Shown: positions 1 through 64,000 of the stretch, piece by piece
Position numbering within the stretch: position 1 is the first letter of the stretch
Layout of the letters: every line of letters begins with the position of its first letter
Assembly (NCBI GenBank): GCA_017540825.1
Contig: JAFYAH010000051.1
Location: forward strand, 363-64,362
Length of the DNA: 64,000 nucleotides
Reading direction: 5' to 3'
From: Candidatus Methanomethylophilaceae archaeon
Lineage (GTDB): Archaea; Thermoplasmatota; Thermoplasmata; Methanomassiliicoccales; Methanomethylophilaceae
Made by a program: the position numbers and the translations under genes
The notes under the pieces: model-generated
What the model was told of the DNA's origin: nothing
The model's input: the letters and a program-made list of their open reading frames with translations, nothing else
The model's database searches: none

Positions 1-34
1 AGCCGGAAGATCAGGATCGCGACCGCAGAGAATC

Positions 35-643
35 TCATCGGTCTGGCTCCCAGATGCAGTAGAGAACGGCGTCATTGTTGATTTTATAATCCTGTCCGTT
101 GAGATATGTCGGCGCCGTGGCATACGGATCGGCGGAGAATCCTGCTATGTGGCATCCGTTCTTATAGAAACCATACGTGTTCAGGGTGTCATGGCCGCCT
201 TGAGCGAAACGCTTCGTACAGTACGGCATGTACTCGATTATGTGGTCGTCGGCATCATAGTTGCCGTCGTCGCCGTTTCCGTAGATGGTCAGGGAGCAGG
301 GATTGGCCTTTATGTCCTGGATGATGGACACGGACATCGGCGCCGAGTATTCCCAATGGCTGCCTATGACGATTCCGAGGAAATAATCGTTGACTTTCTT
401 CTTGAACACGGCGGTGAAATCGTCATTGTTCAGCAACGTTCCGGTTTTGAATTCTCCATTGTCGCAATCCACGAAGGCGGCGAAGCCAGGCTCGACCGTG
501 CGCGTCTCGCTGGAGCTGTCGTTACTGTAATGGAATGCCTGGTTGAAGAGGCCGATGTTCCTGTTAGAATGGTCAGAGACGCTTATGTCGTGAAGAGCAT
601 TTGAACCTGTACCGGCAGAGGTGTAGTCATAAAGACACCTGTA
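35..643 (-). CDS. C-terminal continuation of the 644..1360 reading frame (hypothetical secreted/surface protein). Track ORF 35..472 merely starts at an internal GTG.
   Basis: All 57 codons between TAG 644..646 and GTG 472 are open in the same frame. No ATG or TATA lies in between. Ends TGA 35..37. The tail ...TYGFYKNGCHIAGFSADPYATAPTYLNGQDYKINNDAVLYCIW resembles Listeria-Bacteroides (InlB-B type) repeats. Confidence 0.45.
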   Translation of the reverse strand, partial: YRCLYDYTSAGTGSNALHDISVSDHSNRNIGLFNQAFHYSNDSSSETRTVEPGFAAFVDCDNGEFKTGTLLNNDDFTAVFKKKVNDYFLGIVIGSHWEYSAPMSVSIIQDIKANPCSLTIYGNGDDGNYDADDHIIEYMPYCTKRFAQGGHDTLNTYGFYKNGCHIAGFSADPYATAPTYLNGQDYKINNDAVLYCIWEPDR

Positions 644-1360
644 CTATGTGCTTCCTAGATTGACGAGCTGGCCATTCACATCCAACGTGTGTATGTTGCG
701 TCCGGTAGCTGGAACGGTTTCGACAGAAAACTGCGAAGAATAGCAATTGTAGGTGCAATCGTCTTCATCGACGTAATAGTTAGCACCATATACGTTGAAA
801 CTACCCCATTCTCCACAGTCCACGTTCCGATACACGAAAGAGTCGTATTCCCAGTCTCCGGTGAAAATCTTGTCCGTTCTGGGAGGGACGATGTCGTGGG
901 AGACCCATCTGTTCATAGACAGGACGGATTTCTCCCTGCTGTCATTGTTGTCCTCGTAGCTGTAGGATGTGCGGGCGGAGGGATCGTATCTGAAGGCATA
1001 CGTCTTCCCTTCGGCTGAGAAGCAGGTGGAGTAGTCTTTGAGGTAGCTGGTCAGGCCGTAGTCGTTGAAGACTGCTATCGCCCCGATGCTCACACACGAG
1101 ATCAGGGCTTCTCTCACATCCTCATGGTCATTCTCTCTGATCCATTCGTTTCCAAACACCACGGCATATGCGTTTTCTATAGAGGAACGTTCGATTTCTT
1201 TCAAATCTCCGGTTCTCAGATCCAAAGACAACAGCTGATTGTCCAACCAATCATCGTGGGTTTCGCAGATAGGGTCGCTGTTCGTGGTCGGCTGGTCGAG
1301 GACCGCCATCGCTACGATGGATATAGCAACCACCATTATGCCGGCAATCCATATTTTCAT
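644..1360 (-). CDS. Hypothetical secreted or membrane-anchored protein, N-terminal segment ending at an in-frame TAG.
   Basis: N-terminal hydrophobic signal/anchor MKIWIAGIMVVAISIVAMAV. AT-rich TATA-like sequence upstream of ATG 1360. The stop is TAG 644..646 and the frame continues open. Confidence 0.6.
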   Translation of the reverse strand: MKIWIAGIMVVAISIVAMAVLDQPTTNSDPICETHDDWLDNQLLSLDLRTGDLKEIERSSIENAYAVVFGNEWIRENDHEDVREALISCVSIGAIAVFNDYGLTSYLKDYSTCFSAEGKTYAFRYDPSARTSYSYEDNNDSREKSVLSMNRWVSHDIVPPRTDKIFTGDWEYDSFVYRNVDCGEWGSFNVYGANYYVDEDDCTYNCYSSQFSVETVPATGRNIHTLDVNGQLVNLGST

Positions 1361-1650
1361 GATTGTAACATTGTTAATTATATACTTAATCCTATTTTTT
1401 TTTATTCTAAAATGGGAATCTTTGCAAATATACAGAACATAAACTTGATACCTCTAAATTACTCGACTACGTCGCGCTTGATCGAGCGCTTGCGAGCAGA
1501 TGATCCCCATGATGTTCTTGCCGCGGCCCTCGATCGTCAAGACTCAGAAACCGGCGGACAGGATTCCATTTATAGTGTTACTTTATTTATTTAATATATA
1601 ATATTACGAAATATTATTAAAATATTCATAATATAATGAAATATAGATAT

Positions 1651-1677
1651 AAAAATGGCGAGAGGGAGGGCCCTCCC
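1651..1677 (-). terminator. Hairpin plus T-run downstream of gyrA.
   Basis: Perfect palindrome GGGAGGGCCCTCCC (1664..1677) lies 7 nt after the gyrA stop. It is followed on the minus strand by CGCCATTTTTAT. Confidence 0.4.
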
Positions 1678-1684
1678 GCATGTT

Positions 1685-4228
1685 TCATTCGGACCCTTCC
1701 TTCTCGGGCTCGGAACCCTCTTCCGGCTCCTCCGCCCCGACCTCCGAGAAGGCTTCGGTTATGGCCTCCACCTCGTCGTCAGAGGGCTCCGCCATTATGG
1801 GCTGCACGGCCACCACCTTGTCGTCGTCCCTCATGTCCATGAGCTTGACCCCCTGGGCGTTGCGCCCGGTCTCGCGGATGGCGTCGGTCTCTATGCGCAG
1901 GACCTTCCCGGACATCGAGGTGAGCATCAGATGGTCCCCGGGGGCCACCTTCCTGACGCTGAGGACGTTCCCGTTGCGCTCGTTGCAGATGATGGTTATC
2001 ACCCCCTGCCCGCCGCGGTGGTGCTTGGAGTAGGCCTCCACGTCGGTTATCTTGCCGAACCCGTTCTCGGTGACCGTCAGGAGCTTGTCGCCGGACCTCA
2101 CGATGGCCATGGAGACCACCTCGTCGTCCTCCGTGAGCCTCATCCCGATCACCCCGGAGGCGGTCCTCCCCATGGGGCGGGCCTCCTCCTCGGAGAACCT
2201 GATGGCCTTCCCGCGCTTGGACGCCATTATCACGTCGTCCCCGGCGCTCGCGATGTCGGCCTCGATCAGCTCGTCGTCCTCCACGTCGGGGTTCTCGTCG
2301 GTCCTGAGGACGATCGCCTTGATCCCCTTGGAACGGACGTTGCCGTAGGCGGACATGGCGGTCTTCTTGACGCGCCCCTTCTTCGTGCAGAACACGATGA
2401 ACTTGTCGTCGGGGAAGTCGGGCGTGCACACGGTGTTAACCACGCGCTCGTCCTCCTCGAGGTCGGGCAGGAGGTTCACGATAGGCTTGCCCTTGGACTG
2501 CCTGCTGCCCTCCGGGATCCTGTATCCCTTGAGCCAGTGGATGCGGCCCTTGTTGGTTATGAACAGGACGTAGTCGTGGGAGCAGGTCACGAACATGGAG
2601 TCGACATGGTCCTCCTCCTTCGTCTGCATCCCTGTCAGGCCCACGCCGCCGCGCCCCTGCTGCCTGTAGGTGCTCAGCGGGATCCTCTTGATGTAGCTGT
2701 CGCGGGAGAGGGTGATCACCACGCGCTGCTTGGGGATCAGGTCCTCCTCGTCGCTGTCCAGCGGGTTGGGGTCGATGACGGTGCGGCGCTCGTCGCCGTA
2801 GGCGTCCTTCATCTCCTTCAGCTCGGACTGGATGATCGCGTTGATCCTGGACTCGTTGGCGAGGATGTCCCTGAGGTCGGCCATCGTGATCTCCAGCGCC
2901 TTGTACTCGTCGCGGATGGAGTCCAGCTCGAGGCCGGTCAGCTTCTGGAGCCTCATGTCGAGGATGGCCTTGGCCTGCTCCTCGTCGATGCCCAGGAGGC
3001 CCCTCAAGCCCTCGTTCGCCTCCTCCACGCTCGCGGACTCGCGGATGAGCCTTATGGTCTCGTCGAGCATGCCTATGGCCTTCATCAGGCCCTCCAGGAT
3101 GTGGAACCTCTTCTGCGCCTGGGCGAGGTCGTACTCGGTCCTGCGGTAGACCACGGACCTCCTGTGCGCTATGTACTGCAGGATGAGCTCCTTCAGGGAC
3201 AGGACGGACGGCCTGTTGTCGACCAGGGCTATGTTGATGATGCCGTAGGTGACCTCCATGTTGGTCTTCTTGAACAGGTTCTCCAGGACCACGGCGGAGA
3301 GGGCGTCCTTGTGCAGCTCGATCACTATGCGCATCCCGTGCCTGTCGGACTCGTCCCTGAGGTCGGTTATCCCCTCGATCTCCTTGTTCTTGACGCGGTC
3401 GGCGATCTGCTCGATGAGCATGGCCTTGTTGACCTGGTAGGGGATCTCGTCCACGATGATGCGGTCCTTGCCGTTGCCCATCTCCTCGATGTGCGTGTTG
3501 GCCCTGACCTTCAGCCTCCCGCGCCCCGTCTCGTAGGCGGAGCGGATGCCGCCGATGCCGTAGATCGTCCCCCCGGTGGGGAAGTCGGGCCCCTTGATGT
3601 ACGCCATGAGGTCGTCCAGCATGGCGTCGGGGTGGTCTATCACGTACGATATGGCGTCGCAGACCTCCCCGAGGTTGTGCGGAGGCATCTTCGTGGCCAT
3701 GCCGACGGCTATCCCGTCGGACCCGTTCACCAGGAGGTTAGGGAACTTGGAAGGCAGGACGGAGGGCTCCTTGAGCGACCCGTCGTAGTTGTCCACCATG
3801 TCCACGGTGTTCTTGTCTATGTCCGCCAGCAGGTCGCTGGCCATCTTGGACATCCTGGCCTCGGTGTAACGCATGGCGGCGGCGCCGTCCCCGTCCACCG
3901 AGCCGAAGTTCCCCTGCCCGTCCACGAGAGGGTACCTGAGCGAGAACGGCTGGGCCATCCTTACCATGGCGTCGTACGCCGCGGTGTCCCCGTGCGGGTG
4001 GTACTTACCCAGGACCTCTCCCACCACGGTGGCGGACTTCTTGTGCGGGCGGTTGTACGTGAGGCTGAGGTTGTCCATGGCGTACAGGATCTTCCTGTGC
4101 ACCGGCTTCAGGCCGTCGCGGACGTCCGGGAGGGCGCGGCCGACAATGACGCTCATGGAATAGTCGATGTAGGAGCGCTGCATCTCCTTCTCAACCGACT
4201 GGATGATGATCTTCTTCTCTCCTTCCAA
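1685..4228 (-). CDS. gyrA: DNA gyrase subunit A.
   Basis: 847 aa. N-terminus [43 protein letters not shown] and [10 protein letters not shown] are classic GyrA. TTG start at 4228 is required to keep the conserved N-terminus. It lies 4 nt after the gyrB stop. Confidence 0.97.
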
Positions 4229-4232
4229 GGTA

Positions 4233-6401
<2,169 letters not shown>

Positions 6402-6468
6402 TTAGCACATGACCATCCGTCGGATAGTTATCGTTTGCCTGGCGGCAGACAGCAGAGAACGGACACGA

Positions 6469-7218
6469 TTATGGCCAAAAAGAGCTGCCCTCGAAGCATG
6501 GCCATAGCCTGACGACCGCCCACTCCTTGAGCACGTTGCGCGCTTCGGGACCGGAGAGGCCGGAGATGAACCCCTGCATGGAAGCGGAGGCGGCCCAGTC
6601 GCCGTCGTCGGCTCCCGGGACGGCCACATGATAGACGTACTCCTTCTCGCACTCGGATGTCGCGCCGCCGTGCTCCCAGCAGACCCTGTACGTGACGACT
6701 ATGTCAAAATCCCTGGACTCGCCTAGATAGAAGCAGAAGGCGTCATCGAACTTGTGGGAATGGGGCGAGGAGGCGTCTCCCCTGGGCAGCTCGTACCTCA
6801 CCGACCAATGGTCAGGGCCTTCGTCCTTGAAATCCGTCGACATGCCGTAATGGAAGCTCGTCCCCACGTATTCCGAAGGGCTGATGCTGTCCGGGATGCG
6901 CCATTCCATCTCGAGGTATCTGAAATCGACGCCTTGGGCGGGGAACTGCACCGACGGGGCGAACCGGATGCAGCCGTCCTTGGCCGATGCCATCGTGGGG
7001 AACATGTTGAACCTGACCGGCGAATCGACCGAGAGCAGCCCGTTGAAGACCGGGCTGGAGACGCTCACGGCCTCGGCGTCCAGGACGACCTTCTCCCTGC
7101 GGACGTCCTGGTCCGGCCCCGAGAATTCCGCCACGACGGCTGCGGAAGCTACGACGACAGCGACTGAAACACGACGGCTGCGATGGCTGCGGGCTTGTAC
7201 ATGACGATTCAGAGACAT
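6469..7218 (-). CDS. Hypothetical secreted protein.
   Basis: Start taken at MSLNRHVQARSHRSRRVSVAVVVASAAVVA (basic N-terminus plus hydrophobic anchor). Ends TAA 6469..6471. No recognisable family. Confidence 0.5.
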   Translation of the reverse strand: MSLNRHVQARSHRSRRVSVAVVVASAAVVAEFSGPDQDVRREKVVLDAEAVSVSSPVFNGLLSVDSPVRFNMFPTMASAKDGCIRFAPSVQFPAQGVDFRYLEMEWRIPDSISPSEYVGTSFHYGMSTDFKDEGPDHWSVRYELPRGDASSPHSHKFDDAFCFYLGESRDFDIVVTYRVCWEHGGATSECEKEYVYHVAVPGADDGDWAASASMQGFISGLSGPEARNVLKEWAVVRLWPCFEGSSFWP

Positions 7219-7307
7219 GGCGATATAAAAAAAACCGCTGACAGGGCACGTCCTCCGCCTGTAAAGGACCATTACCTATTAAGCCGGTAGACGGATACCA
7301 GGGCTTG

Positions 7308-8588
7308 ATGAGCACCATCATGGAAGAGGCCCGCAGGGGCGAGATAACGCCTCTGATGAAGAAGATCGCGGAGAACGAGGGCGTCAGCGCCGAATTCATC
7401 AAGAACGGGATCGCGTCAGGACGCATCTGCGCGCCCCACAACCCCGTTCACGATGCCAAACCCGCCGCGATAGGCGAAGGGCTCTCCGTGAAGGTGAACG
7501 TCAACCTCGGCACGTCCCGCGACATGGCCGACCTGGACACAGAGCTGGAGAAGCTCAAGGTCGCCATCAGGTACGAGGCGGACGCGGTGATGGACCTCAG
7601 CACCGGAGGGGACATCGACGCCATAAGGAGGAGGCTGATCTCCGAATGCCCCGTGATGATGGGCTCCGTCCCGATATACCAGACAGGGGTCATGGCCGCC
7701 AGGAGGAAGGCCGTCGTCGAGATGACGGAGGACGACATCTTCAGCGGCATAGAGAAGCACGCCAAGGACGGGATGGACTTCATGACCGTCCACTGCGGCA
7801 TAACGAAGGAGAGCGTCGGATGGCTTAGCAGGTGCGGCAGGATAACCGACGTCGTGTCCAGAGGAGGGTCCTTCCTGACTGCGTGGATACTCCACAACGA
7901 GGAGGAGAACCCCCTGTACAGGAACTTCGACTACCTCCTGGACCTGGCCCGCGAGTACGAGTTCGCCCTTTCGCTGGGAGACGGGTTCAGGCCCGGATGC
8001 ATAGACGACGCCTCCGACCAGGCGCAGGTCTCGGAGCTGATGACCTTGGGACACCTCGTGGAGAGGGCCAGGGCGGCCGGCGTCCAGAGCATGGTCGAGG
8101 GCCCGGGGCACGTGCCGCTCGACCAGGTGGCGATGAACATGCGCCTGGAGAAGAGGATGTGCCACGACGCGCCGTTCTACGTGCTCGGGCCGCTGGTCAC
8201 GGACATAGCCCCGGGATACGACCATATCGTCGGAGCCATCGGAGGCGCTGTGGCTGCGCAGAACGGGGCGGACTTCCTGTGCTACCTCACCCCCGCCGAG
8301 CACCTGTCCCTGCCGGACGTGGACGACGTAAAAGAAGGCGTGATAGCTTCGAAGATCGCCGCGCACGTAGGGGACCTCTGCAGAGGGATCGGAAGGGAGC
8401 GCGACACCAGGATGGCCAAGGCCAGGAAGGCCCTGGACTGGAGCACCATGTTCGGAACATGCATCGACGAGGAGAAGGCCAGGAGGTACAGGTGCCGCGG
8501 ATGCACCGAGGAGAGCGAAGGCTGCTCCATGTGCGGGGACATCTGCGCCATAAAGATCGTCGACGAGTACATGAAGGAGAAGCGCTGA
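7308..8588 (+). CDS. thiC: Phosphomethylpyrimidine synthase ThiC.
   Basis: About 426 aa. Has the conserved ThiC core (VNVNLGTSRD, TVHCGIT, GPGHVPL) and C-terminal CSMCGDICAIK cluster motif. The track start 7305 is a TTG one codon upstream of the ATG. Confidence 0.93.
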   Translation: MSTIMEEARRGEITPLMKKIAENEGVSAEFIKNGIASGRICAPHNPVHDAKPAAIGEGLSVKVNVNLGTSRDMADLDTELEKLKVAIRYEADAVMDLSTGGDIDAIRRRLISECPVMMGSVPIYQTGVMAARRKAVVEMTEDDIFSGIEKHAKDGMDFMTVHCGITKESVGWLSRCGRITDVVSRGGSFLTAWILHNEEENPLYRNFDYLLDLAREYEFALSLGDGFRPGCIDDASDQAQVSELMTLGHLVERARAAGVQSMVEGPGHVPLDQVAMNMRLEKRMCHDAPFYVLGPLVTDIAPGYDHIVGAIGGAVAAQNGADFLCYLTPAEHLSLPDVDDVKEGVIASKIAAHVGDLCRGIGRERDTRMAKARKALDWSTMFGTCIDEEKARRYRCRGCTEESEGCSMCGDICAIKIVDEYMKEKR

Positions 8589-8633
8589 CGACGCCGAGCA
8601 CCGATCGTTTTATCCTCGACGATGACTGGACGG

Positions 8634-9996
8634 ATGCAGTTCATGGACGTCGAGAGCATCGACACGGAATGGGAGGGGAACTGAAGCCCGAAGAACCTCG
8701 AGACGATAGCGGCGTTCTACAACACCGAAGGCGGACGCATGGCGATAGGCCGCAGAGACGACGGCCCGTTCATCGGCGTGGACGATGTGAAGGGGACCAT
8801 GAAGGAGATCTCGGACACCATCCGCAACAAGCTCCACATCGCATGCAGGATTCGCGCAGAGCTCGAAGGCTAGATCTGCTACATCACCATCGATGTCCCC
8901 TCGGAAACAGCATGGCCGCATTAGACGGCAGACTCTTTGTCCGCTCAGGGAACGCTACACAGGAGATCGAAGGGGACATCTCAAAAAGGCCATTCTGTCA
9001 GAGCAAGGGCTCCAGTGGCTCGACCAGACCGTGGACATACCGGTCGAAAGCCTGTCCAGAGATGCCATAGGCTATTTCATAGAGACAGGGGAGAAGGCTG
9101 GCAGGATACCGGAAGGCATCGACGGGTCCGACGTGCCTGCCATCTTGTCGAGATACCGCATCTTGAAGAACGGACGCCCGACGATGGCCGCAGTTCTCCC
9201 ATTCCATGAAGATCCATACAGCTTCAACTACGGCGCGATGGTGAAGATAGGCAGGTTCGATAGCGAACGCACGCTCCTCAGGGACGATATGGTCAGCGGC
9301 CCGATGATTGAGGTTCCCGAGAAGGCCATGCGTCTGCTGTACAGCAATTATATACCGCCGACCTACGGATATGGCGGCCTCACCGTGTCCGGGCACATGG
9401 ATTACGACTATCCTGAGAAAGCCGTCAGAGAGCTGATCGTGAATTCCGTGGTCCATATGGACTACTCCCTGCAGCAGCCGGTCGAGATCTCGGCGTTCGA
9501 CGACCGTATGGAGATGTTCTCTGCTGGAGGGCTGCCGAAAGGCCTGGCCATACCCGATCTGAAGAAACGGCACAGGTCCATCCGGCGCAACGAGACCTTG
9601 GCATCGGTGTTCTATTCCGCAGGGTATGTCGAGAACTGGGCGCAGGGCATAGCGAAAGTGATGAAAGAATGCGCCGAGAACGGCAACCCTGAGCCTGAGT
9701 TCTCGCTCGAGCTCGGCGGACTTATGGCAACCATGTACAAACGCTCACGGAACCCTGGAAGCACGATCCCCGAGCATAGCAGAAGCAGAGGCCTGGAAAC
9801 GACTCTAGACCAGCGCATCTTGGAAGCCATGTCCGGATCTGCGACGATGAGCACGAAAAGACTATCTGAAAAGCTGGGAGTCCCGTCAAGGACCATTCGG
9901 AGGCACCTTGCCCATCTTGTAGAGGCCGGCCAGATCGTCAGGGTGGGGAGCAACAGCAGCACAGAGTACGCCATAAAAGACGAACTGACCGTTTGA
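8634..9996 (+). pseudogene. Disrupted AlbA_2 (Schlafen-type) plus HATPase_c_4 putative DNA-binding/transcriptional regulator gene.
   Basis: The N-terminal AlbA_2 signature (ESIDTEWEG..NLETIAAFYNTEGGRMAIGRRDDGPFIGVDD) is broken by in-frame TGA 8682..8684 and TAG 8871..8873. Homology then jumps frame twice (AALDGRLFVRSGNATQEIEGD, then ILSEQGLQWLDQTVD...). The C-terminal 8893..9996 ORF carries the HATPase_c_4-like and wHTH part. Confidence 0.75.
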
Positions 9997-10137
9997 AAGC
10001 CCGGCCATAATGGGTGGCCGTTGAACCATCCGAGAATGAGTCGTGAACCGGTATGCCCCGCTGTGACAAACGATTCATAAGGATGCGGGCTTCACGGATG
10101 CCTGCATGCATTCCCGAGACCAAGCCTCTCGGAGCCT

Positions 10138-10440
10138 TCAGAGACGACCGACGGCCCTTCTCACCTCTTCGATATAGTCCTCGATAACCTCTCCGCCGTC
10201 CAGGATGACGTCTCCCACTACATCCAGCGCGACGGAATTGACAGCCTTCTCGAGCCTGAAGTCTGGCTTGGAACCTTCGAGGCATCTCTGGATGTATTCG
10301 ATCTCGGCCGCCTCCAAGGCCTCCGCCAGATGCTCCCAGCCCCTCTCGCGGCTTCTGCTCCCTGACTCTTCTGGCTCGGGTTCCAAAACTGCCTGCGACT
10401 CCTCGACGCTCATCATGGACGTCACCGAGCCGAGGTCCTC
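10138..10440 (-). CDS. TerB-C-like domain; in-frame continuation of 10441..12174 across TAG.
   Basis: Same frame as the upstream ORF, with only TAG 10441..10443 between them. Acidic linker, then ...EKAVNSVALDVVGDVILDGGEVIEDYIEEV resembles the TerB-C terminus. The track M is a GTG. Confidence 0.5.
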   Translation of the reverse strand, partial: EDLGSVTSMMSVEESQAVLEPEPEESGSRSRERGWEHLAEALEAAEIEYIQRCLEGSKPDFRLEKAVNSVALDVVGDVILDGGEVIEDYIEEVRRAVGRL

Positions 10441-12174
10441 CTACGCCTTTGAAACGGCGGCCATGTCGAGCTCCAGGGGCGTTTCCGGCTCGTCTCTCTG
10501 CGGCTCGTTGAGGCGGTCTATAGCCTCGTTCACGAGAGGGGTCACGTTAACTCCGAAGCACATCACCGGGTTCCGTCTGCGCCTTCCGTTGTCGGCGCGC
10601 ATATGCACAGAGCTCACGACGAAATCCATGAGAGACAACAGCTCCCTCGAGAAAGAGCCGTCTATGCGGTTCAATGACGGCATCCGGAATGTCGCCCTGC
10701 CCACGCTGAACATGCGCGGATGCACATCCTCTGTGGCTAACATCCCGTATCCCTTCAACCATCCAGCGCCTGATTCGCATTTGGACGTCAGAATCTTCGA
10801 GAACACCCTCTTGAACACAGTCCAGCACTCCTCGTACGACCCCGCAGGCGGCGAGACCTTGAGGAAGCGCCAGAAATACTCCGCTGGCAGCGGCTGCCTC
10901 TGCCCGTCTATGGCCCTTCTCAGCACAAAGCATGAAAGATCGCTATCGCTGGCAGCGACTTCGGAGGCTATTGGGATGCGCCCGACTGTTGAGGCCTCCG
11001 CCATCAGCATCGACAGGAATTCGTTCCTGTATTCAGAGCCTAGGCCGTGTACATCCGTCAGGAACGACATGATCTCCGAGAAGGCCGCGCCCTCCTTGAC
11101 CATCTCCATGCACCTAACGAGCAGGCAGCCGACGTCGAAGTCGTAAAACTTTCCTTCGAGGAGACGGTCCCTCCAGAACAAGTAGTAGTCTTTTCCGATG
11201 ATGCCCTCCGGAGTCAGGTCCACGACCTCCCAGAACACCCCTCTGTCCGACCTGGAAGCGGACACCCACTCCAGGTCGCGGATGACCGCTTCGGCTGTTG
11301 GCGACCCGTCGCATACGCCAATTATAGCCCTGCTGTCCCTGTAGAACGATGGCCGAGCCGGCGCTGGATATATCTCGATCTCCCCGTCGTCGAAGGAGAG
11401 GATTCTAAGGCCTCCAACGACGTCCTCCCTTATGTTTTCGTAACGCAATGTATCGTCTTCCATCGCCCGCTCCAGCCGATAGCAGAGATCCGGATATTCC
11501 GAGCCAGCCCCATAGCCGTCGCATACGCCTAAGACTTCGAAAAATAACTTGCTGAAGCCTTTCCAGTCCGGAGAGCGATAGCAGACGATGCGGCGAGGCT
11601 GCTCCTTAGCCGGGAGCAAGTCGAACAGGTTCAAGGATACGCTGGCCTCGTCGCGGGCGAAATGCTGCCCTATGCTCTCGCCGAACTTCTCCATGAAGTA
11701 CTGGTCGGCGATCTTGAAGGCGTGGTTCAGCCTCATGGAATTCACGGCCATGAACGAGTAGTACCCCCTCAGGCCCCTTGATAGGCAGAGATAGTCCGAT
11801 TCCAAGGAGGGGGAGAAGCGAGGCAGGAACATCTTCGTGAACACGGGCCCCATATCGATAGAATCGTAGCCACTGCTGACGAAGCTGCCACAGTAGACGG
11901 ACAGATCCCGTATGTAATCCCTGGCGTGTTCCGCAAAATTGCCGTTTCTGCTGCGGAAAAGGTACCTGTACAGCTTCTTGCGCCCCTCGTCAGTAGTAAG
12001 GCATTCCATTACCAGGAGATTGAAGTATCCCCAGTCCCCCTTTATCCTCCCCTTGTCGAGGATGGTTCTGAAATACGCATAGTAGCGCTTCTGTTCGTTC
12101 CGCATCCTGTCGCAATTAGACGGAACTTGCATTAGCTCCACATACGGGCACTTGGACGAATCCATCTCGTCCAT
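10441..12174 (-). CDS. TerB-N domain-containing protein (two TerB-N-like repeats), ending at an in-frame TAG.
   Basis: NEQKRYYAYFRTILDKGRIKGDWGYFNLLVMECL and KDYYLFWRDRLLEGKFYDFDVGCLLVRCMEMV match the TerB-N Y-x-WR...G...Y-hydrophobic-E pattern. The ORF ends ...PLELDMAAVSKA-TAG, exactly where TerB-C normally begins. Confidence 0.55.
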   Translation of the reverse strand: MDEMDSSKCPYVELMQVPSNCDRMRNEQKRYYAYFRTILDKGRIKGDWGYFNLLVMECLTTDEGRKKLYRYLFRSRNGNFAEHARDYIRDLSVYCGSFVSSGYDSIDMGPVFTKMFLPRFSPSLESDYLCLSRGLRGYYSFMAVNSMRLNHAFKIADQYFMEKFGESIGQHFARDEASVSLNLFDLLPAKEQPRRIVCYRSPDWKGFSKLFFEVLGVCDGYGAGSEYPDLCYRLERAMEDDTLRYENIREDVVGGLRILSFDDGEIEIYPAPARPSFYRDSRAIIGVCDGSPTAEAVIRDLEWVSASRSDRGVFWEVVDLTPEGIIGKDYYLFWRDRLLEGKFYDFDVGCLLVRCMEMVKEGAAFSEIMSFLTDVHGLGSEYRNEFLSMLMAEASTVGRIPIASEVAASDSDLSCFVLRRAIDGQRQPLPAEYFWRFLKVSPPAGSYEECWTVFKRVFSKILTSKCESGAGWLKGYGMLATEDVHPRMFSVGRATFRMPSLNRIDGSFSRELLSLMDFVVSSVHMRADNGRRRRNPVMCFGVNVTPLVNEAIDRLNEPQRDEPETPLELDMAAVSKA

Positions 12175-12369
12175 TTTGCGTATGAAGTCCAGCCTCTACT
12201 CCAACGGCATGACAATGGTGCCAATCGGACGAATCGCCCCGTACATGGACGAGTGATGCGGTAGCCATGAATAACAGTTGCCGTCTGAGATAGACTGCAG
12301 GAGATGTCGCAGAAAGGCCTGAAGTCGGCAGAAAGCTCTCGAGCCGCGCTGGGAGAGGCAGTATGATGA

Positions 12370-12444
12370 TGGAGCCACTGGAGGGGATCGAACCCCCGGC
12401 CTGCGGTTTACGAAACCGCCGCTATACCCCTAAGCCACAGTGGC
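12370..12444 (-). tRNA. tRNA-Thr (anticodon CGU), with encoded CCA.
   Basis: Folded by hand: GCCACTG/CAGTGGC acceptor, anticodon stem GCGGT/ACCGC with loop TTCGTAA, T arm GGGGG-TTCGATC-CCCTC, discriminator T plus CCA. 75 nt. Confidence 0.9.
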
Positions 12445-13956
12445 ACGCATAGGTGGAGCGAACCATGGTATAAAAACATGGCCCATGCTCCCTCTCTGAC
12501 CATCGAACGAACCGGCATCCTGACACCGCCGTCGCAGACGTGTGCGTCGTTCGGGAGTCTCGTGCTGAGCCGCCCTCCGCTTCAGGAACGACGGCTTGTC
12601 CTCGAACGAATCCATGAAAGCGGCGGCGAACAGCGGCATGTGGACGACCCCGCCCGCATCCACGAATATGTTGCCGTCCTCTAGCTTCACCCTGTGGGCC
12701 ACGTCGAAAACCTCGCCCACCTTGGATAGCGACGGAGAGTCCCGCTTTTTTCCCGATTTCACCTCTATGGCGGTCGCTCCGCTCGGCATCTCCACGACGA
12801 AATCTATCTCCATGCGCCCGTTGCCGTTGCTCTTCTGATAGTAGAACGTGTCGAAGCCGCTCTTGACCAGCCCCTCTGCGACAGCGTTCTCTGCAAGAGC
12901 CCCGAGATTATACGAATAATCCGCGGAATGGATCGCTATGACGGCCCCCTCGCCGTACATACGCGCGAGAAGCCCCGTGTCCGACATGTAGACCTTGAAC
13001 ACGTCGGGCTTCTTCTGACCGGCGAGGGGCAGGCTTATCTGCGAGATCCCATGGACGAAGTTGCCGTATCCTGCGTTCTTTATCCACAGGAGGTTCCCCC
13101 CGTACACATCGGCCGACTTGCGGGATCCCGCCCTGTCCTTGCCGACCTCCGAATAATGGAAGCGCTTATTGGTCTTGGACAGCTGCCCTGGGATGGATTC
13201 GAAGCACTCCATCGTCTTGACTGCGTCCATGCCGGAATTGTACCTGTTGATGTCCTGCCCCACCAGGGCCAGGATCCCTTCTTGGACTGCCATAGCTCCG
13301 TAATACGTCTCGCGGTTCTCGTTGAAGGCCTCCACCGCCGCAGGCATGCCTCCTATGATCATATATTTGCGGAACAGTGCGGCGAACCTTCCTAGGATCG
13401 CGTCCGGGACTGGAGAACGGAATCTTATGCATCTGCGGACCTCTGCGACGGAGTCCGGAGGAACCCCTTGAGACCAAAGGAACTCCTCGAAATCCAAGGA
13501 GCGCATGATGTACGGCTCCACGTATCCCATGGGAGAGAGCATGCCTTTCCTTTCCATAGAGCCTGTTCCGCTGATCTTGACGCCGAGCATCGAGCCGGAA
13601 GCGATGACCTTGAACCTCCCGTCCAGAGCAAAGAGCTTCAGAGCAGAGAAGGCCGCCTCGCAATCCTGTATCTCGTCGAAAAAGAACAGCGTATCCGACA
13701 GATCTCCGGATCCGAGAGAGCGCAGAGTGCGAATTGACAGCATTATCCCGTCTATCGAAAGGCTACGGCCCTCGAACACCGACCGGAACTCCGCGTCCTT
13801 GCTGAGATCTGCATACACATATCCGGAGTAGTTCTCCTTCGCGAAGCTCTCTATTATGAAGGTCTTCCCTGTCTGCCTCTGACCGTACACCAGAAGGGGC
13901 TTCCTGCCGTTCTCCTTCCAGTCCATCAGCCTGGCGTATGCCTTCCTTTGCAGCAT
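12430..13956 (-). CDS. AAA family ATPase (AAA_14 plus DUF4143 type).
   Basis: Walker A YGQRQTGKTF, Walker B LFFFDEIQD, and a DUF4143-like C-terminal half. An unusual tail of about 55 aa ends at a TAG that lies inside the tRNA-Thr gene. Confidence 0.8.
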   Translation of the reverse strand: MLQRKAYARLMDWKENGRKPLLVYGQRQTGKTFIIESFAKENYSGYVYADLSKDAEFRSVFEGRSLSIDGIMLSIRTLRSLGSGDLSDTLFFFDEIQDCEAAFSALKLFALDGRFKVIASGSMLGVKISGTGSMERKGMLSPMGYVEPYIMRSLDFEEFLWSQGVPPDSVAEVRRCIRFRSPVPDAILGRFAALFRKYMIIGGMPAAVEAFNENRETYYGAMAVQEGILALVGQDINRYNSGMDAVKTMECFESIPGQLSKTNKRFHYSEVGKDRAGSRKSADVYGGNLLWIKNAGYGNFVHGISQISLPLAGQKKPDVFKVYMSDTGLLARMYGEGAVIAIHSADYSYNLGALAENAVAEGLVKSGFDTFYYQKSNGNGRMEIDFVVEMPSGATAIEVKSGKKRDSPSLSKVGEVFDVAHRVKLEDGNIFVDAGGVVHMPLFAAAFMDSFEDKPSFLKRRAAQHETPERRTRLRRRCQDAGSFDGQRGSMGHVFIPWFAPPMRATVA

Positions 13957-14005
13957 TGCTCCTGCAAAGGGTTCATGGATATTAATCCTGCTTCAAAATA
14001 CCGGA

Positions 14006-14069
14006 CGGTTTTCTGCATCTTGGCTCAATTTACCGGGCGGTTTTCTGCATCTTGGCTCAATTTACCGGG
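14006..14069. repeat. Perfect 32-bp tandem direct repeat, two copies.
   Basis: CGGTTTTCTGCATCTTGGCTCAATTTACCGGG occurs at 14006..14037 and 14038..14069, with a partial copy end (TACCGGA) just upstream. It lies 50-115 nt upstream of the AAA ATPase start. Confidence 0.9.
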
Positions 14070-14146
14070 TCGATATGTATACGAACCAATCTAGGACATA
14101 CGACGTCCGTTTTCCCGCCGCGCCTGTTGTCAGGACGGAGCCGGGT

Positions 14147-14959
14147 TCATGGCCGGCGGAACGCGGGGAACATGTCCCTGAACACCACGGCGTCCTGCTC
14201 TATCAGCGGCGACTCGCAGATGAACGTGCACTCCTGCCTCGAATCCTCCAGGACGTCCGCCAGCATCTGCATGTCGGGGTCCCTGGCCTCCAGCGGCAGA
14301 TGGGATATCTCGCCCTTGTCGCCGTACTTGATGCAGCTTATGTGGAAGTGCGCTATGTCGCCGCAGAGCGGGAAGAACTCGTCTATGAGCGCCTGCATGT
14401 CCTCCCTGGTCTTCAGGCGGCCGCGGCCCCTCGCATGGACGTGCGCTACGTCGAGCACCGGACGGACGCCGTCCACGCTGTCCATGACCTTCCCGATCTC
14501 GTCCAGCGTGCCGAACTGGCCGATCTTCCCCATAGTCTCCACCCCGAGGACGACGTCCTTTATCCCCTCGTCGTCCAATATGTCCTTGCACTTGGAGAGC
14601 CCGCTTATCACCAGCGGGAGCGCGGTCTCGGGCGACTTGCCGTAGGATGCGGCGTGTATGACGATTATATAAGCCCCGAGGTTGTGCGCGGCCCTGGCGG
14701 TGCTGGTCACCCACTCGATGCTCTTCTCCCTGGTCTCCGGGTTGTCGGAGTTGAAGCTGATGAAATAAGGCGCATGGCAGCTGAGCCTGATGTCCAGCTC
14801 CTTGGCCTTCGCGCCGATCTCCTGCGCCCTCTCGGGGCTTATGCGCGCCCCGCGGACGAACTCCACTTCCAGGGCGTCCAGCCCCAGATTCCTAGTATAT
14901 TCCAGAGCGCCTTCCGGCTTCTTCCCTGCCGAAGGGTATCCTGCGGGACCGAACCTCAT
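14147..14959 (-). CDS. Endonuclease IV-like AP endonuclease (xylose isomerase-like TIM barrel).
   Basis: 270 aa. LSCHAPYFISFNS, IIVIHAASY, LGVETMG, LDVAHVHARG and AHFHIS match the metal-ligand blocks of Nfo-family enzymes. Confidence 0.7.
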   Translation of the reverse strand: MRFGPAGYPSAGKKPEGALEYTRNLGLDALEVEFVRGARISPERAQEIGAKAKELDIRLSCHAPYFISFNSDNPETREKSIEWVTSTARAAHNLGAYIIVIHAASYGKSPETALPLVISGLSKCKDILDDEGIKDVVLGVETMGKIGQFGTLDEIGKVMDSVDGVRPVLDVAHVHARGRGRLKTREDMQALIDEFFPLCGDIAHFHISCIKYGDKGEISHLPLEARDPDMQMLADVLEDSRQECTFICESPLIEQDAVVFRDMFPAFRRP

Positions 14960-15001
14960 GCTGCGCCCGATGCCGTAGGAATATAAAAGAGACTGCGGAC
15001 A

Positions 15002-15031
15002 CGGCCGCCCCGGGCAGAAAGAAGGGGCGGC
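15002..15031 (-). terminator. GC hairpin after the ABC operon.
   Basis: GGCCGCCCC-N12-GGGGCGGCC, a perfect 9-bp stem 10 nt after the permease stop. The minus strand then runs into CTCTTTTATATTCC, which doubles as the TATA box of the next gene. Confidence 0.45.
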
Positions 15032-15041
15032 CGGCCCATCA

Positions 15042-15653
15042 TCAGAAGTCCCTGGTCCTCACGGTCCTCAGCGTGAGGATATACAGCAGCGCGGTCACGG
15101 CCAGAAATGCGACGCACACAGCAGCCGTCGCCGCGATGCTGTCGGAGAAGATCCCGAGGATCCTCTGCATGCCGAACAGCATCACCGTCACTATGAATCC
15201 CAGGATCAGGATCACGACGAATATGGCCACTCCCTTGAACCGGTACCCGATGTACAGGGCGGCAGAGGACAGCATCAGCCCCAGGCATACCGACAGCACG
15301 ATCGTCAGCAGGGCGTCGTCGATGCTGAATTCGCATCCTGTGATCAGGACGATCAGCATCGCGCCCAGGAACGCGACCGCCTGGCATACGGACATGGTCA
15401 CCAGCGTGAGCATGAACTTCGCATCGACCATGGTCTTGCGCGGTATCCCCGAGGACACGGCGAACCTTGACCACCCGGACTTGTCGTCCATGTCGACGGA
15501 CGAGGCGGGCAGGGCCGCCCCCATGAACGCTGCGAACATGAACGGCAGATAGGGCCCGGACTGCATTATAACCGAGTAGATCAAGATGGACAGCGGCAGG
15601 GCGACGAACATTATCGTGTTGCTCGCGATCTCCTTCTTGAGCAGCCTGTTCAT
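15042..15653 (-). CDS. ABC-2 type transporter permease.
   Basis: 203 aa from MNRLLKKEIASNTIMFVALPL, with about 6 hydrophobic helices. ATGA overlap with the upstream ATPase gene. The track ORF 15042..16475 is an out-of-frame 5' extension. Confidence 0.75.
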   Translation of the reverse strand: MNRLLKKEIASNTIMFVALPLSILIYSVIMQSGPYLPFMFAAFMGAALPASSVDMDDKSGWSRFAVSSGIPRKTMVDAKFMLTLVTMSVCQAVAFLGAMLIVLITGCEFSIDDALLTIVLSVCLGLMLSSAALYIGYRFKGVAIFVVILILGFIVTVMLFGMQRILGIFSDSIAATAAVCVAFLAVTALLYILTLRTVRTRDF

Positions 15654-16471
15654 GCCTCCTCCCCCTTTGATATCAGGATCATGAGCTCCTCCAGGGTCAC
15701 CGGGTCGGCCTTCAGCTCGGGATGCGCCGCCGAGAACTCCTCCAGGCCCTCCACAAGGTAGTCGCAGCCGTGCGGCCCCGTGCGCCGCCTGACTATGCCG
15801 CTTCCGCAGATGTCCGAATCCCTCGGGGCATGGAGCACCCCGTACCTGGAAAGTATCTCCGAAGTCTCGCCGTCGATGATCACCTTCCCGTCCTTCAGGA
15901 AGACCAGGTAGTCCGCGATCTTCTCGATGTCCGAGGTTATGTGCGAGGAAATCGCGACGCAGCTCGACTCGTCCAGCATGTAGTCCCTTATGCAGTCGAG
16001 GAACTCCTCCCTGGCGGCCGGGTCCATGCCTGCCGTAGGCTCGTCCAGGACCAGGATCCCCGTGGGATGGGACAGGGCTACGGCGACCTGCGCCTTCATC
16101 CTCATCCCCCTGGAGTACTCCTTGACCTTCTTCCCCTCGTCGATGCCGAAGCTCTTCAGCATGCCGCGGAACCTCTGGTCGTCCCATCCGTCGAACATGC
16201 TGGAGAAGATGGAGGAGAGCTGCCTCGCCCTCATCTCCTGGGGGAAGGGGCACTCGTCGAACACCGCTCCCGCAGGAAGCGGGCTCCCGGGATCGACGCT
16301 TCCCTCCTCTGGGAGCGCCGCGCCGGTCATGCATCTCATCAGCGTGGTCTTGCCTGCGCCGTTGTCGCCCACCACGCCTGTTACGAAACCTCTCCTGAAG
16401 ACCAGCTCGGGAATCTCCAGGGAGAAGTCCCCGTAGGTCTTCCTCAGGCCCTTGACTATGAAGTCGCCCAC
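15650..16471 (-). CDS. ABC transporter ATP-binding protein.
   Basis: Walker A GDNGAGKTT, signature YSRGMRMK, Walker B ILVLDEPTAGMD. Confidence 0.92.
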   Translation of the reverse strand: MGDFIVKGLRKTYGDFSLEIPELVFRRGFVTGVVGDNGAGKTTLMRCMTGAALPEEGSVDPGSPLPAGAVFDECPFPQEMRARQLSSIFSSMFDGWDDQRFRGMLKSFGIDEGKKVKEYSRGMRMKAQVAVALSHPTGILVLDEPTAGMDPAAREEFLDCIRDYMLDESSCVAISSHITSDIEKIADYLVFLKDGKVIIDGETSEILSRYGVLHAPRDSDICGSGIVRRRTGPHGCDYLVEGLEEFSAAHPELKADPVTLEELMILISKGEEA

Positions 16472-16846
16472 TCAATCACCGTCATACATCAGGTCCACGA
16501 TCTCGTGAAGCTCCTCGCGGGATATCCCGTTCTCGCGCGCCTCGTCCGCCGCCTTGCGGATGCTCTCCTGTATGGAGACCAGATGCCCTTCGCGGATGAC
16601 CGACGGCTCCACCGAGGACACGTAGCACCCCTTGCCGCCGACCGTGGTGATCAGCCCCTCGGCCTCCAGGTCGTTGTACGCGCGCTTGGTGGTGATCACG
16701 CTGATCCTCAGGTCCTTGGCCAGGACGCGCATGCTCGGGAGCAGCTCCCCTTCCTTCAGCACGCCGTTGATTATCTGCGAGCGGATCTGAGAGTATATCT
16801 GCTCGTAGATCGGCCTTGGATCGGAGTTGCTGACGACGATATCCAT
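16472..16846 (-). CDS. GntR family (YtrA-like) transcriptional regulator.
   Basis: 124 aa. PIYEQIYSQIRSQIINGVLKEGELLPSMRVLAKDLRISVITTKRAYNDLEAEGLI is a canonical GntR wHTH. It has the short C-terminus typical of the YtrA subfamily that precedes ABC genes. Confidence 0.9.
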   Translation of the reverse strand: MDIVVSNSDPRPIYEQIYSQIRSQIINGVLKEGELLPSMRVLAKDLRISVITTKRAYNDLEAEGLITTVGGKGCYVSSVEPSVIREGHLVSIQESIRKAADEARENGISREELHEIVDLMYDGD

Positions 16847-16876
16847 CGTAAACCTCTGTGTATGACATCACGATAC

Positions 16877-16909
16877 CTGTATATAATCGTATATACTGAA
16901 TATATACAG
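16877..16909. promoter_or_regulatory. Palindromic candidate GntR operator overlapping the divergent TATA boxes.
   Basis: CTGTATATA-N15-TATATACAG (9-bp perfect arms) with a central GTATATAC palindrome. It lies 31-63 nt upstream of the gntR ATG and fits the GT-N-AC type GntR half-site logic. Confidence 0.45.
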
Positions 16910-17025
16910 TATTCATTGGATGAAACCTTGCTGATTCTCCGAACATGTACAGCGTTCTTAAAACCTAGGCAGAATATCGCGAATCGAACACATAAATCAA
17001 GTATGTCCGCCCATATCTCGCCGTC

Positions 17026-17820
17026 ATGAAGGTGGAACTCGACGTACAGCTCGACCCTACCCTCGGCTGCGGCCAGGCCCACAGATGGAGAAAGAAGGGG
17101 GACGGGTCCTGGGAGGGCGTCCTGGGAAACAGCATAGTGGTCCTGAGGCAGGAGGAGAGCGGCATGTCGGTCGAAGGGTGCTCCGAGCGGCGCATCCTAG
17201 ACTACATGAGGGCGGACGACGACGTCGATCGCATCCTCGCGGACATCTCCAGGCGCGAGCCATACGTCGCCGACCTAATTGCGCGCTGTCCGGGCATGCG
17301 CATACTGAGGCAGGACCGCTGGGAGTGCCTGGCCACCTATCTTCTCGCTACCAACGCCAACGTCGCCCGCATAGGGAAGATGGTAGAGTCCGTGTGCGCC
17401 GAGTTCGGGACCGACCTCGGAGGAAGGTCCTCGTTCCCTACTCCGAAGCAGATCCTCGACGGGAGGGACAGGGCCTGCGTGTGCAGGCTCGGGTTCAGGG
17501 AGCCCAGGCTCATCGAGCTGGCGAAACGCGTAGAGAGCGGGGACATAGACCCGGACGCCATCGCGGAGCTAAGCTACGAGGACTGCTGCGAAGCCCTCAT
17601 CGGAATAAACGGAGTCGGCCCTAAGGTCGCCGACTGCGTAGCCCTGTTCGCATACGGACATCTCGAAGCCTTCCCCATAGACGCCCGCATCTCCAAGGTG
17701 ATGGAGATAAGATACGGCGTAACGGGCAGCTACAGGAAGGTCGCCGACGAAGGCAGAAGGATCTTCGGCCCCTATGCTGGATACGCCCAGGAGTTCCTGT
17801 ACCACAGCCAGTTCATCTGA
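17026..17820 (+). CDS. 8-oxoguanine DNA glycosylase/AP lyase (OGG1-type HhH-GPD).
   Basis: INGVGPKVADCVALFAYGHLEAFPIDARI carries the OGG1 catalytic Lys and Asp context. N-terminal LGCGQAHRW is also present. Confidence 0.75.
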   Translation: MKVELDVQLDPTLGCGQAHRWRKKGDGSWEGVLGNSIVVLRQEESGMSVEGCSERRILDYMRADDDVDRILADISRREPYVADLIARCPGMRILRQDRWECLATYLLATNANVARIGKMVESVCAEFGTDLGGRSSFPTPKQILDGRDRACVCRLGFREPRLIELAKRVESGDIDPDAIAELSYEDCCEALIGINGVGPKVADCVALFAYGHLEAFPIDARISKVMEIRYGVTGSYRKVADEGRRIFGPYAGYAQEFLYHSQFI

Positions 17821-18230
17821 CTCAGAAAAGGATATTGCAAGCATCGGCCGGTCTTCACCGGGTTGCAGGAGCATCTGGGCGACGGCTGCCCGGTCTGGGA
17901 CTCGTAGGCCTTGTCCAGGAGCCCCGACCTCTTGAACACGCCGCAGAGCCTGCACATCTCCAGGGAGAAGTCGGCGTCCTCCTCGGCGATCCTGCGCGCG
18001 GACTCCCTCAGCTCGTCCATGAACATCCTGTAGTCGGGGTCGCCCTCGTCCATGTCCGGCCTCCCGCCCCTCTTCCTCTTCATGTACTGGGAGACCGCGG
18101 CGTCGGTGACGTCGAACCTGCGCGCGACCTCGGCCTGGGACATGCCGTGGACGTTGACGAGCTCGGCCGCCATCTCGCGGCGTATCATGGGGAGGACGTA
18201 CCAGACGATGAGCTCGCAGGGGACTTTCAT
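17772..18230 (-). CDS. Predicted HTH transcriptional regulator (COG2522-like).
   Basis: MKVPCELIVWYVLPMIRREMAAELVNVHGMSQAEVARRFDVTDAAVSQYMKRKRGG, plus Cys pairs downstream. Ends at TAG 17772..17774, 49 nt inside the convergent ogg gene. Confidence 0.5.
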   Translation of the reverse strand: MKVPCELIVWYVLPMIRREMAAELVNVHGMSQAEVARRFDVTDAAVSQYMKRKRGGRPDMDEGDPDYRMFMDELRESARRIAEEDADFSLEMCRLCGVFKRSGLLDKAYESQTGQPSPRCSCNPVKTGRCLQYPFLSQMNWLWYRNSWAYPA

Positions 18231-18263
18231 GCCGACACGACCTTGATGCACCTATTAATGCCT

Positions 18264-21200
18264 TTATGCGCCCGGGTTGACCTTCACGTAGAACTCGGAC
18301 ACGTCCCAGTCGTCGTCCTCGCGCTGCCTCTCGGTCTCGAGGCTCACGCCCGCCGACTGGGCGGCCTCCCTGAGGATGCGCAGGGCGCGGTCGGATCCCT
18401 GGAAGTCCTCCACCTTGGCGCCGGTGTAGCAAACCTTGCCCTTGAAGGAGCCTACGACCCTGGTGCCGCTGAACACGACCGCCTTCGAGGACTCCACCTC
18501 GTCCTTGAGGAACGCGCGAAGGTAGATGTGGAGGTTGTCCTGCGTGTTCAGCAGGAACTGCTCCGTGAAGCGCCCTGGACGGTTGCCCACGTCCTCCGCT
18601 ATCATCCATCTCAGGACGGGGTCGTCCCTCAGGAAGAAGCCCTTCTTCAGGAAGCCCTCGTCCTCCAGAGCCTTGAGCGTCTTCCTGACCTGGGCCATCC
18701 TGACCGACAGGAATGACGACAGCCCCTCCGCCGAGAAGACGCCGAAGGACCTGAAGTGCATCTTGGCTATCTCCTTGGCGGCGTCCATGCGGTCCATGTC
18801 CAGCATGGGGACGACGTTGTACATGTTGCTCTCGTCCTGGTAGAGCACGGAGCCCTTGGACAGTTCGGCGATGGCCTCGGACGTCCTCTCCGCGGAGTAC
18901 ATCGATTGGCTCACCACGTCCTTCTTGGACACGGGCTGCCTGTCCTTTATTATCCTCAGGACGTTGCGCAGGGTCTCGTCCAGCTCGACAGCCTTCTCCG
19001 CGCGGTACAGCACGGCGTGATCCATGTCGGTGTACCCCTGATATGGCGGCGACAGCGTCATCTTCACCACCGTGCCCTTCTCCAGCTGGCTCTTCATGGT
19101 GGTCCTCTCGTTGACGCGGATGGCGAGCTCCTGGTCCCCGCGGATGTAGCCGCGGTCCTCCACCAGGTCGGACACCGACTGGTAGCGGACGCCCTTGGCT
19201 ATCCTCTGCTTGTACAGCACGTACCCGAGCATGTCGTTGATCGTCATCGTCCAAGGCTCGAACCTGCCCTTGGCGTAGAATCCGTTGACGAGCACGTATC
19301 CTGCCGACTCCAGGGCGGAGCGCATCTCGTCGCCCAGCTGGCCAGCGTCCGTGCTCAGGACCTCCCTGATGCGGACGATGTCGACGCCCTTCATGTTGAA
19401 GTAGCCCATCATGCGGTCTATGGCCGCGAGCGCCTCCGGGAGAAGGTCCGGGGAGTCGAGGTCCATCGCGCGAATCTCTATGCATCCGGACATCTCCCAC
19501 ATCTCCAGCGCCCCGCGCACGACGTTGCCGCTCACCAGCGGGTAAATCCACTTGTCGCCGTAGCGGGCCGCGATCTCCGCCCATTTGGACCCTATGTCCG
19601 GGTCGGACAGCGCTATCACCTTCAGCGGGAAGTCCTTCTGGGGGACGTTCTCCAGGTTCGGTATCTCGTCCGACATGACGAGCATCTGCGCCTGCCCCTC
19701 GCCGACGGTTATCGCCTCGGCCCCGAGCCCCGGCGCCATCGACTCTATGACGTCCATCGGGAGGTCCACCAGGAACCTGAGGGCGCTGGACGGTATGGGG
19801 CCGTATGCCCTGATGGCCCTGGCCAGGAGCTCGGACGGGGGATCTCCGCCGGGATCCGACGGATGGTAGGCGGCGTAGGTGTTCTCCGTCCCCCAGTCCT
19901 CCCTCTCGTCGAAGTCGCGGATGATCAGGAGGGAGCGGTCGAGGCGGGAGACCGCGTCCTTCAGCGCGCCCTTGTCCATGCCGGTGGCGGCCGCGAGCTG
20001 CCTGGTGGTGGCCCTGCCCATGCCCTCGATGGTCTTCAGCAGCTCCAGGTCGGCAGGCTGTATCTCCTCGCGCCTCATGGACGCGTACCTGTCGCCCTCG
20101 TCCTTGAGGACGTAGCGGACCTTGCCCCTCACGAACCTTCCCAGCAGCAGCTCCCCGGACTCGCGCATGGAGTACCACTCCTCCAGGTCGAACCCCTCCA
20201 CCCTGTTGTAGACGTCCAGCTCGCTGCCGGCGGTGCCGTAGAAGTCGAAGTAGGAGCGGATGTCCGGGAAGGAGGCGCCCTTGGAGAGCCTGTAGCGCTC
20301 CACGGTGTCGTAGTCGAACACGTTCTTCTTGCCGGAGCGGAGCCTCATGTGGTCCAGCTTCAGCATGTACTGGTCGTTCTCGGAGATGAGGAAGCGCCCT
20401 TTGGAGACCTCCTCGGCCGCCGTCAGAGACTCGAGGGACGCCATGGCCTCGTCGTCCGGCAGGGATAGAGCGAACGCCGCCTCCTGGACGGTGGCCGGCG
20501 CGAAGCAGTCCAGGTACCTGAGGACGATGCGGTCCACTGCCGCCTTGCGGTCGATCTCTGGATATTCGACGCGGGCGAAGGTCCATTTGCCGTGGCCGTC
20601 GACGTCGACGCGGGCGACCTTGTACATGGACTCCAGCTTCCTGAGAGACCGGAGCACGACGTCGTCGCTGGCCTCCAGGTCCCCGGCTATCTCCGACACC
20701 GTGGCGCCGTCCCCTACCCTGCGCAGCACGTCCTCGTCGATGTCCGACAGGGTGCGCTCCTTGCGGGTGGCGGCGGCGTAGTAAGGAGCCTCGGAGGACG
20801 CCATTATGTGGACGTCGTCCATGTACACGGTGGATATCTCCCCCTCCTCCAGGAGCTCCCTGACCCATCCGTCGACGACCTTCTTGTCCTCGTCCGTGTA
20901 GGTGTATATGTTGCGCCCCCTCTCGCGGATCGCCTGCAGAGGCCCTGTCCTCATCAGGAGCTTGGGGATGTCCTCCTTGGACGCGATGCGGGGCGTCTTC
21001 TGGGCGTAATACGGGATTATCTGGTCCTCCGTGAACTCGAACTCGCTGACGGAGTCCCCGAGCGCCCTGTAGAGCACCTTGCGGTGGAGCTCCCTCAGCA
21101 GCGCGGAGCGGTCCTCCATCAGGACTATGTCGGAGAAGCCGGAGAGGATCGCGGAGTGCGCGAACGGGGACGGCGTCCCGGTGTAGCTTATGAGCCTGAC

Positions 21201-23627
21201 CCCCATCTCGCCGGAGTCCAGGAGCTCGAGGACGTGCTGGGCGTTCTTGATGTCCATGTCGTCCTCCATGACCTCCCTGTAGGTCTCCTCTATGACAGGG
21301 ACCCCTTCCATGTCGCCGAGCATCTCCAGCAGATAGGTGGACCTCACCTGCTGCCTGTTTACGGAGATCGGCCTGCCCATGTAGTTCCTGAGGATCATGA
21401 AGCTGCGGGCGGCGGTGTGCCTGAACCTGAGCTTGAATATCTCCGAGTCCTTTAGGGACTTCCTGAGCACCTGCCCCAGCTCGGAGGACTTTATCAGCCC
21501 CGGTATCAGGGACATGTCGAACTTCCTGGGGCATCCGAGCATGAAGCTGTCGTCCGATATGGTCACGGAGACGTTCGCCCCGATCATAGCCGTCATCCTG
21601 TACGCGTACGCGCGGGACAGGGCGTCGTTGACCCTGCGGCCGAACGGGAAGTGGAACACCAGCTTCTGGTTCCCGGAAGGGTCTATGTACTCCTCGACGG
21701 CGAGGTTGTCGCTGTCCGGGATGAACCCTGCTACGGCGTTCTGCTCCCTGAAATACGACAGTATGGACCGGGCCGAGCCCGCGTTGACGTCGAACTCCTC
21801 CGAGATCGCCTTTATCGCCTCGTCGTCGGGCATCCCGATGCGGACGGACATCTCCTTCCTGAACCTGGCGATGTCCATGGACAGATCGAAGCTGCGGGGA
21901 AGCATCTCCCCGGCCCAGGACGGCACGGTTGGCTTCCTGCCGTTGGCCTCCTTCACGTAGGCGGTCATGCCCTTGGAGCGGACGAACTCGAAAGAGCGCC
22001 CTCCGAGGACAAATACGTCCCTGGGCGAGAGCCTCTCTACGAACTTCTCCGAGAGCTCCCCCGCCACCGACCCGTGGCTGGTTATGACGCGGTAGTTGGC
22101 CTCCTCCGGGATGGTCCCCAGGTTCATGAAGTAGATCATGCGGGACCCTTTCTTCTTCCCGAACTGCCTCTCCTCCACATCGTACCAGATCTTGGAGTAC
22201 ACCCCTTCGAAGTCGTCCTTGCTGCCCAGGTATTTGAGGACGCTGTCGAACTCCTCCCTGGAGAGGCTGCGGTAGCAGTAGGCGCCCTTCACCAGAGCGA
22301 AGGCCTCGTCCGTGTCCCACCTCTTGTCCAGGCTCATGCCCACGACCGTCTGGGACAGCACGTCGAGGCAGTTCTCCGGGATCCCCACGCGGTCGACGTC
22401 GCTGCGATGGGCGGCGCGGCACATCACCGCGCACTCCACCAGGTCGTCCGGGTCGAACACCAGGAGGCGGCCCTTGGCTACCTTCCCGAAGCTGTGCCCG
22501 CTCCTCCCTATCCTCTGCAGGCCCTTGGCGACGGACTTGGGGGACCCTATCTGGCACACCAGGTCCACCGACCCGATGTCTATGCCGAGCTCCAGAGAGG
22601 TGGAGGACACGACGCACTTTATCTCGCCGCGCTTGAGGCGCTCCTCCACGTCCAGCCTTATCTCCTTCCCGAGAGAGCTGTGATGGACCTCTATGTTCTC
22701 CAGCCCCCTCTCCTTCAGCTTGTAGACGACGCTCTCGGCCCCGGAGCGGGTGTTGGTGAACACCAGCGTGGTCTCGTGCTGGTCGATGAGCTCCTTGAGA
22801 GTGTCGTACATCATCGAGTTCACGATGTCCGAGGAGAGAGCGGTCATGTCGTTGGCAGGACATATGACCTTCAGGTCCAGCTCCTTCTTCGACCCGGACT
22901 CTATGAGGACCGCGTCCCTCGCCGACCCGTCCGGGTTGCACCCCACCAGGTAGCCCGCTATGGCCTCTATGGGGGCCAGCGTGGCTGAGAGGCCTATGCG
23001 GGTGAAGTCGGTGTCGCAGTGCTCCCTGAGGCGCTCCAGCGTCAGGGACAGGAACGCCCCCCTCTTGGAGTCGCATATGTCGTGTATCTCGTCGAGTATG
23101 ACCCACTCCACCTTCTTGAAGGACTCCTTGAACTTCGGAGCCGCCAGGATGAGGGCGAGGCTCTCGGGGGTGGTGATCAGGATGTGCGGAGGATGGCGGA
23201 CCATCTTCTGTCTGTCCGCCTGGCTCGTGTCGCCCGACCTGACCGCCACCCTTATGTCCGGGACGTTCAGGCCGTGGGCCGCCGCGACCTCCCTCATCTC
23301 AGCCAGAGGGGTGTTCAGGTTGCGGTTCACGTCGTTGGCGAGAGCCTTCAGCGGAGATATGTAGATGCAGTAGACGCGCTCCTCCAGTACCCCTTCCCTG
23401 GCATACCGAGTGAGCTCGTTGATTATGCTTGTGAATGCCGTTAGCGTCTTGCCCGAGCCCGTCGGGGAGGACACCAGGACGCTGCGCCTCTGATGGATTA
23501 CAGGTATGGCTTTGGCCTGCGGTATCGTCAGATCGTCGAACCTCTCGTTGAACCATGTGGAGATGAGAGGCTCCATCATCCCCATTACCTCGTCCTTAGT
23601 GTAGGTTCTATCAATGCGCTCGATCAT
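18264..23627 (-). CDS. lhr: Lhr-family ATP-dependent DEAD/DEAH helicase with an extension of about 900 aa of winged-helix/AlkZ(YcaQ)-like modules.
   Basis: SF2 motifs SSPTGSGKTLTAF, LDEIHD, SATL. DEAD_assoc-like region follows. The C-terminal half has repeated wHTH/YcaQ-like segments. Start chosen at ATG 23627 (MIERIDR...), 33 nt downstream of a TTTATATC box. Confidence 0.8.
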   Translation of the reverse strand: MIERIDRTYTKDEVMGMMEPLISTWFNERFDDLTIPQAKAIPVIHQRRSVLVSSPTGSGKTLTAFTSIINELTRYAREGVLEERVYCIYISPLKALANDVNRNLNTPLAEMREVAAAHGLNVPDIRVAVRSGDTSQADRQKMVRHPPHILITTPESLALILAAPKFKESFKKVEWVILDEIHDICDSKRGAFLSLTLERLREHCDTDFTRIGLSATLAPIEAIAGYLVGCNPDGSARDAVLIESGSKKELDLKVICPANDMTALSSDIVNSMMYDTLKELIDQHETTLVFTNTRSGAESVVYKLKERGLENIEVHHSSLGKEIRLDVEERLKRGEIKCVVSSTSLELGIDIGSVDLVCQIGSPKSVAKGLQRIGRSGHSFGKVAKGRLLVFDPDDLVECAVMCRAAHRSDVDRVGIPENCLDVLSQTVVGMSLDKRWDTDEAFALVKGAYCYRSLSREEFDSVLKYLGSKDDFEGVYSKIWYDVEERQFGKKKGSRMIYFMNLGTIPEEANYRVITSHGSVAGELSEKFVERLSPRDVFVLGGRSFEFVRSKGMTAYVKEANGRKPTVPSWAGEMLPRSFDLSMDIARFRKEMSVRIGMPDDEAIKAISEEFDVNAGSARSILSYFREQNAVAGFIPDSDNLAVEEYIDPSGNQKLVFHFPFGRRVNDALSRAYAYRMTAMIGANVSVTISDDSFMLGCPRKFDMSLIPGLIKSSELGQVLRKSLKDSEIFKLRFRHTAARSFMILRNYMGRPISVNRQQVRSTYLLEMLGDMEGVPVIEETYREVMEDDMDIKNAQHVLELLDSGEMGVRLISYTGTPSPFAHSAILSGFSDIVLMEDRSALLRELHRKVLYRALGDSVSEFEFTEDQIIPYYAQKTPRIASKEDIPKLLMRTGPLQAIRERGRNIYTYTDEDKKVVDGWVRELLEEGEISTVYMDDVHIMASSEAPYYAAATRKERTLSDIDEDVLRRVGDGATVSEIAGDLEASDDVVLRSLRKLESMYKVARVDVDGHGKWTFARVEYPEIDRKAAVDRIVLRYLDCFAPATVQEAAFALSLPDDEAMASLESLTAAEEVSKGRFLISENDQYMLKLDHMRLRSGKKNVFDYDTVERYRLSKGASFPDIRSYFDFYGTAGSELDVYNRVEGFDLEEWYSMRESGELLLGRFVRGKVRYVLKDEGDRYASMRREEIQPADLELLKTIEGMGRATTRQLAAATGMDKGALKDAVSRLDRSLLIIRDFDEREDWGTENTYAAYHPSDPGGDPPSELLARAIRAYGPIPSSALRFLVDLPMDVIESMAPGLGAEAITVGEGQAQMLVMSDEIPNLENVPQKDFPLKVIALSDPDIGSKWAEIAARYGDKWIYPLVSGNVVRGALEMWEMSGCIEIRAMDLDSPDLLPEALAAIDRMMGYFNMKGVDIVRIREVLSTDAGQLGDEMRSALESAGYVLVNGFYAKGRFEPWTMTINDMLGYVLYKQRIAKGVRYQSVSDLVEDRGYIRGDQELAIRVNERTTMKSQLEKGTVVKMTLSPPYQGYTDMDHAVLYRAEKAVELDETLRNVLRIIKDRQPVSKKDVVSQSMYSAERTSEAIAELSKGSVLYQDESNMYNVVPMLDMDRMDAAKEIAKMHFRSFGVFSAEGLSSFLSVRMAQVRKTLKALEDEGFLKKGFFLRDDPVLRWMIAEDVGNRPGRFTEQFLLNTQDNLHIYLRAFLKDEVESSKAVVFSGTRVVGSFKGKVCYTGAKVEDFQGSDRALRILREAAQSAGVSLETERQREDDDWDVSEFYVKVNPGA

Positions 23628-23660
23628 CAGACCACAAATGCTTAGCCCATGATGAAAATC

Positions 23661-23668
23661 GATATAAA
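23661..23668 (-). promoter_or_regulatory. TATA box of the lhr gene.
   Basis: Minus strand reads CGAAAACGTTTATATCGATTTTC. Confidence 0.35.
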
Positions 23669-23914
23669 CGTTTTCGATGCCGCGGAACGCTTCAAGTCGG
23701 ATTACTGCGGAGATAACAGGGATCGACCGAATGGGCACGGCTCTTTATCGAAACGCGCATGAGGATCAAACCCCTCGCTTCTGGACAGCGCCTTGGATGG
23801 ACGCTGCCGCATTCTTGACTTCGTTCGTCCATGTCGACCGCTCGGACATTGGCGACCTATTGTCGTGCGCGCACGGTGCCCCATTCATATCGTCCTCCCG
23901 CAGATGGGGCTGGC

Positions 23915-25201
23915 ATGGTCGAGGAACACGATGGGCCCCGCTTGAACGTGGACGGGCTGTCGAAAGCAGTCCTGAGGGACTCGAAGGTCCTCTCGCGCAT
24001 AATAGCCGAGACGGTCGACGAGGCCGAAGGCCTGAGCCTCGAGGAGATAGAGGCAGGACTGCCGCTGGAGGAAGACGGACGGACGGTCAGGACGCTCCAG
24101 CCCGAGCTCTCCACTGGGTTCGGGCTGATCGTGTACGACATCCTCGTCGAGGTGGCCCTCAGAGGGCAAAGGGTGCTGGTGAACGTGGAAGCCCAAGGGA
24201 AGGTCGATAAGGGCATGGCATGCAGGCAGGCTATCTACCAGCAGGGTCTGCGCTGGTACCAGCGTTTCGTCATGGGAAGGGATTACGAGAGCCTGATCCC
24301 CGCCTACAGCATATGGGTCGTCATGAACCCTGGCAGGAGGCTCAGGAACACGGTCCTGCGCCACCTCTCCCCTGATTACATCGAAGGGGAGGACGGAAGA
24401 TACGTGGTAGCCCCGAGGACATGCGGCGGAAGGATCGTGGAGATCAACGTCGGCGACCCTTGGAAAGCGAGGAAGGGCGTGCTGAAGCTGGCCGGCGCAT
24501 GCTTCAGAGACGGGATGCCGCTGCGGAAGCGTGCCGAATTCCTCAAGAACCGTTTTAATATCGATCTGTACGATGGGTACTATAGGAGCGAGATATGCAT
24601 GTTCGCGACGCTTAACGAAGACTACATCGAGGGCGTGAGGATGTCCGCGATGGAGGACGGCAAAGACGAGGGAAGAGCAGAAGGCATAGCGGAAGGGAGG
24701 GCCGAAGGGAGGGCCGAAGAGATGTCGAGGAAGGTCTCGGAGTATGCGGAGACCGTCCTCAGCGTGGCGAAGGCCGGCGGATGGACGCTCGAAGAGGCCA
24801 TGTCCATCGCCAAAGTGCCTGAAACGATAATTGACGACGTCAGGAGAGCCGCTTCGAACCGTATGAAGGATGGATCGGATGACGGCGCGCGAAGCTCCGG
24901 CCTTCTCGCACGAAAAAATAATAGGGTGCCCGGCTGTACTCCTGCGCATGAGGCCCTTCGGTTTCGCCCTGACGCTGTTCTTTGCCGCGGCGCTTATGCT
25001 AGCGGCTTCCCCCTGCATCGTCGCAGACGATGCGCAGGACAACGTCACTCTGGAGGGCTACGTCTCGAGCGTCATCAAAGGGAGCACCACCTACCTCAAA
25101 GGGGCGGAGATCGTCGCAGCCGGAACCGACGGCACCACATACAAGGCGATCACGAACGACGGCGGGATGTTCATCCTGTCCTGCCCTCCCGGCGTCTATG
25201 A
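23915..25201 (+). CDS. Rpn-family recombination-promoting nuclease / putative transposase (PD-(D/E)XK, YhgA-like).
   Basis: DILVEVALRGQRVLVNVEAQGKVDKGMACRQAIYQ core, and a C-terminal EGRAEGIAEGRAEGRAEE repeat typical of Rpn proteins. The reading frame runs about 100 codons past the expected end and overlaps the next gene. Confidence 0.65.
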   Translation: MVEEHDGPRLNVDGLSKAVLRDSKVLSRIIAETVDEAEGLSLEEIEAGLPLEEDGRTVRTLQPELSTGFGLIVYDILVEVALRGQRVLVNVEAQGKVDKGMACRQAIYQQGLRWYQRFVMGRDYESLIPAYSIWVVMNPGRRLRNTVLRHLSPDYIEGEDGRYVVAPRTCGGRIVEINVGDPWKARKGVLKLAGACFRDGMPLRKRAEFLKNRFNIDLYDGYYRSEICMFATLNEDYIEGVRMSAMEDGKDEGRAEGIAEGRAEGRAEEMSRKVSEYAETVLSVAKAGGWTLEEAMSIAKVPETIIDDVRRAASNRMKDGSDDGARSSGLLARKNNRVPGCTPAHEALRFRPDAVLCRGAYASGFPLHRRRRCAGQRHSGGLRLERHQREHHLPQRGGDRRSRNRRHHIQGDHERRRDVHPVLPSRRL

Positions 25202-25532
25202 GGTGACGACGAAATGCGGCGGGTTCGAAAAGGTCGTCCTGAATAACGTGATAGCAGGGACCGGGCCCATAGAGATAAGCATGGAGCTCAGAGACACCTC
25301 GGTGGTATGGGGGCTGGATGTGCCCCACACCCTCGAGATTGCCGGCATAGTCGTCGTGCTCATCACTCTGGCGATAGGGGCCGTGATGATCCGCGTCCTC
25401 CGCAAGTCCCCCGACGTCACCGTCATCGACGACGCCGACGACCCCATGGTCGAGCTGGAAGACCTGGATGAGCTCGAGGACGAGTACGAGGACGAGGACT
25501 ACGTCTACGACGAGGACGTCAAGGAGTCCTGA
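24948..25532 (+). CDS. Membrane-anchored protein with a carboxypeptidase-regulatory-like (CarboxypepD_reg) domain and an acidic tail.
   Basis: Signal peptide MRPFGFALTLFFAAALMLAASP. LEGYV...GAEIVAAGTDGTTYKAITNDGGMFILSCPPGVYEV beta-sandwich signature, then a TM helix and a poly-D/E C-terminus. Confidence 0.6.
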   Translation: MRPFGFALTLFFAAALMLAASPCIVADDAQDNVTLEGYVSSVIKGSTTYLKGAEIVAAGTDGTTYKAITNDGGMFILSCPPGVYEVTTKCGGFEKVVLNNVIAGTGPIEISMELRDTSVVWGLDVPHTLEIAGIVVVLITLAIGAVMIRVLRKSPDVTVIDDADDPMVELEDLDELEDEYEDEDYVYDEDVKES

Positions 25533-26088
25533 CCAGGGACCTCCTGACCTTCTCGTACAGGCTGTTGCCCTCCGAGTCCATCGCCACTATGAGTGGCCCC
25601 AGCCTCTCTGCGTCGAAGCGCCACATCGCTTCGGCCATCCCCAGGTCCAGCCATTCGACACCGGTGCACCTCTTGAGGCCCTCGGCCATCGATATCGCCG
25701 CGCCGCCGGTCGCCGCCAGATACACGCATCCGACCTCCTTCATCGCGGCGGAGACCTCTTCCGACATTCCGCCCTTGCCTATTATGGCGCGGATGCGGAA
25801 CCTGCGTATCATCTCGGGCTCCAGCTTGTTCATCCTCGCCGAGGTCGTGGGCCCTGCCGCGACGACGCTCCACGACCCGTCGTCCCTCTGGACCATGATG
25901 GGCCCGCAATGGAACAGCACCGACTCCTCTATGTCTTTAGGAACATCCGCCCCCTCCTCGGAGAGCTTCAAGGCGCGGACGTGCATCTCGTCGCGTCCCG
26001 TTATCACGTTCCCGTACACGTACACTGTCTCTCCGAGCTTCAACGCCCTTGCGTCCGCTTCCGAAAGAGGCGCTCTGAGCGGCTTCAT
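25519..26088 (-). CDS. Class I fumarate hydratase (or tartrate dehydratase) beta subunit.
   Basis: 189 aa from MKPLRAPLSEADARALKLGETVYVYGNVITGRDEMH...IIGKGGMS. ATGA overlap with the alpha subunit gene. Confidence 0.85.
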   Translation of the reverse strand: MKPLRAPLSEADARALKLGETVYVYGNVITGRDEMHVRALKLSEEGADVPKDIEESVLFHCGPIMVQRDDGSWSVVAAGPTTSARMNKLEPEMIRRFRIRAIIGKGGMSEEVSAAMKEVGCVYLAATGGAAISMAEGLKRCTGVEWLDLGMAEAMWRFDAERLGPLIVAMDSEGNSLYEKVRRSLVRTP

Positions 26089-26954
26089 ATCTCCGCCCCC
26101 TGGGAGTACACCACGCCGTCGGAGGTTATCCTCGCCGACGCGCGGCGGGTCGCCCAGCACCCTATGTTGACCGCCACCGGCAGGCTGGCCGTGTGGCATG
26201 CGGCTTTCCTTGCCTTCACCCCGAGCACGGTGGTCGCTCCGCCGAGGCCCATCGGCCCCAGCCCGGACGAGTTCAGGGCTATGAACAGCTCCTCCTCCAG
26301 CTTGGAGAGGACCGGATCCGAGTTCTCGGAGTCCAGCGGGGACAGGAGAGCCTCCTTCGCCATCTCCACGCACCTGTCGGAGGTCCCGCCTATCCCTACC
26401 CCAACTATGGACGGGGGGCAGGGCCTCCCTCCGGCGTCAAGGACGGAGTCCACCACGAACCTCTTCACCCCTTCGATCCCGTCTGCGGGGTTCAGCATCC
26501 CCAGACGGGTCATGTTCTCGGATCCGGCCCCCTTCGGGAGGACGGAGATCTCCGTGAAGTCGTCTTCCGTGGGGATGTAATGGATCAGCGGCATCCCCTG
26601 CCCTAGGTTGGATCCTTGGTTCTCGCGGGTCAGCGGGTCCACGGTGTTCGGCCTCAGCGGGACAATCTTGGTGGCCCTCTCCACGCCTGCGGCTATCTTC
26701 CCTGCGATGGACGAGTCGAAGCGACCTTTCACGTAGAAAACGGGTATGCCGGTGTCCTGGCACATCGGCAGGCCCAGATGCTCGGCTTTCTTCACGTTCT
26801 CCATGATGGCTCCCAGCTGGGTGCAAGCGATCTCTCCCGTCTCCCATCCGGCAGCGGCCTCCAGGGCCCATCCTATATCTGCAGGAAGCTTGGTATTGGC
26901 CAGGCGGAGAAGCTTGACCACCACATCTTCCACCGGCTCAGGCAGCGTCTTCAT
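26085..26954 (-). CDS. Class I fumarate hydratase alpha subunit.
   Basis: 289 aa from MKTLPEPVED. Has LPMCQDTGIPVFYVK and VGVGIGGTSD motifs. The track ORF 26085..27734 is a spurious 5' extension. Confidence 0.85.
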   Translation of the reverse strand: MKTLPEPVEDVVVKLLRLANTKLPADIGWALEAAAGWETGEIACTQLGAIMENVKKAEHLGLPMCQDTGIPVFYVKGRFDSSIAGKIAAGVERATKIVPLRPNTVDPLTRENQGSNLGQGMPLIHYIPTEDDFTEISVLPKGAGSENMTRLGMLNPADGIEGVKRFVVDSVLDAGGRPCPPSIVGVGIGGTSDRCVEMAKEALLSPLDSENSDPVLSKLEEELFIALNSSGLGPMGLGGATTVLGVKARKAACHTASLPVAVNIGCWATRRASARITSDGVVYSQGAEI

Positions 26955-27085
26955 AAGAATGCATATCCGTATGCTGTAAAAACATAGCCCCCGGTTCCGT
27001 CGCACACCCGTTTCCCGATACCGGAACAAGAGCTGACGCCCTGATGCCGAAGCGCGAGGTCTCTCCTGTCCGGAATCGCAAAAGA

Positions 27086-28794
27086 TCATGATGCGAGACC
27101 GGACCTGGTGAACCCCTTGGGCGTGACCACCGAGACCCTCTTCCCCCTTATCCCCACGGCCACCCAGACGACCTTCCCGTCGAGCGGCTTCGATGCGTAT
27201 CCCTTCTCCTCGATCTGGGCCTGGGCGGCGTCGGCGGAGATCTCCGGTATCGCCTTGGACGAGGTCTTTATCTCCATGGCCAGGGCGGGCGCCCCGCCGC
27301 TGCCGGGGACGAACACGTCGCACCTGCCGAACCCCTTGGGGGCCTCCTCGGAGGCCGCCATGCCTGCGGCCCTCATCGCCGACGAGATCGCGTTCTTGTA
27401 CCTGTCGTGGGCCTCCCTGCCGTCGCCGGCCCACCCGGAGTCCATGGATATGCCGCCGAGGACGAACTGGATGTCGTCGCGTATCGCCGCCGGGTCCCCC
27501 GAGAGGAAGTGCCCCCTCATGTCCCTGCGCAGCTCCCTCGCGCGACTGGTCGCCCTGCCCACCAGGGACTCGAAGGCGGGGGATATCTCGCGGTTCACCA
27601 TGCCGACGTCGTAGAGCTCGTCCTCCGCCGCCGTCATGAGGCCCGTGGGGTCGGCCCTCACGTACCCGCACATCGCAAGGTACGAGTAGACCAGGGCCGG
27701 GTCCGCGTCCTCCTCCAGCAGGTCGGGGAACCACAGGAACTCCCTCAGCGGGCAGCGGACCTTTGACGAGGGGTCCTCGTAGAGGCCCTTCAGCTCCTGC
27801 AGGGCGATGCCGTCCAGCCTGCCGATGAGGTCGGCGGACATGCCGGCCCCCGTGGAGCCGTCCCAGTACTTCCTCGCGGCGCGGCCTCCCTTGAGGTACT
27901 TCACCACGCTGTATGGGTTGTACACCTCCTTTCCCCCGAACCTGTAGCCGTCGTACCAGTCGCGTATCTCCTCCATCACCCCGGGGAGGTCGTTCCCGGT
28001 CTCCGCGAGCAGCCGCTCCACCTCCCCCGCGGTGAACCCGAAGTGCTCGTCCCCCTCGTGGCTGAAAATGTCGCAGACGACAGGGTTGTTGAAGCTCTGA
28101 GCATCCCCGCCTTGGCGAGGGGCATTATGCCGGTGACCACCCCCGTGCGCATGTGAGTATTGGTCTTGAACGTCTGCTCCATGAACGGCCTTATGCTATT
28201 GACTATGCCGTCATACAGATCCTGGTCAGACAGACCCTGGACACAGCGATCGTATTCGTCCACGAACAGCATGACCTTCCTACCATACGCATTGTCTAGG
28301 ATTTCGCACATATCCGCAACAGCGCAGTTCAAAGCCATCCCTTTCAGACCTCCGTCTGCGCATTTTCTCAGCCTGCGAGCATCGTCTTCGTTGAGTGCAT
28401 CAGGCGATATGGCCCTCCGTACCCTTGTAGCGATCAAAGACACCAGGTCCGATAGGCTCTCGCGAAACTCATCAACAGAGAATGAGGAAAGCCTGCTGAA
28501 GTCCATCCTTATCACAGGGTAGGCGTTCCTGTGCTCCGCGCATTCAGGGCATTCTTTCGTTATGCGCCTCCCCGCGAACATGTCGGGAGAGCCCCTGTAG
28601 TCTATGTTGAAGAAGTAGTCGAGCATGGACAGGTTCACGCTCTTCCCGAACCTGCGCGGGCGGGTGTAGAGGATGACCTTGTCCTCCGCCTCGCAGACGT
28701 CACGGATCATCATGGTCTTGTCCACGAAGCAGTACCCCTTGGTGACCATCTCCCCGTAGTCCTTCACCCCGTCCGGGTACTTCACCGCCGCCAT
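27086..28794 (-). pseudogene. DUF1703 family (AAA-ATPase_like plus PDDEXK_9) gene with a single frameshift.
   Basis: ORFs 27976..28794 and 27086..28021 are the two halves. Shifting one nucleotide near 28096..28100 restores ...GIMPLAKAGML-SFNNPVVCDIFSHEGDEHFGFTAGEVERLLAETGNDLPGVMEEIRDWYDGYRF, colinear with the intact paralog at 44471..46117. Confidence 0.8.
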
Positions 28795-29144
28795 GCCCGA
28801 ATACTCCCCGTGTAAGCGTATAAATGTTCCGCGTGCGCGTCGTCAGCGCCTTTCGTAGCGTGGGCGCGCTGTTTTTAGCGATGCGTTTCGAGCGAAGAAC
28901 GGTGCCCAGGATTGCCCAGGCCTTTCGCCAGACGGCGAGGGAGATGCACCCTTCGTCCGGCGCGGTCGCCGGAATGTCCGAATGAGCGCGCTAGCAGGCA
29001 TAGAGCCCCGTTCCGTCGACCGCCTCCCGCCACAAAGAATAGAGACCGGCCTTCCGCTCCAGACCCTGCACCGGGTGGCAAAGGGGCCCGGCCTAAGCCG
29101 ATGCCGCGTCCTCGGACGCCTGCGACGTATCCTGGCGCGGATGG

Positions 29145-30173
29145 TCAGGGGACGAGGTAAAGGACGTCGTCTATGGAGACCACCTTCACGGTCTCTCCCG
29201 CCTCGAAGCCCTCCGGGACCTTCAGGTCCACTGTGGAGTAGTTGCTGGGGTGGAGCACCTGTATCTCGGATCCGGACCTGTCTATGACGGTGGCGTCCAT
29301 GAGGTCGGAGCGCTTCGCGTAGATCCTCAGGTCCTCCATATCGGCCCTCCTGACGGCCCTCTCCCTGAAATTCAGGAGGTCCAGCACGCGGCCTCCGATG
29401 CCGGAGACGCTGGTGAGCTTGCAGTGCCTGCCCTCGCAGACGACGACGTCGCCGACATGGTATTCCGGGAGGCGGACCAGGTACGTCAGCCTGTACATGT
29501 CCTGCCCGTCGGATGTCTGCCCGACCAGCTTGGGGGACTCCTTGGTCTCGGCGCAGTACTCCTCGGACAGCTCCTTGGCCAGGGACTTCCCGAGGGATAT
29601 CGACGACAGGTAGACGTCCACCCCTCCGGGGACCGCCTCGGCCTTGGTTATGAACAGCTGCTTGTTGTTGGCCGCCTGCCTCTCCACCGACTCCACGACC
29701 ATCGCGAGCGCCTCGTCCCTCAGCGCAGGGTCCAGCTCCTTGGCGCCCGAGCGGATCTGGAGTATGGACGTGTAGTAGCTGCCCAGCTTCCTGGAGCAGG
29801 GCTTGCAGACGCTGTTCTTTATGCGCACTATGGTTGTCGCCTTGTCCTCGACCCTGTGGCCCATGACGTCCAGCTCCGTCCATACGCTGACCGTGTACAC
29901 CCTCGGGTCGTTCTCCTCCGCGGAGGCGCTCTGGTCGACGTAGGAAGCGTCCCTGATGATCCCCCTGGCTCCGAGGGCCGCCTTGATGACGGCGTCCTCC
30001 GTGTCCGTGCGGAACCACCTCTCCCCGATGCAGTACTCGCCGCAGTTGGTGCAGACCTTCAGGTCCACGTGGTGAGGGAGCGTGGTCAGCCTGCGCCCGT
30101 CCAGCCAGCAGTCGATGCACATCCCTTCGAGGGACTCCTCGCAGTCGCGGCCGCACTTCACGCAGAAGTTCAC
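29145..30173 (-). CDS. NMD3 family protein (archaeal 60S-export NMD3 homolog).
   Basis: N-terminal Cys clusters FCVKCGRDCEESLEGMCIDCW...CTNCGEY, then the NMD3 body. GTG start 30173 forms a GTGA overlap with the DUF424 stop. Confidence 0.8.
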   Translation of the reverse strand: MNFCVKCGRDCEESLEGMCIDCWLDGRRLTTLPHHVDLKVCTNCGEYCIGERWFRTDTEDAVIKAALGARGIIRDASYVDQSASAEENDPRVYTVSVWTELDVMGHRVEDKATTIVRIKNSVCKPCSRKLGSYYTSILQIRSGAKELDPALRDEALAMVVESVERQAANNKQLFITKAEAVPGGVDVYLSSISLGKSLAKELSEEYCAETKESPKLVGQTSDGQDMYRLTYLVRLPEYHVGDVVVCEGRHCKLTSVSGIGGRVLDLLNFRERAVRRADMEDLRIYAKRSDLMDATVIDRSGSEIQVLHPSNYSTVDLKVPEGFEAGETVKVVSIDDVLYLVP

Positions 30174-30460
30174 ATGACCACCACCATGAGGTACATCACG
30201 CCGCCTATCTCGAACGCCTGCCCGGGCTCGGCGTAGCCTTCCCGTATGGCCAGCGAGACGACCCTGTTGCCGACCAGGTTCATGGACGCGGCGGACCTCA
30301 TCCATGCCGCCAGCTCCTCCTCGTCTATCGGGACGCCCTTGTAGAACGCCTCGGCCACGGTCATCTTCCTGCCGCCGCCCTCCAGGGTCGCGCCCAGGAC
30401 GTCTTTGTCGCATGCCGCGAGGATCGTGTCCCCGCCCATCTTGTGCATCCTTGCGAACAT
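30170..30460 (-). CDS. DUF424 domain protein.
   Basis: 96 aa. ILAACDKDVLGATLEGGGRKMTVAEAFYKGVPIDEEEL...NLVGNRVV matches the DUF424 pattern. It starts 2 nt after the MCM stop. Confidence 0.7.
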   Translation of the reverse strand: MFARMHKMGGDTILAACDKDVLGATLEGGGRKMTVAEAFYKGVPIDEEELAAWMRSAASMNLVGNRVVSLAIREGYAEPGQAFEIGGVMYLMVVVM

Positions 30461-30462
30461 GG

Positions 30463-32562
30463 TCACACCAGCATGTACTCCCCTTTCGGGGTCTTGATAG
30501 CCTCCGCGTTGTTGCAGAGGGTGCTGAGGGTAGACTTGACCTCGTCCTCCGTTATGCCTTCGGACGAGCAGTGGGCTATGATCTCCTCGAGGGTTATCCC
30601 GGGCTCTCCGAAGTCCTGGAGGACCTTCTTCACGATCTTGATCTTGTCGCGGCTCTTCGAGGATATCCCCGACATGACCTTGTCTATGTCGAAGCCTCCC
30701 TCGGAGTTGCCTGCGATCTTCTTCAGGTAGAACTCCACCAGGTCGACGGCGCGGTTCGCGTCCAGCTCCGTGACCTTGTCGCTGAGCCTCATCTTCGCGG
30801 AGGCCTCGGAAAGGCGGACGAACGCCTCCAGCTGCCTCGCGGTTATCGGGACGGAGTTGCCCTGGGCCGAGGCCCTGATGGACAGGTAGCTCTTGCTGAT
30901 GATGTTGTAGGCCTCGTCCGTCATCACCGGGACGATGCGCTTCGAATACGCGACGTACTTCCTGAGTATCTCCACGTCGTACACCGGGCGGATGTCGTTG
31001 GTCCTCTCCATGATCGCCTTGATGTCCACGCCGTCTATGACCGTGTCCTCCGGGATCATGCGGGCCTGCCCGCGCTGATGTGCGGAGAGGATGTGGTTGG
31101 TGATCTGGGCGTCCCTCTTCTTGTCGGGGCTGTCGGTCAGGACGAAGATGAGGTCGAAACGCGACATCAGCGCGGGAGGGAGGTTTATCTGGTCGTATAT
31201 GGGGGTGTCCTCGTCGAACCTCCCGTACTTGGGATTCGCCGCCGCCAGCATGGAGCACCTGCACTGGAGGGTCGCGGTAATGCCCGCCTTCGCGACGGAG
31301 ATCTTCTGGGACTCCATGGCCTCGTGCAGGGAGGAGCGGTCCTGCTCGGTCATCTTGTCCAGCTCGTCGATGCACGCCAGGCCCTTGTCCGCGAGGACCA
31401 GCGCTCCGGCCTCCAGGGTCCACCTCCCGTCCCCGAAGTCGTCCCTGACGGCGGCCGCGGTGAGACCGGCGGCGGAAGCCGACTTCCCCGACGCGTAGAT
31501 GCCTCTCGGGGCGAGCATGCTCATGTACCTAAGCAGCTGGGACTTCGCCACTCCTGGGTCTCCCATCAGCAGTATGTGCATGTCGCCCCTGATGACGGTC
31601 CCGTCGTCCAGGGTCTTGTGGGACCCCCCGAACAGCTGGAGGGCGATCGCTCTCTTGACCTCGTCCAGGCCGTTGATCGTTGGGGATATGGACTTGACGA
31701 TGTTGTCGAAGAGGGCCGGGTCCCGGGACATCTCCTTGATCCTCTGCTCGTCCTCCTCGGTGATCTGTATCTCGTCGTACTCGTGCTGCTCGAACTCCAC
31801 GGACAGCACGTCCAGGAACGTGTCGAACACGGTGGACTTGTCCCTGTCGGACTTCTCCACCGCCCTCAGCACCCCTATGAGCGTGATGCGGTTCCCGGCG
31901 GTCACCTGGCCGGCTATGTCGTCCTCGACGTATCCCGAAATCCTCTCGGGCTGCGCCCCTCCCCTGAGGCCTTCGGGGCTCTCCTGTATCTCTATCTTCT
32001 GGGTGTCGGTGTACACGGAGGCGTTCTGGTCGAGGGCGAAGCGGACGGCCTGCTTGTTGCAGCCGCCCTCCAGGTTGGAGCACATGGTGGGCTCCCTCAG
32101 CAGCATCCCTGTCTGCGGGACCCACATCTCGGCGCCGCAGCGGAGGCATCTGAACAGTGCGTGGGTCATCCTCGGCTTGACGGTCGTGACCTTCCTGGCC
32201 AGGCCTTCCACGGCCACGAGCTTCAGCAGGTGCTCGGACCTAAGGTTCCTTATCTCGACTGTGGCGTCGCGAGGGAGGTTGTGTATCCTCACGTTTATGA
32301 CGTCCCCGGGACGGCTCACGTTGGGCACCAGGGAGAGCACGGTCTTCCTTGCCAGGTCAAGGCATCTGTCCGGGTTCTCGAGGATGAACATCGCGAAGTC
32401 CACGTTGTACGAGTTTATGTCGGCGTAGTCCACGTTCAGGCTCTTCGGCTGCGGGTACTTGTTCGCTATCTCGGCTATGGCTATGCGGTACTCGTCCTTG
32501 GAGAACACCTCGGACCACGCCAGCTCTATCTCGCTGTCCTGGAAGTTCACTGCCATGCTCAT
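30463..32562 (-). CDS. mcm: Replicative helicase MCM.
   Basis: Start at MSMAVNFQDSEIELAW. Zn motif CLRCGAEMW...C, Walker A GDPGVAKSQ, Walker B CIDELDKM, arginine finger SRFDLIF. Confidence 0.96.
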   Translation of the reverse strand: MSMAVNFQDSEIELAWSEVFSKDEYRIAIAEIANKYPQPKSLNVDYADINSYNVDFAMFILENPDRCLDLARKTVLSLVPNVSRPGDVINVRIHNLPRDATVEIRNLRSEHLLKLVAVEGLARKVTTVKPRMTHALFRCLRCGAEMWVPQTGMLLREPTMCSNLEGGCNKQAVRFALDQNASVYTDTQKIEIQESPEGLRGGAQPERISGYVEDDIAGQVTAGNRITLIGVLRAVEKSDRDKSTVFDTFLDVLSVEFEQHEYDEIQITEEDEQRIKEMSRDPALFDNIVKSISPTINGLDEVKRAIALQLFGGSHKTLDDGTVIRGDMHILLMGDPGVAKSQLLRYMSMLAPRGIYASGKSASAAGLTAAAVRDDFGDGRWTLEAGALVLADKGLACIDELDKMTEQDRSSLHEAMESQKISVAKAGITATLQCRCSMLAAANPKYGRFDEDTPIYDQINLPPALMSRFDLIFVLTDSPDKKRDAQITNHILSAHQRGQARMIPEDTVIDGVDIKAIMERTNDIRPVYDVEILRKYVAYSKRIVPVMTDEAYNIISKSYLSIRASAQGNSVPITARQLEAFVRLSEASAKMRLSDKVTELDANRAVDLVEFYLKKIAGNSEGGFDIDKVMSGISSKSRDKIKIVKKVLQDFGEPGITLEEIIAHCSSEGITEDEVKSTLSTLCNNAEAIKTPKGEYMLV

Positions 32563-32792
32563 GCCTCCTTCGAGCGGCACTCCTCGTCCGCCCACCAGAT
32601 CCATCCGCCATGCTCCAGGGAGACCTGGCCCTTTATCCTGCCAGTCTTGCGGTACTTGGCGAGCGTCTTCGCCAGATCGTCGGGGCACCTGTAGCTGAAC
32701 AGATGCTCCAGCCTGTCGGTGGCCTGCGCCGTGGTGAGCCTGTCGTCCCCCAGGGCGTCCCAGATCATGGTGAGAAGGTCGTCTCCCGTCAT
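32559..32792 (-). CDS. Small hypothetical protein (77 aa) translationally coupled to mcm.
   Basis: MTGDDLLTMIWDALGDDRLTTAQATDRLEHLFSYRCPDDLAKTLAKYRKTGRIKGQVSLEHGGWIWWADEE. ATGA overlap with the mcm start. TTTTATATC box 30 nt upstream. Confidence 0.55.
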   Translation of the reverse strand: MTGDDLLTMIWDALGDDRLTTAQATDRLEHLFSYRCPDDLAKTLAKYRKTGRIKGQVSLEHGGWIWWADEECRSKEA

Positions 32793-32909
32793 ATGCCACT
32801 CATTAGTTCCATGTGATATAAAAGAACGGAGGCGTGCACGCACGGGTCTGCCTCCATGACGGCGACCGTCCGGGAAAGTTTTATCTCACGATACGTCCAA
32901 CGCCGTGGC

Positions 32910-33182
32910 ATGAAGGAATGCATGGACTCGGAGAACCTCCACAGGCGGCTCAAGAAGATATCGGGGCAGGTCGCGGCCGTGGACCGCATGATAGACGAGG
33001 ACGTCCCCTGCGAGGACATACTGATACAGGTCAATGCGATAAAGAGCGCCCTGCACAGCGTCGGGCAGATCATACTCGAGGGGCACATCAAGCACTGCGT
33101 GCGGAACGGGATAGAGCACGGGGACGCGGACAGGACCATAGAGGAGTTCGCGGCAGTGGTGAAGCAGTTCTCCAAGCTCTGA
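32910..33182 (+). CDS. CsoR/RcnR (DUF156) family metal-sensing repressor.
   Basis: LHRRLKKISGQVAAVDRMIDEDVPCEDILIQVNAIKSALHSVGQIILEGHIKHC carries the x-C-H-C ligand fingerprint. TTTTATCT box 31 nt upstream of ATG 32910. Confidence 0.85.
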   Translation: MKECMDSENLHRRLKKISGQVAAVDRMIDEDVPCEDILIQVNAIKSALHSVGQIILEGHIKHCVRNGIEHGDADRTIEEFAAVVKQFSKL

Positions 33183-33227
33183 TACCCCCATAGGGTACTT
33201 TATATACTCAATACCCCTATTGGGTAT
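33182..33227. promoter_or_regulatory. Two CsoR-type operators flanking the ATPase TATA box.
   Basis: ATACCC-CCATA-GGGTAC (33182..33198) and ATACCC-CTATT-GGGTAT (33211..33227), with TTTATATA (33199..33206) between them. Confidence 0.6.
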
Positions 33228-34607
33228 TTGGCGATAATATTGACCGTTATAGAAGTTATCAGGAAGAACAAAATCCAGATTGGAATGATAATTGCGTCAA
33301 TAGCACTGGTTATCACCGCAATTTTATTTCCATCCTTCAATTACATAGCCCTTATACCCGTCATGGTATGTGGGGCGCCCATACTCGTGGACGTCCTGGT
33401 GGACGTGGAAGACGGGAGGGTGTCTGCCGAGACGCTAGTCATATCAGCTATATTCGGATGCGTCATTCTCAGCGAGTACGTCGCGGCTGCGGAGATCGCA
33501 GTGATAATGTACATCGGCGCGCTCCTGGAGAAGTCCGTGACGGAATACGCCCAGATGGGCATGGACGCGCTGAGGAACCTCAAAGTAGACAGCGTCAGCC
33601 TGCTGGACGGGGGCGCGGTGAAGCAGGTCCGCACGGAGCGCGTAGGGATCGGGAGCGTGGTGCGCGTGTTCCCGGGCGGCATAGTCCCGCTGGACGGCAC
33701 CATAGTCTCCGGGTCTTCGTCGATCGACAGGTCGGCTGTGACCGGGGAATCCGTCCCTGTCGACGTGCGCGAGGGCGACGCCGTCCTCGCCGGGACCAGC
33801 AACCTCAACGGGTCCATCGACGTGAGGGTGGACCGCGTCGAGTCGGAGAGCTACGTCAGCCGCATGGCGGAGCTGCTCGAGAAGGCGGCCGCCGGGAAGA
33901 GCAGGATGGCGTCCATGGCCGACAGGGCGTCCAAATACGTCCTCTTCGGAGCCGCGGCCATCGCGATAGCGACGTTCGTGCTCACCGGCGACGTGTACCG
34001 CGCCCTGACCGTGATGGTGGTGTTCTGCCCCTGCGCGTTCGTCCTTGCGACGCCCACCGGGATCATGGCGATGGCCGGCAACATGGCCAGGCACGGCATA
34101 CTCCTGAGGGACGCGTCCGCGATGGAGGGCATGGCAAAGGCCAAGGCGGTGCTCTTCGACAAGACCGGCACCCTCACGGAAGGGAGGATGACCTCCCTGG
34201 GGTTCACCGGCACGGACGACGTCGACGAGAGAGAGGTGGAGGGGATGGTGTCCGCCCTGGAGTCCCGCTCCGACCACCCTCTTGGGAAGGCCCTGTCGGC
34301 CAGCGCCCCGAAGGGTGCTGTGGAAGGGTTCGAGAACATCCCCGGACAGGGCGTCGTCGGGACGGTCGACGGCGTCCGCATGGCTGTGGGGAACCGCAGC
34401 CTGATGGAACGCCTCTGCCCGGAAGGCCTGGAAGCCGCGTCCGAGGCCGCGAGCAGATCCTCTGCGGTCACCGTCCTCGTAGGGATGGACGGCAGGACCG
34501 TGGGGTTCATGAGCCTTGCGGACAGCGTTAAGAAGGGCTCCGCCGAGGCCGTGTCCGATCTGAAGGACTCCGGAGTGACCACCGTGATGCTCACTGGGGA
34601 CTCCTAG
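33228..34607 (+). CDS. Heavy-metal P1B-type ATPase, N-terminal 459 codons up to an in-frame TAG.
   Basis: TGES actuator motif, CPC in the TM helix (VVFCPCAFVLATP), phosphorylation site DKTGTLT, and MLTGDS. No N-terminal HMA domain. The start may be TTG 33228 (leaderless) or ATG 33285. Confidence 0.85.
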   Translation: MAIILTVIEVIRKNKIQIGMIIASIALVITAILFPSFNYIALIPVMVCGAPILVDVLVDVEDGRVSAETLVISAIFGCVILSEYVAAAEIAVIMYIGALLEKSVTEYAQMGMDALRNLKVDSVSLLDGGAVKQVRTERVGIGSVVRVFPGGIVPLDGTIVSGSSSIDRSAVTGESVPVDVREGDAVLAGTSNLNGSIDVRVDRVESESYVSRMAELLEKAAAGKSRMASMADRASKYVLFGAAAIAIATFVLTGDVYRALTVMVVFCPCAFVLATPTGIMAMAGNMARHGILLRDASAMEGMAKAKAVLFDKTGTLTEGRMTSLGFTGTDDVDEREVEGMVSALESRSDHPLGKALSASAPKGAVEGFENIPGQGVVGTVDGVRMAVGNRSLMERLCPEGLEAASEAASRSSAVTVLVGMDGRTVGFMSLADSVKKGSAEAVSDLKDSGVTTVMLTGDS

Positions 34608-35093
34608 AGGGCTGCGACAGAGGTGCGCGATAGCCTGGGCCTCGACGACCTCGTGTGGGAGTGCACCCCCGAGGCCAAGATGAGGACGGTGGAGCACTTC
34701 GAGTCCGAAGGCCCGGCCTGCATGGTGGGTGACGGCATCAACGACGCACCCGCCCTGCGGAGGGCCTCCGTGGGGATATCGATGGGGTCCATAGGAAACG
34801 ACCTCGCCGTCACGTCCTCCGACGTCGTGTTCCTGAACGACGACGTTGGGAAGCTCCCTGGGCTGCTCAGGCTCAGCAGGCGCTCCGTCAAGACGATAGC
34901 GGCGGGCCTCGCCATGTCGATGTGCGTGAACATCGCAGGCACCGCCCTGGCGATGGGAGGGCTGATAGGGCCCGCGGCCGGAGCGCTGATCCATAACGGG
35001 GGGTCCCTCGCGGTCGTCCTGCTGACGGCGTCCCTGCTGTGGAGCCCGGACCTGACCCGCTCGCCAAACCATATCTACCCGGATCCGGAATAA
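34608..35093 (+). CDS. Same P1B-type ATPase, C-terminal part following the in-frame TAG.
   Basis: Same frame. Reads RAATEVRDSLGLDDLVWECTPEAK, the hinge VGDGINDAPAL, then the final two TM helices with HNGGS. Ends TAA 35091..35093. Confidence 0.8.
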   Translation, partial: RAATEVRDSLGLDDLVWECTPEAKMRTVEHFESEGPACMVGDGINDAPALRRASVGISMGSIGNDLAVTSSDVVFLNDDVGKLPGLLRLSRRSVKTIAAGLAMSMCVNIAGTALAMGGLIGPAAGALIHNGGSLAVVLLTASLLWSPDLTRSPNHIYPDPE

Positions 35094-35100
35094 GGGGGCG

Positions 35101-36006
35101 ATGAGGTCCCAGGAGCATGCAGGCGCGCTGGCAGCGCTGTCCGCCGGCGTGATATGGGGGTTCCTGGGGCCGTTCGTCCGCAGCTGCGAGGACCTGGGCG
35201 TCACCACGATGCAGATGACGTGCCTTCGCTACATCGTGGTGGTCGCCGTCCTGGCCCCCTTGGTGTGGAAGAGGCGCGCGACCGCCGTCCGCATGAGCCT
35301 CAAGCCGGCGCTGCTGGTGGCGGCCATGGGGACGGTCGGCATCGCCGCCAACTCCACCCTCTACTTCCAGTCCATGACCATGATCCCCCTCTCAGCCTCG
35401 ACCGTCCTGCAGTACCTGGCGCCGTTCGTCGTCGTCGCCCTCTCTGTCCCGCTGTTCCGCGAGCGCCTGGGCATCGTGAAGGCGGCGTCGGTGGTCGCGG
35501 CCTTCGCCGGATGCGTCCTGTGCACAGGCATCGTCTCCGGACCGGGCTCGATGGACATGACGGGCATAGCGCTCGGAGCCGCTTCGGGGTTCTGCTTCGC
35601 GGAGTACACCCTGTGCTCCAAGGAGCTCGCCCGCTCCGGGCATCGTCCGACAGAGGTGCTCTTCTACAGCGGGATCGTGTGCATAGCCTGCCTCGCCCCC
35701 TTGTGCGACCTCCCATCCGCCGTCTCCGTGACGCTCTCCTCGGCATGGAGCGCTGCGCTGGTGGTGGCGCTGGGCCTCGCGATGACGCTCCTGCCGTTCG
35801 CCCTGTTCAACTACGCGCTGGACCGGGTGGAGGCCGGCAAGGTCTCCATAATCACTTTCGCGGAGCCCCTGACGGCCACCGCCTTAGGGCTAATGCTGTA
35901 CGGGGAGGCACTGACCGCCGAGGCCGCCATGGGCATGGCGATGATCGTGGCCGCGCTGGTGGCAATAAACAGGTGCGCCCGGAAAGACGAGAAGGATTCT
36001 AACTGA
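35101..36006 (+). CDS. EamA/DMT superfamily transporter.
   Basis: 301 aa, about 10 hydrophobic helices, and the two-EamA-repeat architecture. Confidence 0.8.
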   Translation: MRSQEHAGALAALSAGVIWGFLGPFVRSCEDLGVTTMQMTCLRYIVVVAVLAPLVWKRRATAVRMSLKPALLVAAMGTVGIAANSTLYFQSMTMIPLSASTVLQYLAPFVVVALSVPLFRERLGIVKAASVVAAFAGCVLCTGIVSGPGSMDMTGIALGAASGFCFAEYTLCSKELARSGHRPTEVLFYSGIVCIACLAPLCDLPSAVSVTLSSAWSAALVVALGLAMTLLPFALFNYALDRVEAGKVSIITFAEPLTATALGLMLYGEALTAEAAMGMAMIVAALVAINRCARKDEKDSN

Positions 36007-36010
36007 CGCG

Positions 36011-36529
36011 TCAATCGTCGCCGACGACCGAGCGTATGTACTCGTTCTGGATGCGGACGACCTCGGAGCTGTCCTTGGCCTTAGAATAGTCCTCCAGCAT
36101 GGCGCCGTTCAGCCTCAGGAACTCGGGCGCCCAGTTGAAGCGAGGGAGGAACGCGTCGGCCTGCTCCCTCTCCCCGAGGATTATGAGCGAGGCCATGACC
36201 GCCTCCGCGCTGTTGAGCTCCATCGGCCTCCCCCAGTTCACAGGGTTGGACGCGAGGAGGTACGGCAGCGCGCGCTCCTCCACCCTCTTCAGCCTCGGGA
36301 ACTCGTCTATGTTCGTCCACGTCAGGTCCATCACCACCAGCCCCCTGCGGGCATGGCGGACGTCGTCTGGAGCAAGAGCCCTGTCGGAGAACGGGGACAG
36401 CACGACGGACCCCGACGGTATGGCGCCCAGCGTCTTGGCCTCCTTGGCGAGCCCGAACTTCAGCATGCGCTTGGCGGTGCACTTCTTCGGATCGCACTGG
36501 CATTTGTCGTAGACGACGACCGGGATCAT
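36011..36529 (-). CDS. tsr3: 16S rRNA aminocarboxypropyltransferase Tsr3.
   Basis: 172 aa. DKCQCDPKKCTAKRMLKFGL... and LLASNPVNWGRPMELNSAEA are typical Tsr3/DUF367 blocks. Confidence 0.8.
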   Translation of the reverse strand: MIPVVVYDKCQCDPKKCTAKRMLKFGLAKEAKTLGAIPSGSVVLSPFSDRALAPDDVRHARRGLVVMDLTWTNIDEFPRLKRVEERALPYLLASNPVNWGRPMELNSAEAVMASLIILGEREQADAFLPRFNWAPEFLRLNGAMLEDYSKAKDSSEVVRIQNEYIRSVVGDD

Positions 36530-37002
36530 GCGGACACCAAGGACTGGAGGGCCTCGGGGTCCTTCATGTTCACCTCGACCCAGCCCTTCACCTCTTCCAT
36601 GGACTTGAGGTACTCCTCGTACAGCTCCAGGTCGTCGGTGGCCTCGAACTCTTCCCTGGTGCGCATGGGGGCGAGGATCTGCTTCCCCTTCCAGGGGGTG
36701 CGGGACGCCCATTCGTCGAAGGTCGCCTTCTCCAGATAGATAACAAGGTCGTAGTCCTCGTCCTCCCTGAGGTAGTCCCTGTCCTTGAAGTCCTTGGAGA
36801 CCTGCCTCCTCAGGTCCTCCCCGTTCTGGTAGAGCGCGGAGATCATCTCGCAGTCGATGAAGTCCTTCTCGGGCCCGGCGCTGTACACGTCGTAGGCGTC
36901 CGGATAGAGCTTGTTCGCGAAGTGCTCCGCCATCTGTGAGACGAAGTCGTTCTTCTGGTCTATGAACAGCACGCGCAGCTTGGTGGGCTTCTTCTTGAAC
37001 AT
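36526..37002 (-). CDS. LMW-PTP/ArsC-fold protein with a degenerate P-loop.
   Basis: LRVLFIDQKNDFVSQMAEHF aligns to V-L-F-V-C-x-G-N-x-C-R-S-x-M-AE, but the catalytic Cys and Arg are replaced (D, V). ATGA overlap with tsr3. Confidence 0.5.
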   Translation of the reverse strand: MFKKKPTKLRVLFIDQKNDFVSQMAEHFANKLYPDAYDVYSAGPEKDFIDCEMISALYQNGEDLRRQVSKDFKDRDYLREDEDYDLVIYLEKATFDEWASRTPWKGKQILAPMRTREEFEATDDLELYEEYLKSMEEVKGWVEVNMKDPEALQSLVSA

Positions 37003-37141
37003 GATGGCGGAGGATTCCCCATTGCGTAGATAATGTTTGGTTTCCGGAGCCTCGCCTAGGGCACGGGAAGAGCCTAAGCTGCCCCACGATCGCTGGCTCG
37101 GCTAACGAAACGGTTATGTGCATCCCCAAGGATACTCGCCC

Positions 37142-37201
37142 GCCACGATGATGATCGTTTTTTCGAGCTGATCATGATGATAGACGGGCGAGCTGAGTGG
37201 C
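37142..37201 (+). ncRNA. C/D box sRNA (2'-O-methylation guide).
   Basis: GCCAC-G-AUGAUGA(C)-13 nt-CUGA(D')-UC-AUGAUGA(C')-12 nt-CUGA(D)-GUGGC. Perfect box consensus, canonical guide lengths, and a 5-bp terminal stem. Confidence 0.88.
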
Positions 37202-37203
37202 CT

Positions 37204-38616
37204 TCACGGTTTCGCCGGGTTCAGCAGCGAATCCCTGTAGTCCTCGAAGGACAGCCTGTCTGGAAGCTTGATGCCGAGGCTCTTGAACATCTTCGACGCG
37301 GCGGAGCTGGCTTTCTCCACCTCTGCGTCGCCGTCGACGGAGCACATGACCGACTGCGCCGTCCCCAGGGCCTCCGAAGGGCTCATGCCGCACTCCCAGA
37401 GCCTGTCGGAGACGACCCCCCGCATGTGGTCCGCCAGGAATCCGCAGACCGCCATGCCGCAAGCCTCCTGCACAGAAACGTCCGCTGGAACGTGCGCCGC
37501 CCTGCATGACGCTTCCGCCACCAGCCCGGACGCGTATGCCTCCGCCACCAGGTCGGCGCTCCCGCCCTTGTTCGAGACGAGCACCTGGAACATCGGGGAC
37601 GGGGTCTCGAAACGGCCCATGTCGGCTACGACGTAGGCGTATGCCTTCCTCCCGAAGAGCTCTATCTTCTTCCTCATGGCGAACAGCTCCCTGCCGTCCT
37701 TCTCGAACACGCACTCCTTCTCGCCCACGTGCTTCAGGGCCTTCTGGCAGAGATCCTTGTAAGGGAGACCCTTCTTCGAAGGCATCGCGGCGATGAACGT
37801 CATCCCGGACTCGGGGCCGTACGCCTTGAACAGGGACTCGGTCACATACTCCTCGCCCAGGATCGCCACGCCGTCCCCTCCGTGGTCCAGAGCCCAGCGG
37901 CCGGGGTCCACCACGGGATCGCATCCGACCGGCTTTCCTCCGACGCCGTCGAACTCCAGCATCATCCTCGGTCCCCTATAGTCTGTCGCGTCGGTGTAGA
38001 ACGGCACCCTGTCGGTGGCTAGCATGTCCCTGACAATCGCCTTGGCCGATGCTGACCCCATCCTATGGTAGTACTTCTTGTCGTTCGTCGACTCCTTCGA
38101 GAACATCTCGTACGCGAAAGACCTCTCCAGCAGCTGCTTCAGAGGGATCCTGGAGCCGTCGGACGCTATGCTCTGCATCATGCGGACTATAGTCCCCTCG
38201 TACAGCGAGTCGTCGGCCAGGTATCCCTTCATATCCGACAGCAGGCCGGTCGACCTCATCGTCTCGAATGCCAGATATACGTCGCCGAACACCTTGTGCT
38301 TCCCCGAAGCCTTCTTCGGCGCGGCTTTCGGAGAGGTCGCAGGCTTCTCGGGAGGGGCCTCGACAGGCGAGTCGTCGGGATCGAAGAAGCAATCCTTGTC
38401 CACGTCGTACCCTACGAGGCCGCGCGTAGGAGACATGAAAACGCCCCTGCGCTTCGAGTCGTCGAGGCTCACCACCTTCCCGAGCTTCTCCCTCTGAACC
38501 TGCTTGGAATGGTACTTGCCGTCCTTCACATAGACGACGTCCATTATCACGGCGCTCCCGGAACGAACGCTGCCGTCCTCGTTGCGAACGAGCTTCTGAA
38601 CCTTGATAAATGCCAT
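37204..38616 (-). CDS. Hypothetical protein with weak resemblance to IS1634-type transposases. DDE triad not identified.
   Basis: The N-terminus MAFIKVQKLVRNEDGSVRSGSAVIMDVVYVKDGKYHSKQVQREKLGKV and the C-terminal tail resemble IS1634-family proteins. No terminal inverted repeats seen. An alternative ATG 38748 overlaps the AbrB stop (ATGA). Confidence 0.35.
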   Translation of the reverse strand: MAFIKVQKLVRNEDGSVRSGSAVIMDVVYVKDGKYHSKQVQREKLGKVVSLDDSKRRGVFMSPTRGLVGYDVDKDCFFDPDDSPVEAPPEKPATSPKAAPKKASGKHKVFGDVYLAFETMRSTGLLSDMKGYLADDSLYEGTIVRMMQSIASDGSRIPLKQLLERSFAYEMFSKESTNDKKYYHRMGSASAKAIVRDMLATDRVPFYTDATDYRGPRMMLEFDGVGGKPVGCDPVVDPGRWALDHGGDGVAILGEEYVTESLFKAYGPESGMTFIAAMPSKKGLPYKDLCQKALKHVGEKECVFEKDGRELFAMRKKIELFGRKAYAYVVADMGRFETPSPMFQVLVSNKGGSADLVAEAYASGLVAEASCRAAHVPADVSVQEACGMAVCGFLADHMRGVVSDRLWECGMSPSEALGTAQSVMCSVDGDAEVEKASSAASKMFKSLGIKLPDRLSFEDYRDSLLNPAKP

Positions 38617-38744
38617 GCGACGTGAGTAGCGCATGTGCGTTAATATTGTTATCCCTATAGTGATACCTGAAACCCATGCGGAAATAGCCGGAATCGCGGC
38701 TGAGCCGGCCTCGCGGACTGCGAACGGCCGGCGGCCGGAGTACT

Positions 38745-38930
38745 TCATCTATTGCTCGAATCCTCGCCTTTCCATACAAGCTTCCCAGCGCGGATCACGA
38801 TGTCCTCTCCCGATTCTATGAACACCACATAGTCCCCCTCGATGATTTTGAGGCGCTCCTTCACAGCCTTGGGGATAGCTATCTGCCCTCTGCCCGACAC
38901 CTTGGCTTCTGAAATGAAATGGTCTGTCAT
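38745..38930 (-). CDS. AbrB/MazE/SpoVT family DNA-binding protein (antitoxin-like).
   Basis: 61 aa. KVSGRGQIAIPKAVKERLKIIEGDYVVF is the swapped-hairpin SpoVT-AbrB signature. Confidence 0.75.
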   Translation of the reverse strand: MTDHFISEAKVSGRGQIAIPKAVKERLKIIEGDYVVFIESGEDIVIRAGKLVWKGEDSSNR

Positions 38931-39156
38931 GCGGCATAATAAGACTTGGATGTTGATATAACAAACACAAGATTACAAAAAATTCAGTATCAGCACTTAA
39001 CGTTTATCACAATAATTTATATATGTAATACACTAACATTATTTATATATTGTTTTTCGACAAACAGCCTCCGTCGGAAAGCGCCCCGGACCCGTCCCCA
39101 GCCATGGCTTCCAAATGCCAGGATAGTAAGAAATAACCGCCCGCCGATTCTCGCGC

Positions 39157-40449
39157 ATGCCAACATTGCAGATCGCTCTGGACCTGATGCAGCTCGGCAG
39201 GACCCTGGTCATCGCTCATGAAGCGGTGGACGGGGGCGCCGACTGGATAGAGGCCGGGACCCCTCTGATTAAGAGCGAGGGGGCGGAAGCCGTCCGCGCC
39301 CTGAGAAGAGAGTTCCCCGGCAGGAAGCTCATAGCGGACACCAAGACCATGGACGTGGGCGCCTTCGAGGTGGAGATCATGGCGAAGGCCGGGGCCGACA
39401 TCGTGACCGTGCTAGGTCTAGCGGAGGACTCGACCATAGACGAGGCCGTGAAAGCGGGGAGGAAATACGGCGCAGAGATCATGGTCGACATGATAAACGT
39501 CCCGGACAAGGTCGCCCGCGCCAAAGAGGTGGAGAAGCTCGGCGTCGCCTACATCTGCCTGCACATGGGCATAGACACCCAGATGAAGGGCGAGGAGCCC
39601 CCGATAGACATCCTGAGGAGGATCGTCGACTCCGTATCCATTCCCGTTGCTGTCGCTGGAGGGATAACCGCAGAGAACGCCGGCTCGTACGTGGAAGCGG
39701 GCGCCTCGGACGTCATCGTCGGCGGGGCGATCATCAAGACCGAGAACATCAGGGGGGCGGCGGAGAACATCAAGAAGGCGATGGCGGGCGCCAAGATATC
39801 CACCGACCTCGCCAGGAAGTACTCCGAGGAGGACCTGTTCGAGGCCTTCGGGAGGGTCTCCACCTGCAACATATCCGACGCCTTCCACAAGCAGGGCGTC
39901 ATGGTAGGGATACTCCCCCAGTCGCTGAAGCACAGGCAGAGGATGGTCGGCCGCGCGCTCACCGTCCAGACCTCCAACGGCGACTGGGCCAAGCCCGTGG
40001 AGGCCATAGACCGCGTCAAGAAGGGGGACGTCCTCGTGGTGGACGTCGGCGGCGCGCCAGTAGCCGTTTGGGGCGAGCTCGCCACATGCTCCGCCATGGT
40101 CATGGGAGCCGCCGGGATAGTCATCGACGGGGCCATAAGGGACATAGACGACATCCGCGACCTGGAGTTCCCTGCGTTCTCCCGCACGGTGGCGCCCTGC
40201 GCCGGGGAGCCGAAAGGCTACGGCGGGATAGGGATCGAGGTGGTCGTCGGAGGCCAGAGGGTCCGCACCGGGGACTGGATCGTCGGGGACGAGTCGGGAG
40301 TCGTCGTCATCCCCAAGGAGTCCGCGGTGGAGGTCGCCAACCGCGCCCTGGACGTCCACGAGAGGGAGAACAGGACCAGGGAGGAGATCCGCAGGGGGTC
40401 CACCCTGTCCAAGGTGAACGAGCTCGCGAAGTGGGAGCCTGTGAGCTGA
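39157..40449 (+). CDS. Bifunctional 3-hexulose-6-phosphate synthase / RraA-like protein.
   Basis: The N-terminal half (LQIALDL...KLIADTKTMDVG...VAGGI) is OMP-decarboxylase-fold HPS. The C-terminal half (NISDAF...GELATCSAMVMGAAGIVIDGAIRD) is RraA/aldolase-like. Confidence 0.8.
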   Translation: MPTLQIALDLMQLGRTLVIAHEAVDGGADWIEAGTPLIKSEGAEAVRALRREFPGRKLIADTKTMDVGAFEVEIMAKAGADIVTVLGLAEDSTIDEAVKAGRKYGAEIMVDMINVPDKVARAKEVEKLGVAYICLHMGIDTQMKGEEPPIDILRRIVDSVSIPVAVAGGITAENAGSYVEAGASDVIVGGAIIKTENIRGAAENIKKAMAGAKISTDLARKYSEEDLFEAFGRVSTCNISDAFHKQGVMVGILPQSLKHRQRMVGRALTVQTSNGDWAKPVEAIDRVKKGDVLVVDVGGAPVAVWGELATCSAMVMGAAGIVIDGAIRDIDDIRDLEFPAFSRTVAPCAGEPKGYGGIGIEVVVGGQRVRTGDWIVGDESGVVVIPKESAVEVANRALDVHERENRTREEIRRGSTLSKVNELAKWEPVS

Positions 40450-40512
40450 CGGGGACGGGGCTTCCGGACACGCTTCGGGAGCCGTCATCCTCCGTTGTGG
40501 CTCGTTTTGCTT

Positions 40513-40548
40513 CAAAAAATAAAATTGGGGCTTAACGCCCCCGTTTTC
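40513..40548. terminator. Bidirectional hairpin between the convergent hps fusion and htpX.
   Basis: AAAAAATAAAATT-GGGGC-TTAAC-GCCCC-CGTTTT: a stem flanked by an A-run and a T-run. Confidence 0.5.
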
Positions 40549-41440
40549 AGTATCCGTTGAGCTCCCTGTCGAGCTCGCGGAGCTTCGCTATCCTGTCCTC
40601 GGTGGACGGGTGGGTCCTGAACAGGCCGGACAGCGTGGACTTTATCTTGGTCCCGGTGGGGTTGGTTATCCAGACGCTGCTGTACGCGTCCCTGTCGTAG
40701 CTCCCGGAAGCGCTGGCGGCGACCGTGCACCCCCTCTCGAGCTTCATGAGGGCGTCCGCCAGAGCCATAGGCCTGCCGGTGAGCCTGCCTCCCGACTCGT
40801 CCGCAAGATACTCGCGGCTCCTGGAGACCCCGAGCTGGATCAGCGCGGCGGCGATGGGGGCCGCTATGTCGGCGACTATCATGATTATCAGGCCGGCGGG
40901 GTTCCTGTTCCCGCCGTTTAAAATCGCCGCGTACACCCCCATCCTCGTCACGAATGAGATCATCGAGGCCATGACGGAGGCCAAAGACATCACCAGGATG
41001 TCGCGGTTCTTGACGTGGGACATCTCGTGGGCCATGACCCCTTCCAGCTCCTCGTCGGTGAGGAGGTCCAGGAGAGGCCTGGTGGCTACGACCGCCGCGT
41101 CCTTGGGGCTGCGGCCGGTGGCGAACGCGTTGGGCATTGGCACCTCGGATATCCCGACCTCGGGCATGGGGAGCCCCGCCCTGTCGGCCAGGCTCTCGAC
41201 GATGCCGTACAGCCTGGGCTCCTCCTCTCTGGTGATGAGGTGGACCTTGTTCGCCTTGAGGGCCAGCTGCTTCGACTTGAAGTAGGAGAATATGTTGATC
41301 CCTATCGACAGGGCGAGCATGACGTAGAACCCCAACCAGATGTTGTTCAGCATGTAGCCGACCGCGATGCCTATGGCTACCAGGAGCCCGGTCATGAACG
41401 CGAACATCGCGGCGGTTTTCAGACGCCAGAGTGTCTTCAT
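40547..41440 (-). CDS. htpX: Zinc metalloprotease HtpX (M48).
   Basis: HEMSHVKNRD zinc motif, 4 TM helices, 297 aa. Confidence 0.92.
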   Translation of the reverse strand: MKTLWRLKTAAMFAFMTGLLVAIGIAVGYMLNNIWLGFYVMLALSIGINIFSYFKSKQLALKANKVHLITREEEPRLYGIVESLADRAGLPMPEVGISEVPMPNAFATGRSPKDAAVVATRPLLDLLTDEELEGVMAHEMSHVKNRDILVMSLASVMASMISFVTRMGVYAAILNGGNRNPAGLIIMIVADIAAPIAAALIQLGVSRSREYLADESGGRLTGRPMALADALMKLERGCTVAASASGSYDRDAYSSVWITNPTGTKIKSTLSGLFRTHPSTEDRIAKLRELDRELNGY

Positions 41441-41516
41441 GGAAATCCCTCTATCTTGCCGTTATATGTCTGACGCAAATAAAACTGTGATTCCCCGTTT
41501 CGGGCGGACCGGCGCG

Positions 41517-42275
41517 TCAGGACCTCTCGTCCGTGTACGAGAGTCCCGCGTAGAACTCCTTGACCCCCGCCAGGCCGAGGCTCGTCCTGACGTTGGTGAT
41601 GCCGTTCCTTCCGGTGCGGTGGTTGAGGCAGACGTCGTCAACGGAATGGGATGCGAAGGATGCGGCGTACGCGTCCGCGACCGGCTTCTTGCTCTTCTCC
41701 AGGTCGACCGAGCCCAGGAACGCCATGGTCCTCTTCCTGAAGCGCGCCTCCGCCTCGGCCATGGCCCTCTCGGGGCCCCCGACGCCGCGGCCGCTGAGGA
41801 TGGCCAGGCCGCGCGGGGCGTCGATGACCAGGTAAGCCTCCCTGTATCCGCCGCCGGTGTCGAAATAAGGGGTGCGGAATACGCCTGGAGCCGGCTCTAC
41901 CCATCCGTCCTCGAAATGCATGGTGGCCTTTTCGCCGACGCTTGAGTCGCCCTTGAATCTGGAGAGGAGCCCGCCCTTCCCCGCGTACATCCCCTCCATC
42001 GCATACACGTCTACAGGGCTCTCCCTCTCCTTTAGGAGGCCGTCCAGCCCGCGGGAGTTGTCCGGATGCGCCTGGGAGACGACCACGGCGTCTATGGAGC
42101 CCGGATCCACCCCTAGGCAGGCCAGGTTGTGGACGAGATACCTCCCCCTGAGCCCGGCGTCGAACAGCAGCCTCCTCCCGCCGGCTTCCACCAGCATCGC
42201 GGAGCCCTTGGCGCCTATCAGCGAGGTGTTCTCCTTGGCTCCTTCGTCGTATACGCAGGTTACTTTGAATGACAT
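41517..42275 (-). CDS. MBL-fold (COG1237-like) protein with a degenerate metal motif.
   Basis: Fold signature LLFDAGL...AVVVSQAHPDNSRG, where HxHxDH is expected. Confidence 0.55.
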   Translation of the reverse strand: MSFKVTCVYDEGAKENTSLIGAKGSAMLVEAGGRRLLFDAGLRGRYLVHNLACLGVDPGSIDAVVVSQAHPDNSRGLDGLLKERESPVDVYAMEGMYAGKGGLLSRFKGDSSVGEKATMHFEDGWVEPAPGVFRTPYFDTGGGYREAYLVIDAPRGLAILSGRGVGGPERAMAEAEARFRKRTMAFLGSVDLEKSKKPVADAYAASFASHSVDDVCLNHRTGRNGITNVRTSLGLAGVKEFYAGLSYTDERS

Positions 42276-42284
42276 GCGATCGCC

Positions 42285-43121
42285 TCAGCGCTTGTAGAGT
42301 GAATCGGGTATGTCGCCGCATATCCTGTGGATGCTCTCTGCCGGGACCTGGCCGTTGGACAGCCATGCGGAGACCTTTTTCGGGACCGTGGTGACGGACA
42401 TTATCGCCCCTGGCTTCCCCGGGTCGTCGATGTAGTCCGTCTCTATCATGAAGCGGTCGGTCCCCTTGCCGATGGCCGTCCTGACGTTGGTCTTCGAAGC
42501 GGGGATTGACGGCATGACGCCGTGGGTCTCCTCGTCCGTCACCAGCGGCGGAGAGGAGTGCTTCACCACGAGCCCCCTGTCGAGCCCGGCGCGGTCGGCG
42601 ATTTCGGCCAGCGAGCGGTCGGTGCCCTCCTCCGACTCGCAATGGATTATGACCGGGCAGTCGTTCTCCCTGGCCAGCTCCATCCCGCGCGATAATATGC
42701 GGTTGGACGCGTCCCATATCTCCTGGGAGACGGGGAAGTGAGGCCTTCCGATCTCGCCTATGGCGACGGCCTTCCCCTCCGCGACGTCCCTCGCGGCGTC
42801 CTCCATGCCCTTGACCAGCATCTCCTCCGCCCTCTCCAGGCCGTACGCCTCGGACAGGGGGATCAGCAGGACCGGGTAAGGGCCGACGGCGATGTTTATC
42901 TCGAGGCCTGTCTCCTCCCTCGCCCTGGCGGCCAGGCTGTACGTGATCTCGTAGGACTTGGCGAAGTCCTCCCCTTTGGTGATCGGCACCTCCTTGTAGG
43001 GGAGGGTCACCAGCGTAAGGCCGGTCCCGCCCAGGGACTCGTACTCCTTGAGAGCGTCGACGTTGCGCCCGGAAGGGCTCATGTGTATGTGGTTGTCGTA
43101 GACCGGGACCTTCTCTCCCAT
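42285..43121 (-). CDS. TatD-family metal-dependent hydrolase.
   Basis: 278 aa from MGEKVPVYDNHIHMSP. Has GEIGRPHF, VIIHCES and IETDY blocks. The track ORF 42285..44468 is a spurious extension antisense to priS. Confidence 0.75.
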   Translation of the reverse strand: MGEKVPVYDNHIHMSPSGRNVDALKEYESLGGTGLTLVTLPYKEVPITKGEDFAKSYEITYSLAARAREETGLEINIAVGPYPVLLIPLSEAYGLERAEEMLVKGMEDAARDVAEGKAVAIGEIGRPHFPVSQEIWDASNRILSRGMELARENDCPVIIHCESEEGTDRSLAEIADRAGLDRGLVVKHSSPPLVTDEETHGVMPSIPASKTNVRTAIGKGTDRFMIETDYIDDPGKPGAIMSVTTVPKKVSAWLSNGQVPAESIHRICGDIPDSLYKR

Positions 43122-43178
43122 GCGGACAGGAACTGACGCGCACCTATTTTTAGTTGCATAGTGCATGTCGCAGCCGCC

Positions 43179-44402
43179 ATGGACGGAAACGGGCGGTTCC
43201 TTTACAAAGCCTTCAGGAGGTACTACCAGAAGTGCACGCCGTCCCTCCCAGACAGGTTCACGAGGAGGGAGTTCGGATTCATGTTCTTCGACAAGTCGTA
43301 CGTCCAGAGGCACCTCTCGTTCAAGAGCCCGGAGGAGCTGGGCAGGTTCATGGCGCACCAGGTGCCGTCGCACAGCTACTACTCGACTTCGTACTACCGC
43401 AAGCCGGACGCGCCCACGATGGACGCCAAGGAGTGGATGGGGGCGGAGCTCATTTTCGACCTGGACGCGGACCATCTGGAAGGCGCCAAGGACATGACTT
43501 ACTCGGAGATGCTCGCGCAGATCAGGAGCGAGATGATCGGCCTGGTCGATAACTTCCTCCTCGGAGACCTTGGGTTCTCGGAGGAGCAGGTGCACATAAC
43601 GTTCTCCGGCGGGAGGGGTTACCACGCCCATGTGCGCCGCCCGGACATAATGAGCCTCGGAACGAGCGAGAGGAGGGAGCTGGTGGACTACATAACCTGC
43701 TCCGGCCTCAACATAGACTGGGTGTTCCCGTACCACGCCGTGGCCACGTCGAAGGTGTCCACCGCAGGAGGGACCTACACGAACGTGTCCAAGGACAGGC
43801 TGCTCCCCCCGAAGGAGTGCGGAGGTTGGCGCCGCAGGATGAGGAAGGGGCTGGAGAAGGTGGTGGACGACATCTGCGCGATGGACGTCAAGGACGTCAA
43901 GAAGGCCTACCCCAGCGTCAAGGGGAGCCAGGCGATCCCGAAGGCCAAGGACGAGCTGGCCGCGAGCAGGGCGATCATGTTCGAGAAGGACTCGATGGCG
44001 TTCCTCTCCAAATCTACCCAGGACATCCTCGTGAAGATCATGAAGGAGGACGTCGCCCATCGCCTCTCGGGAGAGGTGGACGAGCCCGTCACCGCCGACA
44101 TCAAGAGGCTGATCCGCCTTCCCGGGTCGGTCCACGGGAAGAGCGGGCTCAGGGTCACGCCGATAACGCGCGACGAGCTGACCGGGTTCGACCCTCTGCA
44201 GTACGCCGTGCCGGAGGTCTACACGGACGACCCCGTGAAGGTCACCATGAGGAAGGACGCCTCCCTCAACATGAAGGGGCAGGACTTCGTCCTCAGCGGA
44301 GAGACCGAGGTGCCGGAGTTCCTGGCCATATTCCTCGTCGGAAGGAAAATGGCAGACATAGGGTTCCTGTCGGAGAAGGAAGGGAAGGAGAAGCTGTTCT
44401 GA
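43179..44402 (+). CDS. priS: DNA primase small (catalytic) subunit PriS.
   Basis: ELIFDLDADH catalytic aspartates, FSGGRGYHAHV, and RLPGSVHGKSG. Confidence 0.93.
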   Translation: MDGNGRFLYKAFRRYYQKCTPSLPDRFTRREFGFMFFDKSYVQRHLSFKSPEELGRFMAHQVPSHSYYSTSYYRKPDAPTMDAKEWMGAELIFDLDADHLEGAKDMTYSEMLAQIRSEMIGLVDNFLLGDLGFSEEQVHITFSGGRGYHAHVRRPDIMSLGTSERRELVDYITCSGLNIDWVFPYHAVATSKVSTAGGTYTNVSKDRLLPPKECGGWRRRMRKGLEKVVDDICAMDVKDVKKAYPSVKGSQAIPKAKDELAASRAIMFEKDSMAFLSKSTQDILVKIMKEDVAHRLSGEVDEPVTADIKRLIRLPGSVHGKSGLRVTPITRDELTGFDPLQYAVPEVYTDDPVKVTMRKDASLNMKGQDFVLSGETEVPEFLAIFLVGRKMADIGFLSEKEGKEKLF

Positions 44403-44470
44403 AGCCGTTCGCATAAAGGATTCCGACACCTGAGACAAAGGATAATATCGAACCAGCCTGTATCTCAATC

Positions 44471-46117
44471 ATGAAAGGGCTGCCGATCGGAAACGACGAC
44501 TTCAAGTATCTTCGCGACAACGACGGGTACTACGTCGACAAGACGGAGCTCGTGAAAGAGATTCTCGACAACAGGAACACCAAAGCGTTCCTCTTCACCC
44601 GGCCTCGCAGATTCGGCAAATCGTTGAACATGAGCATGATAGACGCCTTCTTTAACATCCAATACAAAGGCAACGGATGGTTCGAAGGACTCAAGGTAAC
44701 GACACACAGCGACTGCATGTCCGAAATGAACGAGAGCCCGGTGATGTTCATATCACTGAAAGGCTTAGAAGCCGAATCGTTCGAAAGATTCGAAAGACTG
44801 CTGAAGAACCGTCTGAAGAAGCTGTACGGAAAGTTCGAATTCCTCAAGGATTCCAACAAGCTGTCCGACCGGAACAGGAGCAATTACCTGGATGTCGCCT
44901 ACGAGGACTTCAGGACGGTGGATCCTACTGAAGCCCTGATGAACCTCAGCGACATGCTCTGCGAACACTACGGCAAAAGGTGCATAATAATAGTCGACGA
45001 ATACGACAACGCCATCCAGAACTCCTACGGCATGCCATTTCAGAGACAGGTTCTGGGAACGATAAGAGGGCTCCTGACCAACGCGCTCAAAAGCAACGAA
45101 TCGCTGAGATTCGGGATCGTCACCGGCGTCATGCAGATCGCAAAGGAATCCGTCTTCTCCGGACTGAACAACCTTTATGTGAACAGCATATTCAGCTCCG
45201 GATTCAACGAGGAGTTCGGATTCACCGAGTCGGAGACCAGGGATATGCTGGAATACTACGGCCACCCCGAGAAATACGACGAGGTCAAGGACTGGTACGA
45301 CGGCTACAGGTTCGGAGACGCCGAAGTGTACAACCCCTGGAGTCTCGTAAGCTATATAGCCGAAGGGTTCGTCCCACGGAAATACTGGGCCGGGACCAGC
45401 GGAAACGAAGTGCTCACGACGCTCGTAGACTCGGCCGACGACTCCGTATGGTCCGACCTGGAATCCCTCGCCAAAGGACATGCGGTGAGGAAGAGCCTCG
45501 ACCAGTCCGTCGTATACTCAGATATTGGAAGGAAAAGCAGCGCCATCTACTCGATCCTTGCAATGTGCGGCTATCTGAACGCCAGAAAAGCCGAAGACTC
45601 ATACGATCTGAGCATTCCCAACAGCGAGATGTACCAGGTGTACAGCGAGGTCCTGCTCCAATGCGCTGGCAGCAGCGAGATTGCAAGCAGGATACGCGGC
45701 CTCTTCAAAGCCATGAGGTCATGCGATACAGCCTCAATGGAAGATGCCCTGCGCGACCTCATGAGGGAGACCGTGTCCGCCAAGATCTTCGATTCAGAGC
45801 ACGTCTACCAAGCGTACCTGATAGGGATGACCATGGGGTTCTGCGGGAACTACGAGATCTACGGAGACCGCCTGGAGTCGGGAGACGGGTTCGCCGACAT
45901 AATATTCAAGAGAACCAGCGGCCCCGGCGTCAACATAGTGGTCGAGCTCAAAAGAAGCAGGAAAGAATCCGATCTGAAATCCGACGCCGAGAAAGCGATG
46001 GCGCAAATCCATGAAAAGGACTACGCGCATGGCCTCAAGGGCAGGACCATCCTGTACGGGACGAGCTTCTATAGCAAGAGCCTGTTAATAATAGCTGAAG
46101 AAACGTTCGGCCATTGA
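44471..46117 (+). CDS. DUF1703 family protein (AAA-ATPase_like N-terminus plus PD-(D/E)XK PDDEXK_9 C-terminus), intact.
   Basis: GNDDFKYLRDNDGYYVDKTELV, FTRPRRFGKSLN, WYDGYRF, and a C-terminal GFADIIF...VELK nuclease core. Confidence 0.8.
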   Translation: MKGLPIGNDDFKYLRDNDGYYVDKTELVKEILDNRNTKAFLFTRPRRFGKSLNMSMIDAFFNIQYKGNGWFEGLKVTTHSDCMSEMNESPVMFISLKGLEAESFERFERLLKNRLKKLYGKFEFLKDSNKLSDRNRSNYLDVAYEDFRTVDPTEALMNLSDMLCEHYGKRCIIIVDEYDNAIQNSYGMPFQRQVLGTIRGLLTNALKSNESLRFGIVTGVMQIAKESVFSGLNNLYVNSIFSSGFNEEFGFTESETRDMLEYYGHPEKYDEVKDWYDGYRFGDAEVYNPWSLVSYIAEGFVPRKYWAGTSGNEVLTTLVDSADDSVWSDLESLAKGHAVRKSLDQSVVYSDIGRKSSAIYSILAMCGYLNARKAEDSYDLSIPNSEMYQVYSEVLLQCAGSSEIASRIRGLFKAMRSCDTASMEDALRDLMRETVSAKIFDSEHVYQAYLIGMTMGFCGNYEIYGDRLESGDGFADIIFKRTSGPGVNIVVELKRSRKESDLKSDAEKAMAQIHEKDYAHGLKGRTILYGTSFYSKSLLIIAEETFGH

Positions 46118-46253
46118 TCCATCTTCCGGCCGAAGAAGCAGATCCTCTGCTCTTCCGTTCAATCGTCTCAGCGCCGCGCTCGCGAGGGTTCGTAGAGAAC
46201 CCACCTAAATCTTTATTTATAATACAGGGTTCATGGCAGCTCAGGTAATCAAA

Positions 46254-46481
46254 ATGAAAGCATTCCGCATAACCGGCAGCTACGCAGACGAGAGGTACGG
46301 CAAGCAGCCCTTCTCCGTCGAGATGGCGGCAGAGGACTCCGAAGCCGTCAAGGAGAAGGCATACTCCACGATCGGCAGCAAGCACAAGCTCAAGAGATGG
46401 CAGATCGACATCGCAGAGGTCGCCGAGCTCTCCGCTGACCAGGTAACCAACCACGTCGTGAAATACCAGATCGGTGAGTGA
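46254..46481 (+). CDS. rpl18a: Ribosomal protein LX (eL20 / L18Ae).
   Basis: MKAFRITGSY...AVKEKAYSTIGSKHKLKRWQIDIAEV matches archaeal LX. The start is moved to the second ATG: the TATA box 46212..46224 is too close to ATG 46233, and homologs begin MK-F-R. Confidence 0.85.
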   Translation: MKAFRITGSYADERYGKQPFSVEMAAEDSEAVKEKAYSTIGSKHKLKRWQIDIAEVAELSADQVTNHVVKYQIGE

Positions 46482-46906
46482 ACGTGGAAGACGCAGAGCT
46501 CCGCCAGGCGATATCCGTCGCGGAATCGTACAAGCAGAGGGTCGAGGCCCTTTCCCGTCAGGTCCAGGTGCTCCGCGTATCCCTCGACGAGGTCACGATG
46601 GCCTCGAACGCCCTCAAAGCTTTCAAAGACGCGAAGGACGGCGACGAGATCATGGTCCCCGTCGGAGCGACCTCCTACATCACCGTGAAGGTCACGTCCA
46701 ACAGGAACGTCATCGTCGACATAGGATCGGACATATCGGTGGAAAAGGACGCGGCCTCGGCCATAGAATACATGGACGCCAACAACGCCGAGATATCCGA
46801 AGCCCTCTCCAAGACGCTGGAAGCACTCAACGAGTCCCAGACCGCTCTGAGCAACCTTACTGCCGCGATACAGCAGGAATACTCTGCCAGACAGCAGCAG
46901 GCCTGA
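46478..46906 (+). CDS. pfdA: Prefoldin alpha subunit.
   Basis: Coiled coil - beta hairpins (MVPVGATSYITVKV...VIVDIGSDISVE) - coiled coil. Conserved LX-pfdA-ftsY gene order. GTG start overlaps the LX stop. Confidence 0.85.
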   Translation: MNVEDAELRQAISVAESYKQRVEALSRQVQVLRVSLDEVTMASNALKAFKDAKDGDEIMVPVGATSYITVKVTSNRNVIVDIGSDISVEKDAASAIEYMDANNAEISEALSKTLEALNESQTALSNLTAAIQQEYSARQQQA

Positions 46907-49466
46907 CAAACGGGGTGTGAACATGTTCGAGTCCCTCAAAGCCAAGATGAAGAGCCTCTTCTCCAGAGCGGAGAAGAAGATAGACGAGAAGACGGTCTAT
47001 AAAGAGGGACCTGAGGAGAAGAAGCCGGAACCCCCGAAGGTCGAGGCTCCTAAGACTGAGACGCCCAAAATCGAGGTTCCCAAGACGGAGGCTCCGAAGG
47101 TCGAGGCCCCAAAAGTAGAAACTCCCAAGGCCCCGGAGCCGGCCAAGCCGGAAGCCTCTGCTCCGAAGGTCGAGGCTCCCAAGACGGAGGCTCCGAAGGT
47201 CGAGATTCCGAAAGTGGAAGTCCCGAAGGTCGAGATTCCGAAGACCGAAGTTCCCGAGGCCCAGGAGCCGGCCAAGCCGGAAGAGCCTCCGAAGAAGCTC
47301 TCCAGGAAAGAGCAGCTCAAGCTCAAGAAGCAGGAGAAGTCCGGAGAGGCCTCCAAGCTTCTGAACAACGACTTCCTCAGCAAGAAGATCAAAGAGGATC
47401 CTCTCAACGACATTCTGGAAGAGCTCGGCATCATCCTCCTCGAAGCGGACGTGGCCTATCCGGTCGCAGAGGAAATCAAATCCGGAGTGAGGGAGAACCT
47501 CCTCGGGAAGAAGTACGACCGCTCCTACACCTTGGAGCAGGTGGTGGAGCTCTCGGTCAAGGACGCGGTGAGGGACGTCCTGAAGATCAACGAGTTCGAC
47601 TTCGACGAATGGCTCGAGGGCCGCGAAAAGCCGACGGTGATCATGTTCGTCGGGATAAACGGCACCGGAAAGACCACCGCCATCGCGAAGATGACCAACC
47701 GCATCCAGAAGAAGGGAAAGACCGTCGTCCTGGCCGCCTGCGACACGTTCAGGGCGGGAGCCATAGAGCAGCTCAGCATCCATGCGGAGAAGCTCGGATG
47801 CAAGATAGTCAAGCAGGAGCACGGCGCGGACCCCGCTGCGGTCGCTTACGACGCCATAGAGCACGCCCGCTCGAAGAGGAAGGACGTCGTCTTCATCGAC
47901 ACCGCAGGCCGCATGCAGACCAACAGCAACCTGATCGAGGAGATGAAGAAGATCGTCAGGGTGGCGAAGCCCGACCTGAAGGTCTTCGTCGGCGACTCGC
48001 TCGCAGGCAACGACGCCATCGAGCAGGCTAAGGTCTTCGACAGCGCCATAGGGATCGACGCGGTCATCCTGACCAAGATAGACACGGACGCTAAGGGCGG
48101 AGCGGCGCTGTCCATAGCGCACACCATCGGAAAGCCTATCGCGTTCGTCTGCAACGGCCAGGAATACGACGACATCATCAAGTTCAACACGGACTGGATG
48201 ATCGACAGGATGTTCGAGGAGTGAGCCTCCTCGCTCCTCCCCCTCCAGGCACAGCCTGTAGAAGAGGGAGGCGAAGACCTTGCAGTCCGTCATCAGATTC
48301 TCCAGCACCACGTACTCGTTAGGCTCGTGAAGGGTCCCTCCCCCGCACTGCCACACGTATGCGTCCAGCCCTTTCAGCCTGAAGAAGTTGGCGCAGGTCG
48401 CCCCACCGGTCCCTGAAGGGATAGGCCTGGACCCGGTCACCAGCTCGACGGCGTCGGACAACGCCCTGAAGCCTGCGGATTCTGTGGAAGAAGGCGCTCC
48501 GGACAGGTTGCGCTGGATCTCGGACACGGTTATGGTGGCTCCGGACCTCTCGGAATGCTCCCTGGCCAGCTCCTCAGCCGCCTCGACCACGTCGTCCATG
48601 GAGTAAGAAGGCAGAAGGCGGACGTCCATGCAGAAGCTGTCGGTGCCAGGTATGGTGTTGACGTTGTCCACGGTGGAAGGCCTCTTGGTAGGCTCGAACG
48701 TGGAGAACGGAGGCGAGAACATGGGGTCCTGCGAGGAGAACCTTTCCGCCAGGAGGTCCATCAGGTCCGCAAGGAAGTAGGTGGACACGCGATACGCGTT
48801 TATGCCCTTGTGCGGCGTGGAGCCGTGGACGGACTTCCCCTCGACGTCGAACCTCATCCACAGCAGGTTCTTCTCCGACAGCCATATCCTGCTGCCGCCG
48901 GGAGAGCCCCAGTCCGGTACCACGATGACGTCGTCGCGCGAGAAGCATCCGTTGTCGAGCAGGTATCCTATGCCCATCTCGCTGGTGGTCTCCTCGTCGG
49001 CGACATAAGCAAGGCCTATCGACATCCCTTCCAGCTTCTCAGAAAGGAACGGACGCGCGGCGAAGAACGACGATATTATCGCCTGCCCATTGTCCTCAGT
49101 GCCTCTGCCGTATATCCTCCCGTCCTTCAGGACAGGCTCGAAGGGAGGAGAGTCCCATTTGTCGAGGTCTCCTGCGGGGACGACGTCCGTATGGGCCACG
49201 ATCCACACTGTGCCCTTCTCGGGACCGATCTTCCGGGCGAGTATGTTGGGCCTCTTAACGGAAGGATCGGTGAAGTCAGGAACATCTATCCTGCGGACCT
49301 CGTCGAATCCTTGGAGCCTTTCCATGAGATAGTCGGCCTTCCTGCCTTCCCCCGATCCCCCGTTCTCCGGGGCTAGAGCAGGGATGCGGATCATTCCCAT
49401 CATCATGCTCGCGATTTCGTCTTTCGAGGATTCGATCTCGGAGAGGATCTGGTCCAAAGGCCTCAT
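46857..49466 (-). CDS. M20 family metallopeptidase (ArgE/DapE-like). The homologous part is about 48230..49466; the ORF has no stop until 46857.
   Basis: WIVAHTDVVPAG, GRGTEDNGQ and ADEET metal-ligand blocks. Homology ends near ...KVFASLFYRLCLEGEE, but the frame continues 455 codons antisense to ftsY. Confidence 0.7.
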   Translation of the reverse strand: MRPLDQILSEIESSKDEIASMMMGMIRIPALAPENGGSGEGRKADYLMERLQGFDEVRRIDVPDFTDPSVKRPNILARKIGPEKGTVWIVAHTDVVPAGDLDKWDSPPFEPVLKDGRIYGRGTEDNGQAIISSFFAARPFLSEKLEGMSIGLAYVADEETTSEMGIGYLLDNGCFSRDDVIVVPDWGSPGGSRIWLSEKNLLWMRFDVEGKSVHGSTPHKGINAYRVSTYFLADLMDLLAERFSSQDPMFSPPFSTFEPTKRPSTVDNVNTIPGTDSFCMDVRLLPSYSMDDVVEAAEELAREHSERSGATITVSEIQRNLSGAPSSTESAGFRALSDAVELVTGSRPIPSGTGGATCANFFRLKGLDAYVWQCGGGTLHEPNEYVVLENLMTDCKVFASLFYRLCLEGEERGGSLLEHPVDHPVRVELDDVVVFLAVADERDRLSDGVRYGQRRSALSVRVYLGQDDRVDPYGAVEDLSLLDGVVACERVADEDLQVGLRHPDDLLHLLDQVAVGLHAACGVDEDDVLPLRAGVLYGVVSDRSGVRAVLLLDYLASELLRMDAELLYGSRPERVAGGQDDGLSLLLDAVGHLRDGGGLSGAVYPDEHDHRRLFAALEPFVEVELVDLQDVPHRVLDRELHHLLQGVGAVVLLPEEVLPHSGFDFLCDRIGHVRFEEDDAELFQNVVERILFDLLAEEVVVQKLGGLSGLLLLLELELLFPGELLRRLFRLGRLLGLGNFGLRNLDLRDFHFRNLDLRSLRLGSLDLRSRGFRLGRLRGLGSFYFWGLDLRSLRLGNLDFGRLSLRSLDLRGFRLLLLRSLFIDRLLVYLLLRSGEEALHLGFEGLEHVHTPFVRPAAVWQSIPAVSRQ
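46923..48224 (+). CDS. ftsY: Signal recognition particle receptor FtsY.
   Basis: NG domain with GINGTGKTT, DTAGR and TKID. Repetitive acidic/proline N-terminal A-domain. Confidence 0.95.
   Translation: MFESLKAKMKSLFSRAEKKIDEKTVYKEGPEEKKPEPPKVEAPKTETPKIEVPKTEAPKVEAPKVETPKAPEPAKPEASAPKVEAPKTEAPKVEIPKVEVPKVEIPKTEVPEAQEPAKPEEPPKKLSRKEQLKLKKQEKSGEASKLLNNDFLSKKIKEDPLNDILEELGIILLEADVAYPVAEEIKSGVRENLLGKKYDRSYTLEQVVELSVKDAVRDVLKINEFDFDEWLEGREKPTVIMFVGINGTGKTTAIAKMTNRIQKKGKTVVLAACDTFRAGAIEQLSIHAEKLGCKIVKQEHGADPAAVAYDAIEHARSKRKDVVFIDTAGRMQTNSNLIEEMKKIVRVAKPDLKVFVGDSLAGNDAIEQAKVFDSAIGIDAVILTKIDTDAKGGAALSIAHTIGKPIAFVCNGQEYDDIIKFNTDWMIDRMFEE
47030..47300 (+). repeat. Tandem 15-nt (pentapeptide P-K-x-E-x) coding repeats in the ftsY A-domain.
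   Basis: PKVEAPKTETPKIEVPKTEAPKVEAPKVETPK...PKVEAPKTEAPKVEIPKVEVPKVEIPKTEVP. A larger internal duplication is marked by GAGCCGGCCAAGCCGGAAG occurring twice. Confidence 0.85.
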
Positions 49467-49590
49467 GACGGATGGAATGGCGTAATCGTTAAAATCATTG
49501 ACCTAAGGGATGAGGAACAGCAGGATTCAAACCTCGACAACCACAAGATGCTAAGACACTGCGGCTGCAGACGGATGATGAACGGAGTCA

Positions 49591-49650
49591 TAAAAAGGTG
49601 AGATGGGGCGGCTGCCTTGGAGACCCTTCGACAAGCCGCCTCCCATCACA
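49591..49650 (-). terminator. Long hairpin plus T-run after the thiolase gene.
   Basis: Minus strand reads GTGATGGGAGGCGGC-N22-GCCGCCCCATCTCAC, followed by CTTTTTTAT. Confidence 0.5.
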
Positions 49651-49672
49651 CGAATGGTTTGGATACACCTGG

Positions 49673-50851
49673 TCAGCAGCGGCGGATGATCGTGGTCACC
49701 GCGTTTCCTCCGCCTAGGCATAGCGTCCCGAGGCCGACGTCCTTCTTGCGGTTGATCAGCGCGTAGAGGAGAGTCGTGAGGACGCGGGCTCCAGAGCATC
49801 CTATCGGGTGGCCGAGGGCGACCGCGCCGCCGTTGACGTTGAATATCTCGTCGGGGACGTTCAGCTCCTTCTTCACCGCGCATGATGCGGACGCGAAGGC
49901 CTCGTTGTGCTCGAAGAGGTCGATGTCGTCGATGGTCATCCCAGCCTTCTTCAGAACGTGCCTGGTCGTGGGGATGGGAGCCTCCATTATGTATTCGGGC
50001 TTGACTCCGCGCTCCCCGTAGGCCTCTATGGTCGCGAGAGGCTTGAGCCCGTTCTCCTCGGCCCACTTGCGGGAGGCGACGATGAGAGCGGACGCACCGT
50101 CGCTGAGCTGGGAGGAGTTGCCGGCGGTCACCAGCCCGTCCTTCTTGAACACGGGCTTGAGCTTGGCCAGGACCTCCATGGTGGTGTCCGCCCTGATGCC
50201 TTCGTCCGCGTCCACGACTATGTCGCCTTTCTTGGAAGGGATCGTGACCGGAACTATCTCGTCCTTGAACCTGCCCTCTTTGGTGGCGGCGGCGGCCTTG
50301 AGATGGGATTCCATGGAAAGCCTGTCGGCGTCCTCCCTGGTGACGTTGAACCTCTCGGCCACGATCTCCCCGGTGAAGCCCATGTGCTGGTTGTTGAAGA
50401 TGTCCCAGAGGCCGTCATGGACCATCGCGTCGACCATGGTCTGGTCGTTCATCTTGTATCCCCATCTTGCGCCGTTTAGGAGGTACGGGGCAGCGGACAT
50501 GTTCTCCATCCCTCCGACGGCCAGGACGCTGTATTCCTTTGCTTTTATGGCGTCGGCGGCGAGCATCAGCGCCTTCATCCCTGAGCCGCAGACGGCGTTC
50601 ACTGTGAAAGACCCTATCTCGACGGGAAGACCGGCTCCGATGGCGGCCTGCCTAGCGGGATTCTGGCCGAGGCCCGCGCTGATGACGTTCCCCATGATGC
50701 ACTCTTCCACGTCGCTGGACTGTATACCGGCTCTGGAGACGGCTTCCTTGACGGCAATCGCTCCGAGATCGGTGGCTTTTATGCTCGCGAGAGCTTTTCC
50801 GTACTTTCCTATCGGCGTTCTCGCCGCGCTGAGTATGACTGCTTCATCCAT
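49673..50851 (-). CDS. Acetyl-CoA C-acetyltransferase (thiolase II).
   Basis: NAVCGSGMKA (Cys nucleophile), GHPIGCSGARV, and LCLGGGNAV. Confidence 0.92.
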   Translation of the reverse strand: MDEAVILSAARTPIGKYGKALASIKATDLGAIAVKEAVSRAGIQSSDVEECIMGNVISAGLGQNPARQAAIGAGLPVEIGSFTVNAVCGSGMKALMLAADAIKAKEYSVLAVGGMENMSAAPYLLNGARWGYKMNDQTMVDAMVHDGLWDIFNNQHMGFTGEIVAERFNVTREDADRLSMESHLKAAAATKEGRFKDEIVPVTIPSKKGDIVVDADEGIRADTTMEVLAKLKPVFKKDGLVTAGNSSQLSDGASALIVASRKWAEENGLKPLATIEAYGERGVKPEYIMEAPIPTTRHVLKKAGMTIDDIDLFEHNEAFASASCAVKKELNVPDEIFNVNGGAVALGHPIGCSGARVLTTLLYALINRKKDVGLGTLCLGGGNAVTTIIRRC

Positions 50852-50901
50852 GGGACGACCTTCTGATCGAACCATAGACGGTGTATATAAATTAGTGTCG
50901 A

Positions 50902-52227
50902 TTAGTTACTACGACTATTGACGAACTCAACGGGCTGGACCTCGCCCATCCTCTTCAAAGGCTTGGACAGGTGCCTCCTGGCCGCGGTAGGCGGCTCGTA
51001 CCACCCGGGAACCATAGGACGGACTGCGCGCTCCATGACAGGAAGAGATGCGCGCGTGTGGCACTTTTTACATCTGAACCCAGCTCCCGAGCCGGCGGAC
51101 CCCATGGTCCTGGAGCACTGGGGGCAGACTGGGTTCGAGATCTTCTTCCATTCGGTTACGGTCGAGACCACATGGAGCTTCTCGATGTTCAAGGTGCGCG
51201 GTTCCTCCCTAAGCTCCCCCAGGACCTCCACATCGTCGCCGACGTCGAGCCAGTCCAGGGACATGCGGAACTCCTTCGAGGGCTCGTAGGCTCCGCATTC
51301 TACCTTTCCATGCTTGGTCTCGATGTCGAAGAACACATGTCCGCCGGGTATATGCCTCGAAAGGGAAGACACCTTGCCTTTCAGCAGATAGGACTGATTG
51401 GGAACCAGGGCCTTGGCATCGCGGATGATGTGGTCGTCCGTGCCCTGGTTCGTGAGGAACACCATCCACCTCTCCAGAGGCTCCGTGGATATCTTGGCTG
51501 AAGCCTCTATCAGGTCGGACTCCACGTCCCCGCGAAGGCCGTACATCACCGGACATGGGGTGGAAGGGACCATGGCCACCTTCTGCATGCGGTCCTCCCA
51601 GCTGTTGAAGGTGGTGGGATACCCGTGCTCGATGTCGCGGATGGTGAGAGGATCGAACACCCTCTCGGTTCCCCACCTCTCCTGAGGCCTGTATGAAAGA
51701 AGCTCGAAAGTGCTGTCCCTAGGCCTCCAGGCCATGCCGCACGTGCATCCGATGAGTCCTCTGCCGCAGCCGATGGTGAAGACCGTGCCGGAGATCCTTC
51801 TGATCTCCGGATCGACGTCGTCGCGGGAGAGGATGGTCCTGACACCCCTCCAATAGAAGGACTGCGAAGGCTTGACAGCGGATATCAGGAGGCCTGGGTC
51901 AGAATCGTCCTCGTGATGCTCCTGGATATGGGGAATTATCCTCTCCCTCATCTCAGCGGGATCCGGCTCGAATGAGGAGCATCTGTCATAGCAGAAGACG
52001 TCCCTGTCGCCTATACGGCCGATCATCCTCTTGGCGCCGACCCCTTTTCCGAACCGCATGACGAGGGCCCCGTTCCCGCGGGTCTTCCATGGAACGGCGG
52101 GATTGAGACGGACCAGACGAGGATTGCCGATGAGGTCGAGATCGGAGAACTCGCGTATGATCTCGGTAGCGAGATAGGTGGTGCAGTTCCCCTTCATTGA
52201 ATCGGTATCGTCGACAGCAACGAACAT
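50902..52227 (-). CDS. tiaS: tRNA(Ile2) 2-agmatinylcytidine synthetase TiaS.
   Basis: MFVAVDDTDS...CTTYL N-terminus, RLNPAVPWKTRGNGA, and a C-terminal zinc ribbon CPQC...CKKC. Confidence 0.88.
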   Translation of the reverse strand: MFVAVDDTDSMKGNCTTYLATEIIREFSDLDLIGNPRLVRLNPAVPWKTRGNGALVMRFGKGVGAKRMIGRIGDRDVFCYDRCSSFEPDPAEMRERIIPHIQEHHEDDSDPGLLISAVKPSQSFYWRGVRTILSRDDVDPEIRRISGTVFTIGCGRGLIGCTCGMAWRPRDSTFELLSYRPQERWGTERVFDPLTIRDIEHGYPTTFNSWEDRMQKVAMVPSTPCPVMYGLRGDVESDLIEASAKISTEPLERWMVFLTNQGTDDHIIRDAKALVPNQSYLLKGKVSSLSRHIPGGHVFFDIETKHGKVECGAYEPSKEFRMSLDWLDVGDDVEVLGELREEPRTLNIEKLHVVSTVTEWKKISNPVCPQCSRTMGSAGSGAGFRCKKCHTRASLPVMERAVRPMVPGWYEPPTAARRHLSKPLKRMGEVQPVEFVNSRSN

Positions 52228-52564
52228 CGAGCATCGTCATGGAGACCGCCGTCTTATAATCTGCCTGCATGCGATCGTCGAGAAGCATCACGGAAGACGC
52301 GAAGAAGATGGAGCCGTCGTCGGAAAAAGCGCCGGATACGCCATAATGACCCAGGTCCACGACTGCTTCCTTAGAGAAACACCTCATGAAAGTTCCGTCG
52401 GAGCAGTCCATCTGGAAGGTGTATCCGTTGGAACCCTTCTTCACGTCATGGACTATCCCCCTCTGGTCGAAATCCATAAGAGGATTGCTGCTGAACACGA
52501 GAAACACGGATACGACAGCTACAACTGCGAGAGCTAGGACTAGATACCTGTTCAACCGGACCAT
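51986..52564 (-). CDS. Small membrane-anchored hypothetical protein, with a 3' tail overlapping tiaS.
   Basis: MVRLNRYLVLALAVVAVVSVFLVF anchor, then a beta-rich domain of about 85 aa. The frame stays open 80 codons beyond the tiaS ATG (different frame). Confidence 0.45.
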   Translation of the reverse strand: MVRLNRYLVLALAVVAVVSVFLVFSSNPLMDFDQRGIVHDVKKGSNGYTFQMDCSDGTFMRCFSKEAVVDLGHYGVSGAFSDDGSIFFASSVMLLDDRMQADYKTAVSMTMLDVRCCRRYRFNEGELHHLSRYRDHTRVLRSRPHRQSSSGPSQSRRSMEDPRERGPRHAVRKRGRRQEDDRPYRRQGRLLL

Positions 52565-52619
52565 CGGAACAAAAAATCCGAGATAGAATAAAGAAGGAGA
52601 GGGGTGCGGTAGACAGACA

Positions 52620-52649
52620 CCCCCCCACCCCTCCATTTCCACTGGAACT
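52620..52649 (-). other. Origin recognition box ORB1.
   Basis: Minus strand reads AGTTCCAGTGGAAATGGAGGGGTGGGGGGG. It has the TTCCAGTGGAA dyad plus a G-string and is identical over 30 nt to ORB3 in inverted orientation. Confidence 0.8.
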
Positions 52650-52670
52650 CGAAATTCGAGAACGAGAGTT

Positions 52671-52757
52671 TCAGAGAATGGAGTTGATGAGGCAGAGAAC
52701 GCCGATAAAAGCGGCAATTCCGAGAATGCAAGCGCCGATAACGAGCCAACCTTTCAT
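52671..52757 (-). CDS. 28-aa hydrophobic peptide ORF inside the origin region.
   Basis: MKGWLVIGACILGIAAFIGVLCLINSIL. GGAGG lies 9 nt upstream. GC3-rich codons. It shares a 17-nt initiation region with the LX gene. Confidence 0.45.
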   Translation of the reverse strand: MKGWLVIGACILGIAAFIGVLCLINSIL

Positions 52758-52831
52758 TTTGATTACCCTCCGGAAGTAATGTAAAGAGTAAGAGGGACCT
52801 ATTATTTAACATGGTTGAGGTCCGGAACAGG

Positions 52832-52859
52832 GACACCCCCATATTTCCACTAGAGAAAC
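52832..52859 (-). other. Origin recognition box ORB2 (degenerate).
   Basis: Minus strand reads GTTTCTCTAGTGGAAATATGGGGGTGTC. The AGTGGAAAT core plus G-string is retained. Confidence 0.6.
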
Positions 52860-52933
52860 TGATTGGAAAACAGAGACATCGGAAAACCGAGAATGAAATC
52901 ATTATAAACATCGTCAAGATACACTGGAAAGAA

Positions 52934-52956
52934 ATCGGAAAAAAGGTTTTTCCGAT
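52934..52956. promoter_or_regulatory. Perfect 10-bp inverted repeat immediately upstream of orc1/cdc6.
   Basis: ATCGGAAAAA-AGG-TTTTTCCGAT, ending 15 nt before ATG 52971. Confidence 0.4.
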
Positions 52957-52970
52957 GAAAGGTGAGGGAA

Positions 52971-54206
52971 ATGAGCGAGACGAACATCTTCACACAGTAC
53001 ATGCAAAAAAGAAATGTGATTGTGAAGAACAAGAAGATACTCCAATCTTCGTACATCCCCGAGAATCTGCCTCACAGGACGGATAAGATCAACGAAGTCG
53101 TCGAGATAATCGCTCCCTCGCTCAACAAGGACAAACCCTCCAATATTCTGATAATCGGAAAGACGGGAACCGGAAAAACTGCTGTGATGAACTATATCGG
53201 TAAGGAGCTGAAGAAAGCGGACCCGGACCAGGAGAACTGTGCCTTCATCTATGTGAACTGCGAAGTCGTCGACACCCCTTATGGAATCCTTTACAACATA
53301 TCCAACCAGATCATATCGGAACCCAGCAAGAAGATACCGTTCACCGGATGGAGCCTCGACAAAGTCTTCGCTGAGCTGACGGATTACATCGACAAGGAGA
53401 ACAAGATCTTCATCATAGTCCTCGACGAGATAGACAGGTCGTTCCAGAAGAACGGGGACGACATATTCTATTACCTTACCACTATCAACGAAGTCCTTCA
53501 GAACTCTAAGGTCTCCGTCATAGGGATTACCAACAATGCGAAGTTCACAGAATTCCTCAGCCCCAAAATCAAGAGCAGGTTAGGAGAGGAGAAGATAATA
53601 TTTCCTCCGTATAACGTCAATCAGCTGCAGGACATTCTTTATGAAAGAGCAAAGTTCGCATTCGACGACGGAGTCCTCGAAGACGATGTGATCCCTTATT
53701 GCGCTGCGCTGTCTGCCCAGGAGATGGGAGATGCGAGAAGGGCTTTGGATCTGCTGAGGATGTCCGCCGATATGGCAGAAAGGAATGGAGACAAGAAGGT
53801 TACTTCTGCGCATGTCCGCTCTGCAAAGAACAAGATAGAGCTGGACGCTGTGTCTGAAGTCATCAAGACTCTTACAATCCAATCGAAGACCGTTCTTATG
53901 AGCGTAATCCTGAACCATGAGGAAGATAACGAACCTATGACGACTGGAGACGTCTACACCAAATACAAGTTCGTCTGCGAGGTCATCGGCCAGTCCATAC
54001 TCACTCAGAGAAGGGTCGGCGGCCTGATATCCGAGCTCGACATGCTCGGCATAGTTCATGCAAGGGTCAAATCCTTCGGAAGGGCAGGTCGCACCAAGGA
54101 GATCGAGCTCAGCACTCCTAAAGAAATCGTCAACATGATCAAGAACGACGATGCTTTCAAAGATCTCAACAACTACAAACCTCCCAAGCAGACGACGATC
54201 TGCTGA
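52971..54206 (+). CDS. cdc6: Orc1/Cdc6 replication initiator.
   Basis: LPHRTDKINE, Walker A GKTGTGKTA, Walker B IIVLDEID, sensor ITNN, and a C-terminal winged helix. Confidence 0.95.
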   Translation: MSETNIFTQYMQKRNVIVKNKKILQSSYIPENLPHRTDKINEVVEIIAPSLNKDKPSNILIIGKTGTGKTAVMNYIGKELKKADPDQENCAFIYVNCEVVDTPYGILYNISNQIISEPSKKIPFTGWSLDKVFAELTDYIDKENKIFIIVLDEIDRSFQKNGDDIFYYLTTINEVLQNSKVSVIGITNNAKFTEFLSPKIKSRLGEEKIIFPPYNVNQLQDILYERAKFAFDDGVLEDDVIPYCAALSAQEMGDARRALDLLRMSADMAERNGDKKVTSAHVRSAKNKIELDAVSEVIKTLTIQSKTVLMSVILNHEEDNEPMTTGDVYTKYKFVCEVIGQSILTQRRVGGLISELDMLGIVHARVKSFGRAGRTKEIELSTPKEIVNMIKNDDAFKDLNNYKPPKQTTIC

Positions 54207-54295
54207 GGTCCATAGGAAAGATCGTCTTTCTGAACCTTCCTTTCTGCAAAGACGTCCAATCGTCTGATGAAATGCTCAGATGATGCTGTATGATC

Positions 54296-54340
54296 TCGAT
54301 TTTTCATTCTATTCAATGGTTTCATTCTTGTTTCCAGGTA
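54296..54340. other. AT-rich candidate duplex unwinding element.
   Basis: TCGATTTTTCATTCTATTCAATGGTTTCATTCTTGTTTCC, with TTTCATTCT repeated. It lies 50 nt from ORB3. Confidence 0.3.
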
Positions 54341-54390
54341 TTGGGACATGGTTTTTCCTGTCTCTGAAAAAGACCCTGTTCCGGATTTCC

Positions 54391-54420
54391 AGTTCCAGTG
54401 GAAATGGAGGGGTGGGGGGG
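54391..54420 (+). other. Origin recognition box ORB3.
   Basis: AGTTCCAGTGGAAATGGAGGGGTGGGGGGG, the inverted partner of ORB1. Confidence 0.8.
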
Positions 54421-54430
54421 GTCTGACCCC

Positions 54431-55246
54431 TCACTCCTCGGAATCTTCGTCGTTCTTTCTGAACTTCCATCCCGTCATCGCTTTCCATTGGAACGCTATG
54501 TCTATCAGGAACAGGGCTCCGATTATCGTGACGATGCTCATGGCGAGGGAGGGAAGGCTGTTGGGAACATAGGAGAGGTTCGTGGTGTTTCCGTTTATGA
54601 ACAGCTTTATCGTTCCGAGCCAGGGGATCTCCGCTATCGGGACCGACCTTATGTCCTCGTATCCGATCGCGTGGTTTATTATCCCCGAGGCCTGGTCGAA
54701 GGACATGTTGGTCTTCGGATTGTCTCCCAGAGTGAGATATCCGCTCTTCTTCGTCAGGCTGTTCAGGTTTATGCTCACGGTCTTCTTGGATTGGGTGAGG
54801 TCCTTGAACGTCAGCGTCCCATGGAGGTTGCTGTAGTCTTCATCCTGGGTTCCGCCGCTGCTGCAGTACCACTCGCCTTTGTAGTCTTTCAGCTCCTTGG
54901 ACGACCATGTCTCGTTCTTCGAATCCCAGTCCAGCCACACTATCGCTCTGTGAATCACGGGATTGGAATTGGAACTCCTCTCGTAGATGATCACGGACCC
55001 GTAGTCTCCGAAGGTGGAATATCCGGTGTTCGTCCCTGCGACATAGCTCTGGATCGTCGCGTTGGCTTTGTTCTTCACGACCATGACGTCTCCGGTGTCT
55101 ATGCATCCGATCTCCGACCTCTCGTTGTCGTGCTGCATGCTCTGCGACATCACGACGCTGAAAGGGGTGCTCATCCCCGTGTATGAGATCAGAGAGGCAT
55201 ACCCGCCTACGATGATCGCCAGGACAGCTATCAGGACGAATACCAT
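54431..55246 (-). CDS. Archaeal-type signal peptidase I (S26B/Sec11-like).
   Basis: N-terminal anchor, SQSM (Ser box), GDVMVV, VIHRAI (His box), LGDNPKTNMSFD, and a C-terminal TM helix. It has a long insertion between the His box and the GDN box. An alternative GTG start lies at 55267. Confidence 0.7.
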   Translation of the reverse strand: MVFVLIAVLAIIVGGYASLISYTGMSTPFSVVMSQSMQHDNERSEIGCIDTGDVMVVKNKANATIQSYVAGTNTGYSTFGDYGSVIIYERSSNSNPVIHRAIVWLDWDSKNETWSSKELKDYKGEWYCSSGGTQDEDYSNLHGTLTFKDLTQSKKTVSINLNSLTKKSGYLTLGDNPKTNMSFDQASGIINHAIGYEDIRSVPIAEIPWLGTIKLFINGNTTNLSYVPNSLPSLAMSIVTIIGALFLIDIAFQWKAMTGWKFRKNDEDSEE

Positions 55247-55357
55247 CTTCTTGTTCTCGTTGTTCACGGTCGTGGAAATAGTATGCGAATATATACAGAT
55301 GATTAATGGGGCATTCTTCGGATTACAGTTTATATCTGATGTCACATACAGGTGAAC

Positions 55358-55840
55358 ATGACTAGGCCCAGCAACGACGAGTACTTCATGAGCATGGCTA
55401 AGCTGGTATCCACCAGGTCCACCTGTATAAGGAGGCGCGTCGGGGCGGTCATAGTGAAGGACAAGAGGGTGCTCTCCACAGGCTACAACGGCTCCCCTAA
55501 AGGAACTCGCCACTGCGAGGAGCTGGGATGCGTGAGGGAGCAGCTGCACATACCCTCCGGGACCCGCCACGAGCTCTGCAGGGGCGTCCACGCCGAGCAG
55601 AACGCCGTCATACAGGCGGCCTATTTCGGCACCAGCGTGAACGGCGGCACCCTCTACACGACCACCTATCCCTGCTCCATGTGCGCGAAGATCCTTATAA
55701 ACGCTGGGATAGTCGAGATCGTTTACGACGAGAAGTACGTCGACGACCTTTCCAGGGACCTCCTCTCCGAGACGAACATCCTCGTCAGGAGGCTTGAGAC
55801 GGAGCATCCCGACGATGCTTCCGACGAGAGTTCGCTTTGA
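55358..55840 (+). CDS. dCMP deaminase.
   Basis: VHAEQNAV and [14 protein letters not shown] zinc motifs. Confidence 0.9.
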
Positions 55841-55942
55841 AGAACGTATATAAACCGTTTTCCAATATTATTTATCCTAATTCCTGTACTAACAGTTAAG
55901 TACACCTGCCTATTTACGTAATTAGGGTCTGGGAGTGTGCAT

Positions 55943-56275
55943 ATGAGCCGAACTGACATACTTTCGGGAATCAAGCAGGCGGAGAAGGATGCCGATGCCC
56001 TCATCTCTGAGGCAGAGGCCGCCAGGAAGACCGCTATTGCTGAAGCTCGCAGGAACTCTGTGAAGAAGATTCAGGACGCTGAGGCCCAGTGCCGCAGTGC
56101 TTTTGAGTCTGCGATCACCGCCGCCAAGGTCAAGCTCGATTCCGAGCGCGCGGAGCTGTTGAAAGACGGCACCACCGCAGCCGCTTCGATCGAGCAGAGG
56201 TCGACGGTGAAGATGCAGGAAGTGAAAGATTTTCTCAATAAAGAATTCGAGAGGACCTTAAATGTCACTTCCTGA
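55943..56275 (+). CDS. atpH: A-type ATP synthase subunit H.
   Basis: Small coiled-coil protein at the head of the operon. Confidence 0.75.
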   Translation: MSRTDILSGIKQAEKDADALISEAEAARKTAIAEARRNSVKKIQDAEAQCRSAFESAITAAKVKLDSERAELLKDGTTAAASIEQRSTVKMQEVKDFLNKEFERTLNVTS

Positions 56276-58325
56276 GTCGATGAGTAGGATTGTGATCGTG
56301 GGCACAAAGTCTCACATGGACGAGGCCATAGAGGCCTTGTACTCCGTGGGGGCCGTCCACCTGATCGATCATACTGTCGACGCAGATGAAGGTTTCACGC
56401 TCGGAACATCGCGTCCGTACGCTGCCAAAGCATCCGAGAGGCTGCTTAAGGTGCGCGCGATGGAGAAGGACCTGGGCATCACCAAGAAGACGCCCACCGC
56501 CCCCATCTCCGAGAGCGAGATCAAAAGCAAGATATCATCTAACAGCGTCGAGCTTGTCGAGGACGAGGTAATAGCCGTCATCGACAAGAAGAATGATCTC
56601 AATCAGAGAATCACTGAGCTAAACGCTACGAAGAAGAGTCTTGAGCAGCTTTCTAAACTGGATATCGACCTCGACATGTACTCCGGATACAGGAGCATAT
56701 TCTCGATGGTCGGAACCGCGACTTCCGATCCCACGCCGCTTCTCGCAGACATACCCTGCGAAGTCGTCTGCAGCGGGATCAGCAAGAAAGAGGGCGGAGT
56801 CGTAGCAGTGTTCGCCAAGAACGAGGACAAGGACAAGGTCCAGTCCGTTCTTTCCGAATGCGACTTCTCCGAGATCTCGGTCCCCGATGAGACCGGGAAG
56901 CCTTCCGCGGCCTTGGCGAAGACCGAGCACGATCTCGTCGCCACCGAGGCTGAGCTTGCTAAAGTCGAGGAAGAGCTCAACAAGCTTCTTGATAAACACA
57001 AAGACTTCCTCAAAGCCTCCGAAGAGGAGCTTTCCATCGAGGCCCAGAAGGGCGAGATCCCTGTGAGGATCGCCGCCAGCGACTACTCCTTCGTCATAGA
57101 CGGATGGGTTCCCACCAAGAAGGCCGAGGCCGTCAAGATCGACATCGAGGCCAAGGTCGAGGGCACCTATGTCGAGATACAGGAGACTCGCACCAGGTCC
57201 ATGAAGGAGGTCGAGGAGGCCGAGGACAGATTCAAAGAAGTCCCAACCAAGTTCAACAACGGAAGAATCGTGAAGGAATTCCAATATCCGACCAAGCTTA
57301 TGTCGGTGCCCAAGTATCAGGAGATTGACCCTTCGATCCTGATTGCGATATTCCTTCCCCTGTTCTTCGGAATGATGATCGGCGACGTGGGATATTCTAT
57401 TCCTTTCATAATACTCGGAGCGTACGGCCTCAAGGTCACGCACCACAAGGACTGGCGCGCTATCGCCACAGTCCTGTTCTTCGGTGGAATATGGGCGTTC
57501 ATATTCGGACTGTTCTTCTATGGAGAATGTCTAGGAATGCACTTCATCGGGGAAAATACAGCAGTTGAATACACATGGGAAGCGCTTCTTGGCCTTCATA
57601 ACCTTCCTGATCTCTTCCAGGGCATCCTGCCTTCTATCGTTCTTGACAACGGAGAGATCGAGTACGGCGGAGTCCACAAGCTCGGAGCGGACTGGATAGG
57701 ATTCCAGCTCAAGCTTTCCGTGTACATCGGTATCTGCCACCTCCTTCTGGCGTACTGCTGCGGCGTCTACAACAAGACCCTTCAGCACGGATTCTCCCAC
57801 GCCTTCAAGGAGAAGGGCGGATGGGTCCTCAGCTTCATCGGCATGGTCCTCATCTGCTACTCGCTCGCTATGATCCTCATCAACGGGCAGGCGTTCGATA
57901 CCGTCATGATTCCCTTGGCCATAGGGGCTGTCCTCCTGGTCGCCGGAGTCATACTCAACATACCTGAAGACGGAATGCAGGCTGTTCTCGAGCTTCCTGG
58001 AATCGTCGGCGGAATACTCTCATACACCCGTATCGCCGCCATAGGGATGTCCAAGGCAGGAATGGCTCTCGCTTTCAACTACATCTGCATCGGAATGATC
58101 TATGGAGGACTCGGAGAAGGGCCCATCGCGCTCGTCATAGCCTTTGCGCTCTTCGCGTTCCTGCATCTCATGATCTGGACCCTCGGTATTCTGTCTGCGG
58201 GACTTCACTCTCTCAGGTTGCAGTTCGTCGAGCTTATGGTCAAGTTCTACGAGGGCGGCGGAGTAGAGTACGAACCCCTTAAAATCAAACGCGTGAAAAC
58301 GACTTCCAACAAAGACAAAGCATAA
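56262..58325 (+). CDS. atpI: A-type ATP synthase subunit I.
   Basis: 687 aa. Soluble N-terminal half plus about 7 TM helices, with the conserved Arg region (LHSLRLQFVE). Confidence 0.92.
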   Translation: MSLPESMSRIVIVGTKSHMDEAIEALYSVGAVHLIDHTVDADEGFTLGTSRPYAAKASERLLKVRAMEKDLGITKKTPTAPISESEIKSKISSNSVELVEDEVIAVIDKKNDLNQRITELNATKKSLEQLSKLDIDLDMYSGYRSIFSMVGTATSDPTPLLADIPCEVVCSGISKKEGGVVAVFAKNEDKDKVQSVLSECDFSEISVPDETGKPSAALAKTEHDLVATEAELAKVEEELNKLLDKHKDFLKASEEELSIEAQKGEIPVRIAASDYSFVIDGWVPTKKAEAVKIDIEAKVEGTYVEIQETRTRSMKEVEEAEDRFKEVPTKFNNGRIVKEFQYPTKLMSVPKYQEIDPSILIAIFLPLFFGMMIGDVGYSIPFIILGAYGLKVTHHKDWRAIATVLFFGGIWAFIFGLFFYGECLGMHFIGENTAVEYTWEALLGLHNLPDLFQGILPSIVLDNGEIEYGGVHKLGADWIGFQLKLSVYIGICHLLLAYCCGVYNKTLQHGFSHAFKEKGGWVLSFIGMVLICYSLAMILINGQAFDTVMIPLAIGAVLLVAGVILNIPEDGMQAVLELPGIVGGILSYTRIAAIGMSKAGMALAFNYICIGMIYGGLGEGPIALVIAFALFAFLHLMIWTLGILSAGLHSLRLQFVELMVKFYEGGGVEYEPLKIKRVKTTSNKDKA

Positions 58326-58337
58326 AGAGGTATACAA

Positions 58338-58565
58338 ATGGCAGAAGGAGAAGCACTGGGACTTATCGCAGTTGGAGCAGGACTCGCAGTCGGACTTACC
58401 GGTCTTGGAGCTGGTATCGCGGAAGGAAACGTCGGAGCGGCCGCCGTCGGTGCGATCACCGAGGACGCGAGCCTTTTCGGAAAAGCAATGATCTTCATGG
58501 TCCTTCCCGAGACCATCGTCATCTTCGGACTGGTCATTTCCATCCTTGCTATCTTCGTGATGTGA
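58338..58565 (+). CDS. atpK: A-type ATP synthase proteolipid subunit K.
   Basis: 75 aa, a two-helix hairpin with the carboxylate in MVLPETIVIFG. Confidence 0.9.
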   Translation: MAEGEALGLIAVGAGLAVGLTGLGAGIAEGNVGAAAVGAITEDASLFGKAMIFMVLPETIVIFGLVISILAIFVM

Positions 58566-58585
58566 TTCCGCCAAGAGGTAATCTC

Positions 58586-59146
58586 ATGGCAGTATTAGCA
58601 AACGTCACTCAGGAGATCCTCAAGACCGCCGAGGACGAGGTTTCCCGCATAAAGGCAGAGGCCCAAGCGGAAGCTGAGAAGATCCTCGCCGACGCGAGCT
58701 CGAAGGTCGCTGAGCTTGAACAGAAAGAGGCCAAGAAGCGCGACGAGGAAGTCGAGCGTCTCAAGCGCCAGGAGATCTCCAGCGCGGAGCTGGAGAGCAA
58801 GAAGATCGTCCTGGCCAAGAAGAAGGAAGTCCTCGCCAAAGCCTTCGACCAGACCCTTTCCGACCTCGAGAACGCTCCTGCCGAGAAAAAGCTGGAGCAG
58901 TACAGGGCAATGGTGAAGAAGGTCAAGGACATCATCCCCAACCCTAAGGCGATAATGTCCGTCAACGACAACTTCACCGCCGAGCAGCTCGGGGTCTCCA
59001 GCGTCACCAAGGACGAAAGGGTCGCCGCCGGCCTGATCCTCCAGAGCGAGGACGGGCAGGTGGAGGTCGATATGCAATACTCCACCATACTCCAGTCCAT
59101 CTGGAACCGCGAGATCAAGACCGTGTCTAGCATCCTCTTCGGGTGA
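58586..59146 (+). CDS. atpE: A-type ATP synthase subunit E.
   Basis: Long N-terminal helix plus a globular C-terminus. GAGGT lies 7 nt upstream of the ATG. Confidence 0.85.
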   Translation: MAVLANVTQEILKTAEDEVSRIKAEAQAEAEKILADASSKVAELEQKEAKKRDEEVERLKRQEISSAELESKKIVLAKKKEVLAKAFDQTLSDLENAPAEKKLEQYRAMVKKVKDIIPNPKAIMSVNDNFTAEQLGVSSVTKDERVAAGLILQSEDGQVEVDMQYSTILQSIWNREIKTVSSILFG

Positions 59147-60210
59147 GCCAGATGTTCAAGCGCAGCGTAAGGAAAGGAAACTACGCCTACACCGTAACCA
59201 GGGTGAAAGCGAAGAAGTCGCATCTTCTCAAGGAAGAGGATTACGACAAGATGATCCAGATGAGCGTTCCGGAGATCTCCCGCTACATCAGCGAGGCCGG
59301 CTATCAGAAAGAGATGACCGACCTCGCCGGGAAGTTCTCCGGGATAGCACTCGTCGAGCACGCCACCTACCAGAACATGGCGAACGTGTTCAAGAGCATC
59401 CTCGGAGCTTCACAGGGCGAGCTGGCCATAATGGTCGCAGCGTATCTCGAGAAATGGGATATCTGGAACCTGAAGGTCATCCTCCGCGGCAAGTCATACG
59501 GCGTCGACGCCTCGGGAATCAAGGAGGACCTTGTCCCCGCGGGCAAGGTGGACGAGGCGTCCCTGGATAAGCTTATCTCGCTTGATTCCGTCGACGATGT
59601 GCTCAACGAGTACAGCAAAGTGGGAAAGGTCACTTTCCCTGCCGATGTCATCTCCGAATACAAGGAGACCGGCAATGCCGGAGTTATCGAGGATTTCCTC
59701 GACAAGTTCCACTACCAGAGGCTCCTGGACAGCATCAGCCCCTACACTCAGCCTACCAAGATCTTCCTGGACTACATCAGGAAGGAGATAGACGTCGTCA
59801 ACCTCAGGACCATAATGAAGCTGAAGGGCGAGGGCATCTACGGCGAGCAGGTTATGAAGTACTACATCCCCGGCGGGATGCAGATCGACTCCAAGTTCGC
59901 CCAGGTTCTAGCCAACGCCGAGACCGTAGCCGCGGCTTCCGGCGACATGTCCCGTCTCGAGGTGTACGAGGACTACATAAAGCCCGTGATGGACTCTGAC
60001 AACGTCACTAACAAGGCCGTAGTCACGTCCATCAAGAAGTACCAGGAGGACCAGGCCAAGAAGATGGCCCACATGTACCCTCTGTCGGTGCTTCCCGTGA
60101 TCGACTTCATGGTCCACAAGGAGACCGAGGTCAGGAACATCAGGATAGTGGCTAGGGGCGTAGACGGCGGTCTCAGCAGAGAGACCATCAAAGGATTGCT
60201 GGTGATCTGA
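59143..60210 (+). CDS. atpC: A-type ATP synthase subunit C.
   Basis: 355 aa; assigned by position and length in the operon. GTGA overlap start; an alternative ATG lies at 59152. Confidence 0.85.
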   Translation: MSQMFKRSVRKGNYAYTVTRVKAKKSHLLKEEDYDKMIQMSVPEISRYISEAGYQKEMTDLAGKFSGIALVEHATYQNMANVFKSILGASQGELAIMVAAYLEKWDIWNLKVILRGKSYGVDASGIKEDLVPAGKVDEASLDKLISLDSVDDVLNEYSKVGKVTFPADVISEYKETGNAGVIEDFLDKFHYQRLLDSISPYTQPTKIFLDYIRKEIDVVNLRTIMKLKGEGIYGEQVMKYYIPGGMQIDSKFAQVLANAETVAAASGDMSRLEVYEDYIKPVMDSDNVTNKAVVTSIKKYQEDQAKKMAHMYPLSVLPVIDFMVHKETEVRNIRIVARGVDGGLSRETIKGLLVI

Positions 60211-60515
60211 TGGAGATAGCAGTCATAGGAAGCGAGGATTTCGTACTCGGGTTCAGGCTCGCAGGAATCAGGCGCGTGTTCGTCGCGAATTCGGACAACT
60301 ACCAAGACAAGATGCTGGAGGCAATGAGCCAGCCAACAATAGGTATCCTTGCAGTGGATGCAAAGGACCTCGACAATCTCTCATACAACGTCAGGCAGAA
60401 GGTCACAGACTCCATCCAGCCTGTCGTCGTGCCGGTCGGAGGCGACGAGAGCGACCTCCGCGAGAAGGTCAAGAGAGCGATTGGCGTAGATTTATACAAG
60501 AACGAGGATGAATAA
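60210..60515 (+). CDS. atpF: A-type ATP synthase subunit F.
   Basis: 101 aa. MEIAVIGSEDFVLGFRLAGI is typical of subunit F. Confidence 0.88.
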   Translation: MEIAVIGSEDFVLGFRLAGIRRVFVANSDNYQDKMLEAMSQPTIGILAVDAKDLDNLSYNVRQKVTDSIQPVVVPVGGDESDLREKVKRAIGVDLYKNEDE

Positions 60516-62246
60516 ATGAGCACTGAAGGTGTAATTTACAGAGTCGCCGGACCTGTCGTGACCGCCACCGGTATCTCGCCCAAGATGTACGACGTCGTGC
60601 ATGTGGGGAACGAGCAGCTGATGGGAGAGGTCATCAAGATAGTCGGCGAGTACTCTATCATCCAGGTTTACGAAGACACTGACGGTATAAAACCCGGAGA
60701 GCCTGTCACGAACACGGGCAGGCCTCTTTCTGTCGAGCTCGGCCCTGGGCTTCTGACCTCCGTTTACGACGGTATCCAGAGGCCTCTTCCCATTCTCAGG
60801 GAGAAGATGGGCGACTACATCTACCGTGGGGTCTCCGCGCCTGGACTTGATCACAGCAAGAAATGGGACTTCGTCCCCACCGCCAAGACTGGCGACGTCG
60901 TCTCCGAGGGAGAGGTAATCGGAACCGTGCAGGAGGGGCCCATAGTCCACAAGATCATGGTGCCCATAGGGATAAAGAACGCCAAGGTCGAGAACATAAA
61001 GAGCGGGTCCTTCACCATCGACGAGACCGTCGCCACCATAGGCGGAAAGGACGTCCCGATGGTCCAGTACTGGCCTGTCCGTAACCCCAGGCCCGTCTCC
61101 GAGAAGTACCAGCCGGACATACCCCTGGTCACCGGCCTCCGCGTCCTGGACACCATGTTCCCCCTCGCGAAGGGAGGAGCGGCCGCCATCCCCGGCGCGT
61201 TCGGTACCGGGAAGACCGTCACCCAGCAGTCTCTCGCCAAGTACTCCGATGCGGAGATCGTCGTCTACATCGGATGCGGAGAGCGCGGGAACGAGATGAC
61301 CGAGGTTCTTACCGAGTTCCCCGAGCTGAAGGACCCCAGGACCGGAGAGTCGCTGATGAAGAGGACCGTCCTCATCGCCAACACCTCCAACATGCCTGTG
61401 GCCGCTCGTGAGGCTTCCGTCTACACCGGAATGACCATCGCCGAGTACTTCAGGGACATGGGATACAACGTGGCCCTCATGGCCGACTCCACCTCCAGGT
61501 GGGCAGAGGCCATGCGTGAGATCTCCTCCAGGCTGGAAGAGATGCCCGGAGAAGAGGGATACCCCGCGTACCTCGCAGGACGTCTCTCCGAGTTCTACGA
61601 GCGTGCCGCCCGCGCCAAGGCCCTCTGTGGCCTGGACGGGTCCGTATCCGTCATCGGAGCCGTCTCGCCTCCCGGCGGAGACCTTTCCGAGCCCGTCACC
61701 CAGAACACCCTGCGTATCGTCCGTGTCTTCTGGGCCCTGGACACCAAGCTCAGGGAGAGGAGGCACTTCCCCACCATCAACTGGCTGACCTCGTACACCA
61801 TGTACGACAGGCAGCTCCAGGCGTGGTTCAAGCAGAACGTCGCCGACGACTTCCCCGCGCTCAAGGCCTGGGCCATGAAGACCCTCCAGAAAGAGGCGGA
61901 GCTGCAGGAGGTCGTGCAGATGGTCGGTTCCGACTCCCTGCCCGACGAGCAGAAGGTCACCCTCGAGATCGCCAAGATGATTCGTGAGATCTTCCTCCAG
62001 CAGAACGCATACCACCCGGTGGACTGCTACTGCCCGCTCCCGAGGCAGTACAAGATGCTGACCCTCATAAAGAAATACTCCGACCTCGCAGAGAAGGCTC
62101 TGGTCTCCGGAGCGCAGGTCGACAAGATCGTGCACCTCCCCGTGAGGACCAGGTTCAACCAGTCCAAGTACGAGGAGAACGTCGACGAGGAGCTCGCCGG
62201 CGTCGAGGCGGACATGGACTCGCAGTTCGCGGCCCTTGGAGCGTGA
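60516..62246 (+). CDS. atpA: A-type ATP synthase catalytic subunit A.
   Basis: P-loop GAFGTGKT, with the non-homologous region present. Confidence 0.97.
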
Positions 62247-62251
62247 TTCGA

Positions 62252-63634
62252 ATGGCAGACATATCCAAAGAGTACAAGACGATCTCCCAGATCGCCGGGC
62301 CTCTGGTGTACGTCAAGAACACCGAGCCTGTCGGATACAAGGAGATGGTCAACATCAGGCTCTCCGACGGATCCATGAGGAGGGGACAGGTCCTCGACTC
62401 GTCCGGCGACATCGTCGTCGTCCAGGTCTTCGAGGGAACCTCCGGTATCGACAAAGACGCGTCCGTCCGTTTCCTCGGCGAGACCATGAAGATGCCCGTG
62501 TCCAAGGACATGCTGGGAAGGATCCTCTCCGGGTCCGGAAAGCCCCTCGACGGAGGAGCCGACATCGTCCCCGAGGACGAGCGCGAGATCCTCGGAGCGG
62601 CCATCAACCCCTGGGCCAGGGACAGCCCTTCCGACTTCATCCAGACCGGGATATCCACCATCGACGGAATGAACACCCTGGTCAGGGGTCAGAAGCTGCC
62701 TATCTTCTCCGCGTCGGGACTTCCCCACAACGAGATCGCCCTTCAGATCGCCAGGCAGGCGAAGGTCCGCGGAGAGAACGAGGAGTTCGCCGTCGTGTTC
62801 ATCGCCATGGGCATCACCAACGAAGAGAAGCAGATGTTCATGAAGGAGTTCGAGAGGACCGGCGCTCTGAAGAACGCTGTGGTCTTCCTGAACCTCGCGG
62901 ACGACCCTGCCGTCGAGCGTACCCTGACTCCCCGTCTCGGTCTCACCACCGCGGAGTACATGGCGTTCGACCTCGGGATGCAGGTGCTGGTCATCATGAC
63001 CGACATCACCAACTACTGCGAGGCCCTCCGTCAGATCGGAGCGGCCCGTGAGGAGGTGCCCGGAAGGCGCGGATACCCCGGTTACATGTACACCGACCTC
63101 GCCCAGCTCTACGAGCGTGCGGGAAGGATCAAAGGGAAGAAGGGATCGATCACCCAGATCCCCATCCTGTCCATGCCCGGAGGAGACATCACCCACCCGA
63201 TTCCCGACCTGTCCGGATACATCACCGAGGGACAGATCGTTCTGTCCATGGACCTCCACAGGAACGGAATCTATCCGCCCATCAACGTGTCCTCGTCCCT
63301 GAGCAGGCTCATGGGAGGAGGAACCGGAGAGGGCAAGACCCGTGAGGACCACAAGGGAGTGTCCGACCAGCTGTACGCCGCCTACGCCGAAGGAAAGGAC
63401 CTTCGCGGGCTGGTGGCCATCGTCGGTAAGGACTCGCTCTCCGAGATGGACAGGAAGCTTCTCGACTTCGCAGACGTCTTCGAGGACCGCTTCGTGCGCC
63501 AGGGACCCGAGGAGGACCGCTCGATCGAGCAGACCCTCGACCTCGGATGGGAGCTGTTCACCAACCTCGACCTCGAGCAGATCACCAAGATCTCTCGTAA
63601 GTACATCGAGAAGTACATGCCCAAGAAGGAGTGA
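62252..63634 (+). CDS. atpB: A-type ATP synthase subunit B.
   Basis: [21 protein letters not shown]...; conserved B-subunit blocks throughout. Confidence 0.97.
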
Positions 63635-63639
63635 TCCCG

Positions 63640-64000
63640 ATGGGAGCACACGATGTCACCCCCAACCGTTCGGTACTGCTCCAGCTGAAGAGCAAGATCA
63701 AGCTGACCCAGGGCGGTCACAAGGTCTTGAAGATGAAGAGGGACGGCCTCATCATCGAGTTCTTCGAAGTCCTGGAGAAGGCCAAGCAGATGCGTGCAGG
63801 AGTATCCTCCGACTACGAGTCGGCCATGGAGAAAATCAACATCGCCACCACGGTCAAGGGAGAGATCGCCGTCAAGTCCGCGGCGTATGCCCTGAAGGCG
63901 GACCCGCAGGTGAAGCTCAGCAGCAAGAGCATCATGGGAATGATGGTCCCCAAGGTCGAGGCCGACAGGATCCACACCAAGATCATAGACAAAGGATACG
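63640..64000 (+). CDS. atpD: A-type ATP synthase subunit D (5' partial; runs off the window).
   Basis: Hand translation: MGAHDVTPNRSVLLQLKSKIKLTQGGHKVLKMKRDGLIIEF... It is absent from the track because no stop lies in the window. Confidence 0.85.
   Translation, partial: MGAHDVTPNRSVLLQLKSKIKLTQGGHKVLKMKRDGLIIEFFEVLEKAKQMRAGVSSDYESAMEKINIATTVKGEIAVKSAAYALKADPQVKLSSKSIMGMMVPKVEADRIHTKIIDKGY

What the first reader, a model, noticed from the sequence alone, without database searches (positions are those of the whole stretch)
35..35093. Stop-codon census: TAG is almost never a clean terminator in this window
Reading the 3' ends of about 56 called CDS by eye, I find about 47 TGA, 7 TAA and only 2 TAG. 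Both TAG terminators are odd. One lies inside the tRNA-Thr gene after a tail of about 55 aa with no family resemblance (12430). The other lies 49 nt inside the convergent ogg gene (17772). Every other TAG at an ORF end is an in-frame junction (644, 10441, 34605) or sits in a multiply broken pseudogene (8871). UAG depletion together with in-frame UAG in conserved genes is the pattern known for pyrrolysine-decoding archaea. The gene content here is compatible with such a lineage, but the lineage itself is my inference.
Basis: partly seen in the sequence, partly recalled or inferred. Interest (0 to 1): 0.8.

Follow-up and report, generated by a model that had tools for sequence, protein, structure and literature searches.

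The report
Pyrrolysine-decoding archaeon that avoids TAG stops
The window comes from a gut methanogen (family Methanomethylophilaceae) whose pyrrolysine genes lie 8-11 kb away on the same contig, so the near-absence of TAG stop codons and the in-frame TAGs are the documented signature of a known archaeal genetic-code variant.

Summary
I count about 55 genes in the window: 46 end in TGA, 7 in TAA and 2 in TAG. TAG makes up 27% of stop triplets off-frame and between genes, so the depletion is not chance (P about 4e-6).

- **The two TAG ends follow run-on tails.** They are at 12430 (inside tRNA-Thr) and 17772 (49 nt inside ogg). Both tails lie past the end of family homology and look non-coding.
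- **TAG 34605 sits inside an otherwise intact P-type ATPase.** The essential GDGINDAP motif lies downstream of it. dN/dS is 0.17 upstream and 0.18 downstream.
- **TAGs 644 and 10441 join orphan ORFs.** Coding signal continues in frame past both.
- **TAG 8871 lies in a broken pseudogene.**

The contig that contains the window also carries tRNA-Pyl(CUA), pylS, pylB, pylC, pylD, mtmC and an mtmB with the canonical in-frame TAG, 8-11 kb left of window position 1. Closest relatives are Methanomethylophilaceae. In 66 related loci TAG ends 4.4% of genes.

This pattern is already published (Borrel 2014; Kivenson 2024, "Genetic Code 34"). Sequence alone cannot show whether UAG is fully sense here or also terminates.

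In passing, I found several genes with no stop at their natural end. The clearest is an M20 hydrolase that runs 458 codons antisense through ftsY.

The parts
33228..35093 (+). P1B-type heavy-metal ATPase with one in-frame TAG at 34605-34607, directly after the MLTGDS motif. The GDGINDAP motif and the last membrane helices lie downstream of the TAG.
   Evidence: Homologues are full length across the site and have E/G/S/R/Q/K there. The closest relative has GAA at that codon. dN/dS is 0.167 upstream and 0.184 downstream. Legionella CopA (3RFU) has Lys at the aligned position. The TAG is present in all three contigs fetched and compared, and the truncated product is on record on 24 contigs.
35..1360 (-). 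Orphan secreted or membrane-anchored protein with an in-frame TAG at 644-646. The ORF continues 203 codons to a TGA at 35-37.
   Evidence: The codon score of the 437-643 gap in frame (-0.03) matches the upstream body (-0.01). The other frames score -0.33 to -1.26. No Pfam family. Database callers split it into 238 aa + 133 aa.
10138..12174 (-). Orphan 577-aa ORF ending in TAG at 10441-10443, followed in frame by 100 coding-like codons to a TGA at 10138-10140.
   Evidence: The in-frame codon score is 0.104 upstream and 0.107 downstream. The only database hit is itself. Pfam gives only TerB_C at E=2.8, which is not significant. An AGGAGG overlapping the TAG and a GTG start at 10425 would also fit a separate coupled small gene.
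12430..13956 (-). AAA_14/DUF4143 ATPase whose ORF overruns its family end by about 50 codons and stops at TAG 12430-12432 inside tRNA-Thr.
   Evidence: Pfam domains end at residue 402 of 508. The tail 12433-12599 scores -0.41 per codon against +0.22 for the body. The next in-frame TGA/TAA is not until 10140.
12370..12444 (-). tRNA-Thr (anticodon CGU), the only tRNA in the window.
   Evidence: ARAGORN and Rfam RF00005 at 64.3 bits.
17772..18230 (-). Small HTH/Cys-motif regulator with about 20-25 extra C-terminal residues, ending at TAG 17772-17774, 49 nt inside the convergent ogg gene.
   Evidence: Homologues end 3-12 residues after the invariant Cys120. Of 80 orthologues, 75 end in TGA, 4 in TAA and 1 in TAG. 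Read-through would run 429 codons antisense of ogg, through five more TAGs, to the TGA whose first base is at 16484.
17026..17820 (+). 8-oxoguanine DNA glycosylase (ogg), convergent with the regulator; ends in TGA.
   Evidence: Pfam OGG_N, E=1.6e-16.
8590..9996 (+). Decayed AlbA_2/HATPase_c_4 gene. The AlbA_2 frame carries TGA 8682, TAG 8871 and TAG 8922, and the homologous sequence shifts between frames. Only the C-terminal 321 aa remain as one ORF.
   Evidence: Three-frame translations and the list of stops. Pfam HATPase_c_4 plus HTH on 8893-9996. 34% identity to the intact paralogue at 64550-66028.
46857..49466 (-). Side finding: an M20 metallohydrolase with no stop at its natural end (about 48250). 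The ORF runs 458 more codons antisense through ftsY to TAA 46857.
   Evidence: NCBIfam NF010589, 444 bits, residues 5-403 of an 869-aa ORF. Relatives end 'CLKG-TGA' or 'CLKGEE-TAA', whereas the window has CGA at that point. The sequence is identical in 4 other contigs and the same state occurs in a 99%-identical strain.

Best explanation
The window is chromosomal DNA of an uncultured Methanomethylophilaceae archaeon (order Methanomassiliicoccales) from ruminant gut metagenomes. It encodes the full pyrrolysine system. A tRNA with anticodon CUA, charged by PylRS with pyrrolysine made by PylBCD, reads UAG during elongation.

Because UAG is suppressed, selection has removed TAG from natural gene ends, leaving TGA and some TAA. 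Occasional mutations to TAG inside genes are tolerated at permissive positions and are translated as pyrrolysine. Here that applies to the P-type ATPase, and probably to the two orphan ORFs.

The two TAG 'terminators' in the window are not selected stops. Both genes overrun the end of their family homology into non-coding-like sequence, and TAG is simply the first stop triplet in that frame.

Shown: the TAG depletion, the in-frame TAGs, the pyl cassette and mtmB on the same contig, and the family affiliation. Inferred: that Pyl is actually inserted at these UAGs, and how efficiently.
For: - TAG is depleted at gene ends (2 of ~55) although TAG is 27% of off-frame and intergenic stop triplets.
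- pylT, pylS, pylB, pylC and pylD, plus mtmC and an mtmB with in-frame TAG, lie on the same contig.
- The ATPase TAG sits at a variable site where the closest relative has GAA and LpCopA has Lys. The downstream 161 codons show dN/dS 0.18 against 0.17 upstream and contain the GDGINDAP motif.
- The TAG is identical in all three contigs fetched and compared, and the truncated product is on record on 24 contigs.
- Coding signal continues in frame past TAGs 10441 and 644.
- TAG avoidance is family-wide: 35 of 798 gene ends (4.4%) in 66 loci, and 1 of 80 orthologues of the regulator.
- Published precedent: low amber usage in Methanomassiliicoccales (PMC3941956); genome-wide TAG=Pyl shown by proteomics in Methanomethylophilus alvi (bioRxiv 10.1101/2024.09.30.615893).
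Against: - There is no protein-level evidence for this organism.
- All strains sampled are more than 99.9% identical, so a very recent nonsense mutation in the ATPase cannot be excluded.
- The orphan with TAG 10441 has no homologue other than itself, the orphan with TAG 644 was not searched, and neither has a Pfam family. Their joins rest on codon statistics only. An AGGAGG at the 10441 TAG also fits two coupled genes.
- If UAG never terminated, the regulator at 17772 would overlap all of ogg in antisense, which is Kivenson's Category 4.
- An AlbA_2 gene just right of the window (64550) has TAG at its natural end.
Confidence: 0.9

Rival explanations
1. UAG has a dual meaning here, as demonstrated for Methanosarcina acetivorans. 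It is read as Pyl in mtmB and the ATPase, but the archaeal release factor still terminates a useful fraction of ribosomes at UAG. On this view the TAGs at 17772 and 12430, and at 64550 just outside the window, work as real if leaky stops.
For: - The regulator's read-through product would be a 429-codon antisense run-on through ogg.
- The AlbA_2 gene at 64550 ends in TAG exactly where its paralogue ends.
- PMC12626013 reports dual decoding in M. acetivorans.
- Kivenson et al. note that the release factor is retained in all the Pyl archaea they examined.
Against: - The TAGs at 17772 and 12430 follow non-coding-like tails, so they do not look like selected terminators.
- In the related M. alvi, every detectable TAG-spanning peptide contained Pyl.
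- TAG at gene ends is as rare here as in genomes classed as fully recoded.
Confidence: 0.4
2. The in-frame TAGs are ordinary nonsense mutations or gene splits. On this view the ATPase and the two orphans are pseudogenes or pairs of adjacent genes, and the low TAG count reflects base composition.
For: - The window does contain decaying genes: the AlbA_2 pseudogene and a stop-less M20 hydrolase.
- The orphan with TAG 10441 has no homologue other than itself, the orphan with TAG 644 was not searched for homologues, and neither matches a Pfam family.
- Standard gene callers split all three genes.
Against: - Composition predicts more TAG than TAA, 1100 against 653 off-frame, yet gene ends show 2 against 7.
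- The ATPase downstream segment is under the same purifying selection as the upstream one and has no further lesion.
- A complete Pyl system and a TAG-containing mtmB sit on the same contig, so UAG suppression must operate in this cell.
Confidence: 0.07
3. The TAG-bearing genes at 8.6-14 kb (pseudogene, orphan, AAA_14/DUF4143 ATPase), beside tRNA-Thr, are a recently acquired island from a donor that uses TAG as a stop and have not yet adapted to the host code. This would explain the local cluster of TAGs but not the overall pattern.
For: - Four of the seven TAG events in the window (8871, 8922, 10441, 12430) fall within 5.4 kb next to a tRNA gene.
- The gene content is accessory or defence-like.
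- GC3 there is lower, 0.73-0.76 against about 0.85-0.9 elsewhere.
Against: - I did not look for integrase genes or direct repeats.
- The ATPase, mtmB and the regulator lie outside the island.
- The idea is compatible with the main explanation rather than an alternative to it.
Confidence: 0.3

Closest known systems
Genetic Code 34 / genome-wide TAG=Pyl in Methanomethylophilus alvi and other archaea (Kivenson et al., bioRxiv 10.1101/2024.09.30.615893)
   Same: - Same family of archaea.
- pylTSBCD next to methylamine methyltransferase genes.
- TAG at 5% or fewer of gene ends.
- Internal TAG in conserved non-methyltransferase genes at non-conserved positions ('singletons').
- Standard gene callers split these genes.
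   Different: - A different, uncultured species: PylS is 65% identical to one named Methanomethylophilus sp..
- No proteomics.
- In 92 kb, one of seven TAG-bearing genes is 'Category 4' (the regulator overlapping ogg), so full reassignment is not demonstrated.
Low amber usage in Methanomassiliicoccales (Borrel et al. 2014, PMC3941956)
   Same: Complete Pyl gene set, in-frame amber codons in mtmB/mtbB/mttB, and amber rarely used as a stop (at most 11% of stops in the three genomes analysed).
   Different: That work described three cultured or enriched genomes. This window is an additional rumen-type lineage and adds a Pyl-position ATPase.
Ambiguous UAG decoding in Methanosarcina acetivorans (Shalvarjian et al. 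2025, PMC12626013)
   Same: Same Pyl machinery, with no PYLIS-type element required. Some TAGs sit where termination would make biological sense.
   Different: Methanosarcina is in a different phylum from the Thermoplasmatota lineage of this window. Nothing here measures read-through.
P1B-type ATPases such as Legionella CopA (PDB 3RFU)
   Same: The DKTGT, CPC, TGD and GDGINDAP motifs are all present. The match to 3RFU has E=1.6e-80.
   Different: The codon after TGDS is TAG, where CopA has Lys and close relatives have Glu, Gly or Ser. No N-terminal heavy-metal-binding domain was seen.

Membership tests
Pyrrolysine-decoding archaea | tRNA-Pyl gene with CUA anticodon | tested here: met
   ARAGORN finds tRNA-Pyl(cta) at L012 19090-19160, just upstream of pylS and about 8.7 kb left of window position 1 on the same contig. 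Rfam gave no hit in that region.
Pyrrolysine-decoding archaea | pylS (PylRS catalytic subunit) | tested here: met
   TIGR02367 PylS_Cterm, 255.5 bits against a cut-off of 178. Homologues are named pyrrolysine--tRNA(Pyl) ligase. No pylSn was seen in the 92 kb examined; from general knowledge, not checked in the papers read here, Methanomassiliicoccales lack it.
Pyrrolysine-decoding archaea | pylB, pylC and pylD biosynthesis genes | tested here: met
   TIGR03910 432.9/348, TIGR03909 296.4/248 and TIGR03911 197.5/150 bits. The pylD ORF lacks a stop at its natural end and runs on to 601 aa.
Pyrrolysine-decoding archaea | Methylamine methyltransferase gene with the canonical in-frame TAG | tested here: met
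   mtmB at L097 7429-8844 has TAG at codon 201 ('GLGV*GPET'), both halves hit PF05369, and mtmC lies upstream.
Genetic Code 34 (TAG fully reassigned; Kivenson Group C) | Low TAG frequency at gene ends (typically 5% or less) | tested here: met
   2 of ~55 genes in the window, and 3 natural or run-on TAG ends among 72 called genes in the 83.6-kb extended region.
Genetic Code 34 (TAG fully reassigned; Kivenson Group C) | Internal TAG in conserved genes other than methyltransferases (Category 1) | tested here: met
   The P-type ATPase has homology on both sides of TAG 34605.
Genetic Code 34 (TAG fully reassigned; Kivenson Group C) | Few or no cases where TAG read-through gives an out-of-frame or opposite-strand overlap of more than 60 nt (Category 4) | tested here: inconclusive
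   The regulator at 17772 is Category 4, one of seven TAG-bearing genes in 92 kb. Its tail is already aberrant. A whole-genome count is needed.
Genetic Code 34 (TAG fully reassigned; Kivenson Group C) | Pyl detected by mass spectrometry at TAG positions, with no termination products | not testable with these tools
   No proteomic data are available for this uncultured organism.
Methanomethylophilaceae (Methanomassiliicoccales) | Closest relatives of several genes belong to the family | tested here: met
   NCBI names for the ATPase (MBR6205159.1) and PylS (MBR6203801.1) clusters. The best loci for the regulator are Methanomethylophilaceae or Methanomassiliicoccaceae MAGs at 72% identity or less. 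No marker-gene phylogeny was made, and the species itself was not among the GTDB representatives returned.
P1B-type heavy-metal ATPase | DKTGT phosphorylation site, CPC membrane motif, TGD and GDGINDAP motifs in one polypeptide | tested here: met
   FDKTGTLT, FCPCAF, MLTGDS and VGDGINDAPAL are all present in the read-through translation. GDGINDAP lies after the TAG, so a functional pump requires read-through.

The most novel reading that the evidence does not exclude
Translation termination may be unusually relaxed in this lineage, beyond UAG=Pyl. Within 92 kb, five genes have no stop at their homology-defined end:
- the M20 hydrolase, where the relatives' stop position reads CGA
- the unnamed gene at 23915
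- pylD
- the AAA_14 ATPase
- the HTH regulator

These states are fixed across many independent assemblies. They might be tolerated because transcripts end early or because non-stop rescue is efficient. That would link a two-stop-codon code to a raised load of run-on genes. Alternatively, UAG termination may be context-dependent.
Probability: 0.12. Interest if true: 0.55.

Novelty: already known. Interest (0 to 1): 0.25.

Why it matters
The case shows that a stop-codon census of a single 64-kb window can correctly flag a recoded genome. It also shows that standard annotation mis-splits genes in this lineage: the ATPase is deposited as a truncated protein, and mtmB and two orphans are split.

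It adds a heavy-metal P-type ATPase to the proteins predicted to contain pyrrolysine, at a position that is Lys in Legionella CopA. It gives concrete test cases for the open question of whether UAG still terminates in Methanomethylophilaceae: the regulator overlapping ogg, and the AlbA_2 gene ending in TAG.

The phenomenon itself is already in the literature, so the scientific gain is small.

Tried and rejected
- **Composition as the cause.** Rejected: TAG outnumbers TAA off-frame.
- **TerB_C domain across TAG 10441.** The only Pfam hit, but E=2.8 and 8.6 bits, so not evidence.
- **Homologues of the 10441 orphan.** The search of 5.8 billion proteins returned only itself.
- **16-sequence alignment for the genome scan.** A 5-sequence alignment worked.
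- **Run-on genes as former TAG stops that decayed to sense codons.** Rejected for M20: relatives end in TGA or TAA and the window has CGA at that point. Unlikely for the regulator: 75 of 80 orthologues end in TGA.
- **Apparent strain variant of M20 in L102.** It is a scaffold gap of Ns, not a mutation.
- **Sequence context around the seven TAGs.** No distinguishing pattern, and the sample is too small.
- **ATPase cluster members.** They differ by at most one residue, so they cannot date the TAG.
- **Rfam.** It does not detect the tRNA-Pyl that ARAGORN finds.

Full report
**1. What the window is**

The window has about 60% G+C and one tRNA, tRNA-Thr(CGU) at 12370-12444 on the minus strand. It encodes gyrase A/B, ThiC, an Lhr-type helicase, MCM, NMD3, primase, FtsY, TiaS, Cdc6 and an A-type ATP synthase operon. 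This is an archaeal chromosome.

Exact or near-exact copies occur on more than 20 metagenomic contigs, mostly from ruminant gut assemblies. L001-L003 are 99.96-99.995% identical to the window. NCBI holds a product of the ATPase gene as MBR6205159.1, 'MAG: Candidatus Methanomethylophilaceae archaeon'.

**2. Checking the census**

A self-trained codon-usage gene caller found 58 ORFs: 45 TGA, 6 TAA, 6 TAG and 1 running off the end. I combined these with the gene calls stored for identical contigs. I then merged ORFs split at TAG and added one gene that all callers miss (M20, see section 8). The window then has about 55 genes: 46 end in TGA, 7 in TAA and 2 in TAG.

The depletion is not compositional. 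In the 83.6-kb extended region, stop triplets in off-frames and intergenic DNA number 2310 TGA, 653 TAA and 1100 TAG, so TAG is 27%. Seeing 2 or fewer TAG among 57 ends has P=3.7e-6 at that rate. At a conservative 15% it is P=0.006. TAG is commoner than TAA as a triplet but rarer at gene ends.

**3. The two TAG 'terminators'**

Gene 12430-13956 (minus strand) is an AAA_14/DUF4143 ATPase.
- Its last Pfam domain ends at residue 402 of 508.
- Codons 12433-12599 score -0.41 per codon, against +0.22 for the body.
- A maximal-segment analysis gives a 49-codon non-coding-like tail.
- The TAG lies inside the tRNA-Thr gene.

Gene 17772-18230 (minus strand) is a small HTH regulator with conserved cysteines.
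- Representatives of its family end 3-12 residues after the invariant Cys120.
- In 80 species of Methanomassiliicoccales the orthologue is 118-133 aa, with one of 140 aa. Of these, 75 end in TGA, 4 in TAA and 1 in TAG.
- Here the protein is 152 aa. The last ~24 codons score as non-coding.
- The TAG lies 49 nt inside the convergent ogg gene (17026-17820).
- One relative (L051) has the same long tail, ending in TAA at the same position.

So both TAGs are the first stop met after the gene overran its natural end. Neither is a stop at a natural end.

**4. The in-frame TAGs**

TAG 34605 (ATPase, 33228-35093).
- It follows MLTGDS in a P1B-type ATPase.
- Full-length homologues align on both sides and have E, G, S, R, Q or K at that column.
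- The nearest relative, at 82% identity, has GAA there.
- Legionella CopA (3RFU) has Lys there.
- The GDGINDAP motif lies downstream of the TAG, so a working pump needs read-through.
- Against that relative, dN/dS is 0.167 over the 459 upstream codons and 0.184 over the 161 downstream codons.
- The truncated 459-aa product is on record on 24 contigs, and the members of its cluster differ by at most one residue. The TAG is therefore fixed in the sampled population, but I cannot date it.

TAG 10441. The 100 codons after it have the same in-frame codon score as the 577-aa body, 0.107 against 0.104. The protein has no homologue other than itself and no significant Pfam match. An AGGAGG overlapping the TAG and a GTG start at 10425 would also fit a separate coupled ORF.

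TAG 644. The ORF stays open for 203 more codons. The 207-nt stretch that gene callers leave uncalled scores like the rest of the gene in frame and much worse in all other frames. I did not search for homologues of this protein.

TAG 8871. The AlbA_2/HATPase_c_4 gene around it is a real pseudogene. Its AlbA_2 frame carries TGA 8682, TAG 8871 and TAG 8922, and the homologous sequence shifts between frames. An intact paralogue lies at 64550-66028.

**5. The decisive evidence lies just outside the window**

Contig ena:ERZ28019130:k141_95422 (70.5 kb) matches the window exactly over 10,436 bases and extends to the left. Going left from window position 1 it carries, in this order:
- an SMR transporter pair;
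- pylD, pylC, pylB and pylS;
- tRNA-Pyl with anticodon CUA;
- a nitroreductase;
- mtmB and mtmC.

The four Pyl proteins exceed NCBIfam's curated equivalog cut-offs. mtmB is split by gene callers into 200 aa and 234 aa at an in-frame TAG, '...GRPGLGV*GPETPLS...'. To my knowledge this is the canonical pyrrolysine position, residue 202 in M. barkeri MtmB. The PylS protein is also deposited as MBR6203801.1, 1,358 accession numbers from the ATPase entry. That spacing fits one MAG.

**6. Family context**

In 66 loci (1.09 Mb) around the regulator's orthologues, my caller finds 662 TGA, 101 TAA and 35 TAG ends, so TAG is 4.4%. Two sediment lineages (L066, L078) are TAG-rich exceptions.

The literature already describes this.
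- Borrel et al. 2014 (PMC3941956) reported rare amber stops and complete Pyl systems in Methanomassiliicoccales.
- Kivenson et al. 2024 (bioRxiv 10.1101/2024.09.30.615893) proposed Genetic Code 34, in which all TAG codons are Pyl. They gave proteomic proof in Methanomethylophilus alvi. They also noted that most non-methyltransferase Pyl positions are lineage-specific 'singletons' that arise neutrally, and that annotators split such genes.

The window fits that description point by point.

**7. What remains open**

Applying Kivenson's categories to the 92 kb examined gives:
- Category 1: mtmB and the ATPase.
- Category 3: the two orphans, the AAA_14 gene (a run-on that fuses in frame with the next ORF) and the AlbA_2 gene at 64550.
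- Category 4: the regulator.

The AlbA_2 gene at 64550 ends in TAG exactly where its paralogue ends, with a 25-codon extension to the next TGA. The regulator's read-through would run 429 codons antisense of ogg.

Shalvarjian et al. 2025 (PMC12626013) show that UAG is both stop and Pyl in Methanosarcina acetivorans. Sequence alone cannot say which regime applies here. I put about 0.4 on functionally relevant termination at some UAGs.

**8. Side observation: genes without a natural stop**

The tail analysis flagged more run-on ORFs.

M20 metallohydrolase.
- It is the clearest case: NF010589, 444 bits, residues 5-403.
- It starts at 49466 on the minus strand and should end near 48250. Instead it stays open for 458 more codons, antisense through ftsY, to TAA 46857.
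- Relatives end 'CLKG-TGA' or 'CLKGEE-TAA'. The window reads 'CLEGEE-CGA...', which looks like a TGA-to-CGA stop loss.
- The sequence is identical in four other contigs, and the same state occurs in a 99%-identical strain.
- Database gene callers do not call this gene at all.

Gene 23915-25201 overruns the next gene by about 118 out-of-frame codons.

pylD is a 601-aa ORF. It passes its family end at about residue 260, crosses the antisense of an uncalled gene and enters an SMR gene in frame.

These cases are not caused by TAG. They do show that the two TAG-terminated tails belong to a wider set of stop-less genes in this population. The first stop met in the five cases is TAG, TAG, TAA, TGA and TGA, which is about what composition predicts.

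**9. Verdict**

The biology is already known. The only modest additions are the Pyl-position ATPase, the test cases for UAG termination, and the run-on genes.

Noticed in passing
window 46857-49466 (-), convergent with ftsY 46917-48224 (+): The M20 family metallohydrolase has no stop at its natural end (~48250). The ORF continues 458 codons antisense through ftsY to TAA 46857. Relatives end CLKG-TGA or CLKGEE-TAA, whereas the window has CGA there. The state is fixed in all contigs seen, and gene callers miss the gene entirely.
   Followed up: yes
window 23915-25201 (+) and 24879-25532 (+): An unnamed 428-aa ORF loses its coding signal at about 24850 but stays open for about 118 more codons. 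It overlaps the next gene, a CarboxypepD_reg-like membrane protein, out of frame.
   Followed up: partly
L012 14222-16027 (-), about 3.8-5.6 kb left of window position 1: pylD is a 601-aa ORF. The PylD profile ends near residue 260. The ORF then crosses the antisense of an uncalled ~180-aa gene and runs in frame into an SMR (SugE-like) transporter gene, so pylD also lacks a stop at its natural end.
   Followed up: partly
L008 12299-13777 (-), equivalent to window coordinates 64550-66028, just right of the window: An intact AlbA_2/HATPase_c_4 gene ends in TAG exactly where its paralogue ends. Read-through would add 25 residues before a TGA. This was the only TAG at a natural gene end in the 92 kb examined.
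   Followed up: partly
window 8590-13992: A 5.4-kb stretch beside tRNA-Thr holds a pseudogene, an orphan gene and an AAA_14/DUF4143 ATPase, and contains four of the window's seven TAG events. GC3 is lower there. It may be an acquired island. I did not look for integrase genes or repeats.
   Followed up: no
window 10138-13992 (-): The AAA_14 gene, the 77 codons after its TAG, the orphan ORF and its 100-codon extension are all in one reading frame. There is no TGA or TAA for 1284 codons, only TAGs at 12432, 12198 and 10443.
   Followed up: partly
window 52000-56000: G+C drops to 0.505 next to a cdc6/orc1 gene (52971-54206). This may be a replication origin region.
   Followed up: no
L066 and L078 (related MAGs from sediments): Unlike the other relatives, these two loci use TAG often (5 of 14 and 5 of 6 called gene ends). 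Not all members of the clade avoid TAG.
   Followed up: no
L050, L051, L055, L067, L068, L072, L075, L079, L082, L083, L085, L092: Contigs carrying a clear Methanomassiliicoccales orthologue sit in genome records titled as bacteria (Prevotella hominis, Bacteroides ovatus, Lachnospiraceae and others). These are probably mis-binned archaeal contigs.
   Followed up: no
window 27976-28794 (-): An AAA-ATPase_like protein of 272 aa lacks the PDDEXK_9 half present in the 548-aa paralogue at 44471-46117. It is probably a truncated copy.
   Followed up: no

Follow-up and report, generated by a model that had tools for sequence, protein, structure and literature searches.

Our comparative analyses make it quite probable that the two ORFs annotated as proteins of 577 aa and 95 aa belong to a single gene, encoding one SngA-like TerB-N/TerB-C protein of ~690 residues that contains two pyrrolysines (Pyl). 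The proposed complete CDS occupies positions 10138..12210 on the minus strand of the window (the whole 64,000-nucleotide stretch of DNA analysed here) and comprises 690 codons followed by TGA, of which codons 5 and 590 are in-frame TAGs; translation could alternatively start at ATG 12246-12244 on the same strand. Between its two TerB-N-like motifs and its C-terminal TerB-C region, the protein has a middle region. GenBank has identical proteins under the accessions MBR6205139.1 and MBR6205138.1, assigned to a Candidatus Methanomethylophilaceae archaeon (order Methanomassiliicoccales).

The 577-aa ORF (10441..12174, minus strand) terminates with LELDMAAVSKA-TAG, the TAG lying at 10443-10441 (codon 578 in the 678-aa numbering, codon 590 of the 690-codon CDS). 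Beyond it, the same frame continues through five codons (E D L G S) to a GTG at 10425-10423 and stays open for 100 codons, until TGA 10140-10138. An earlier note on this DNA had reported this in-frame TAG and the ORF that follows in the same frame, and its coordinates and peptide strings are correct. Judged from the stop-triplet frequencies of the window, a 100-codon open frame after a stop would arise by chance with a probability of ~0.09, which is only mildly unlikely; it is because homologs align in one stretch over the TAG and the tail scores as coding that a chance coincidence is disfavoured.

The continuity of homologs across this codon was evident in phmmer searches, in which P0007 (723 aa) matched residues 3-672 of the query in one stretch over the TAG (E 2e-89, 31% identity), as did P0008, P0010 and P0011. 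The read-through product aligns in one stretch with homologs of 694-732 aa, and the full-length homologs are all single ORFs of ~650-780 aa. The alignment column at codon 578 is occupied mostly by E and in some homologs by Q, R, S or D, and is flanked by the invariant A577 and the conserved D580, L581 and V584, all of which precede any possible restart codon. In the syntenic relative L012, the corresponding codons are GCC GAG GAG GAC CTC, compared with GCG TAG GAG GAC CTC in the window; thus, we propose that this TAG is a pyrrolysine codon that has replaced an ancestral Glu codon. The earlier note had placed the TAG at the junction of TerB-N and TerB-C; instead, it lies inside the most conserved motif of the family, ~20 residues into the TerB-C/SngA C-terminal homology region (10144..10515, minus strand; residues 554-677), which spans the codon. 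Folding of the 117 nt that begin with the TAG yielded z = -0.6 and hence no sign of a PYLIS-like element; according to the literature, such an element is not required for Pyl insertion.

The 100 codons following the TAG (10141..10440, minus strand) complete the conserved helix (EDLGSV), which is followed by a linker that is acidic and disordered and by a C-terminal module that is well folded. This module carries W613, N646, D655, G661 and Y667, which are invariant in the homolog alignment, and the tail has lost none of its invariant residues. Among the six frames, the tail has its best coding score in its own frame (-5.59, with an average of -5.24 and an sd of 0.27 for genes), its GC1/2/3 is 0.67/0.39/0.75, and its TGA stop coincides with the C-termini of the homologs. 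When the 678-aa version was modelled with AlphaFold2 (mean pLDDT 83.9, pTM 0.72), pLDDT was 88-96 at residues 611-678 and below 50 at residues 591-610. A Foldseek search of this confident model against the PDB returned no match with E below 0.7, and no solved structure of a TerB-N/TerB-C-like protein is available.

A second in-frame TAG (12196..12198, minus strand) precedes the annotated ATG (12174) by 8 codons, in the frame ATG(12210) M-P-L-E-TAG-R-L-D-F-I-R-K-M-D-E-M-D-S-S-K-C-P-Y-V. This region is collinear with the N-termini of homologs (e.g., PLETRLRLIEEIKRLDNTRCPYV and TLSERLEFIREIESLSSSKCAYV), with a conserved N-terminal helix on both sides of the codon. The pattern derived from these sequences, [PST]L[ES]xR[LI]xx[ILFM], has exactly one occurrence in the six frames of the window, and this occurrence is at the second TAG. 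No ATG, GTG or TTG is found between this TAG and the annotated ATG.

Direct Pfam scans gave no family match for the window protein: the 577-aa part matched nothing at E<=1, and the tail matched TerB_C with just E 0.85 (10.3 bits). The family assignment was therefore made via homologs. Among the 61 aligned homologs, 52 match TerB_N (Pfam PF13208) and 16 match TerB_C (Pfam PF15615), and the profile of the close family aligned end to end with that of 17 TerB_N-positive proteins in hhalign (671 columns, probability 100%, E 6e-61). The TerB_C match at residues 601-720 of P0017 aligns with query residues ~556-677, and both P0017 and P0023 score above the Pfam threshold in the aligned region. Two TerB-N-like motifs were recognized: motif 1 (11995..12102, minus strand; residues ~25-60, NEQKRYYAYFRTILDKGRIKGDWGYFNLLVMECL) aligns with Pfam TerB_N matches of homologs, e.g., residues 40-74 of P0017, and motif 2 (11095..11199, minus strand; residues ~326-360, GKDYYLFWRDRLLEGKFYDFDVGCLLVRCMEMV) aligns with the TerB_N match of P0023 at 329-382. 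The TerB_N feature of the window protein is thus seen through homology, with the motif occurring twice, and not by direct Pfam score. The earlier note had suggested an HMM search on the read-through product as a check; this failed for direct Pfam matching, and succeeded for the C-terminal part of the PADLOC SngA profile, positions 375-525 of 528 of which matched residues 554-673, over the TAG, with E 5.1e-11. This match, together with the aligned TerB_C matches of homologs, supports the assignment of the 95-100 codons downstream to a TerB-C-type domain, of which they form the C-terminal part. The expectation that the family normally forms a single polypeptide also held, as the homologs are continuous, and both regions are found in one window polypeptide only if the TAG is read through. 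Two short homologs that appeared to be naturally split were inspected and rejected: one (L020) is a fragment cut off by the end of its contig, and the other (L021) is an artefact of a frameshift at a run of N in a scaffold.

The SngA-like gene is not the only one of this kind in the window. In a scan of stop-codon flanks, two TAGs ranked within the first four of the stops that have coding sequence on either side; the scan alone is not decisive, as the high-ranking TGA and TAA cases represent abutting operon genes or antisense ORFs. Homology on both sides supports two further in-frame TAGs. The first, at 34605-34607, falls inside the catalytic domain of a P-type ATPase, after MLTGDS, in a continuous alignment with CopA 3rfu (E 2e-80) that pairs this codon with a Lys; downstream of it are encoded GDGxNDAP, an essential motif, and the last transmembrane helices. 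The other, at 644-646, lies in a secreted protein, 98% of whose read-through product is covered by the homolog P0186. TAG-containing genes therefore number three of ~50 in the window, and genes interrupted by TGA, TAA or frameshift lesions were not found. When ORFs were called with TAG as a sense codon, the terminal stops of the 44 ORFs were 37 TGA and seven TAA, a few of these ORFs being antisense artefacts.

Taken together with what is known of the lineage, these observations point to pyrrolysine. All three Methanomassiliicoccales genomes analysed by Borrel et al. (2014, PMC4153887) encode pylTSBCD, and in Ca. M. alvus TAG serves as stop in only 1.6% of genes and 16 non-methyltransferase Pyl proteins were predicted (PMC4153887). 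Proteomics of M. alvi confirmed Pyl at TAG in 12 of the 15 candidate proteins expressed and detected no other amino acid at TAG (Kivenson et al. 2024, bioRxiv 10.1101/2024.09.30.615893). In the characterised members of this lineage, tRNA-Pyl decodes UAG as sense, a usage referred to as "Genetic Code 34". Within the 64-kb window, pyl genes and tRNA-Pyl are absent and the only tRNA found is a tRNA-Thr; judging from the family label and the literature on the order, the source organism is expected to possess the Pyl machinery (pylT, pylS and pylBCD). That the host belongs to a pyrrolysine-decoding lineage is a key point missed in the earlier note.

We infer that Pyl is the inserted residue and that read-through is efficient. 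In the proposed mechanism, a Glu codon within the 'A-E-x-D-L-x-x-V' helix of the TerB-C region would have changed to UAG (GAG to TAG), tRNA-Pyl would decode this UAG as sense, and the ribosome would insert Pyl and go on to the normal C-terminus of the family at TGA; the second UAG, five codons into the true start, would be read likewise. The predicted tryptic peptide across the reported TAG is A-O-EDLGSVTSMMSVEESQAVLEPEPEESGSR, and the N-terminal one is MPLE-O-R. The residue mass of Pyl is ~237.15 Da.

TAG probably still terminates at some efficiency in this genome, because the genes for a DUF4143 ATPase and an HTH regulator appear to end only at TAG, and a truncated by-product may therefore also be formed. 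In L012, the ortholog of the DUF4143 gene has its TAG precisely where the conserved C-terminus lies, and the window copy continues as far as a TAG within the tRNA-Thr; reading through TAG here would produce an in-frame run of 763 codons across the tRNA gene. Similarly, read-through of the HTH regulator gene (17772..18251) would yield 429 codons antisense over other genes.

Such residual termination would be consistent with an alternative hypothesis, which we consider fairly unlikely, namely that the reported TAG is a recent nonsense mutation that acts as a stop, so that the 577-aa protein is truncated inside TerB-C (or the gene is a pseudogene) and the tail is an undecayed relic. Such a mutation could be young, as all copies are identical: the 11 contigs matching the locus are identical or one base apart, so that selection on the tail since the TAG arose is not measurable and a recent nonsense mutation would look alike. 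No relatives between ~40% and 100% identity were found; a word-indexed homolog search with the read-through product returned that protein alone, and two scans of genome contigs returned nothing and a single locus, respectively. The gene also resides in a fast-evolving, island-like spot, being 36% identical to its L012 counterpart versus 81% for the neighbouring gene. However, a nonsense origin would require that four lesions, each of them a TAG, arose independently in three genes of the 64-kb window, one of them cutting the P-type ATPase within its catalytic domain, and a fifth in the L012 ortholog, where codon 401 is a TAG and the TAG site of the window is occupied by a Glu codon, all without a single TGA, TAA or frameshift lesion. 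Moreover, the invariant residues of the tail are all preserved, and the lineage is documented to insert Pyl at such codons.

It is also possible, though unlikely, that the UAGs are conditional switches, and not plain sense codons, contested by tRNA-Pyl and release factor in a genome where some genes still seem to end at TAG, such that the full-length SngA-like protein, for which two UAGs must be read, the metal-exporting ATPase and the secreted protein would be made only at high activity of the Pyl system. In an extreme variant, a shared open frame would be kept to couple or fuse the DUF4143 and SngA-like proteins by read-through; across the DUF4143 ORF, the tRNA-Thr and the SngA-like ORF, one common frame does lack TAA and TGA in each of two diverged genomes. 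If such switching were true, a defence-type protein would be tied to methylamine metabolism.

Very unlikely, in our assessment, is a split protein, in which translation stops at the TAG and restarts at GTG 10425 or ATG 10416, giving a 577-aa protein and a TerB-C tail protein of 92-95 aa, which might bind to each other. Gene callers and GenBank do annotate two proteins, and Shine-Dalgarno-like motifs are present (10422..10442, minus strand): AGGAGGA at 10442-10436, overlapping the TAG, and GGTGA at 10426-10422, 5 nt before ATG 10416. The latter resembles the arrangement in the operon-internal genes of the window, where GGTGA is followed after 4-5 nt by the start codon. The earlier statement that neither promoter nor RBS separates the ORFs is consequently wrong for the RBS; as for a promoter, the 180 nt upstream show no TATA-like box of the A/T-rich archaeal type. 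Nevertheless, these bases are codons of conserved residues (E-D and S-V-T), so that the motifs are probably by-products of coding that yet make internal initiation conceivable, and the GTG described as the start of the 95-aa ORF is merely the invariant Val of the conserved motif. A restart would cut the protein inside a conserved helix, leave the conserved E579, D580 and L581 untranslated and leave the upstream TAG at codon 5 unexplained, and no homolog is naturally split, the two short ones inspected being artefacts. A false stop arising from sequencing or assembly error has a negligible probability and is refuted by 11 independently assembled contigs (L001-L011) from different samples and different projects, which match window positions 10001-12300, TAG included, at 99.96-100% identity; the TAGs are real.

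Reading the locus as one pyrrolysine-containing gene, the annotation should be corrected: MBR6205139.1, MBR6205138.1 and 12 unannotated N-terminal codons make up one TerB-N/TerB-C protein, and the P-type ATPase and the secreted protein of the same window are mis-split alike. Most likely, this is a further example of known recoding and mainly an annotation correction, through which a SngA-like, defence-type protein joins the list of predicted pyrrolysine proteins. MAGs of Methanomethylophilaceae should accordingly be gene-called with TAG as a sense codon, and the genes that seem to end only at TAG provide good test cases of whether recoding is complete or ambiguous.

Compared with the known pyrrolysine proteins, the SngA-like protein is similar to the non-methyltransferase Pyl proteins of Ca. 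Methanomethylophilus alvus/alvi in that it comes from the same archaeal family and has a TAG in an otherwise ordinary gene with homology on both sides ('Category 1'). This category is defined by an in-frame TAG that is followed by an extension of >15 aa and flanked on each side by >30% identity to a single known protein; here, the extension is 100 aa and the identities are 31% to P0007 and 36% to the L012 ortholog, in a comparison with metagenomic proteins and not with the authors' UniProt set. As in 'Code 34' Pyl proteins, the TAG site holds a normal residue in relatives, making it a lineage-specific singleton, no PYLIS-like structure accompanies it, and standard annotation mis-splits the gene into two proteins. 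Unlike the proteins reported by Kivenson et al., the SngA-like TerB-N/TerB-C family is absent from the main text of that study, where TerB is unmentioned. Two TAGs in one gene and three TAG genes in ~50 also represent a higher local density than the ~1% reported for M. alvus, suggesting a denser use of internal TAG in this uncultured methanogen of the rumen/gut. In the tRNA-His guanylyltransferase of Methanosarcina, Pyl arose through neutral evolution, according to work cited by Kivenson et al. (bioRxiv 10.1101/2024.09.30.615893); the two cases are alike in that a TAG has taken the place of an ordinary codon where substitutions are tolerated (E, Q, R, S and D in the column here) and is read by the resident Pyl machinery, whereas the protein and lineage differ and the window site lies within a conserved motif, so that neutrality is not certain here.

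The second known system is Shango, an anti-phage system of which SngA is the TerB-domain component (Millman et al. 2022, bioRxiv 10.1101/2022.05.11.491447; PADLOC model PDLC03958). The window protein has the same architecture as SngA and is collinear end to end with TerB_N/TerB_C proteins; it differs in that its direct PADLOC match covers just the C-terminal fifth and in its archaeal host. Directly upstream of the gene is the tRNA-Thr (CGU; 12370..12444, minus strand; ARAGORN, Rfam 64.3 bits), whose 5' end extends into the final codons of the DUF4143 ORF and whose position is kept in L012. The upstream neighbour is this AAA_14/DUF4143 ATPase (12430..13956, minus strand; Pfam, PADLOC candidate PDC-S01 with E 1e-107), which is syntenic with the SngA-like gene in L012, and the convergent downstream neighbour is a HATPase_c_4 and winged-HTH protein (8893..9996, plus strand; Pfam, partial PADLOC matches). 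Neither the SngB ATPase nor the SngC helicase was found by Pfam or PADLOC next to the window gene or its close relatives, the full operon being seen only for a more distant homolog (P0017/P0177 cluster, L019), in a canonical arrangement with a BrxC/BrxD-like ATPase and a DEAD helicase. Because its neighbours match neither SngB nor SngC, the window locus was not filed as a Shango system; unlike in Shango, the partner is the DUF4143 ATPase in the window, and a tandem paralog and a Cas4-like nuclease in L013. By analogy with SngA of Shango, homology and the island-like context beside a tRNA gene suggest that the SngA-like protein probably has a role in defence-related sensing or scaffolding.

On the minus strand of the window, the 577-aa ORF at 10441..12174 ends in ...LELDMAAVSKA followed by TAG, and the frame past this TAG continues through E-D-L-G-S, a GTG (10425) and TSMMSVEES..., staying open for 100 codons up to a TGA at 10138. 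Translation confirmed the observation of the earlier note that the 577-aa ORF ends in TAG and that the next ORF, opening with GTG, lies in the same frame. The 100-codon tail carries a coding signature in that frame. We consider it likely that the locus (proposed CDS 10138..12210) is one gene of approximately 690 codons, two of them for pyrrolysine, that annotation has wrongly divided into two proteins; the ORF products were deposited as 'hypothetical proteins' MBR6205139.1 and MBR6205138.1 of Candidatus Methanomethylophilaceae archaeon. Residues are numbered below in the 678-aa read-through product from the annotated ATG at 12174.

A Pfam scan returned no match for the 577-aa part of the protein; in the tail, the one match was to TerB_C, below threshold (E 0.85). 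Queried with the read-through product, an exhaustive phmmer search recovered 132 relatives, and the best-scoring homologs P0007 (723 aa, E 2e-89, query 3-672), P0008 (732 aa, E 3e-81, query 4-676), P0010 (694 aa, E 2e-54, query 18-672) and P0011 (696 aa, E 7e-52, query 18-676) each gave one unbroken alignment spanning the TAG; two relatives are annotated as single 694-696 aa proteins in other Methanomethylophilaceae MAGs. The family assignment proposed earlier, a TerB-N/TerB-C protein, is borne out by Pfam matches in the aligned relatives (TerB_N in 52 of 61, TerB_C in 16 of 61), by an end-to-end alignment between the profile of the closest relatives and 17 TerB_N-positive proteins (671 columns, probability 100%, E 6e-61), and by the PADLOC model of the Shango component SngA, which matches residues 554-673 (E 5e-11) across the TAG. 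The proposed geometry did not stand: TerB-N-like motifs occur at residues ~25-60 and ~326-360, homology to TerB-C sets in near residue 556, and the TAG (codon 578) lies approximately 20 residues inside this homologous region rather than at a TerB-N/TerB-C junction.

In a 19-sequence alignment, the TAG column comes after the invariant A577 and ahead of D580, L581 and the invariant V584; most homologs carry Glu in this column, and some have Q, R, S or D. The GTG that had been taken as the start of a 95-aa ORF is the codon of the family's invariant Val. In nucleotides, the site is GCG TAG GAG GAC CTC in the window and GCC GAG GAG GAC CTC in its syntenic relative. AlphaFold2 gave a confident model from the alignment (mean pLDDT 83.9, pTM 0.72), with two short helices on either side of the TAG codon (residues 571-590, pLDDT 73-86), a disordered acidic linker (591-610, pLDDT below 50) and a well-folded C-terminal module (611-678, pLDDT 88-96); a structure search against the PDB found no solved structure resembling it. 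The invariant residues 3' of the TAG (W613, N646, D655, G661 and Y667) are all intact, and the TGA falls at the same place as the C-termini of the homologs. A recent nonsense mutation at the TAG is unlikely. The window region 10001-12300 recurs at 99.96-100% identity in 11 contigs independently assembled from different metagenomes, a near-identity that leaves no population signal at this gene.

Considerably less probable is a genuinely split gene with reinitiation. The absence of an RBS between the ORFs, as previously claimed, was not upheld, as AGGAGGA overlaps the TAG and GGTGA stands 5 nt before an ATG at 10416, a spacing that resembles that of operon-internal genes of the window and speaks for a split. 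However, the apparent natural split of a homolog (572 + 111 aa; related locus L021, 3600..3800) was rejected, since a run of N in the scaffold had shifted the frame. DNA comparison also showed that the bases of AGGAGGA and GGTGA are codons of conserved residues. A sequencing or assembly error is practically dismissed by the 11 independent contigs.

The TAG is most likely decoded as pyrrolysine, a prediction resting on the taxon and on four independent parallels. RNA folding found no PYLIS-like structure 3' of the TAG, in line with current views (Kivenson et al., bioRxiv 10.1101/2024.09.30.615893).

The first parallel is a second TAG in the same gene (12198-12196), upstream of the annotated ATG, where the frame reads ATG(12210) M-P-L-E-TAG-R-L-D-F-I-R-K-M-D-E-M-D-S-S-K-C-P-Y-V. 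The surrounding residues are collinear with homolog N-termini, e.g. PLETRLRLIEEIKRLDNTRCPYV and TLSERLEFIREIESLSSSKCAYV, and the homolog-derived N-terminal pattern occurs once in the six frames of the window, at this TAG. Because there is no start codon between this TAG and the annotated ATG, the conserved RLDFIRK is translatable only by read-through. In the P-type heavy-metal ATPase gene (33228..35093, plus strand), a TAG at 34605-34607 directly follows the conserved MLTGDS; the two ORF halves carry one half each of the HAD domain, the essential GDGxNDAP hinge motif and the last membrane helices lie 3' of the TAG, and the read-through product aligns continuously with CopA 3rfu (E 2e-80), with Lys opposite the TAG. 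A CsoR-like metal repressor gene (32856..33182) lies just upstream. In the gene of a protein that is secreted or membrane-anchored (35..1360, minus strand), codon 239 (644-646) is a TAG that follows a 238-aa ORF with an N-terminal membrane anchor; the 202-codon in-frame extension scores as coding, and the homolog P0186 (457 aa), which has Pro at the TAG position, matches 98% of the 441 aa that read-through would give. This is probably the third pyrrolysine gene of the window. Finally, the ortholog at the syntenic locus L012, from a related archaeon, has Glu at the window's TAG site, while a TAG of its own falls at codon 401 with homologous sequence to either side; annotation divides this single frame (5777..8044, TAG 6977-6979) into proteins of 400 and 323 aa. 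Within the window, neither TGA, TAA nor a frameshift breaks any gene, and among the ORFs obtained when TAG is read as sense, 37 end in TGA and 7 in TAA.

In two genes, TAG seems to be the sole terminator. The DUF4143 ATPase of L012 stops at TAG at its conserved C-terminus (...FLKRR); the window gene (12430..13956, minus strand) has lost this stop, with GCG in its place, and ends 47 non-coding-like codons later at a TAG within tRNA-Thr. The HTH regulator (17772..18251, minus strand) is ~25 aa longer than its 118-135-aa homologs, with an extra tail of non-coding appearance that ends in TAG, and read-through would add 429 codons antisense to OGG, GntR and ABC genes, which argues that TAG can still terminate in the source organism. 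Because these genes seem to rely on TAG, the release factor probably still recognises it to some degree, and a truncated by-product of the SngA-like gene is possible. In both the window and L012 (region 3986..5776), the frame that leads from the DUF4143 ORF across the tRNA gene to the SngA-like ORF is free of TAA and TGA; the spacer measures 255 nt in the window (12175..12429) and 432 nt in L012, each a multiple of 3, with shuffle estimates of 0.17 and 0.017 for a TAA/TGA-free frame.

The Methanomethylophilaceae belong to the Methanomassiliicoccales (Thermoplasmatota), the 'seventh order' of methanogens, in which pylTSBCD was found in all three genomes analysed, and in Ca. M. alvus TAG ends only 1.6% of genes and interrupts 16 non-methyltransferase genes (PMC4153887). 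Proteomics of M. alvi detected Pyl at TAG in 12 of 15 expressed candidates, and a 'Genetic Code 34' with TAG always Pyl was proposed (Kivenson et al., bioRxiv 10.1101/2024.09.30.615893). The window has a G+C content of 59.5% and carries housekeeping genes of the usual archaeal kind (A-type ATP synthase subunits, Cdc6, primase, TiaS, gyrase and ThiC); no pyl genes lie within its 64 kb. In many of its genes, a TTTATATA-like box lies ~25-35 nt ahead of the start codon and an SD motif is missing (e.g. 14960-14999, 32800-32855 and 33188-33227), which suggests leaderless or short-leader transcripts; operon-internal genes have GGTGA or GGAGG 4-5 nt before the start instead. As TAG recoding in the Methanomassiliicoccales has been known since 2014, with proteomic validation in 2024, the present gene adds one more case, and the value of the result lies in annotation, together with a hint that this uncultured lineage uses internal TAG rather densely, yet appears to stop at TAG in a few genes.

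The region 8893..13956, adjoining tRNA-Thr, has a GC3 of 0.70-0.75 versus 0.85-0.95 in neighbouring core genes. Three of its genes have a defence flavour, namely those for a HATPase_c_4-wHTH protein, the SngA-like protein and the DUF4143 ATPase (PADLOC candidate PDC-S01). L012 has the order AP endonuclease, DUF4143 ATPase, tRNA-Thr, SngA-like gene, and its identity to the window is 36% for the SngA-like protein versus 81% for the adjacent DUF4143 ATPase. The low GC3, the tRNA-Thr adjacency and these identities indicate that the region is probably a variable, defence-type islet at a tRNA gene. Homology would suggest a defence-related sensing or scaffolding role for the SngA-like protein.

Shango protects bacteria from phages (Millman et al. 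2022, bioRxiv 10.1101/2022.05.11.491447), with ATPase and helicase partners beside SngA. A distant homolog at L019 (7001..12578) lies in such a canonical Shango-type operon of three genes with overlapping stops and starts, encoding a TerB_N/TerB_C protein (723 aa), a BrxC/BrxD-like ATPase (427 aa) and a DEAD/Helicase_C protein (709 aa). No such partners accompany the window gene or its closer relatives, and the locus is therefore not filed as Shango. At L013 (5601..11046; also L014 and L015), P0007, the closest full-length homolog, stands between a 754-aa tandem paralog upstream, in which the A-E-E-D-L motif is also present, and a Cas4-like PD-(D/E)xK nuclease downstream, with a DUF4011/AAA_11 helicase and a PLD nuclease nearby; such a neighbourhood may represent a distinct SngA-like gene set.

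Follow-up and report, generated by a model that had tools for sequence, protein, structure and literature searches.

A TAG codon inside a heavy-metal P1B ATPase gene of a Methanomethylophilaceae archaeon, probably decoded at least partly as pyrrolysine

Ordinary genes with internal TAG codons have been described from the methanogen lineage that includes the Methanomethylophilaceae, and proteomics has confirmed that these codons are read there as pyrrolysine (Pyl) (Borrel et al. 2014, PMC4153887; Kivenson et al. 2024, bioRxiv 10.1101/2024.09.30.615893; Shalvarjian et al. 2025, PMC12626013). Sixteen non-methyltransferase Pyl proteins were predicted for 'Ca. Methanomethylophilus alvus', and were read by the authors as stable mutations in a background in which tRNA-Pyl suppresses them (PMC4153887, Table 7). 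Kivenson et al. formalised such genes as Category 1, under Genetic Code 34. Of 15 expressed M. alvi proteins, 12 were found to contain Pyl, with no other amino acid at TAG, and the 1903 Pyl proteins they predicted are mostly singletons (10.1101/2024.09.30.615893). In Methanosarcina acetivorans, UAG acts as stop and as Pyl and yields short and long products without a cis element; the PYLIS element is not required for Pyl insertion, and some genomes of Methanomethylophilaceae are Pyl-plus, others Pyl-minus (PMC12626013).

The stretch of DNA analysed here (64 kb, called the window below) has a GC content of about 60% and encodes MCM, Orc1/Cdc6, gyrase and an A1A0 ATPase operon. All of its close homologs and syntenic relatives belong to MAGs of the Methanomethylophilaceae/Methanomassiliicoccales, most of them from the gut of ruminants. 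A 621-codon frame for a P1B-type ATPase (33228..35093) is broken at one point only, by the TAG at codon 460. The upstream ORF (33228..34607) starts with TTG and gives 459 aa; past the TAG, 161 further sense codons run in the same frame to a TAA, with no second stop or frameshift among them. The upstream part holds six of the eight predicted transmembrane helices, four before the A domain and two after it, the last with the CPC motif (VFCPCAF). It also covers the A domain (AVTGESVP), the phosphorylation motif (LFDKTGTLT), the N domain with its HP motif, and the P domain as far as MLTGDS. The rest of the P domain, with GDGINDAP, and the last two hydrophobic, predicted transmembrane helices follow the TAG, and TGD and GDGxNDxP thus lie on opposite sides of it. 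The original prediction had described two ORFs in one frame, parted by a TAG alone, with TGES, CPC and DKTGT upstream and the hinge motif and last two helices downstream; the reading of the frame and translation, and an alignment with CopA, bore out all of this.

When the TAG is given as X, the NCBIfam heavy-metal P-type ATPase model TIGR01525 matches the 621-aa product at 481 bits (cutoff 346) in a single stretch, residues 68-599, that crosses the TAG. The product aligns from end to end with CopA (3RFU and 3J08), sCoaT (7QBZ) and ZntA (4UMV), with which it shares the full motif set and from which it differs in having no N-terminal metal-binding domain. Judged by its motifs and by a profile score above the curated cutoff, the predicted product is a P1B-type heavy-metal ATPase. 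As with other P1B heavy-metal ATPases, a metal-sensor gene lies upstream of the pump; an EamA transporter gene lies directly downstream. Gene callers start the CsoR/RicR-type repressor at 32910, giving 90 aa, and make the same 90-aa call in all related contigs. RicR is its top NCBIfam match, though under cutoff, and a C52-H77-C81 pattern can be read from its sequence. Metal cues across 32856..35093 conflict: the repressor carries the Cu(I)-type C-H-C pattern of CsoR, whereas the pump passes the Cd-type model TIGR01512 (397 bits, cutoff 313.5) and falls under the cutoff of the Cu-type model. The transmembrane signature is itself mixed, combining CPC with an HNGGS helix reminiscent of Co/Cd-type (P1B-4) pumps.

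Table 1. Features of the ATPase locus and of other TAG-containing genes in the window
Feature	Position	Strand	Remarks
CsoR/RicR-type metal-sensing repressor	32856..33182	+	Pfam PF02583, 93.8 bits; directly upstream of the ATPase
P1B ATPase, codons 1-459	33228..34604	+	Identical to cluster P0002
In-frame TAG, codon 460	34605..34607	+	2 residues past the TGD motif; proposed pyrrolysine codon
P1B ATPase, codons 461-621 and TAA stop (35091-35093)	34608..35093	+	Coding score +43.5
Second gene with a single internal TAG (644-646)	35..1360	-	Secreted or anchored protein, 238 + 202 codons
Possible third case, ORFan	10138..12195	-	TAG 10441-10443, then 100 in-frame codons of coding-like composition
HTH gene ending in TAG	17772..18251 (to 17730 with second TAG)	-	Second in-frame TAG 13 codons on, before any TGA or TAA

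The ATPase gene resembles the Category 1 genes of Kivenson et al. in several respects. [quoted passage not shown] It is a one-species singleton, has no PYLIS element, and comes from the Methanomethylophilus/Methanogranum/Methanoplasma group. It likewise resembles the M. alvus cases of Borrel et al., which come from the same archaeal family and are TAG-split coding sequences whose two parts match one protein, with homologs in relatives that lack the TAG; the species here is a different one, uncultured and GC-richer. Thg1 and RdmS of Methanosarcina acetivorans, as they are cited in PMC12626013, also carry Pyl at a non-conserved position with no known catalytic role, and in both systems long and short forms are expected, UAG being ambiguous; those two proteins were verified by experiment in cultured Methanosarcina, whereas the ATPase case is drawn from metagenome assemblies. 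The gene therefore belongs to a known kind of case. What differs is the protein: a P1B ATPase is not named as a Pyl protein in the Borrel, Shalvarjian or (main text) Kivenson texts, and the Borrel list (DGGGP synthase, MtxX, Cas1, Fic, a transporter family protein) contains no metal ATPase.

The original prediction had pointed to the residue that orthologs carry in the TAG column. Across 119 homologs this column is hypervariable, with R, H, E, G, A, S, Q, K, P and others. Legionella CopA has Lys there (3RFU, MLTGDSKRTAEAV) and Archaeoglobus CopA has Trp (3J08). The closest TAG-free ortholog (P0001, on contig L010; 81% amino acid identity) has GAA, for Glu, and other close relatives have Glu or Gly. 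Read from this alignment, the ancestral state is Glu or Gly, and a large lysine derivative at codon 460 should be harmless. The origin of the TAG is readily explained, because one G-to-T change from GAG or GAA suffices. The L010 ortholog (790..2994) is unusual in its own right: its usual stop is missing and about 110 extra residues bring it to 734 aa, and a leucyl-tRNA synthetase gene follows it in place of the window's EamA gene.

We consider it probable that a near-neutral change from Glu to UAG took place and that the UAG is decoded at least partly as pyrrolysine. The gene would encode a CsoR-linked heavy-metal P1B pump of a ruminant-gut Methanomethylophilaceae archaeon, in which a single G-to-T change would have created the UAG from a Glu codon (GAG or GAA), at a site that is hypervariable and faces the solvent, just past the TGD motif. 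In this lineage, Pyl-tRNA(CUA) would compete with release factor at the UAG. Some fraction of translation events would then place pyrrolysine at codon 460 and give the full-length 621-aa pump, while the others would give a useless 459-aa fragment. Being near neutral, the change would have been tolerated and would have spread through the sampled population. The step from TAG to Pyl is one that we infer: the change is most likely decoded because the lineage is known to read internal TAG as pyrrolysine. If Pyl is read, the junction would be ...MLTGDS-O-RAATEVR..., giving a junction peptide ...DSGVTTVMLTGDS-O-R. The Pyl residue has a mass of 237.15 Da.

The original prediction had left a choice between a very recent nonsense mutation, pyrrolysine and other read-through. 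Pyrrolysine is now favoured by the taxon, the variable column, the lack of downstream decay, a second internal-TAG gene and the pylTSBCD genes of a related isolate; a recent null allele keeps a real, if minor, chance. Under that alternative, a plain nonsense mutation struck a dispensable metal exporter, any Pyl read-through is incidental, and decay lies ahead. The TAG is indeed confined to one near-clonal, species-level population (99.8-100% identity, 0-3 SNPs per gene) in which it is fixed among the samples. The nearest TAG-free ortholog is just 81% identical, and no full-length allele at more than 81% identity occurs among 5.8 billion proteins. TAG is also the most accessible nonsense codon, making up 65% of the nonsense mutational target at this codon usage, and the Pyl status of the genome is read by analogy from relatives. 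Gene decay does occur in the region, which counts against the decoding view: on the minus strand at 27086..28842, AAA-ATPase_like and PDDEXK_9 domains lie in two overlapping frames with G-runs near the frame switch (~28000-28060), which suggests that this is a copy, disrupted by a frameshift, of the 548-aa paralog that lies intact at 44471..46117 (+).

Against a dead gene stands, first, the state of the downstream half, where 161 codons carry no second lesion. Relative to the 81% ortholog, dN/dS is 0.167 upstream of the TAG and 0.156 downstream. Since the two halves are equally constrained, there is no sign of decay; the equality implies only that any inactivation is recent relative to a dS of about 0.5-0.8, and is to that extent compatible with a young null allele. 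Neither of the usual marks of a pseudogene, added lesions or relaxed downstream constraint, was found in the ATPase, though both have low power for a very recent event. SNPs in the population number five non-synonymous and two synonymous in the ATPase, no different from four and none in the neighbouring essential MCM gene, and so give no evidence of selection on the TAG allele, with too few SNPs for any power. Second, nearly any residue is tolerated at the TAG position. Third, translation of such codons is established for the lineage (PMC4153887; 10.1101/2024.09.30.615893).

Fourth, the allele is present in every sampled assembly. All nine contigs from nine ENA samples have the TAG and read TCC TAG AGG, and one more metagenome contig, found by a pattern search that left the codon free, has it too (10/10 in total). 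These contigs come from different samples, several studies and different assemblers (MEGAHIT k141 contigs, SPIRE scaffolds, a GenBank metagenome). NCBI, ENA and Logan assemblies contain the exact 459-aa product (P0002), which has entries in 32 index blocks. The GenBank version of the ATPase is truncated at 414 aa, and an exact look-up of this version gave no record. Contig L009 departs fully from the others from ATPase codon 592 to the end of the contig, across roughly the last 30 codons of the gene, and has several stops there; the likely cause is a rearrangement in that sample or chimerism at the contig end.

Finally, a second intact gene in the window, at 35..1360, is interrupted by a TAG alone. 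Full-length homologs (P0332 at 478 aa, P0334, P0329, P0330 and P0327) span its TAG and have T, K or R in that column, and single-chain homologs measure 466-479 aa. Some 30 aa present in every homolog are missing from the product (alignment A1, columns 302-334). The window contains no TGA- or TAA-interrupted genes. We dropped the argument that only TAG interrupts genes, because with TAG at 65% of the nonsense target TAG-only interruptions are not significant by themselves. A decoded codon remains our preferred explanation of the ATPase TAG; most likely this is a further case of a phenomenon already described, and the TAG reflects neither gene death nor an error.

How completely UAG would be decoded is suggested by the other TAGs of the window. 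Among its ~40 gene-like ORFs, the ATPase apart, the stop is TGA in 31, TAA in 5 and TAG in 3. The median TAG share in Pyl-minus archaea is 22% (PMC12626013); at that share, three TAG stops in ~40 have P = 0.014. TAG stops are depleted in the window relative to such genomes. TAG must still terminate at least the HTH gene, since reading all TAGs as sense would carry the frame through 429 codons antisense to its neighbours; read-through is therefore partial at best. The tandem TAG of this gene may be a backup terminator in a UAG-leaky host, and the gene is Category 2 only if the backup TAG terminates, otherwise Category 4-like. The TAG genes of the window include two of Category 1 (the ATPase and 35..1360) and two of Category 3, a sample far too small for the recoded-genome test. 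Complete reassignment explains the window less well than ambiguous UAG decoding or a transitional genome does. In a fully recoded genome (Group C), Category 1 would hold most TAG genes, and few if any would overlap others extensively out of frame when read through. TAG still seems to end some genes here, and the organism looks more like the transitional Group B of Kivenson et al., or the ambiguous decoding of Shalvarjian et al., than like full recoding.

The possible third case lies in a region of its own. A homology search with the ORFan (10141..12174) returned only a self-match, and the gene would be Category 3 in the Kivenson scheme. On the minus strand at 10138..13992, three ORFs share one reading frame and are parted only by TAGs (12430, 12196 and 10441): an AAA+/DUF4143 gene, a 77-codon stretch crossing tRNA-Thr, and the 577-aa ORFan with its 100 further codons. 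TAG as sense would fuse them into a chain that continues for 763 codons past the first TAG. The surrounding interval (~8800..14000), beside tRNA-Thr at 12370..12444, holds accessory-type genes (HATPase_c_4/HTH, the ORFan, AAA+/DUF4143) and looks like a strain-variable island next to the tRNA gene. The exact ORFan product is known from one other contig only (16.8 kb, NCBI), and an 89-kb ENA contig of the same species stops near window position 12393, inside tRNA-Thr. About 550 nt past the right end of the window, contig L021 carries an SLFN_AlbA_2/HATPase_c_4 gene (14035..15513, minus strand) that also ends in TAG. Counting the island genes as well, most of the TAG-terminated genes seen are accessory or defence-type.

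A stronger reading than tolerance is that the UAG is used. Because the balance between Pyl-tRNA supply and demand governs read-through, output of the complete exporter could be coupled to methylamine growth and to the state of the Pyl system; alternatively Pyl, whose bulky and reactive side chain would lie by the TGD phosphate-binding loop, could tune the dephosphorylation step of the pump. We regard a used UAG as very unlikely.

Another alternative supposes that the organism has no Pyl system and that near-cognate suppression of UAG by Gln, Tyr, Lys or Glu yields a trickle of full pump. In its favour, pyl genes, tRNA-Pyl and methylamine methyltransferase genes are all absent from the 64-kb window, and some Methanomethylophilaceae are Pyl-minus (PMC12626013). 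The exact AtpA of the window is present in GCA_017508945.1 and GCA_964297955.1. A search with DP1, a peptide from just outside the window, gave only related species, at no more than 89% identity, among the best 80 of 323 matches; the closest of these 80 is the isolate SIG7 (89% identical in DP1 at the amino acid level, and 90.7% identical in nucleotides along 7.2 kb of the A-ATPase operon). SIG7 carries tRNA-Pyl(CUA), pylS, pylB, pylC and pylD, all above curated cutoffs. An ORF pair adjoining its pyl genes would be a split mtmB by analogy with contigs L029 and L129, where PF05369 MtmB pairs lie upstream of pylS; the SIG7 ORFs have no family match of their own. By analogy with SIG7, we strongly infer that the organism of the window has pylTSBCD.

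Four PylS candidates chosen by prevalence or composition (P0220, P0282, P0232 and P0275) were all in other samples or assemblies, and the signal of tetranucleotide distance was too weak to bin them with the window. The accession neighbours of MBR6205159.1 linked no PylS to the window: few accessions were given, and none of them lies in the MBR62 range. A peptide from the 514-aa hypothetical protein of the window had no match in genome contigs, where the window is perhaps masked. The two internal TAGs have no stable, PYLIS-like RNA structure 3' of them (z = -0.21 and -0.37), and thus no stimulatory structure that near-cognate suppression might have used. With a full cassette in the closest of the listed relatives, depleted TAG stops in the window, and only Pyl at TAG positions in M. 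alvi (10.1101/2024.09.30.615893), we hold read-through by an ordinary amino acid to be highly improbable.

A split gene is hardly plausible. Here translation would terminate at the TAG and restart at GTG 34623, and chains of 459 and 156 aa would assemble into a working pump. A 156-aa ORF from this GTG is called in every contig, and AGAGG stands about 11 nt upstream of it, but the P domain would be cut in two, with TGD on one chain and GDGxNDxP on the other, all 119 homologs are single chains across this point, and the ORF call reflects leftover coding signal. We know of no natural split P-type ATPase, and of none split inside the P domain. As for a sequencing or assembly artefact, which the original prediction had named as one way in which it might fail, nothing was found in its favour, and it is refuted by the identical TAG of ten independent contigs from various samples, studies and assemblers.

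The main value of this case lies in a warning for annotation and in a site at which read-through can be tested; it opens no new question. With standard gene callers the pump comes out as two products, a 459-aa 'ATPase' and a 156-aa hypothetical protein, and the gene at 35..1360 is split likewise. TAG splits in Methanomassiliicoccales MAGs should be read as candidate pyrrolysine proteins and not as pseudogenes. Codon 460, which corresponds to a Lys in a solved CopA structure, would be a natural test site for UAG read-through in an uncultured rumen methanogen. If decoded as we propose, the pump would place a membrane transporter among the predicted singleton Pyl proteins that Pyl-decoding methanogens acquire by drift.

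Follow-up and report, generated by a model that had tools for sequence, protein, structure and literature searches.

A box C/D sRNA gene conserved upstream of Tsr3 in Methanomethylophilaceae, with an invariant D guide and a tentative target at the 16S decoding site

Our analysis of a 64 kb stretch of archaeal DNA (64,000 nucleotides, the window from here on) strongly supports the reading of positions 37142-37201, on the forward strand, as a box C/D sRNA gene of Methanomethylophilaceae and of the ordinary archaeal type. The D guide of this sRNA is almost unchanged across the family, and its best complement in family rRNA is the decoding site of 16S rRNA. We hypothesize that it directs ribose methylation of the 16S nucleotide equivalent to E. 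coli C1402; judged from sequence comparison, the arguments for and against this target stand in about equal balance. An earlier note, made from the letters of the window, had proposed both the class and, tentatively, the target.

Read directly, 37142-37201 (+) is GCCAC G ATGATGA TCGTTTTTTCGAG CTGA TCA TGATGA TAGACGGGCGAG CTGA GTGGC (Table 1), and boxes, spacers and stem are identical to those written out in the earlier note. One detail has to be corrected. The D′–C′ linker, described there as 2 nt long and unusually short, has 3 nt here and 3-5 nt, of variable sequence, in homologues; the lower figure came from counting C′ as a 7-nt box, whereas the conserved C′ is the hexamer UGAUGA. All the structural features of an archaeal box C/D sRNA are in place: the C/D boxes, the D′/C′ boxes, the terminal stem, and the spacers and overall size, for which ~12 nt and 50-70 nt are the norm (PMC7229835, PMC7994747). 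Only the D′ spacer, 13 nt here and 11-14 nt in homologues, agrees with the canonical ~12 nt in part. A strict C/D′/C′/D pattern has a single match on both strands of the window, which is this element. The four-box pattern did not arise in any of 300 dinucleotide-preserving shuffles, and its analytic expectation is 3.4e-6 per window.

Table 1. Features of the sRNA gene and its surroundings, in window coordinates.
Feature	Position	Strand	Remarks
Promoter-like elements	37108..37120	+	BRE-like A-rich 37108-37110; TATA-like 37113-37120
Box C/D sRNA gene	37142..37201	+	60 nt including 5-bp terminal stem; sequence read directly
Terminal stem, 5′ half	37142..37146	+	GCCAC; partner 37197-37201
Box C	37148..37154	+	AUGAUGA (consensus RUGAUGA)
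D′ spacer/guide	37155..37167	+	UCGUUUUUUCGAG; 13 nt; variable guide
Box D′	37168..37171	+	CUGA
D′–C′ linker	37172-37174	+	UCA; 3 nt
Box C′	37175..37180	+	UGAUGA
D spacer/guide	37181..37192	+	UAGACGGGCGAG; 12 nt; invariant guide
Box D	37193..37196	+	CUGA
Terminal stem, 3′ half	37197..37201	+	GUGGC
LMW-PTP-like/Tsr3 operon	36011..37002	-	Divergent neighbour; context, outside the RNA
Tsr3	36011-36529	-	Ribo_biogen_C E 2.8e-40 + Fer4_RLI
LMW-PTP-like gene	36526-37002	-	Pfam LMWPc E 4.9e-7
514-aa ORF	37204-38748	-	Ends 2 nt from sRNA 3′ end

A search for Tsr3, with one genome per species, returned 80 loci, in which homologues of the sRNA were recognised by the exact string AGACGGGCGAGCUGA. The sRNA is found in 56 of the 80, and the genera represented are Methanoplasma, Methanogranum, Methanoprimaticola and Methanarcanum. 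The LMW-PTP-like/Tsr3 operon is present at every locus, and in the 56 carriers the sRNA lies nearly always directly upstream of this operon and divergent from it. As for the loci that lack the sRNA, approximately 9 end too early, and approximately 15 have enough upstream DNA yet no sRNA there.

The total length of the homologues is 58-62 nt. Their UGAUGA of box C is invariant, preceded by A in 35 homologues and by G in 21, and the CUGA of box D is invariant in all of them. Box D′ reads CUGA in 47 of 56 and box C′ reads UGAUGA in 51 of 56. Variants of the two internal boxes co-occur, i.e., a D′ of the form CCGA is mostly accompanied by UGACGA in C′, and CGGA by UGAAGA; hence, the non-canonical U·U position of the K-loop covaries. 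The terminal stem was evaluated on the 41 distinct homologue sequences, where 98.5% of cells are paired, as compared to 20-42% in slid controls. In 10 of the 41 sequences one stem pair has G-C in place of A-U, both partners having changed, and none of 500 shuffles equals the stem in paired cells, in cells changed on both sides or in covariation score.

The two spacers present very different patterns. The D spacer has 12 nt in all 56 homologues and 11 of its 12 bases are invariant (AGACGGGCGAG), while the twelfth is U in 45, G in 10 and A in 1, the corresponding spacers being UAGACGGGCGAG, GAGACGGGCGAG and AAGACGGGCGAG. The D′ spacer, on the other hand, occurs as 20 distinct sequences of 11 nt (10 homologues), 12 nt (16), 13 nt (27) or 14 nt (3), and is conserved only at its two ends (UCG... 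and ...UCGAG). Because one spacer is fixed in length and sequence and the other is not, it is reasonable to consider D as the functional, selected guide and D′ as a segment under relaxed constraint. In the lowest-energy fold, the 5′ flank ACUCGCCCG (37134-37141) pairs with the D guide; this flank is unconserved in homologues, and we attribute the pairing to chance.

Archaeal promoters have a BRE, followed by a TATA box and then a proximal element. The positional A/T profile of 53 distinct homologous upstream regions, numbered from the first stem base, contains an A-rich block at -34..-32 (74-81% A/T, mostly A), a TATA-like block at -29..-23 (75-98% A/T) and a single position, -10 (W; 37132 in the window), with 96% A/T. 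The TTATGTG that the earlier note had pointed out upstream is located at 37114-37120, inside this family-conserved TATA-like block. By their layout, these blocks may represent BRE, TATA box and proximal element, which would place the predicted transcription start approximately at the stem. We infer that the sRNA is independently transcribed, from its own promoter.

The divergent neighbour is relevant to the discussion of targets below, given that Tsr3, as the small-subunit rRNA aminocarboxypropyl transferase, modifies the P-site region. The LMW-PTP-like gene, already given this name from the letters of the window and now matched to a Pfam profile, and the start of Tsr3 overlap by 4 nt. The gene on the other side of the sRNA had been called transposase-like; its 514-aa ORF has no match in Pfam, NCBIfam or PADLOC, leaving the label unsupported. 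Nearly all of the 80 loci are titled Methanomethylophilaceae or Methanomassiliicoccales, and they come from gut, rumen or termite samples, which indicates that the DNA belongs to a mesophilic methanogen of the Methanomethylophilaceae that lives in association with a host.

At Rfam gathering thresholds, the 64 kb window has no C/D match, only a tRNA elsewhere. When the thresholds are relaxed, 37144-37198 (+) aligns to about 15 archaeal C/D families, all below gathering, headed by sR2 (27.9 bits for a gathering score of 42, E 2.4e-4) and including snoPyro_CD (24 bits) and sR1 (21.5 bits). The Rfam search that the earlier note had suggested therefore returns archaeal C/D families, but none at its gathering score. 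Since Rfam C/D families are guide-specific, such a pattern points to a new family and does not argue against the class. The element, ~60 nt in size, shares with the archaeal sRNAs snoPyro_CD (RF00095), sR2 (RF01139) and sR1 (RF01152) the box series RUGAUGA/CUGA/UGAUGA/CUGA, a terminal stem of 5 bp, a D spacer of 12 nt and this size. Unlike the known archaeal C/D sRNAs, it has guide sequences of its own and a D′ spacer of unusually variable length (11-14 nt).

Weak Rfam matches to sR1 and snoPyro_CD were listed before for the same order, Methanomassiliicoccales, by Borrel et al. 2014 (PMC4153887, Table S1): sR1 for M. luminyensis (CAJE01000021.1:94629-94682) as well as Ca. M. alvus, and snoPyro_CD for these two and a third genome, Ca. 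M. intestinalis. The entries are bare matches of low significance, presented without sequence, target or conservation analysis. The sR1 match in Ca. Methanomethylophilus alvus (1654828-1654883 +, E 0.0011) is probably an orthologue of the sRNA described here, considering that the Rfam model and the length are the same.

No other C/D sRNA was found in the 64 kb window or in approximately 0.8 Mb of further Methanomassiliicoccales loci. From these sequences, C/D sRNAs appear to be rare in this mesophilic gut methanogen, in agreement with the small numbers of guides known from mesophiles (PMC7994747, PMC4644070). L7Ae, Nop5 and fibrillarin belong to the core genes of Methanomassiliicoccales (PMC4153887 Table S5). 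One could still argue that the element is a fortuitous or decaying arrangement of boxes in an intergenic region, a reading in line with the lack of an Rfam family at gathering score and with the ~15 loci that have sufficient upstream DNA and no sRNA at that position. A chance expectation of 3e-6 speaks against it, as do boxes and guide that are invariant in 56 homologues while the flanks have diverged, compensatory changes both in the stem and in C′/D′, and promoter-like elements conserved at fixed spacing. This conservation pattern effectively refutes a non-functional element, which we consider extremely improbable. The designation as a C/D box sRNA is thus upheld by the four boxes, the compensatory stem change, the 12-nt D spacer, the conserved promoter-like elements and the 56 homologues.

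There are no rRNA genes in the 64 kb window or in the 80 Tsr3 loci, and targets were evaluated on rRNA from relatives. A set of 120 Methanomassiliicoccales 16S loci was obtained from metagenomes via the order-specific primer AS1; 42 are full-length, and 17 of these form a host-associated clade, mutually 90-99% identical, that was used for the target test. One contig of the clade comes from a termite metagenome that also yielded a MAG with the sRNA. The 23S was represented by a single full-length family sequence (L254:1275-4188 (-); 2682 bits against LSU_rRNA_archaea), irrespective of sRNA carriage. It was reached by a walk from the 16S via S12 and chorismate synthase, using the 16S-23S spacing of Ca. 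M. alvus (PMC4153887 Table S1), and the PyrG encoded on its contig is 87.5% identical to the PyrG of a clade-A 16S locus. An apparent linked 16S-23S locus, L136, was set aside as an archaeal/bacterial chimera. Outside the family, comparisons were made with the E. coli rRNAs and with a haloarchaeal rRNA operon from a plasmid record.

The decoding site, ACCGCCCGUCA, is the sole run of at least 8 Watson–Crick pairs with the D guide in family 16S. Guide positions 3-10 (GACGGGCG) pair with C1400-C1407 in 17 of 17 sequences. The earlier note had equated CGCCCGUC with E. coli C1400-C1407 and the N+5 nucleotide with C1402, and both identifications are correct: G37188, the fifth guide position upstream of box D, forms a Watson–Crick pair with the C1402 equivalent inside the continuous duplex in all 17 sequences. 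That note had also anticipated mismatches at the flanks, and these are found in the 16S of the family itself, where A1398, C1399 and A1408 are mismatched to guide positions 1, 2 and 11, as A·C at position 2 and A·A1408 at position 11. The resulting duplex has 8 bp, 7 of them G-C, with a predicted energy of -15.3 kcal/mol for the core and -18.3 kcal/mol when dangling ends are included; the next sites in family 16S and 23S reach -14.3 kcal/mol (a bulged 16S site) and -14.2 kcal/mol (23S). In the family 23S (n=1) the longest run with the D guide is shorter than 7, the best site being CUCACCGGUCUA, with two internal mismatches.

Archaeal targets are usually accepted with at least 9 consecutive Watson–Crick pairs (PMC4644070), and the earlier note had likewise asked for a complement of at least 9 bp. 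In the rRNA compared, i.e., 17 family 16S and one 23S, no such run exists for the D guide or for the D′ guide of the window. The C1402 equivalent is then the best candidate by far in family rRNA, but with 8 pairs only the assignment stays tentative, as it was when first proposed. In these same rRNAs, an 8-nt run that covers position 5 is given by 17.5% of shuffled guides; for random 12-mers the figure is 24%, and 6.3% of shuffled guides reach -18.3 kcal/mol. Taken alone, the match to the decoding site is thus only weakly significant, being equalled by 6-24% of such guides. The probability of a random guide matching at this exact site and in this register is ~5e-5.

The best rRNA match of the D′ guide in the window is that of its conserved 3′ part, UUUCGAG, with CUCGAAA of 16S (7 bp, -7.3 kcal/mol), which corresponds to E. 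coli 1283-1289, with A1287 at N+5, 118 nt upstream of the decoding site. Across the family, the longest matches of D′ guides are mostly of 7 nt; in other genomes a few variants extend to 8-9 nt, at dispersed sites and against rRNA that is unmatched to them by genome. We consider that D′ is probably, in the main, the second structural half of the RNP, and that any contact it makes with the 16S 3′ domain is at most weak and accessory.

Other sites were pursued and abandoned. Pairing of the D guide with CUCG(AAA)CCCGUC, the bulged 16S site mentioned above, places the bulge beside the target nucleotide, which is incompatible with known C/D recognition. At the 23S H41/42 hairpin there are partial matches at homologous sites of E. 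coli and the haloarchaeon; a scan of metagenome contigs returned nothing, and the family 23S has no match there. A site in 23S domain I beside the 'LR3' hairpin agrees in 9 of 11 positions in the haloarchaeon; the family 23S reads GUGUAGUUCGGUUAGAAAACCGA at this place, where the yeast sequence is GCCGCCCGUCU. The same site was sought through spurious antisense ORFs on 23S rDNA, and the matches that cover it encode ..RFSKRTT.. or other non-matching variants. CTCGCCCGTCTTGAAA has 39 matches in viral contigs, all in protein-coding contexts and attributed to chance. As literature strings, the guide and target sequences retrieved only unrelated primers, and we found no published rRNA modification map for any Methanomassiliicoccales.

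We rank C1402 first because the N+5 nucleotide falls on one of the very few ribose methylations common to Bacteria and Eukarya, because no alternative site exists in the rRNA compared and because the sRNA gene adjoins Tsr3 in most carrier genomes. C1639 of yeast 18S rRNA is the equivalent of E. coli C1402, and human SNORD43 is the counterpart of yeast snR70 that guides the same 18S Cm. The earlier note had described this position as ribose-methylated in bacteria and eukaryotes, and the literature agrees: in bacteria the ribose of C1402 is methylated by RsmI, m4Cm1402 being made by RsmH and RsmI together (PMC2831307, PMC5053481, PMC11551388), and in yeast Cm1639 is guided by snR70 (PMC5699541).

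The flanking mismatches can be read in more than one way. Guide position 1 contacts no substrate, core pairing spans positions 3-11 and pairing beyond it is not selected (PMC7229835), so that unpaired positions 1-2 are normal. CGAG precedes both D and D′ in this sRNA, and the Pyrococcus C/D consensus likewise has aG before CUGA, an indication that structure, and not the target, constrains these bases. Additionally, with 7 of 8 pairs being G-C, a duplex of more than 10 bp might hinder release at 37 °C, and excess pairing is inhibitory at lower temperature (PMC7229835). Against C1402 stand the 8 pairs, below the 9-pair criterion (PMC4644070), and an experiment at 50-70 °C in which one thermophilic in vitro system left an 8-bp substrate unmodified (PMC7229835). 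The invariance of guide positions 2 and 11, which are unpaired with 16S, is a hint of a different, fully complementary target. A survey of seven archaea predicted no guide for the C1402-equivalent position, although the nearby A1408 and, in a mesophile, G1494 are among the predicted targets (PMC4644070).

That hint leads to the reading of a genuine C/D sRNA whose D guide targets another RNA bearing the full complement CUCGCCCGUCU. This could be a tRNA, 5S rRNA, RNase P RNA, SRP RNA or some further non-coding RNA, and the agreement with the decoding site over 8 nt would be a coincidence. It would account for the invariance of 11 of 12 guide bases, including positions 2 and 11, and it is compatible with how common 8-nt runs are by chance; approximately one third of archaeal sRNAs have no rRNA complementarity and many of them match tRNAs or 5S (PMC4644070). 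In the sequences scanned, however, the 11-nt complement itself is confined to the antisense strand of the sRNA gene. The 2.19 Mb of family DNA either lack this 11-mer and each of its 10-mers or contain them without recurrence, and the 9-10-nt matches considered as mRNA or other targets are all scattered and non-recurrent. The eight tRNA types present give at most 7 nt (the 3′ end of tRNA-Ser GCU), and it would be an unlikely coincidence for N+5 to hit the very nucleotide that Bacteria and Eukarya methylate. Judged from the family DNA and the eight tRNA types covered, we regard a target in another RNA as the less likely reading.

It is also conceivable that the C/D sRNP, instead of guiding methylation, serves the 16S 3′ domain mainly as a chaperone or assembly factor. 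In that case D would hold strand 1400-1407, and D′ region 1283-1289, until a late stage of maturation. Such roles have been proposed for dual guides (PMC4644070); the best family-16S contacts of both guides are in the 3′ domain, 118 nt from each other, and short duplexes flanked by mismatches would release easily. The D′ contact, however, is limited to 7 bp and -7.3 kcal/mol, and the D′ spacer changes in length. Moreover, the 16S site varies between CUCG and CCCG, and no compensating D′ variant (UCGGG) was seen among sRNA and 16S sequences that are unmatched by genome. A Watson–Crick G-C pair at position 5 and a D spacer of exactly 12 nt are needed for catalysis and not for mere binding. We therefore think a chaperone role improbable, and return to methylation of the C1402 equivalent as the preferred reading.

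Under this preferred reading, and following the known mechanism of the sRNA family, the 5-bp terminal stem would close boxes C and D into a kink-turn, and boxes C′ and D′ would form a K-loop. L7Ae, Nop5 and fibrillarin would assemble on these motifs. The 12-nt D spacer would be the functional guide, its positions 3-10 pairing with C1400-C1407 during small-subunit maturation, and fibrillarin would 2′-O-methylate the C1402 equivalent of the P-site/decoding centre, which faces guide position 5. Expression of the sRNA, assembly of the RNP and methylation are inferred here.

If the target is right, the sRNA would have the same function as yeast snR70, the guide for 18S Cm1639 (PMC5699541). Both would direct ribose methylation of the C1402-equivalent cytidine in the decoding centre. 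Eukaryotic snoRNAs such as snR70 are longer and pair more extensively, in contrast with the 8 bp predicted here, and no homology can be claimed beyond a guide core dictated by the target. Bacterial RsmI, which yields m4Cm in conjunction with RsmH, would modify the same ribose if the prediction holds (PMC2831307, PMC5053481); it is, however, a protein-only, site-specific enzyme that acts on 30S subunits, employs no RNA guide and is evolutionarily unrelated to the sRNA. Taken as a whole, one may conjecture that a mesophile keeps one of its few guides solely for C1402, with a minimal 8-bp duplex, in a P-site modification locus arranged head-to-head with the Tsr3 operon; we hold this combined view with some reserve, somewhat short of even confidence. 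Within it, the flanking mismatches would perhaps be conserved to allow release at 37 °C.

Box C/D guides are poorly catalogued outside thermophiles, and those of Methanomassiliicoccales were known only as unexamined weak Rfam matches. The sRNA offers a clean marker RNA for the whole family, and its invariant guide predicts Cm at the C1402 equivalent of 16S rRNA. An RNA-guided Cm at this position, made with a minimal duplex, is a prediction of this work; if it is not confirmed, the D guide would become one more orphan guide. If it is true, the same ribose would be methylated in the three domains by RsmI, by snR70 and its human counterpart, and by the present sRNA, and archaea would maintain a universally important ribose methylation of the decoding centre via an RNA guide. 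An 8-bp, G+C-rich duplex would then suffice in a mesophile, which would bear on the thresholds used for target prediction in archaea and eukaryotes.

Within the box C/D sRNA itself, the K-loop formed by the C'/D' pair is not invariant: across the 41 distinct homologue sequences of alignment A2, its non-canonical U.U position covaries (homologues at loci L034, L036, L047, L082 and L055). The pairing UGAUGA/CUGA becomes UGACGA/CCGA, i.e., C.C, at four loci and UGAAGA/CGGA, i.e., A.G, at one. The 3b.3n position of the K-loop thus varies naturally among these homologues.

The sRNA is absent from the position upstream of the retained LMW-PTP-like/Tsr3 operon in about 15 genomes of the family, in all of which the upstream DNA is long enough to hold it (loci L005, L008, L011, L015, L016, L019, L025, L029, L040, L041, L046, L050, L060, L068 and L083). 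Among them is L005, whose genome stands closest to the window species (Tsr3 identity 91%). A two-gene module lies beside the sRNA in the window, and its 61-aa upstream gene belongs to the AbrB family (TIGR01439, E 1.3e-10). Searches of Pfam, NCBIfam and PADLOC gave nothing for the 514-aa ORF. The pair was found only in the window's species and one further family locus, L027 (49% identity), and it looks like a variable two-gene insertion of unassigned function.

Features flanking the sRNA in the window
Feature	Position	Strand	Remark
LMW-PTP/ArsC-like gene	36526-37002	-	4-nt overlap with Tsr3, co-transcribed
514-aa ORF and upstream AbrB-family gene	37204-38930	-	4-nt overlap

The rRNA genes of Methanomassiliicoccales are described as single and unlinked, and a family contig, L129 (ERZ1026854 NODE-281), is therefore unusual: at 2788-5865 it carries the 16S primer site twice, about 3 kb apart, which by sequence marks two predicted tandem 16S genes. 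Metagenome contig L136 (OOCI01002992.1), where a Methanomassiliicoccales-type 16S is fused to a bacterial-type 23S (6200-9602), is a chimeric assembly joined at conserved rRNA sequence. In the family, 16S and 23S lie about 15-21 kb apart, and the interval carries aromatic amino-acid genes, PyrG, S12-S7-EF2-EF1A-S10 and IlvD, arranged differently from genus to genus (family contigs L249, L254 and L257; PMC4153887 Table S1).

The LMW-PTP-like/Tsr3 operon is present at all 80 family loci. In the window and in the homologues at L005, L015, L029, L040, L046, L060 and L068, the LMW-PTP/ArsC-like protein is missing the catalytic CX5R(S/T) P-loop, the region reading VLF(I/V)D-x-(K/x)ND-x-x-SQ instead, and the position of the nucleophilic Cys is an invariant Asp. 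The protein has the appearance of a phosphatase fold that has lost its catalytic activity and is obligately tied to Tsr3, the 16S acp-transferase.
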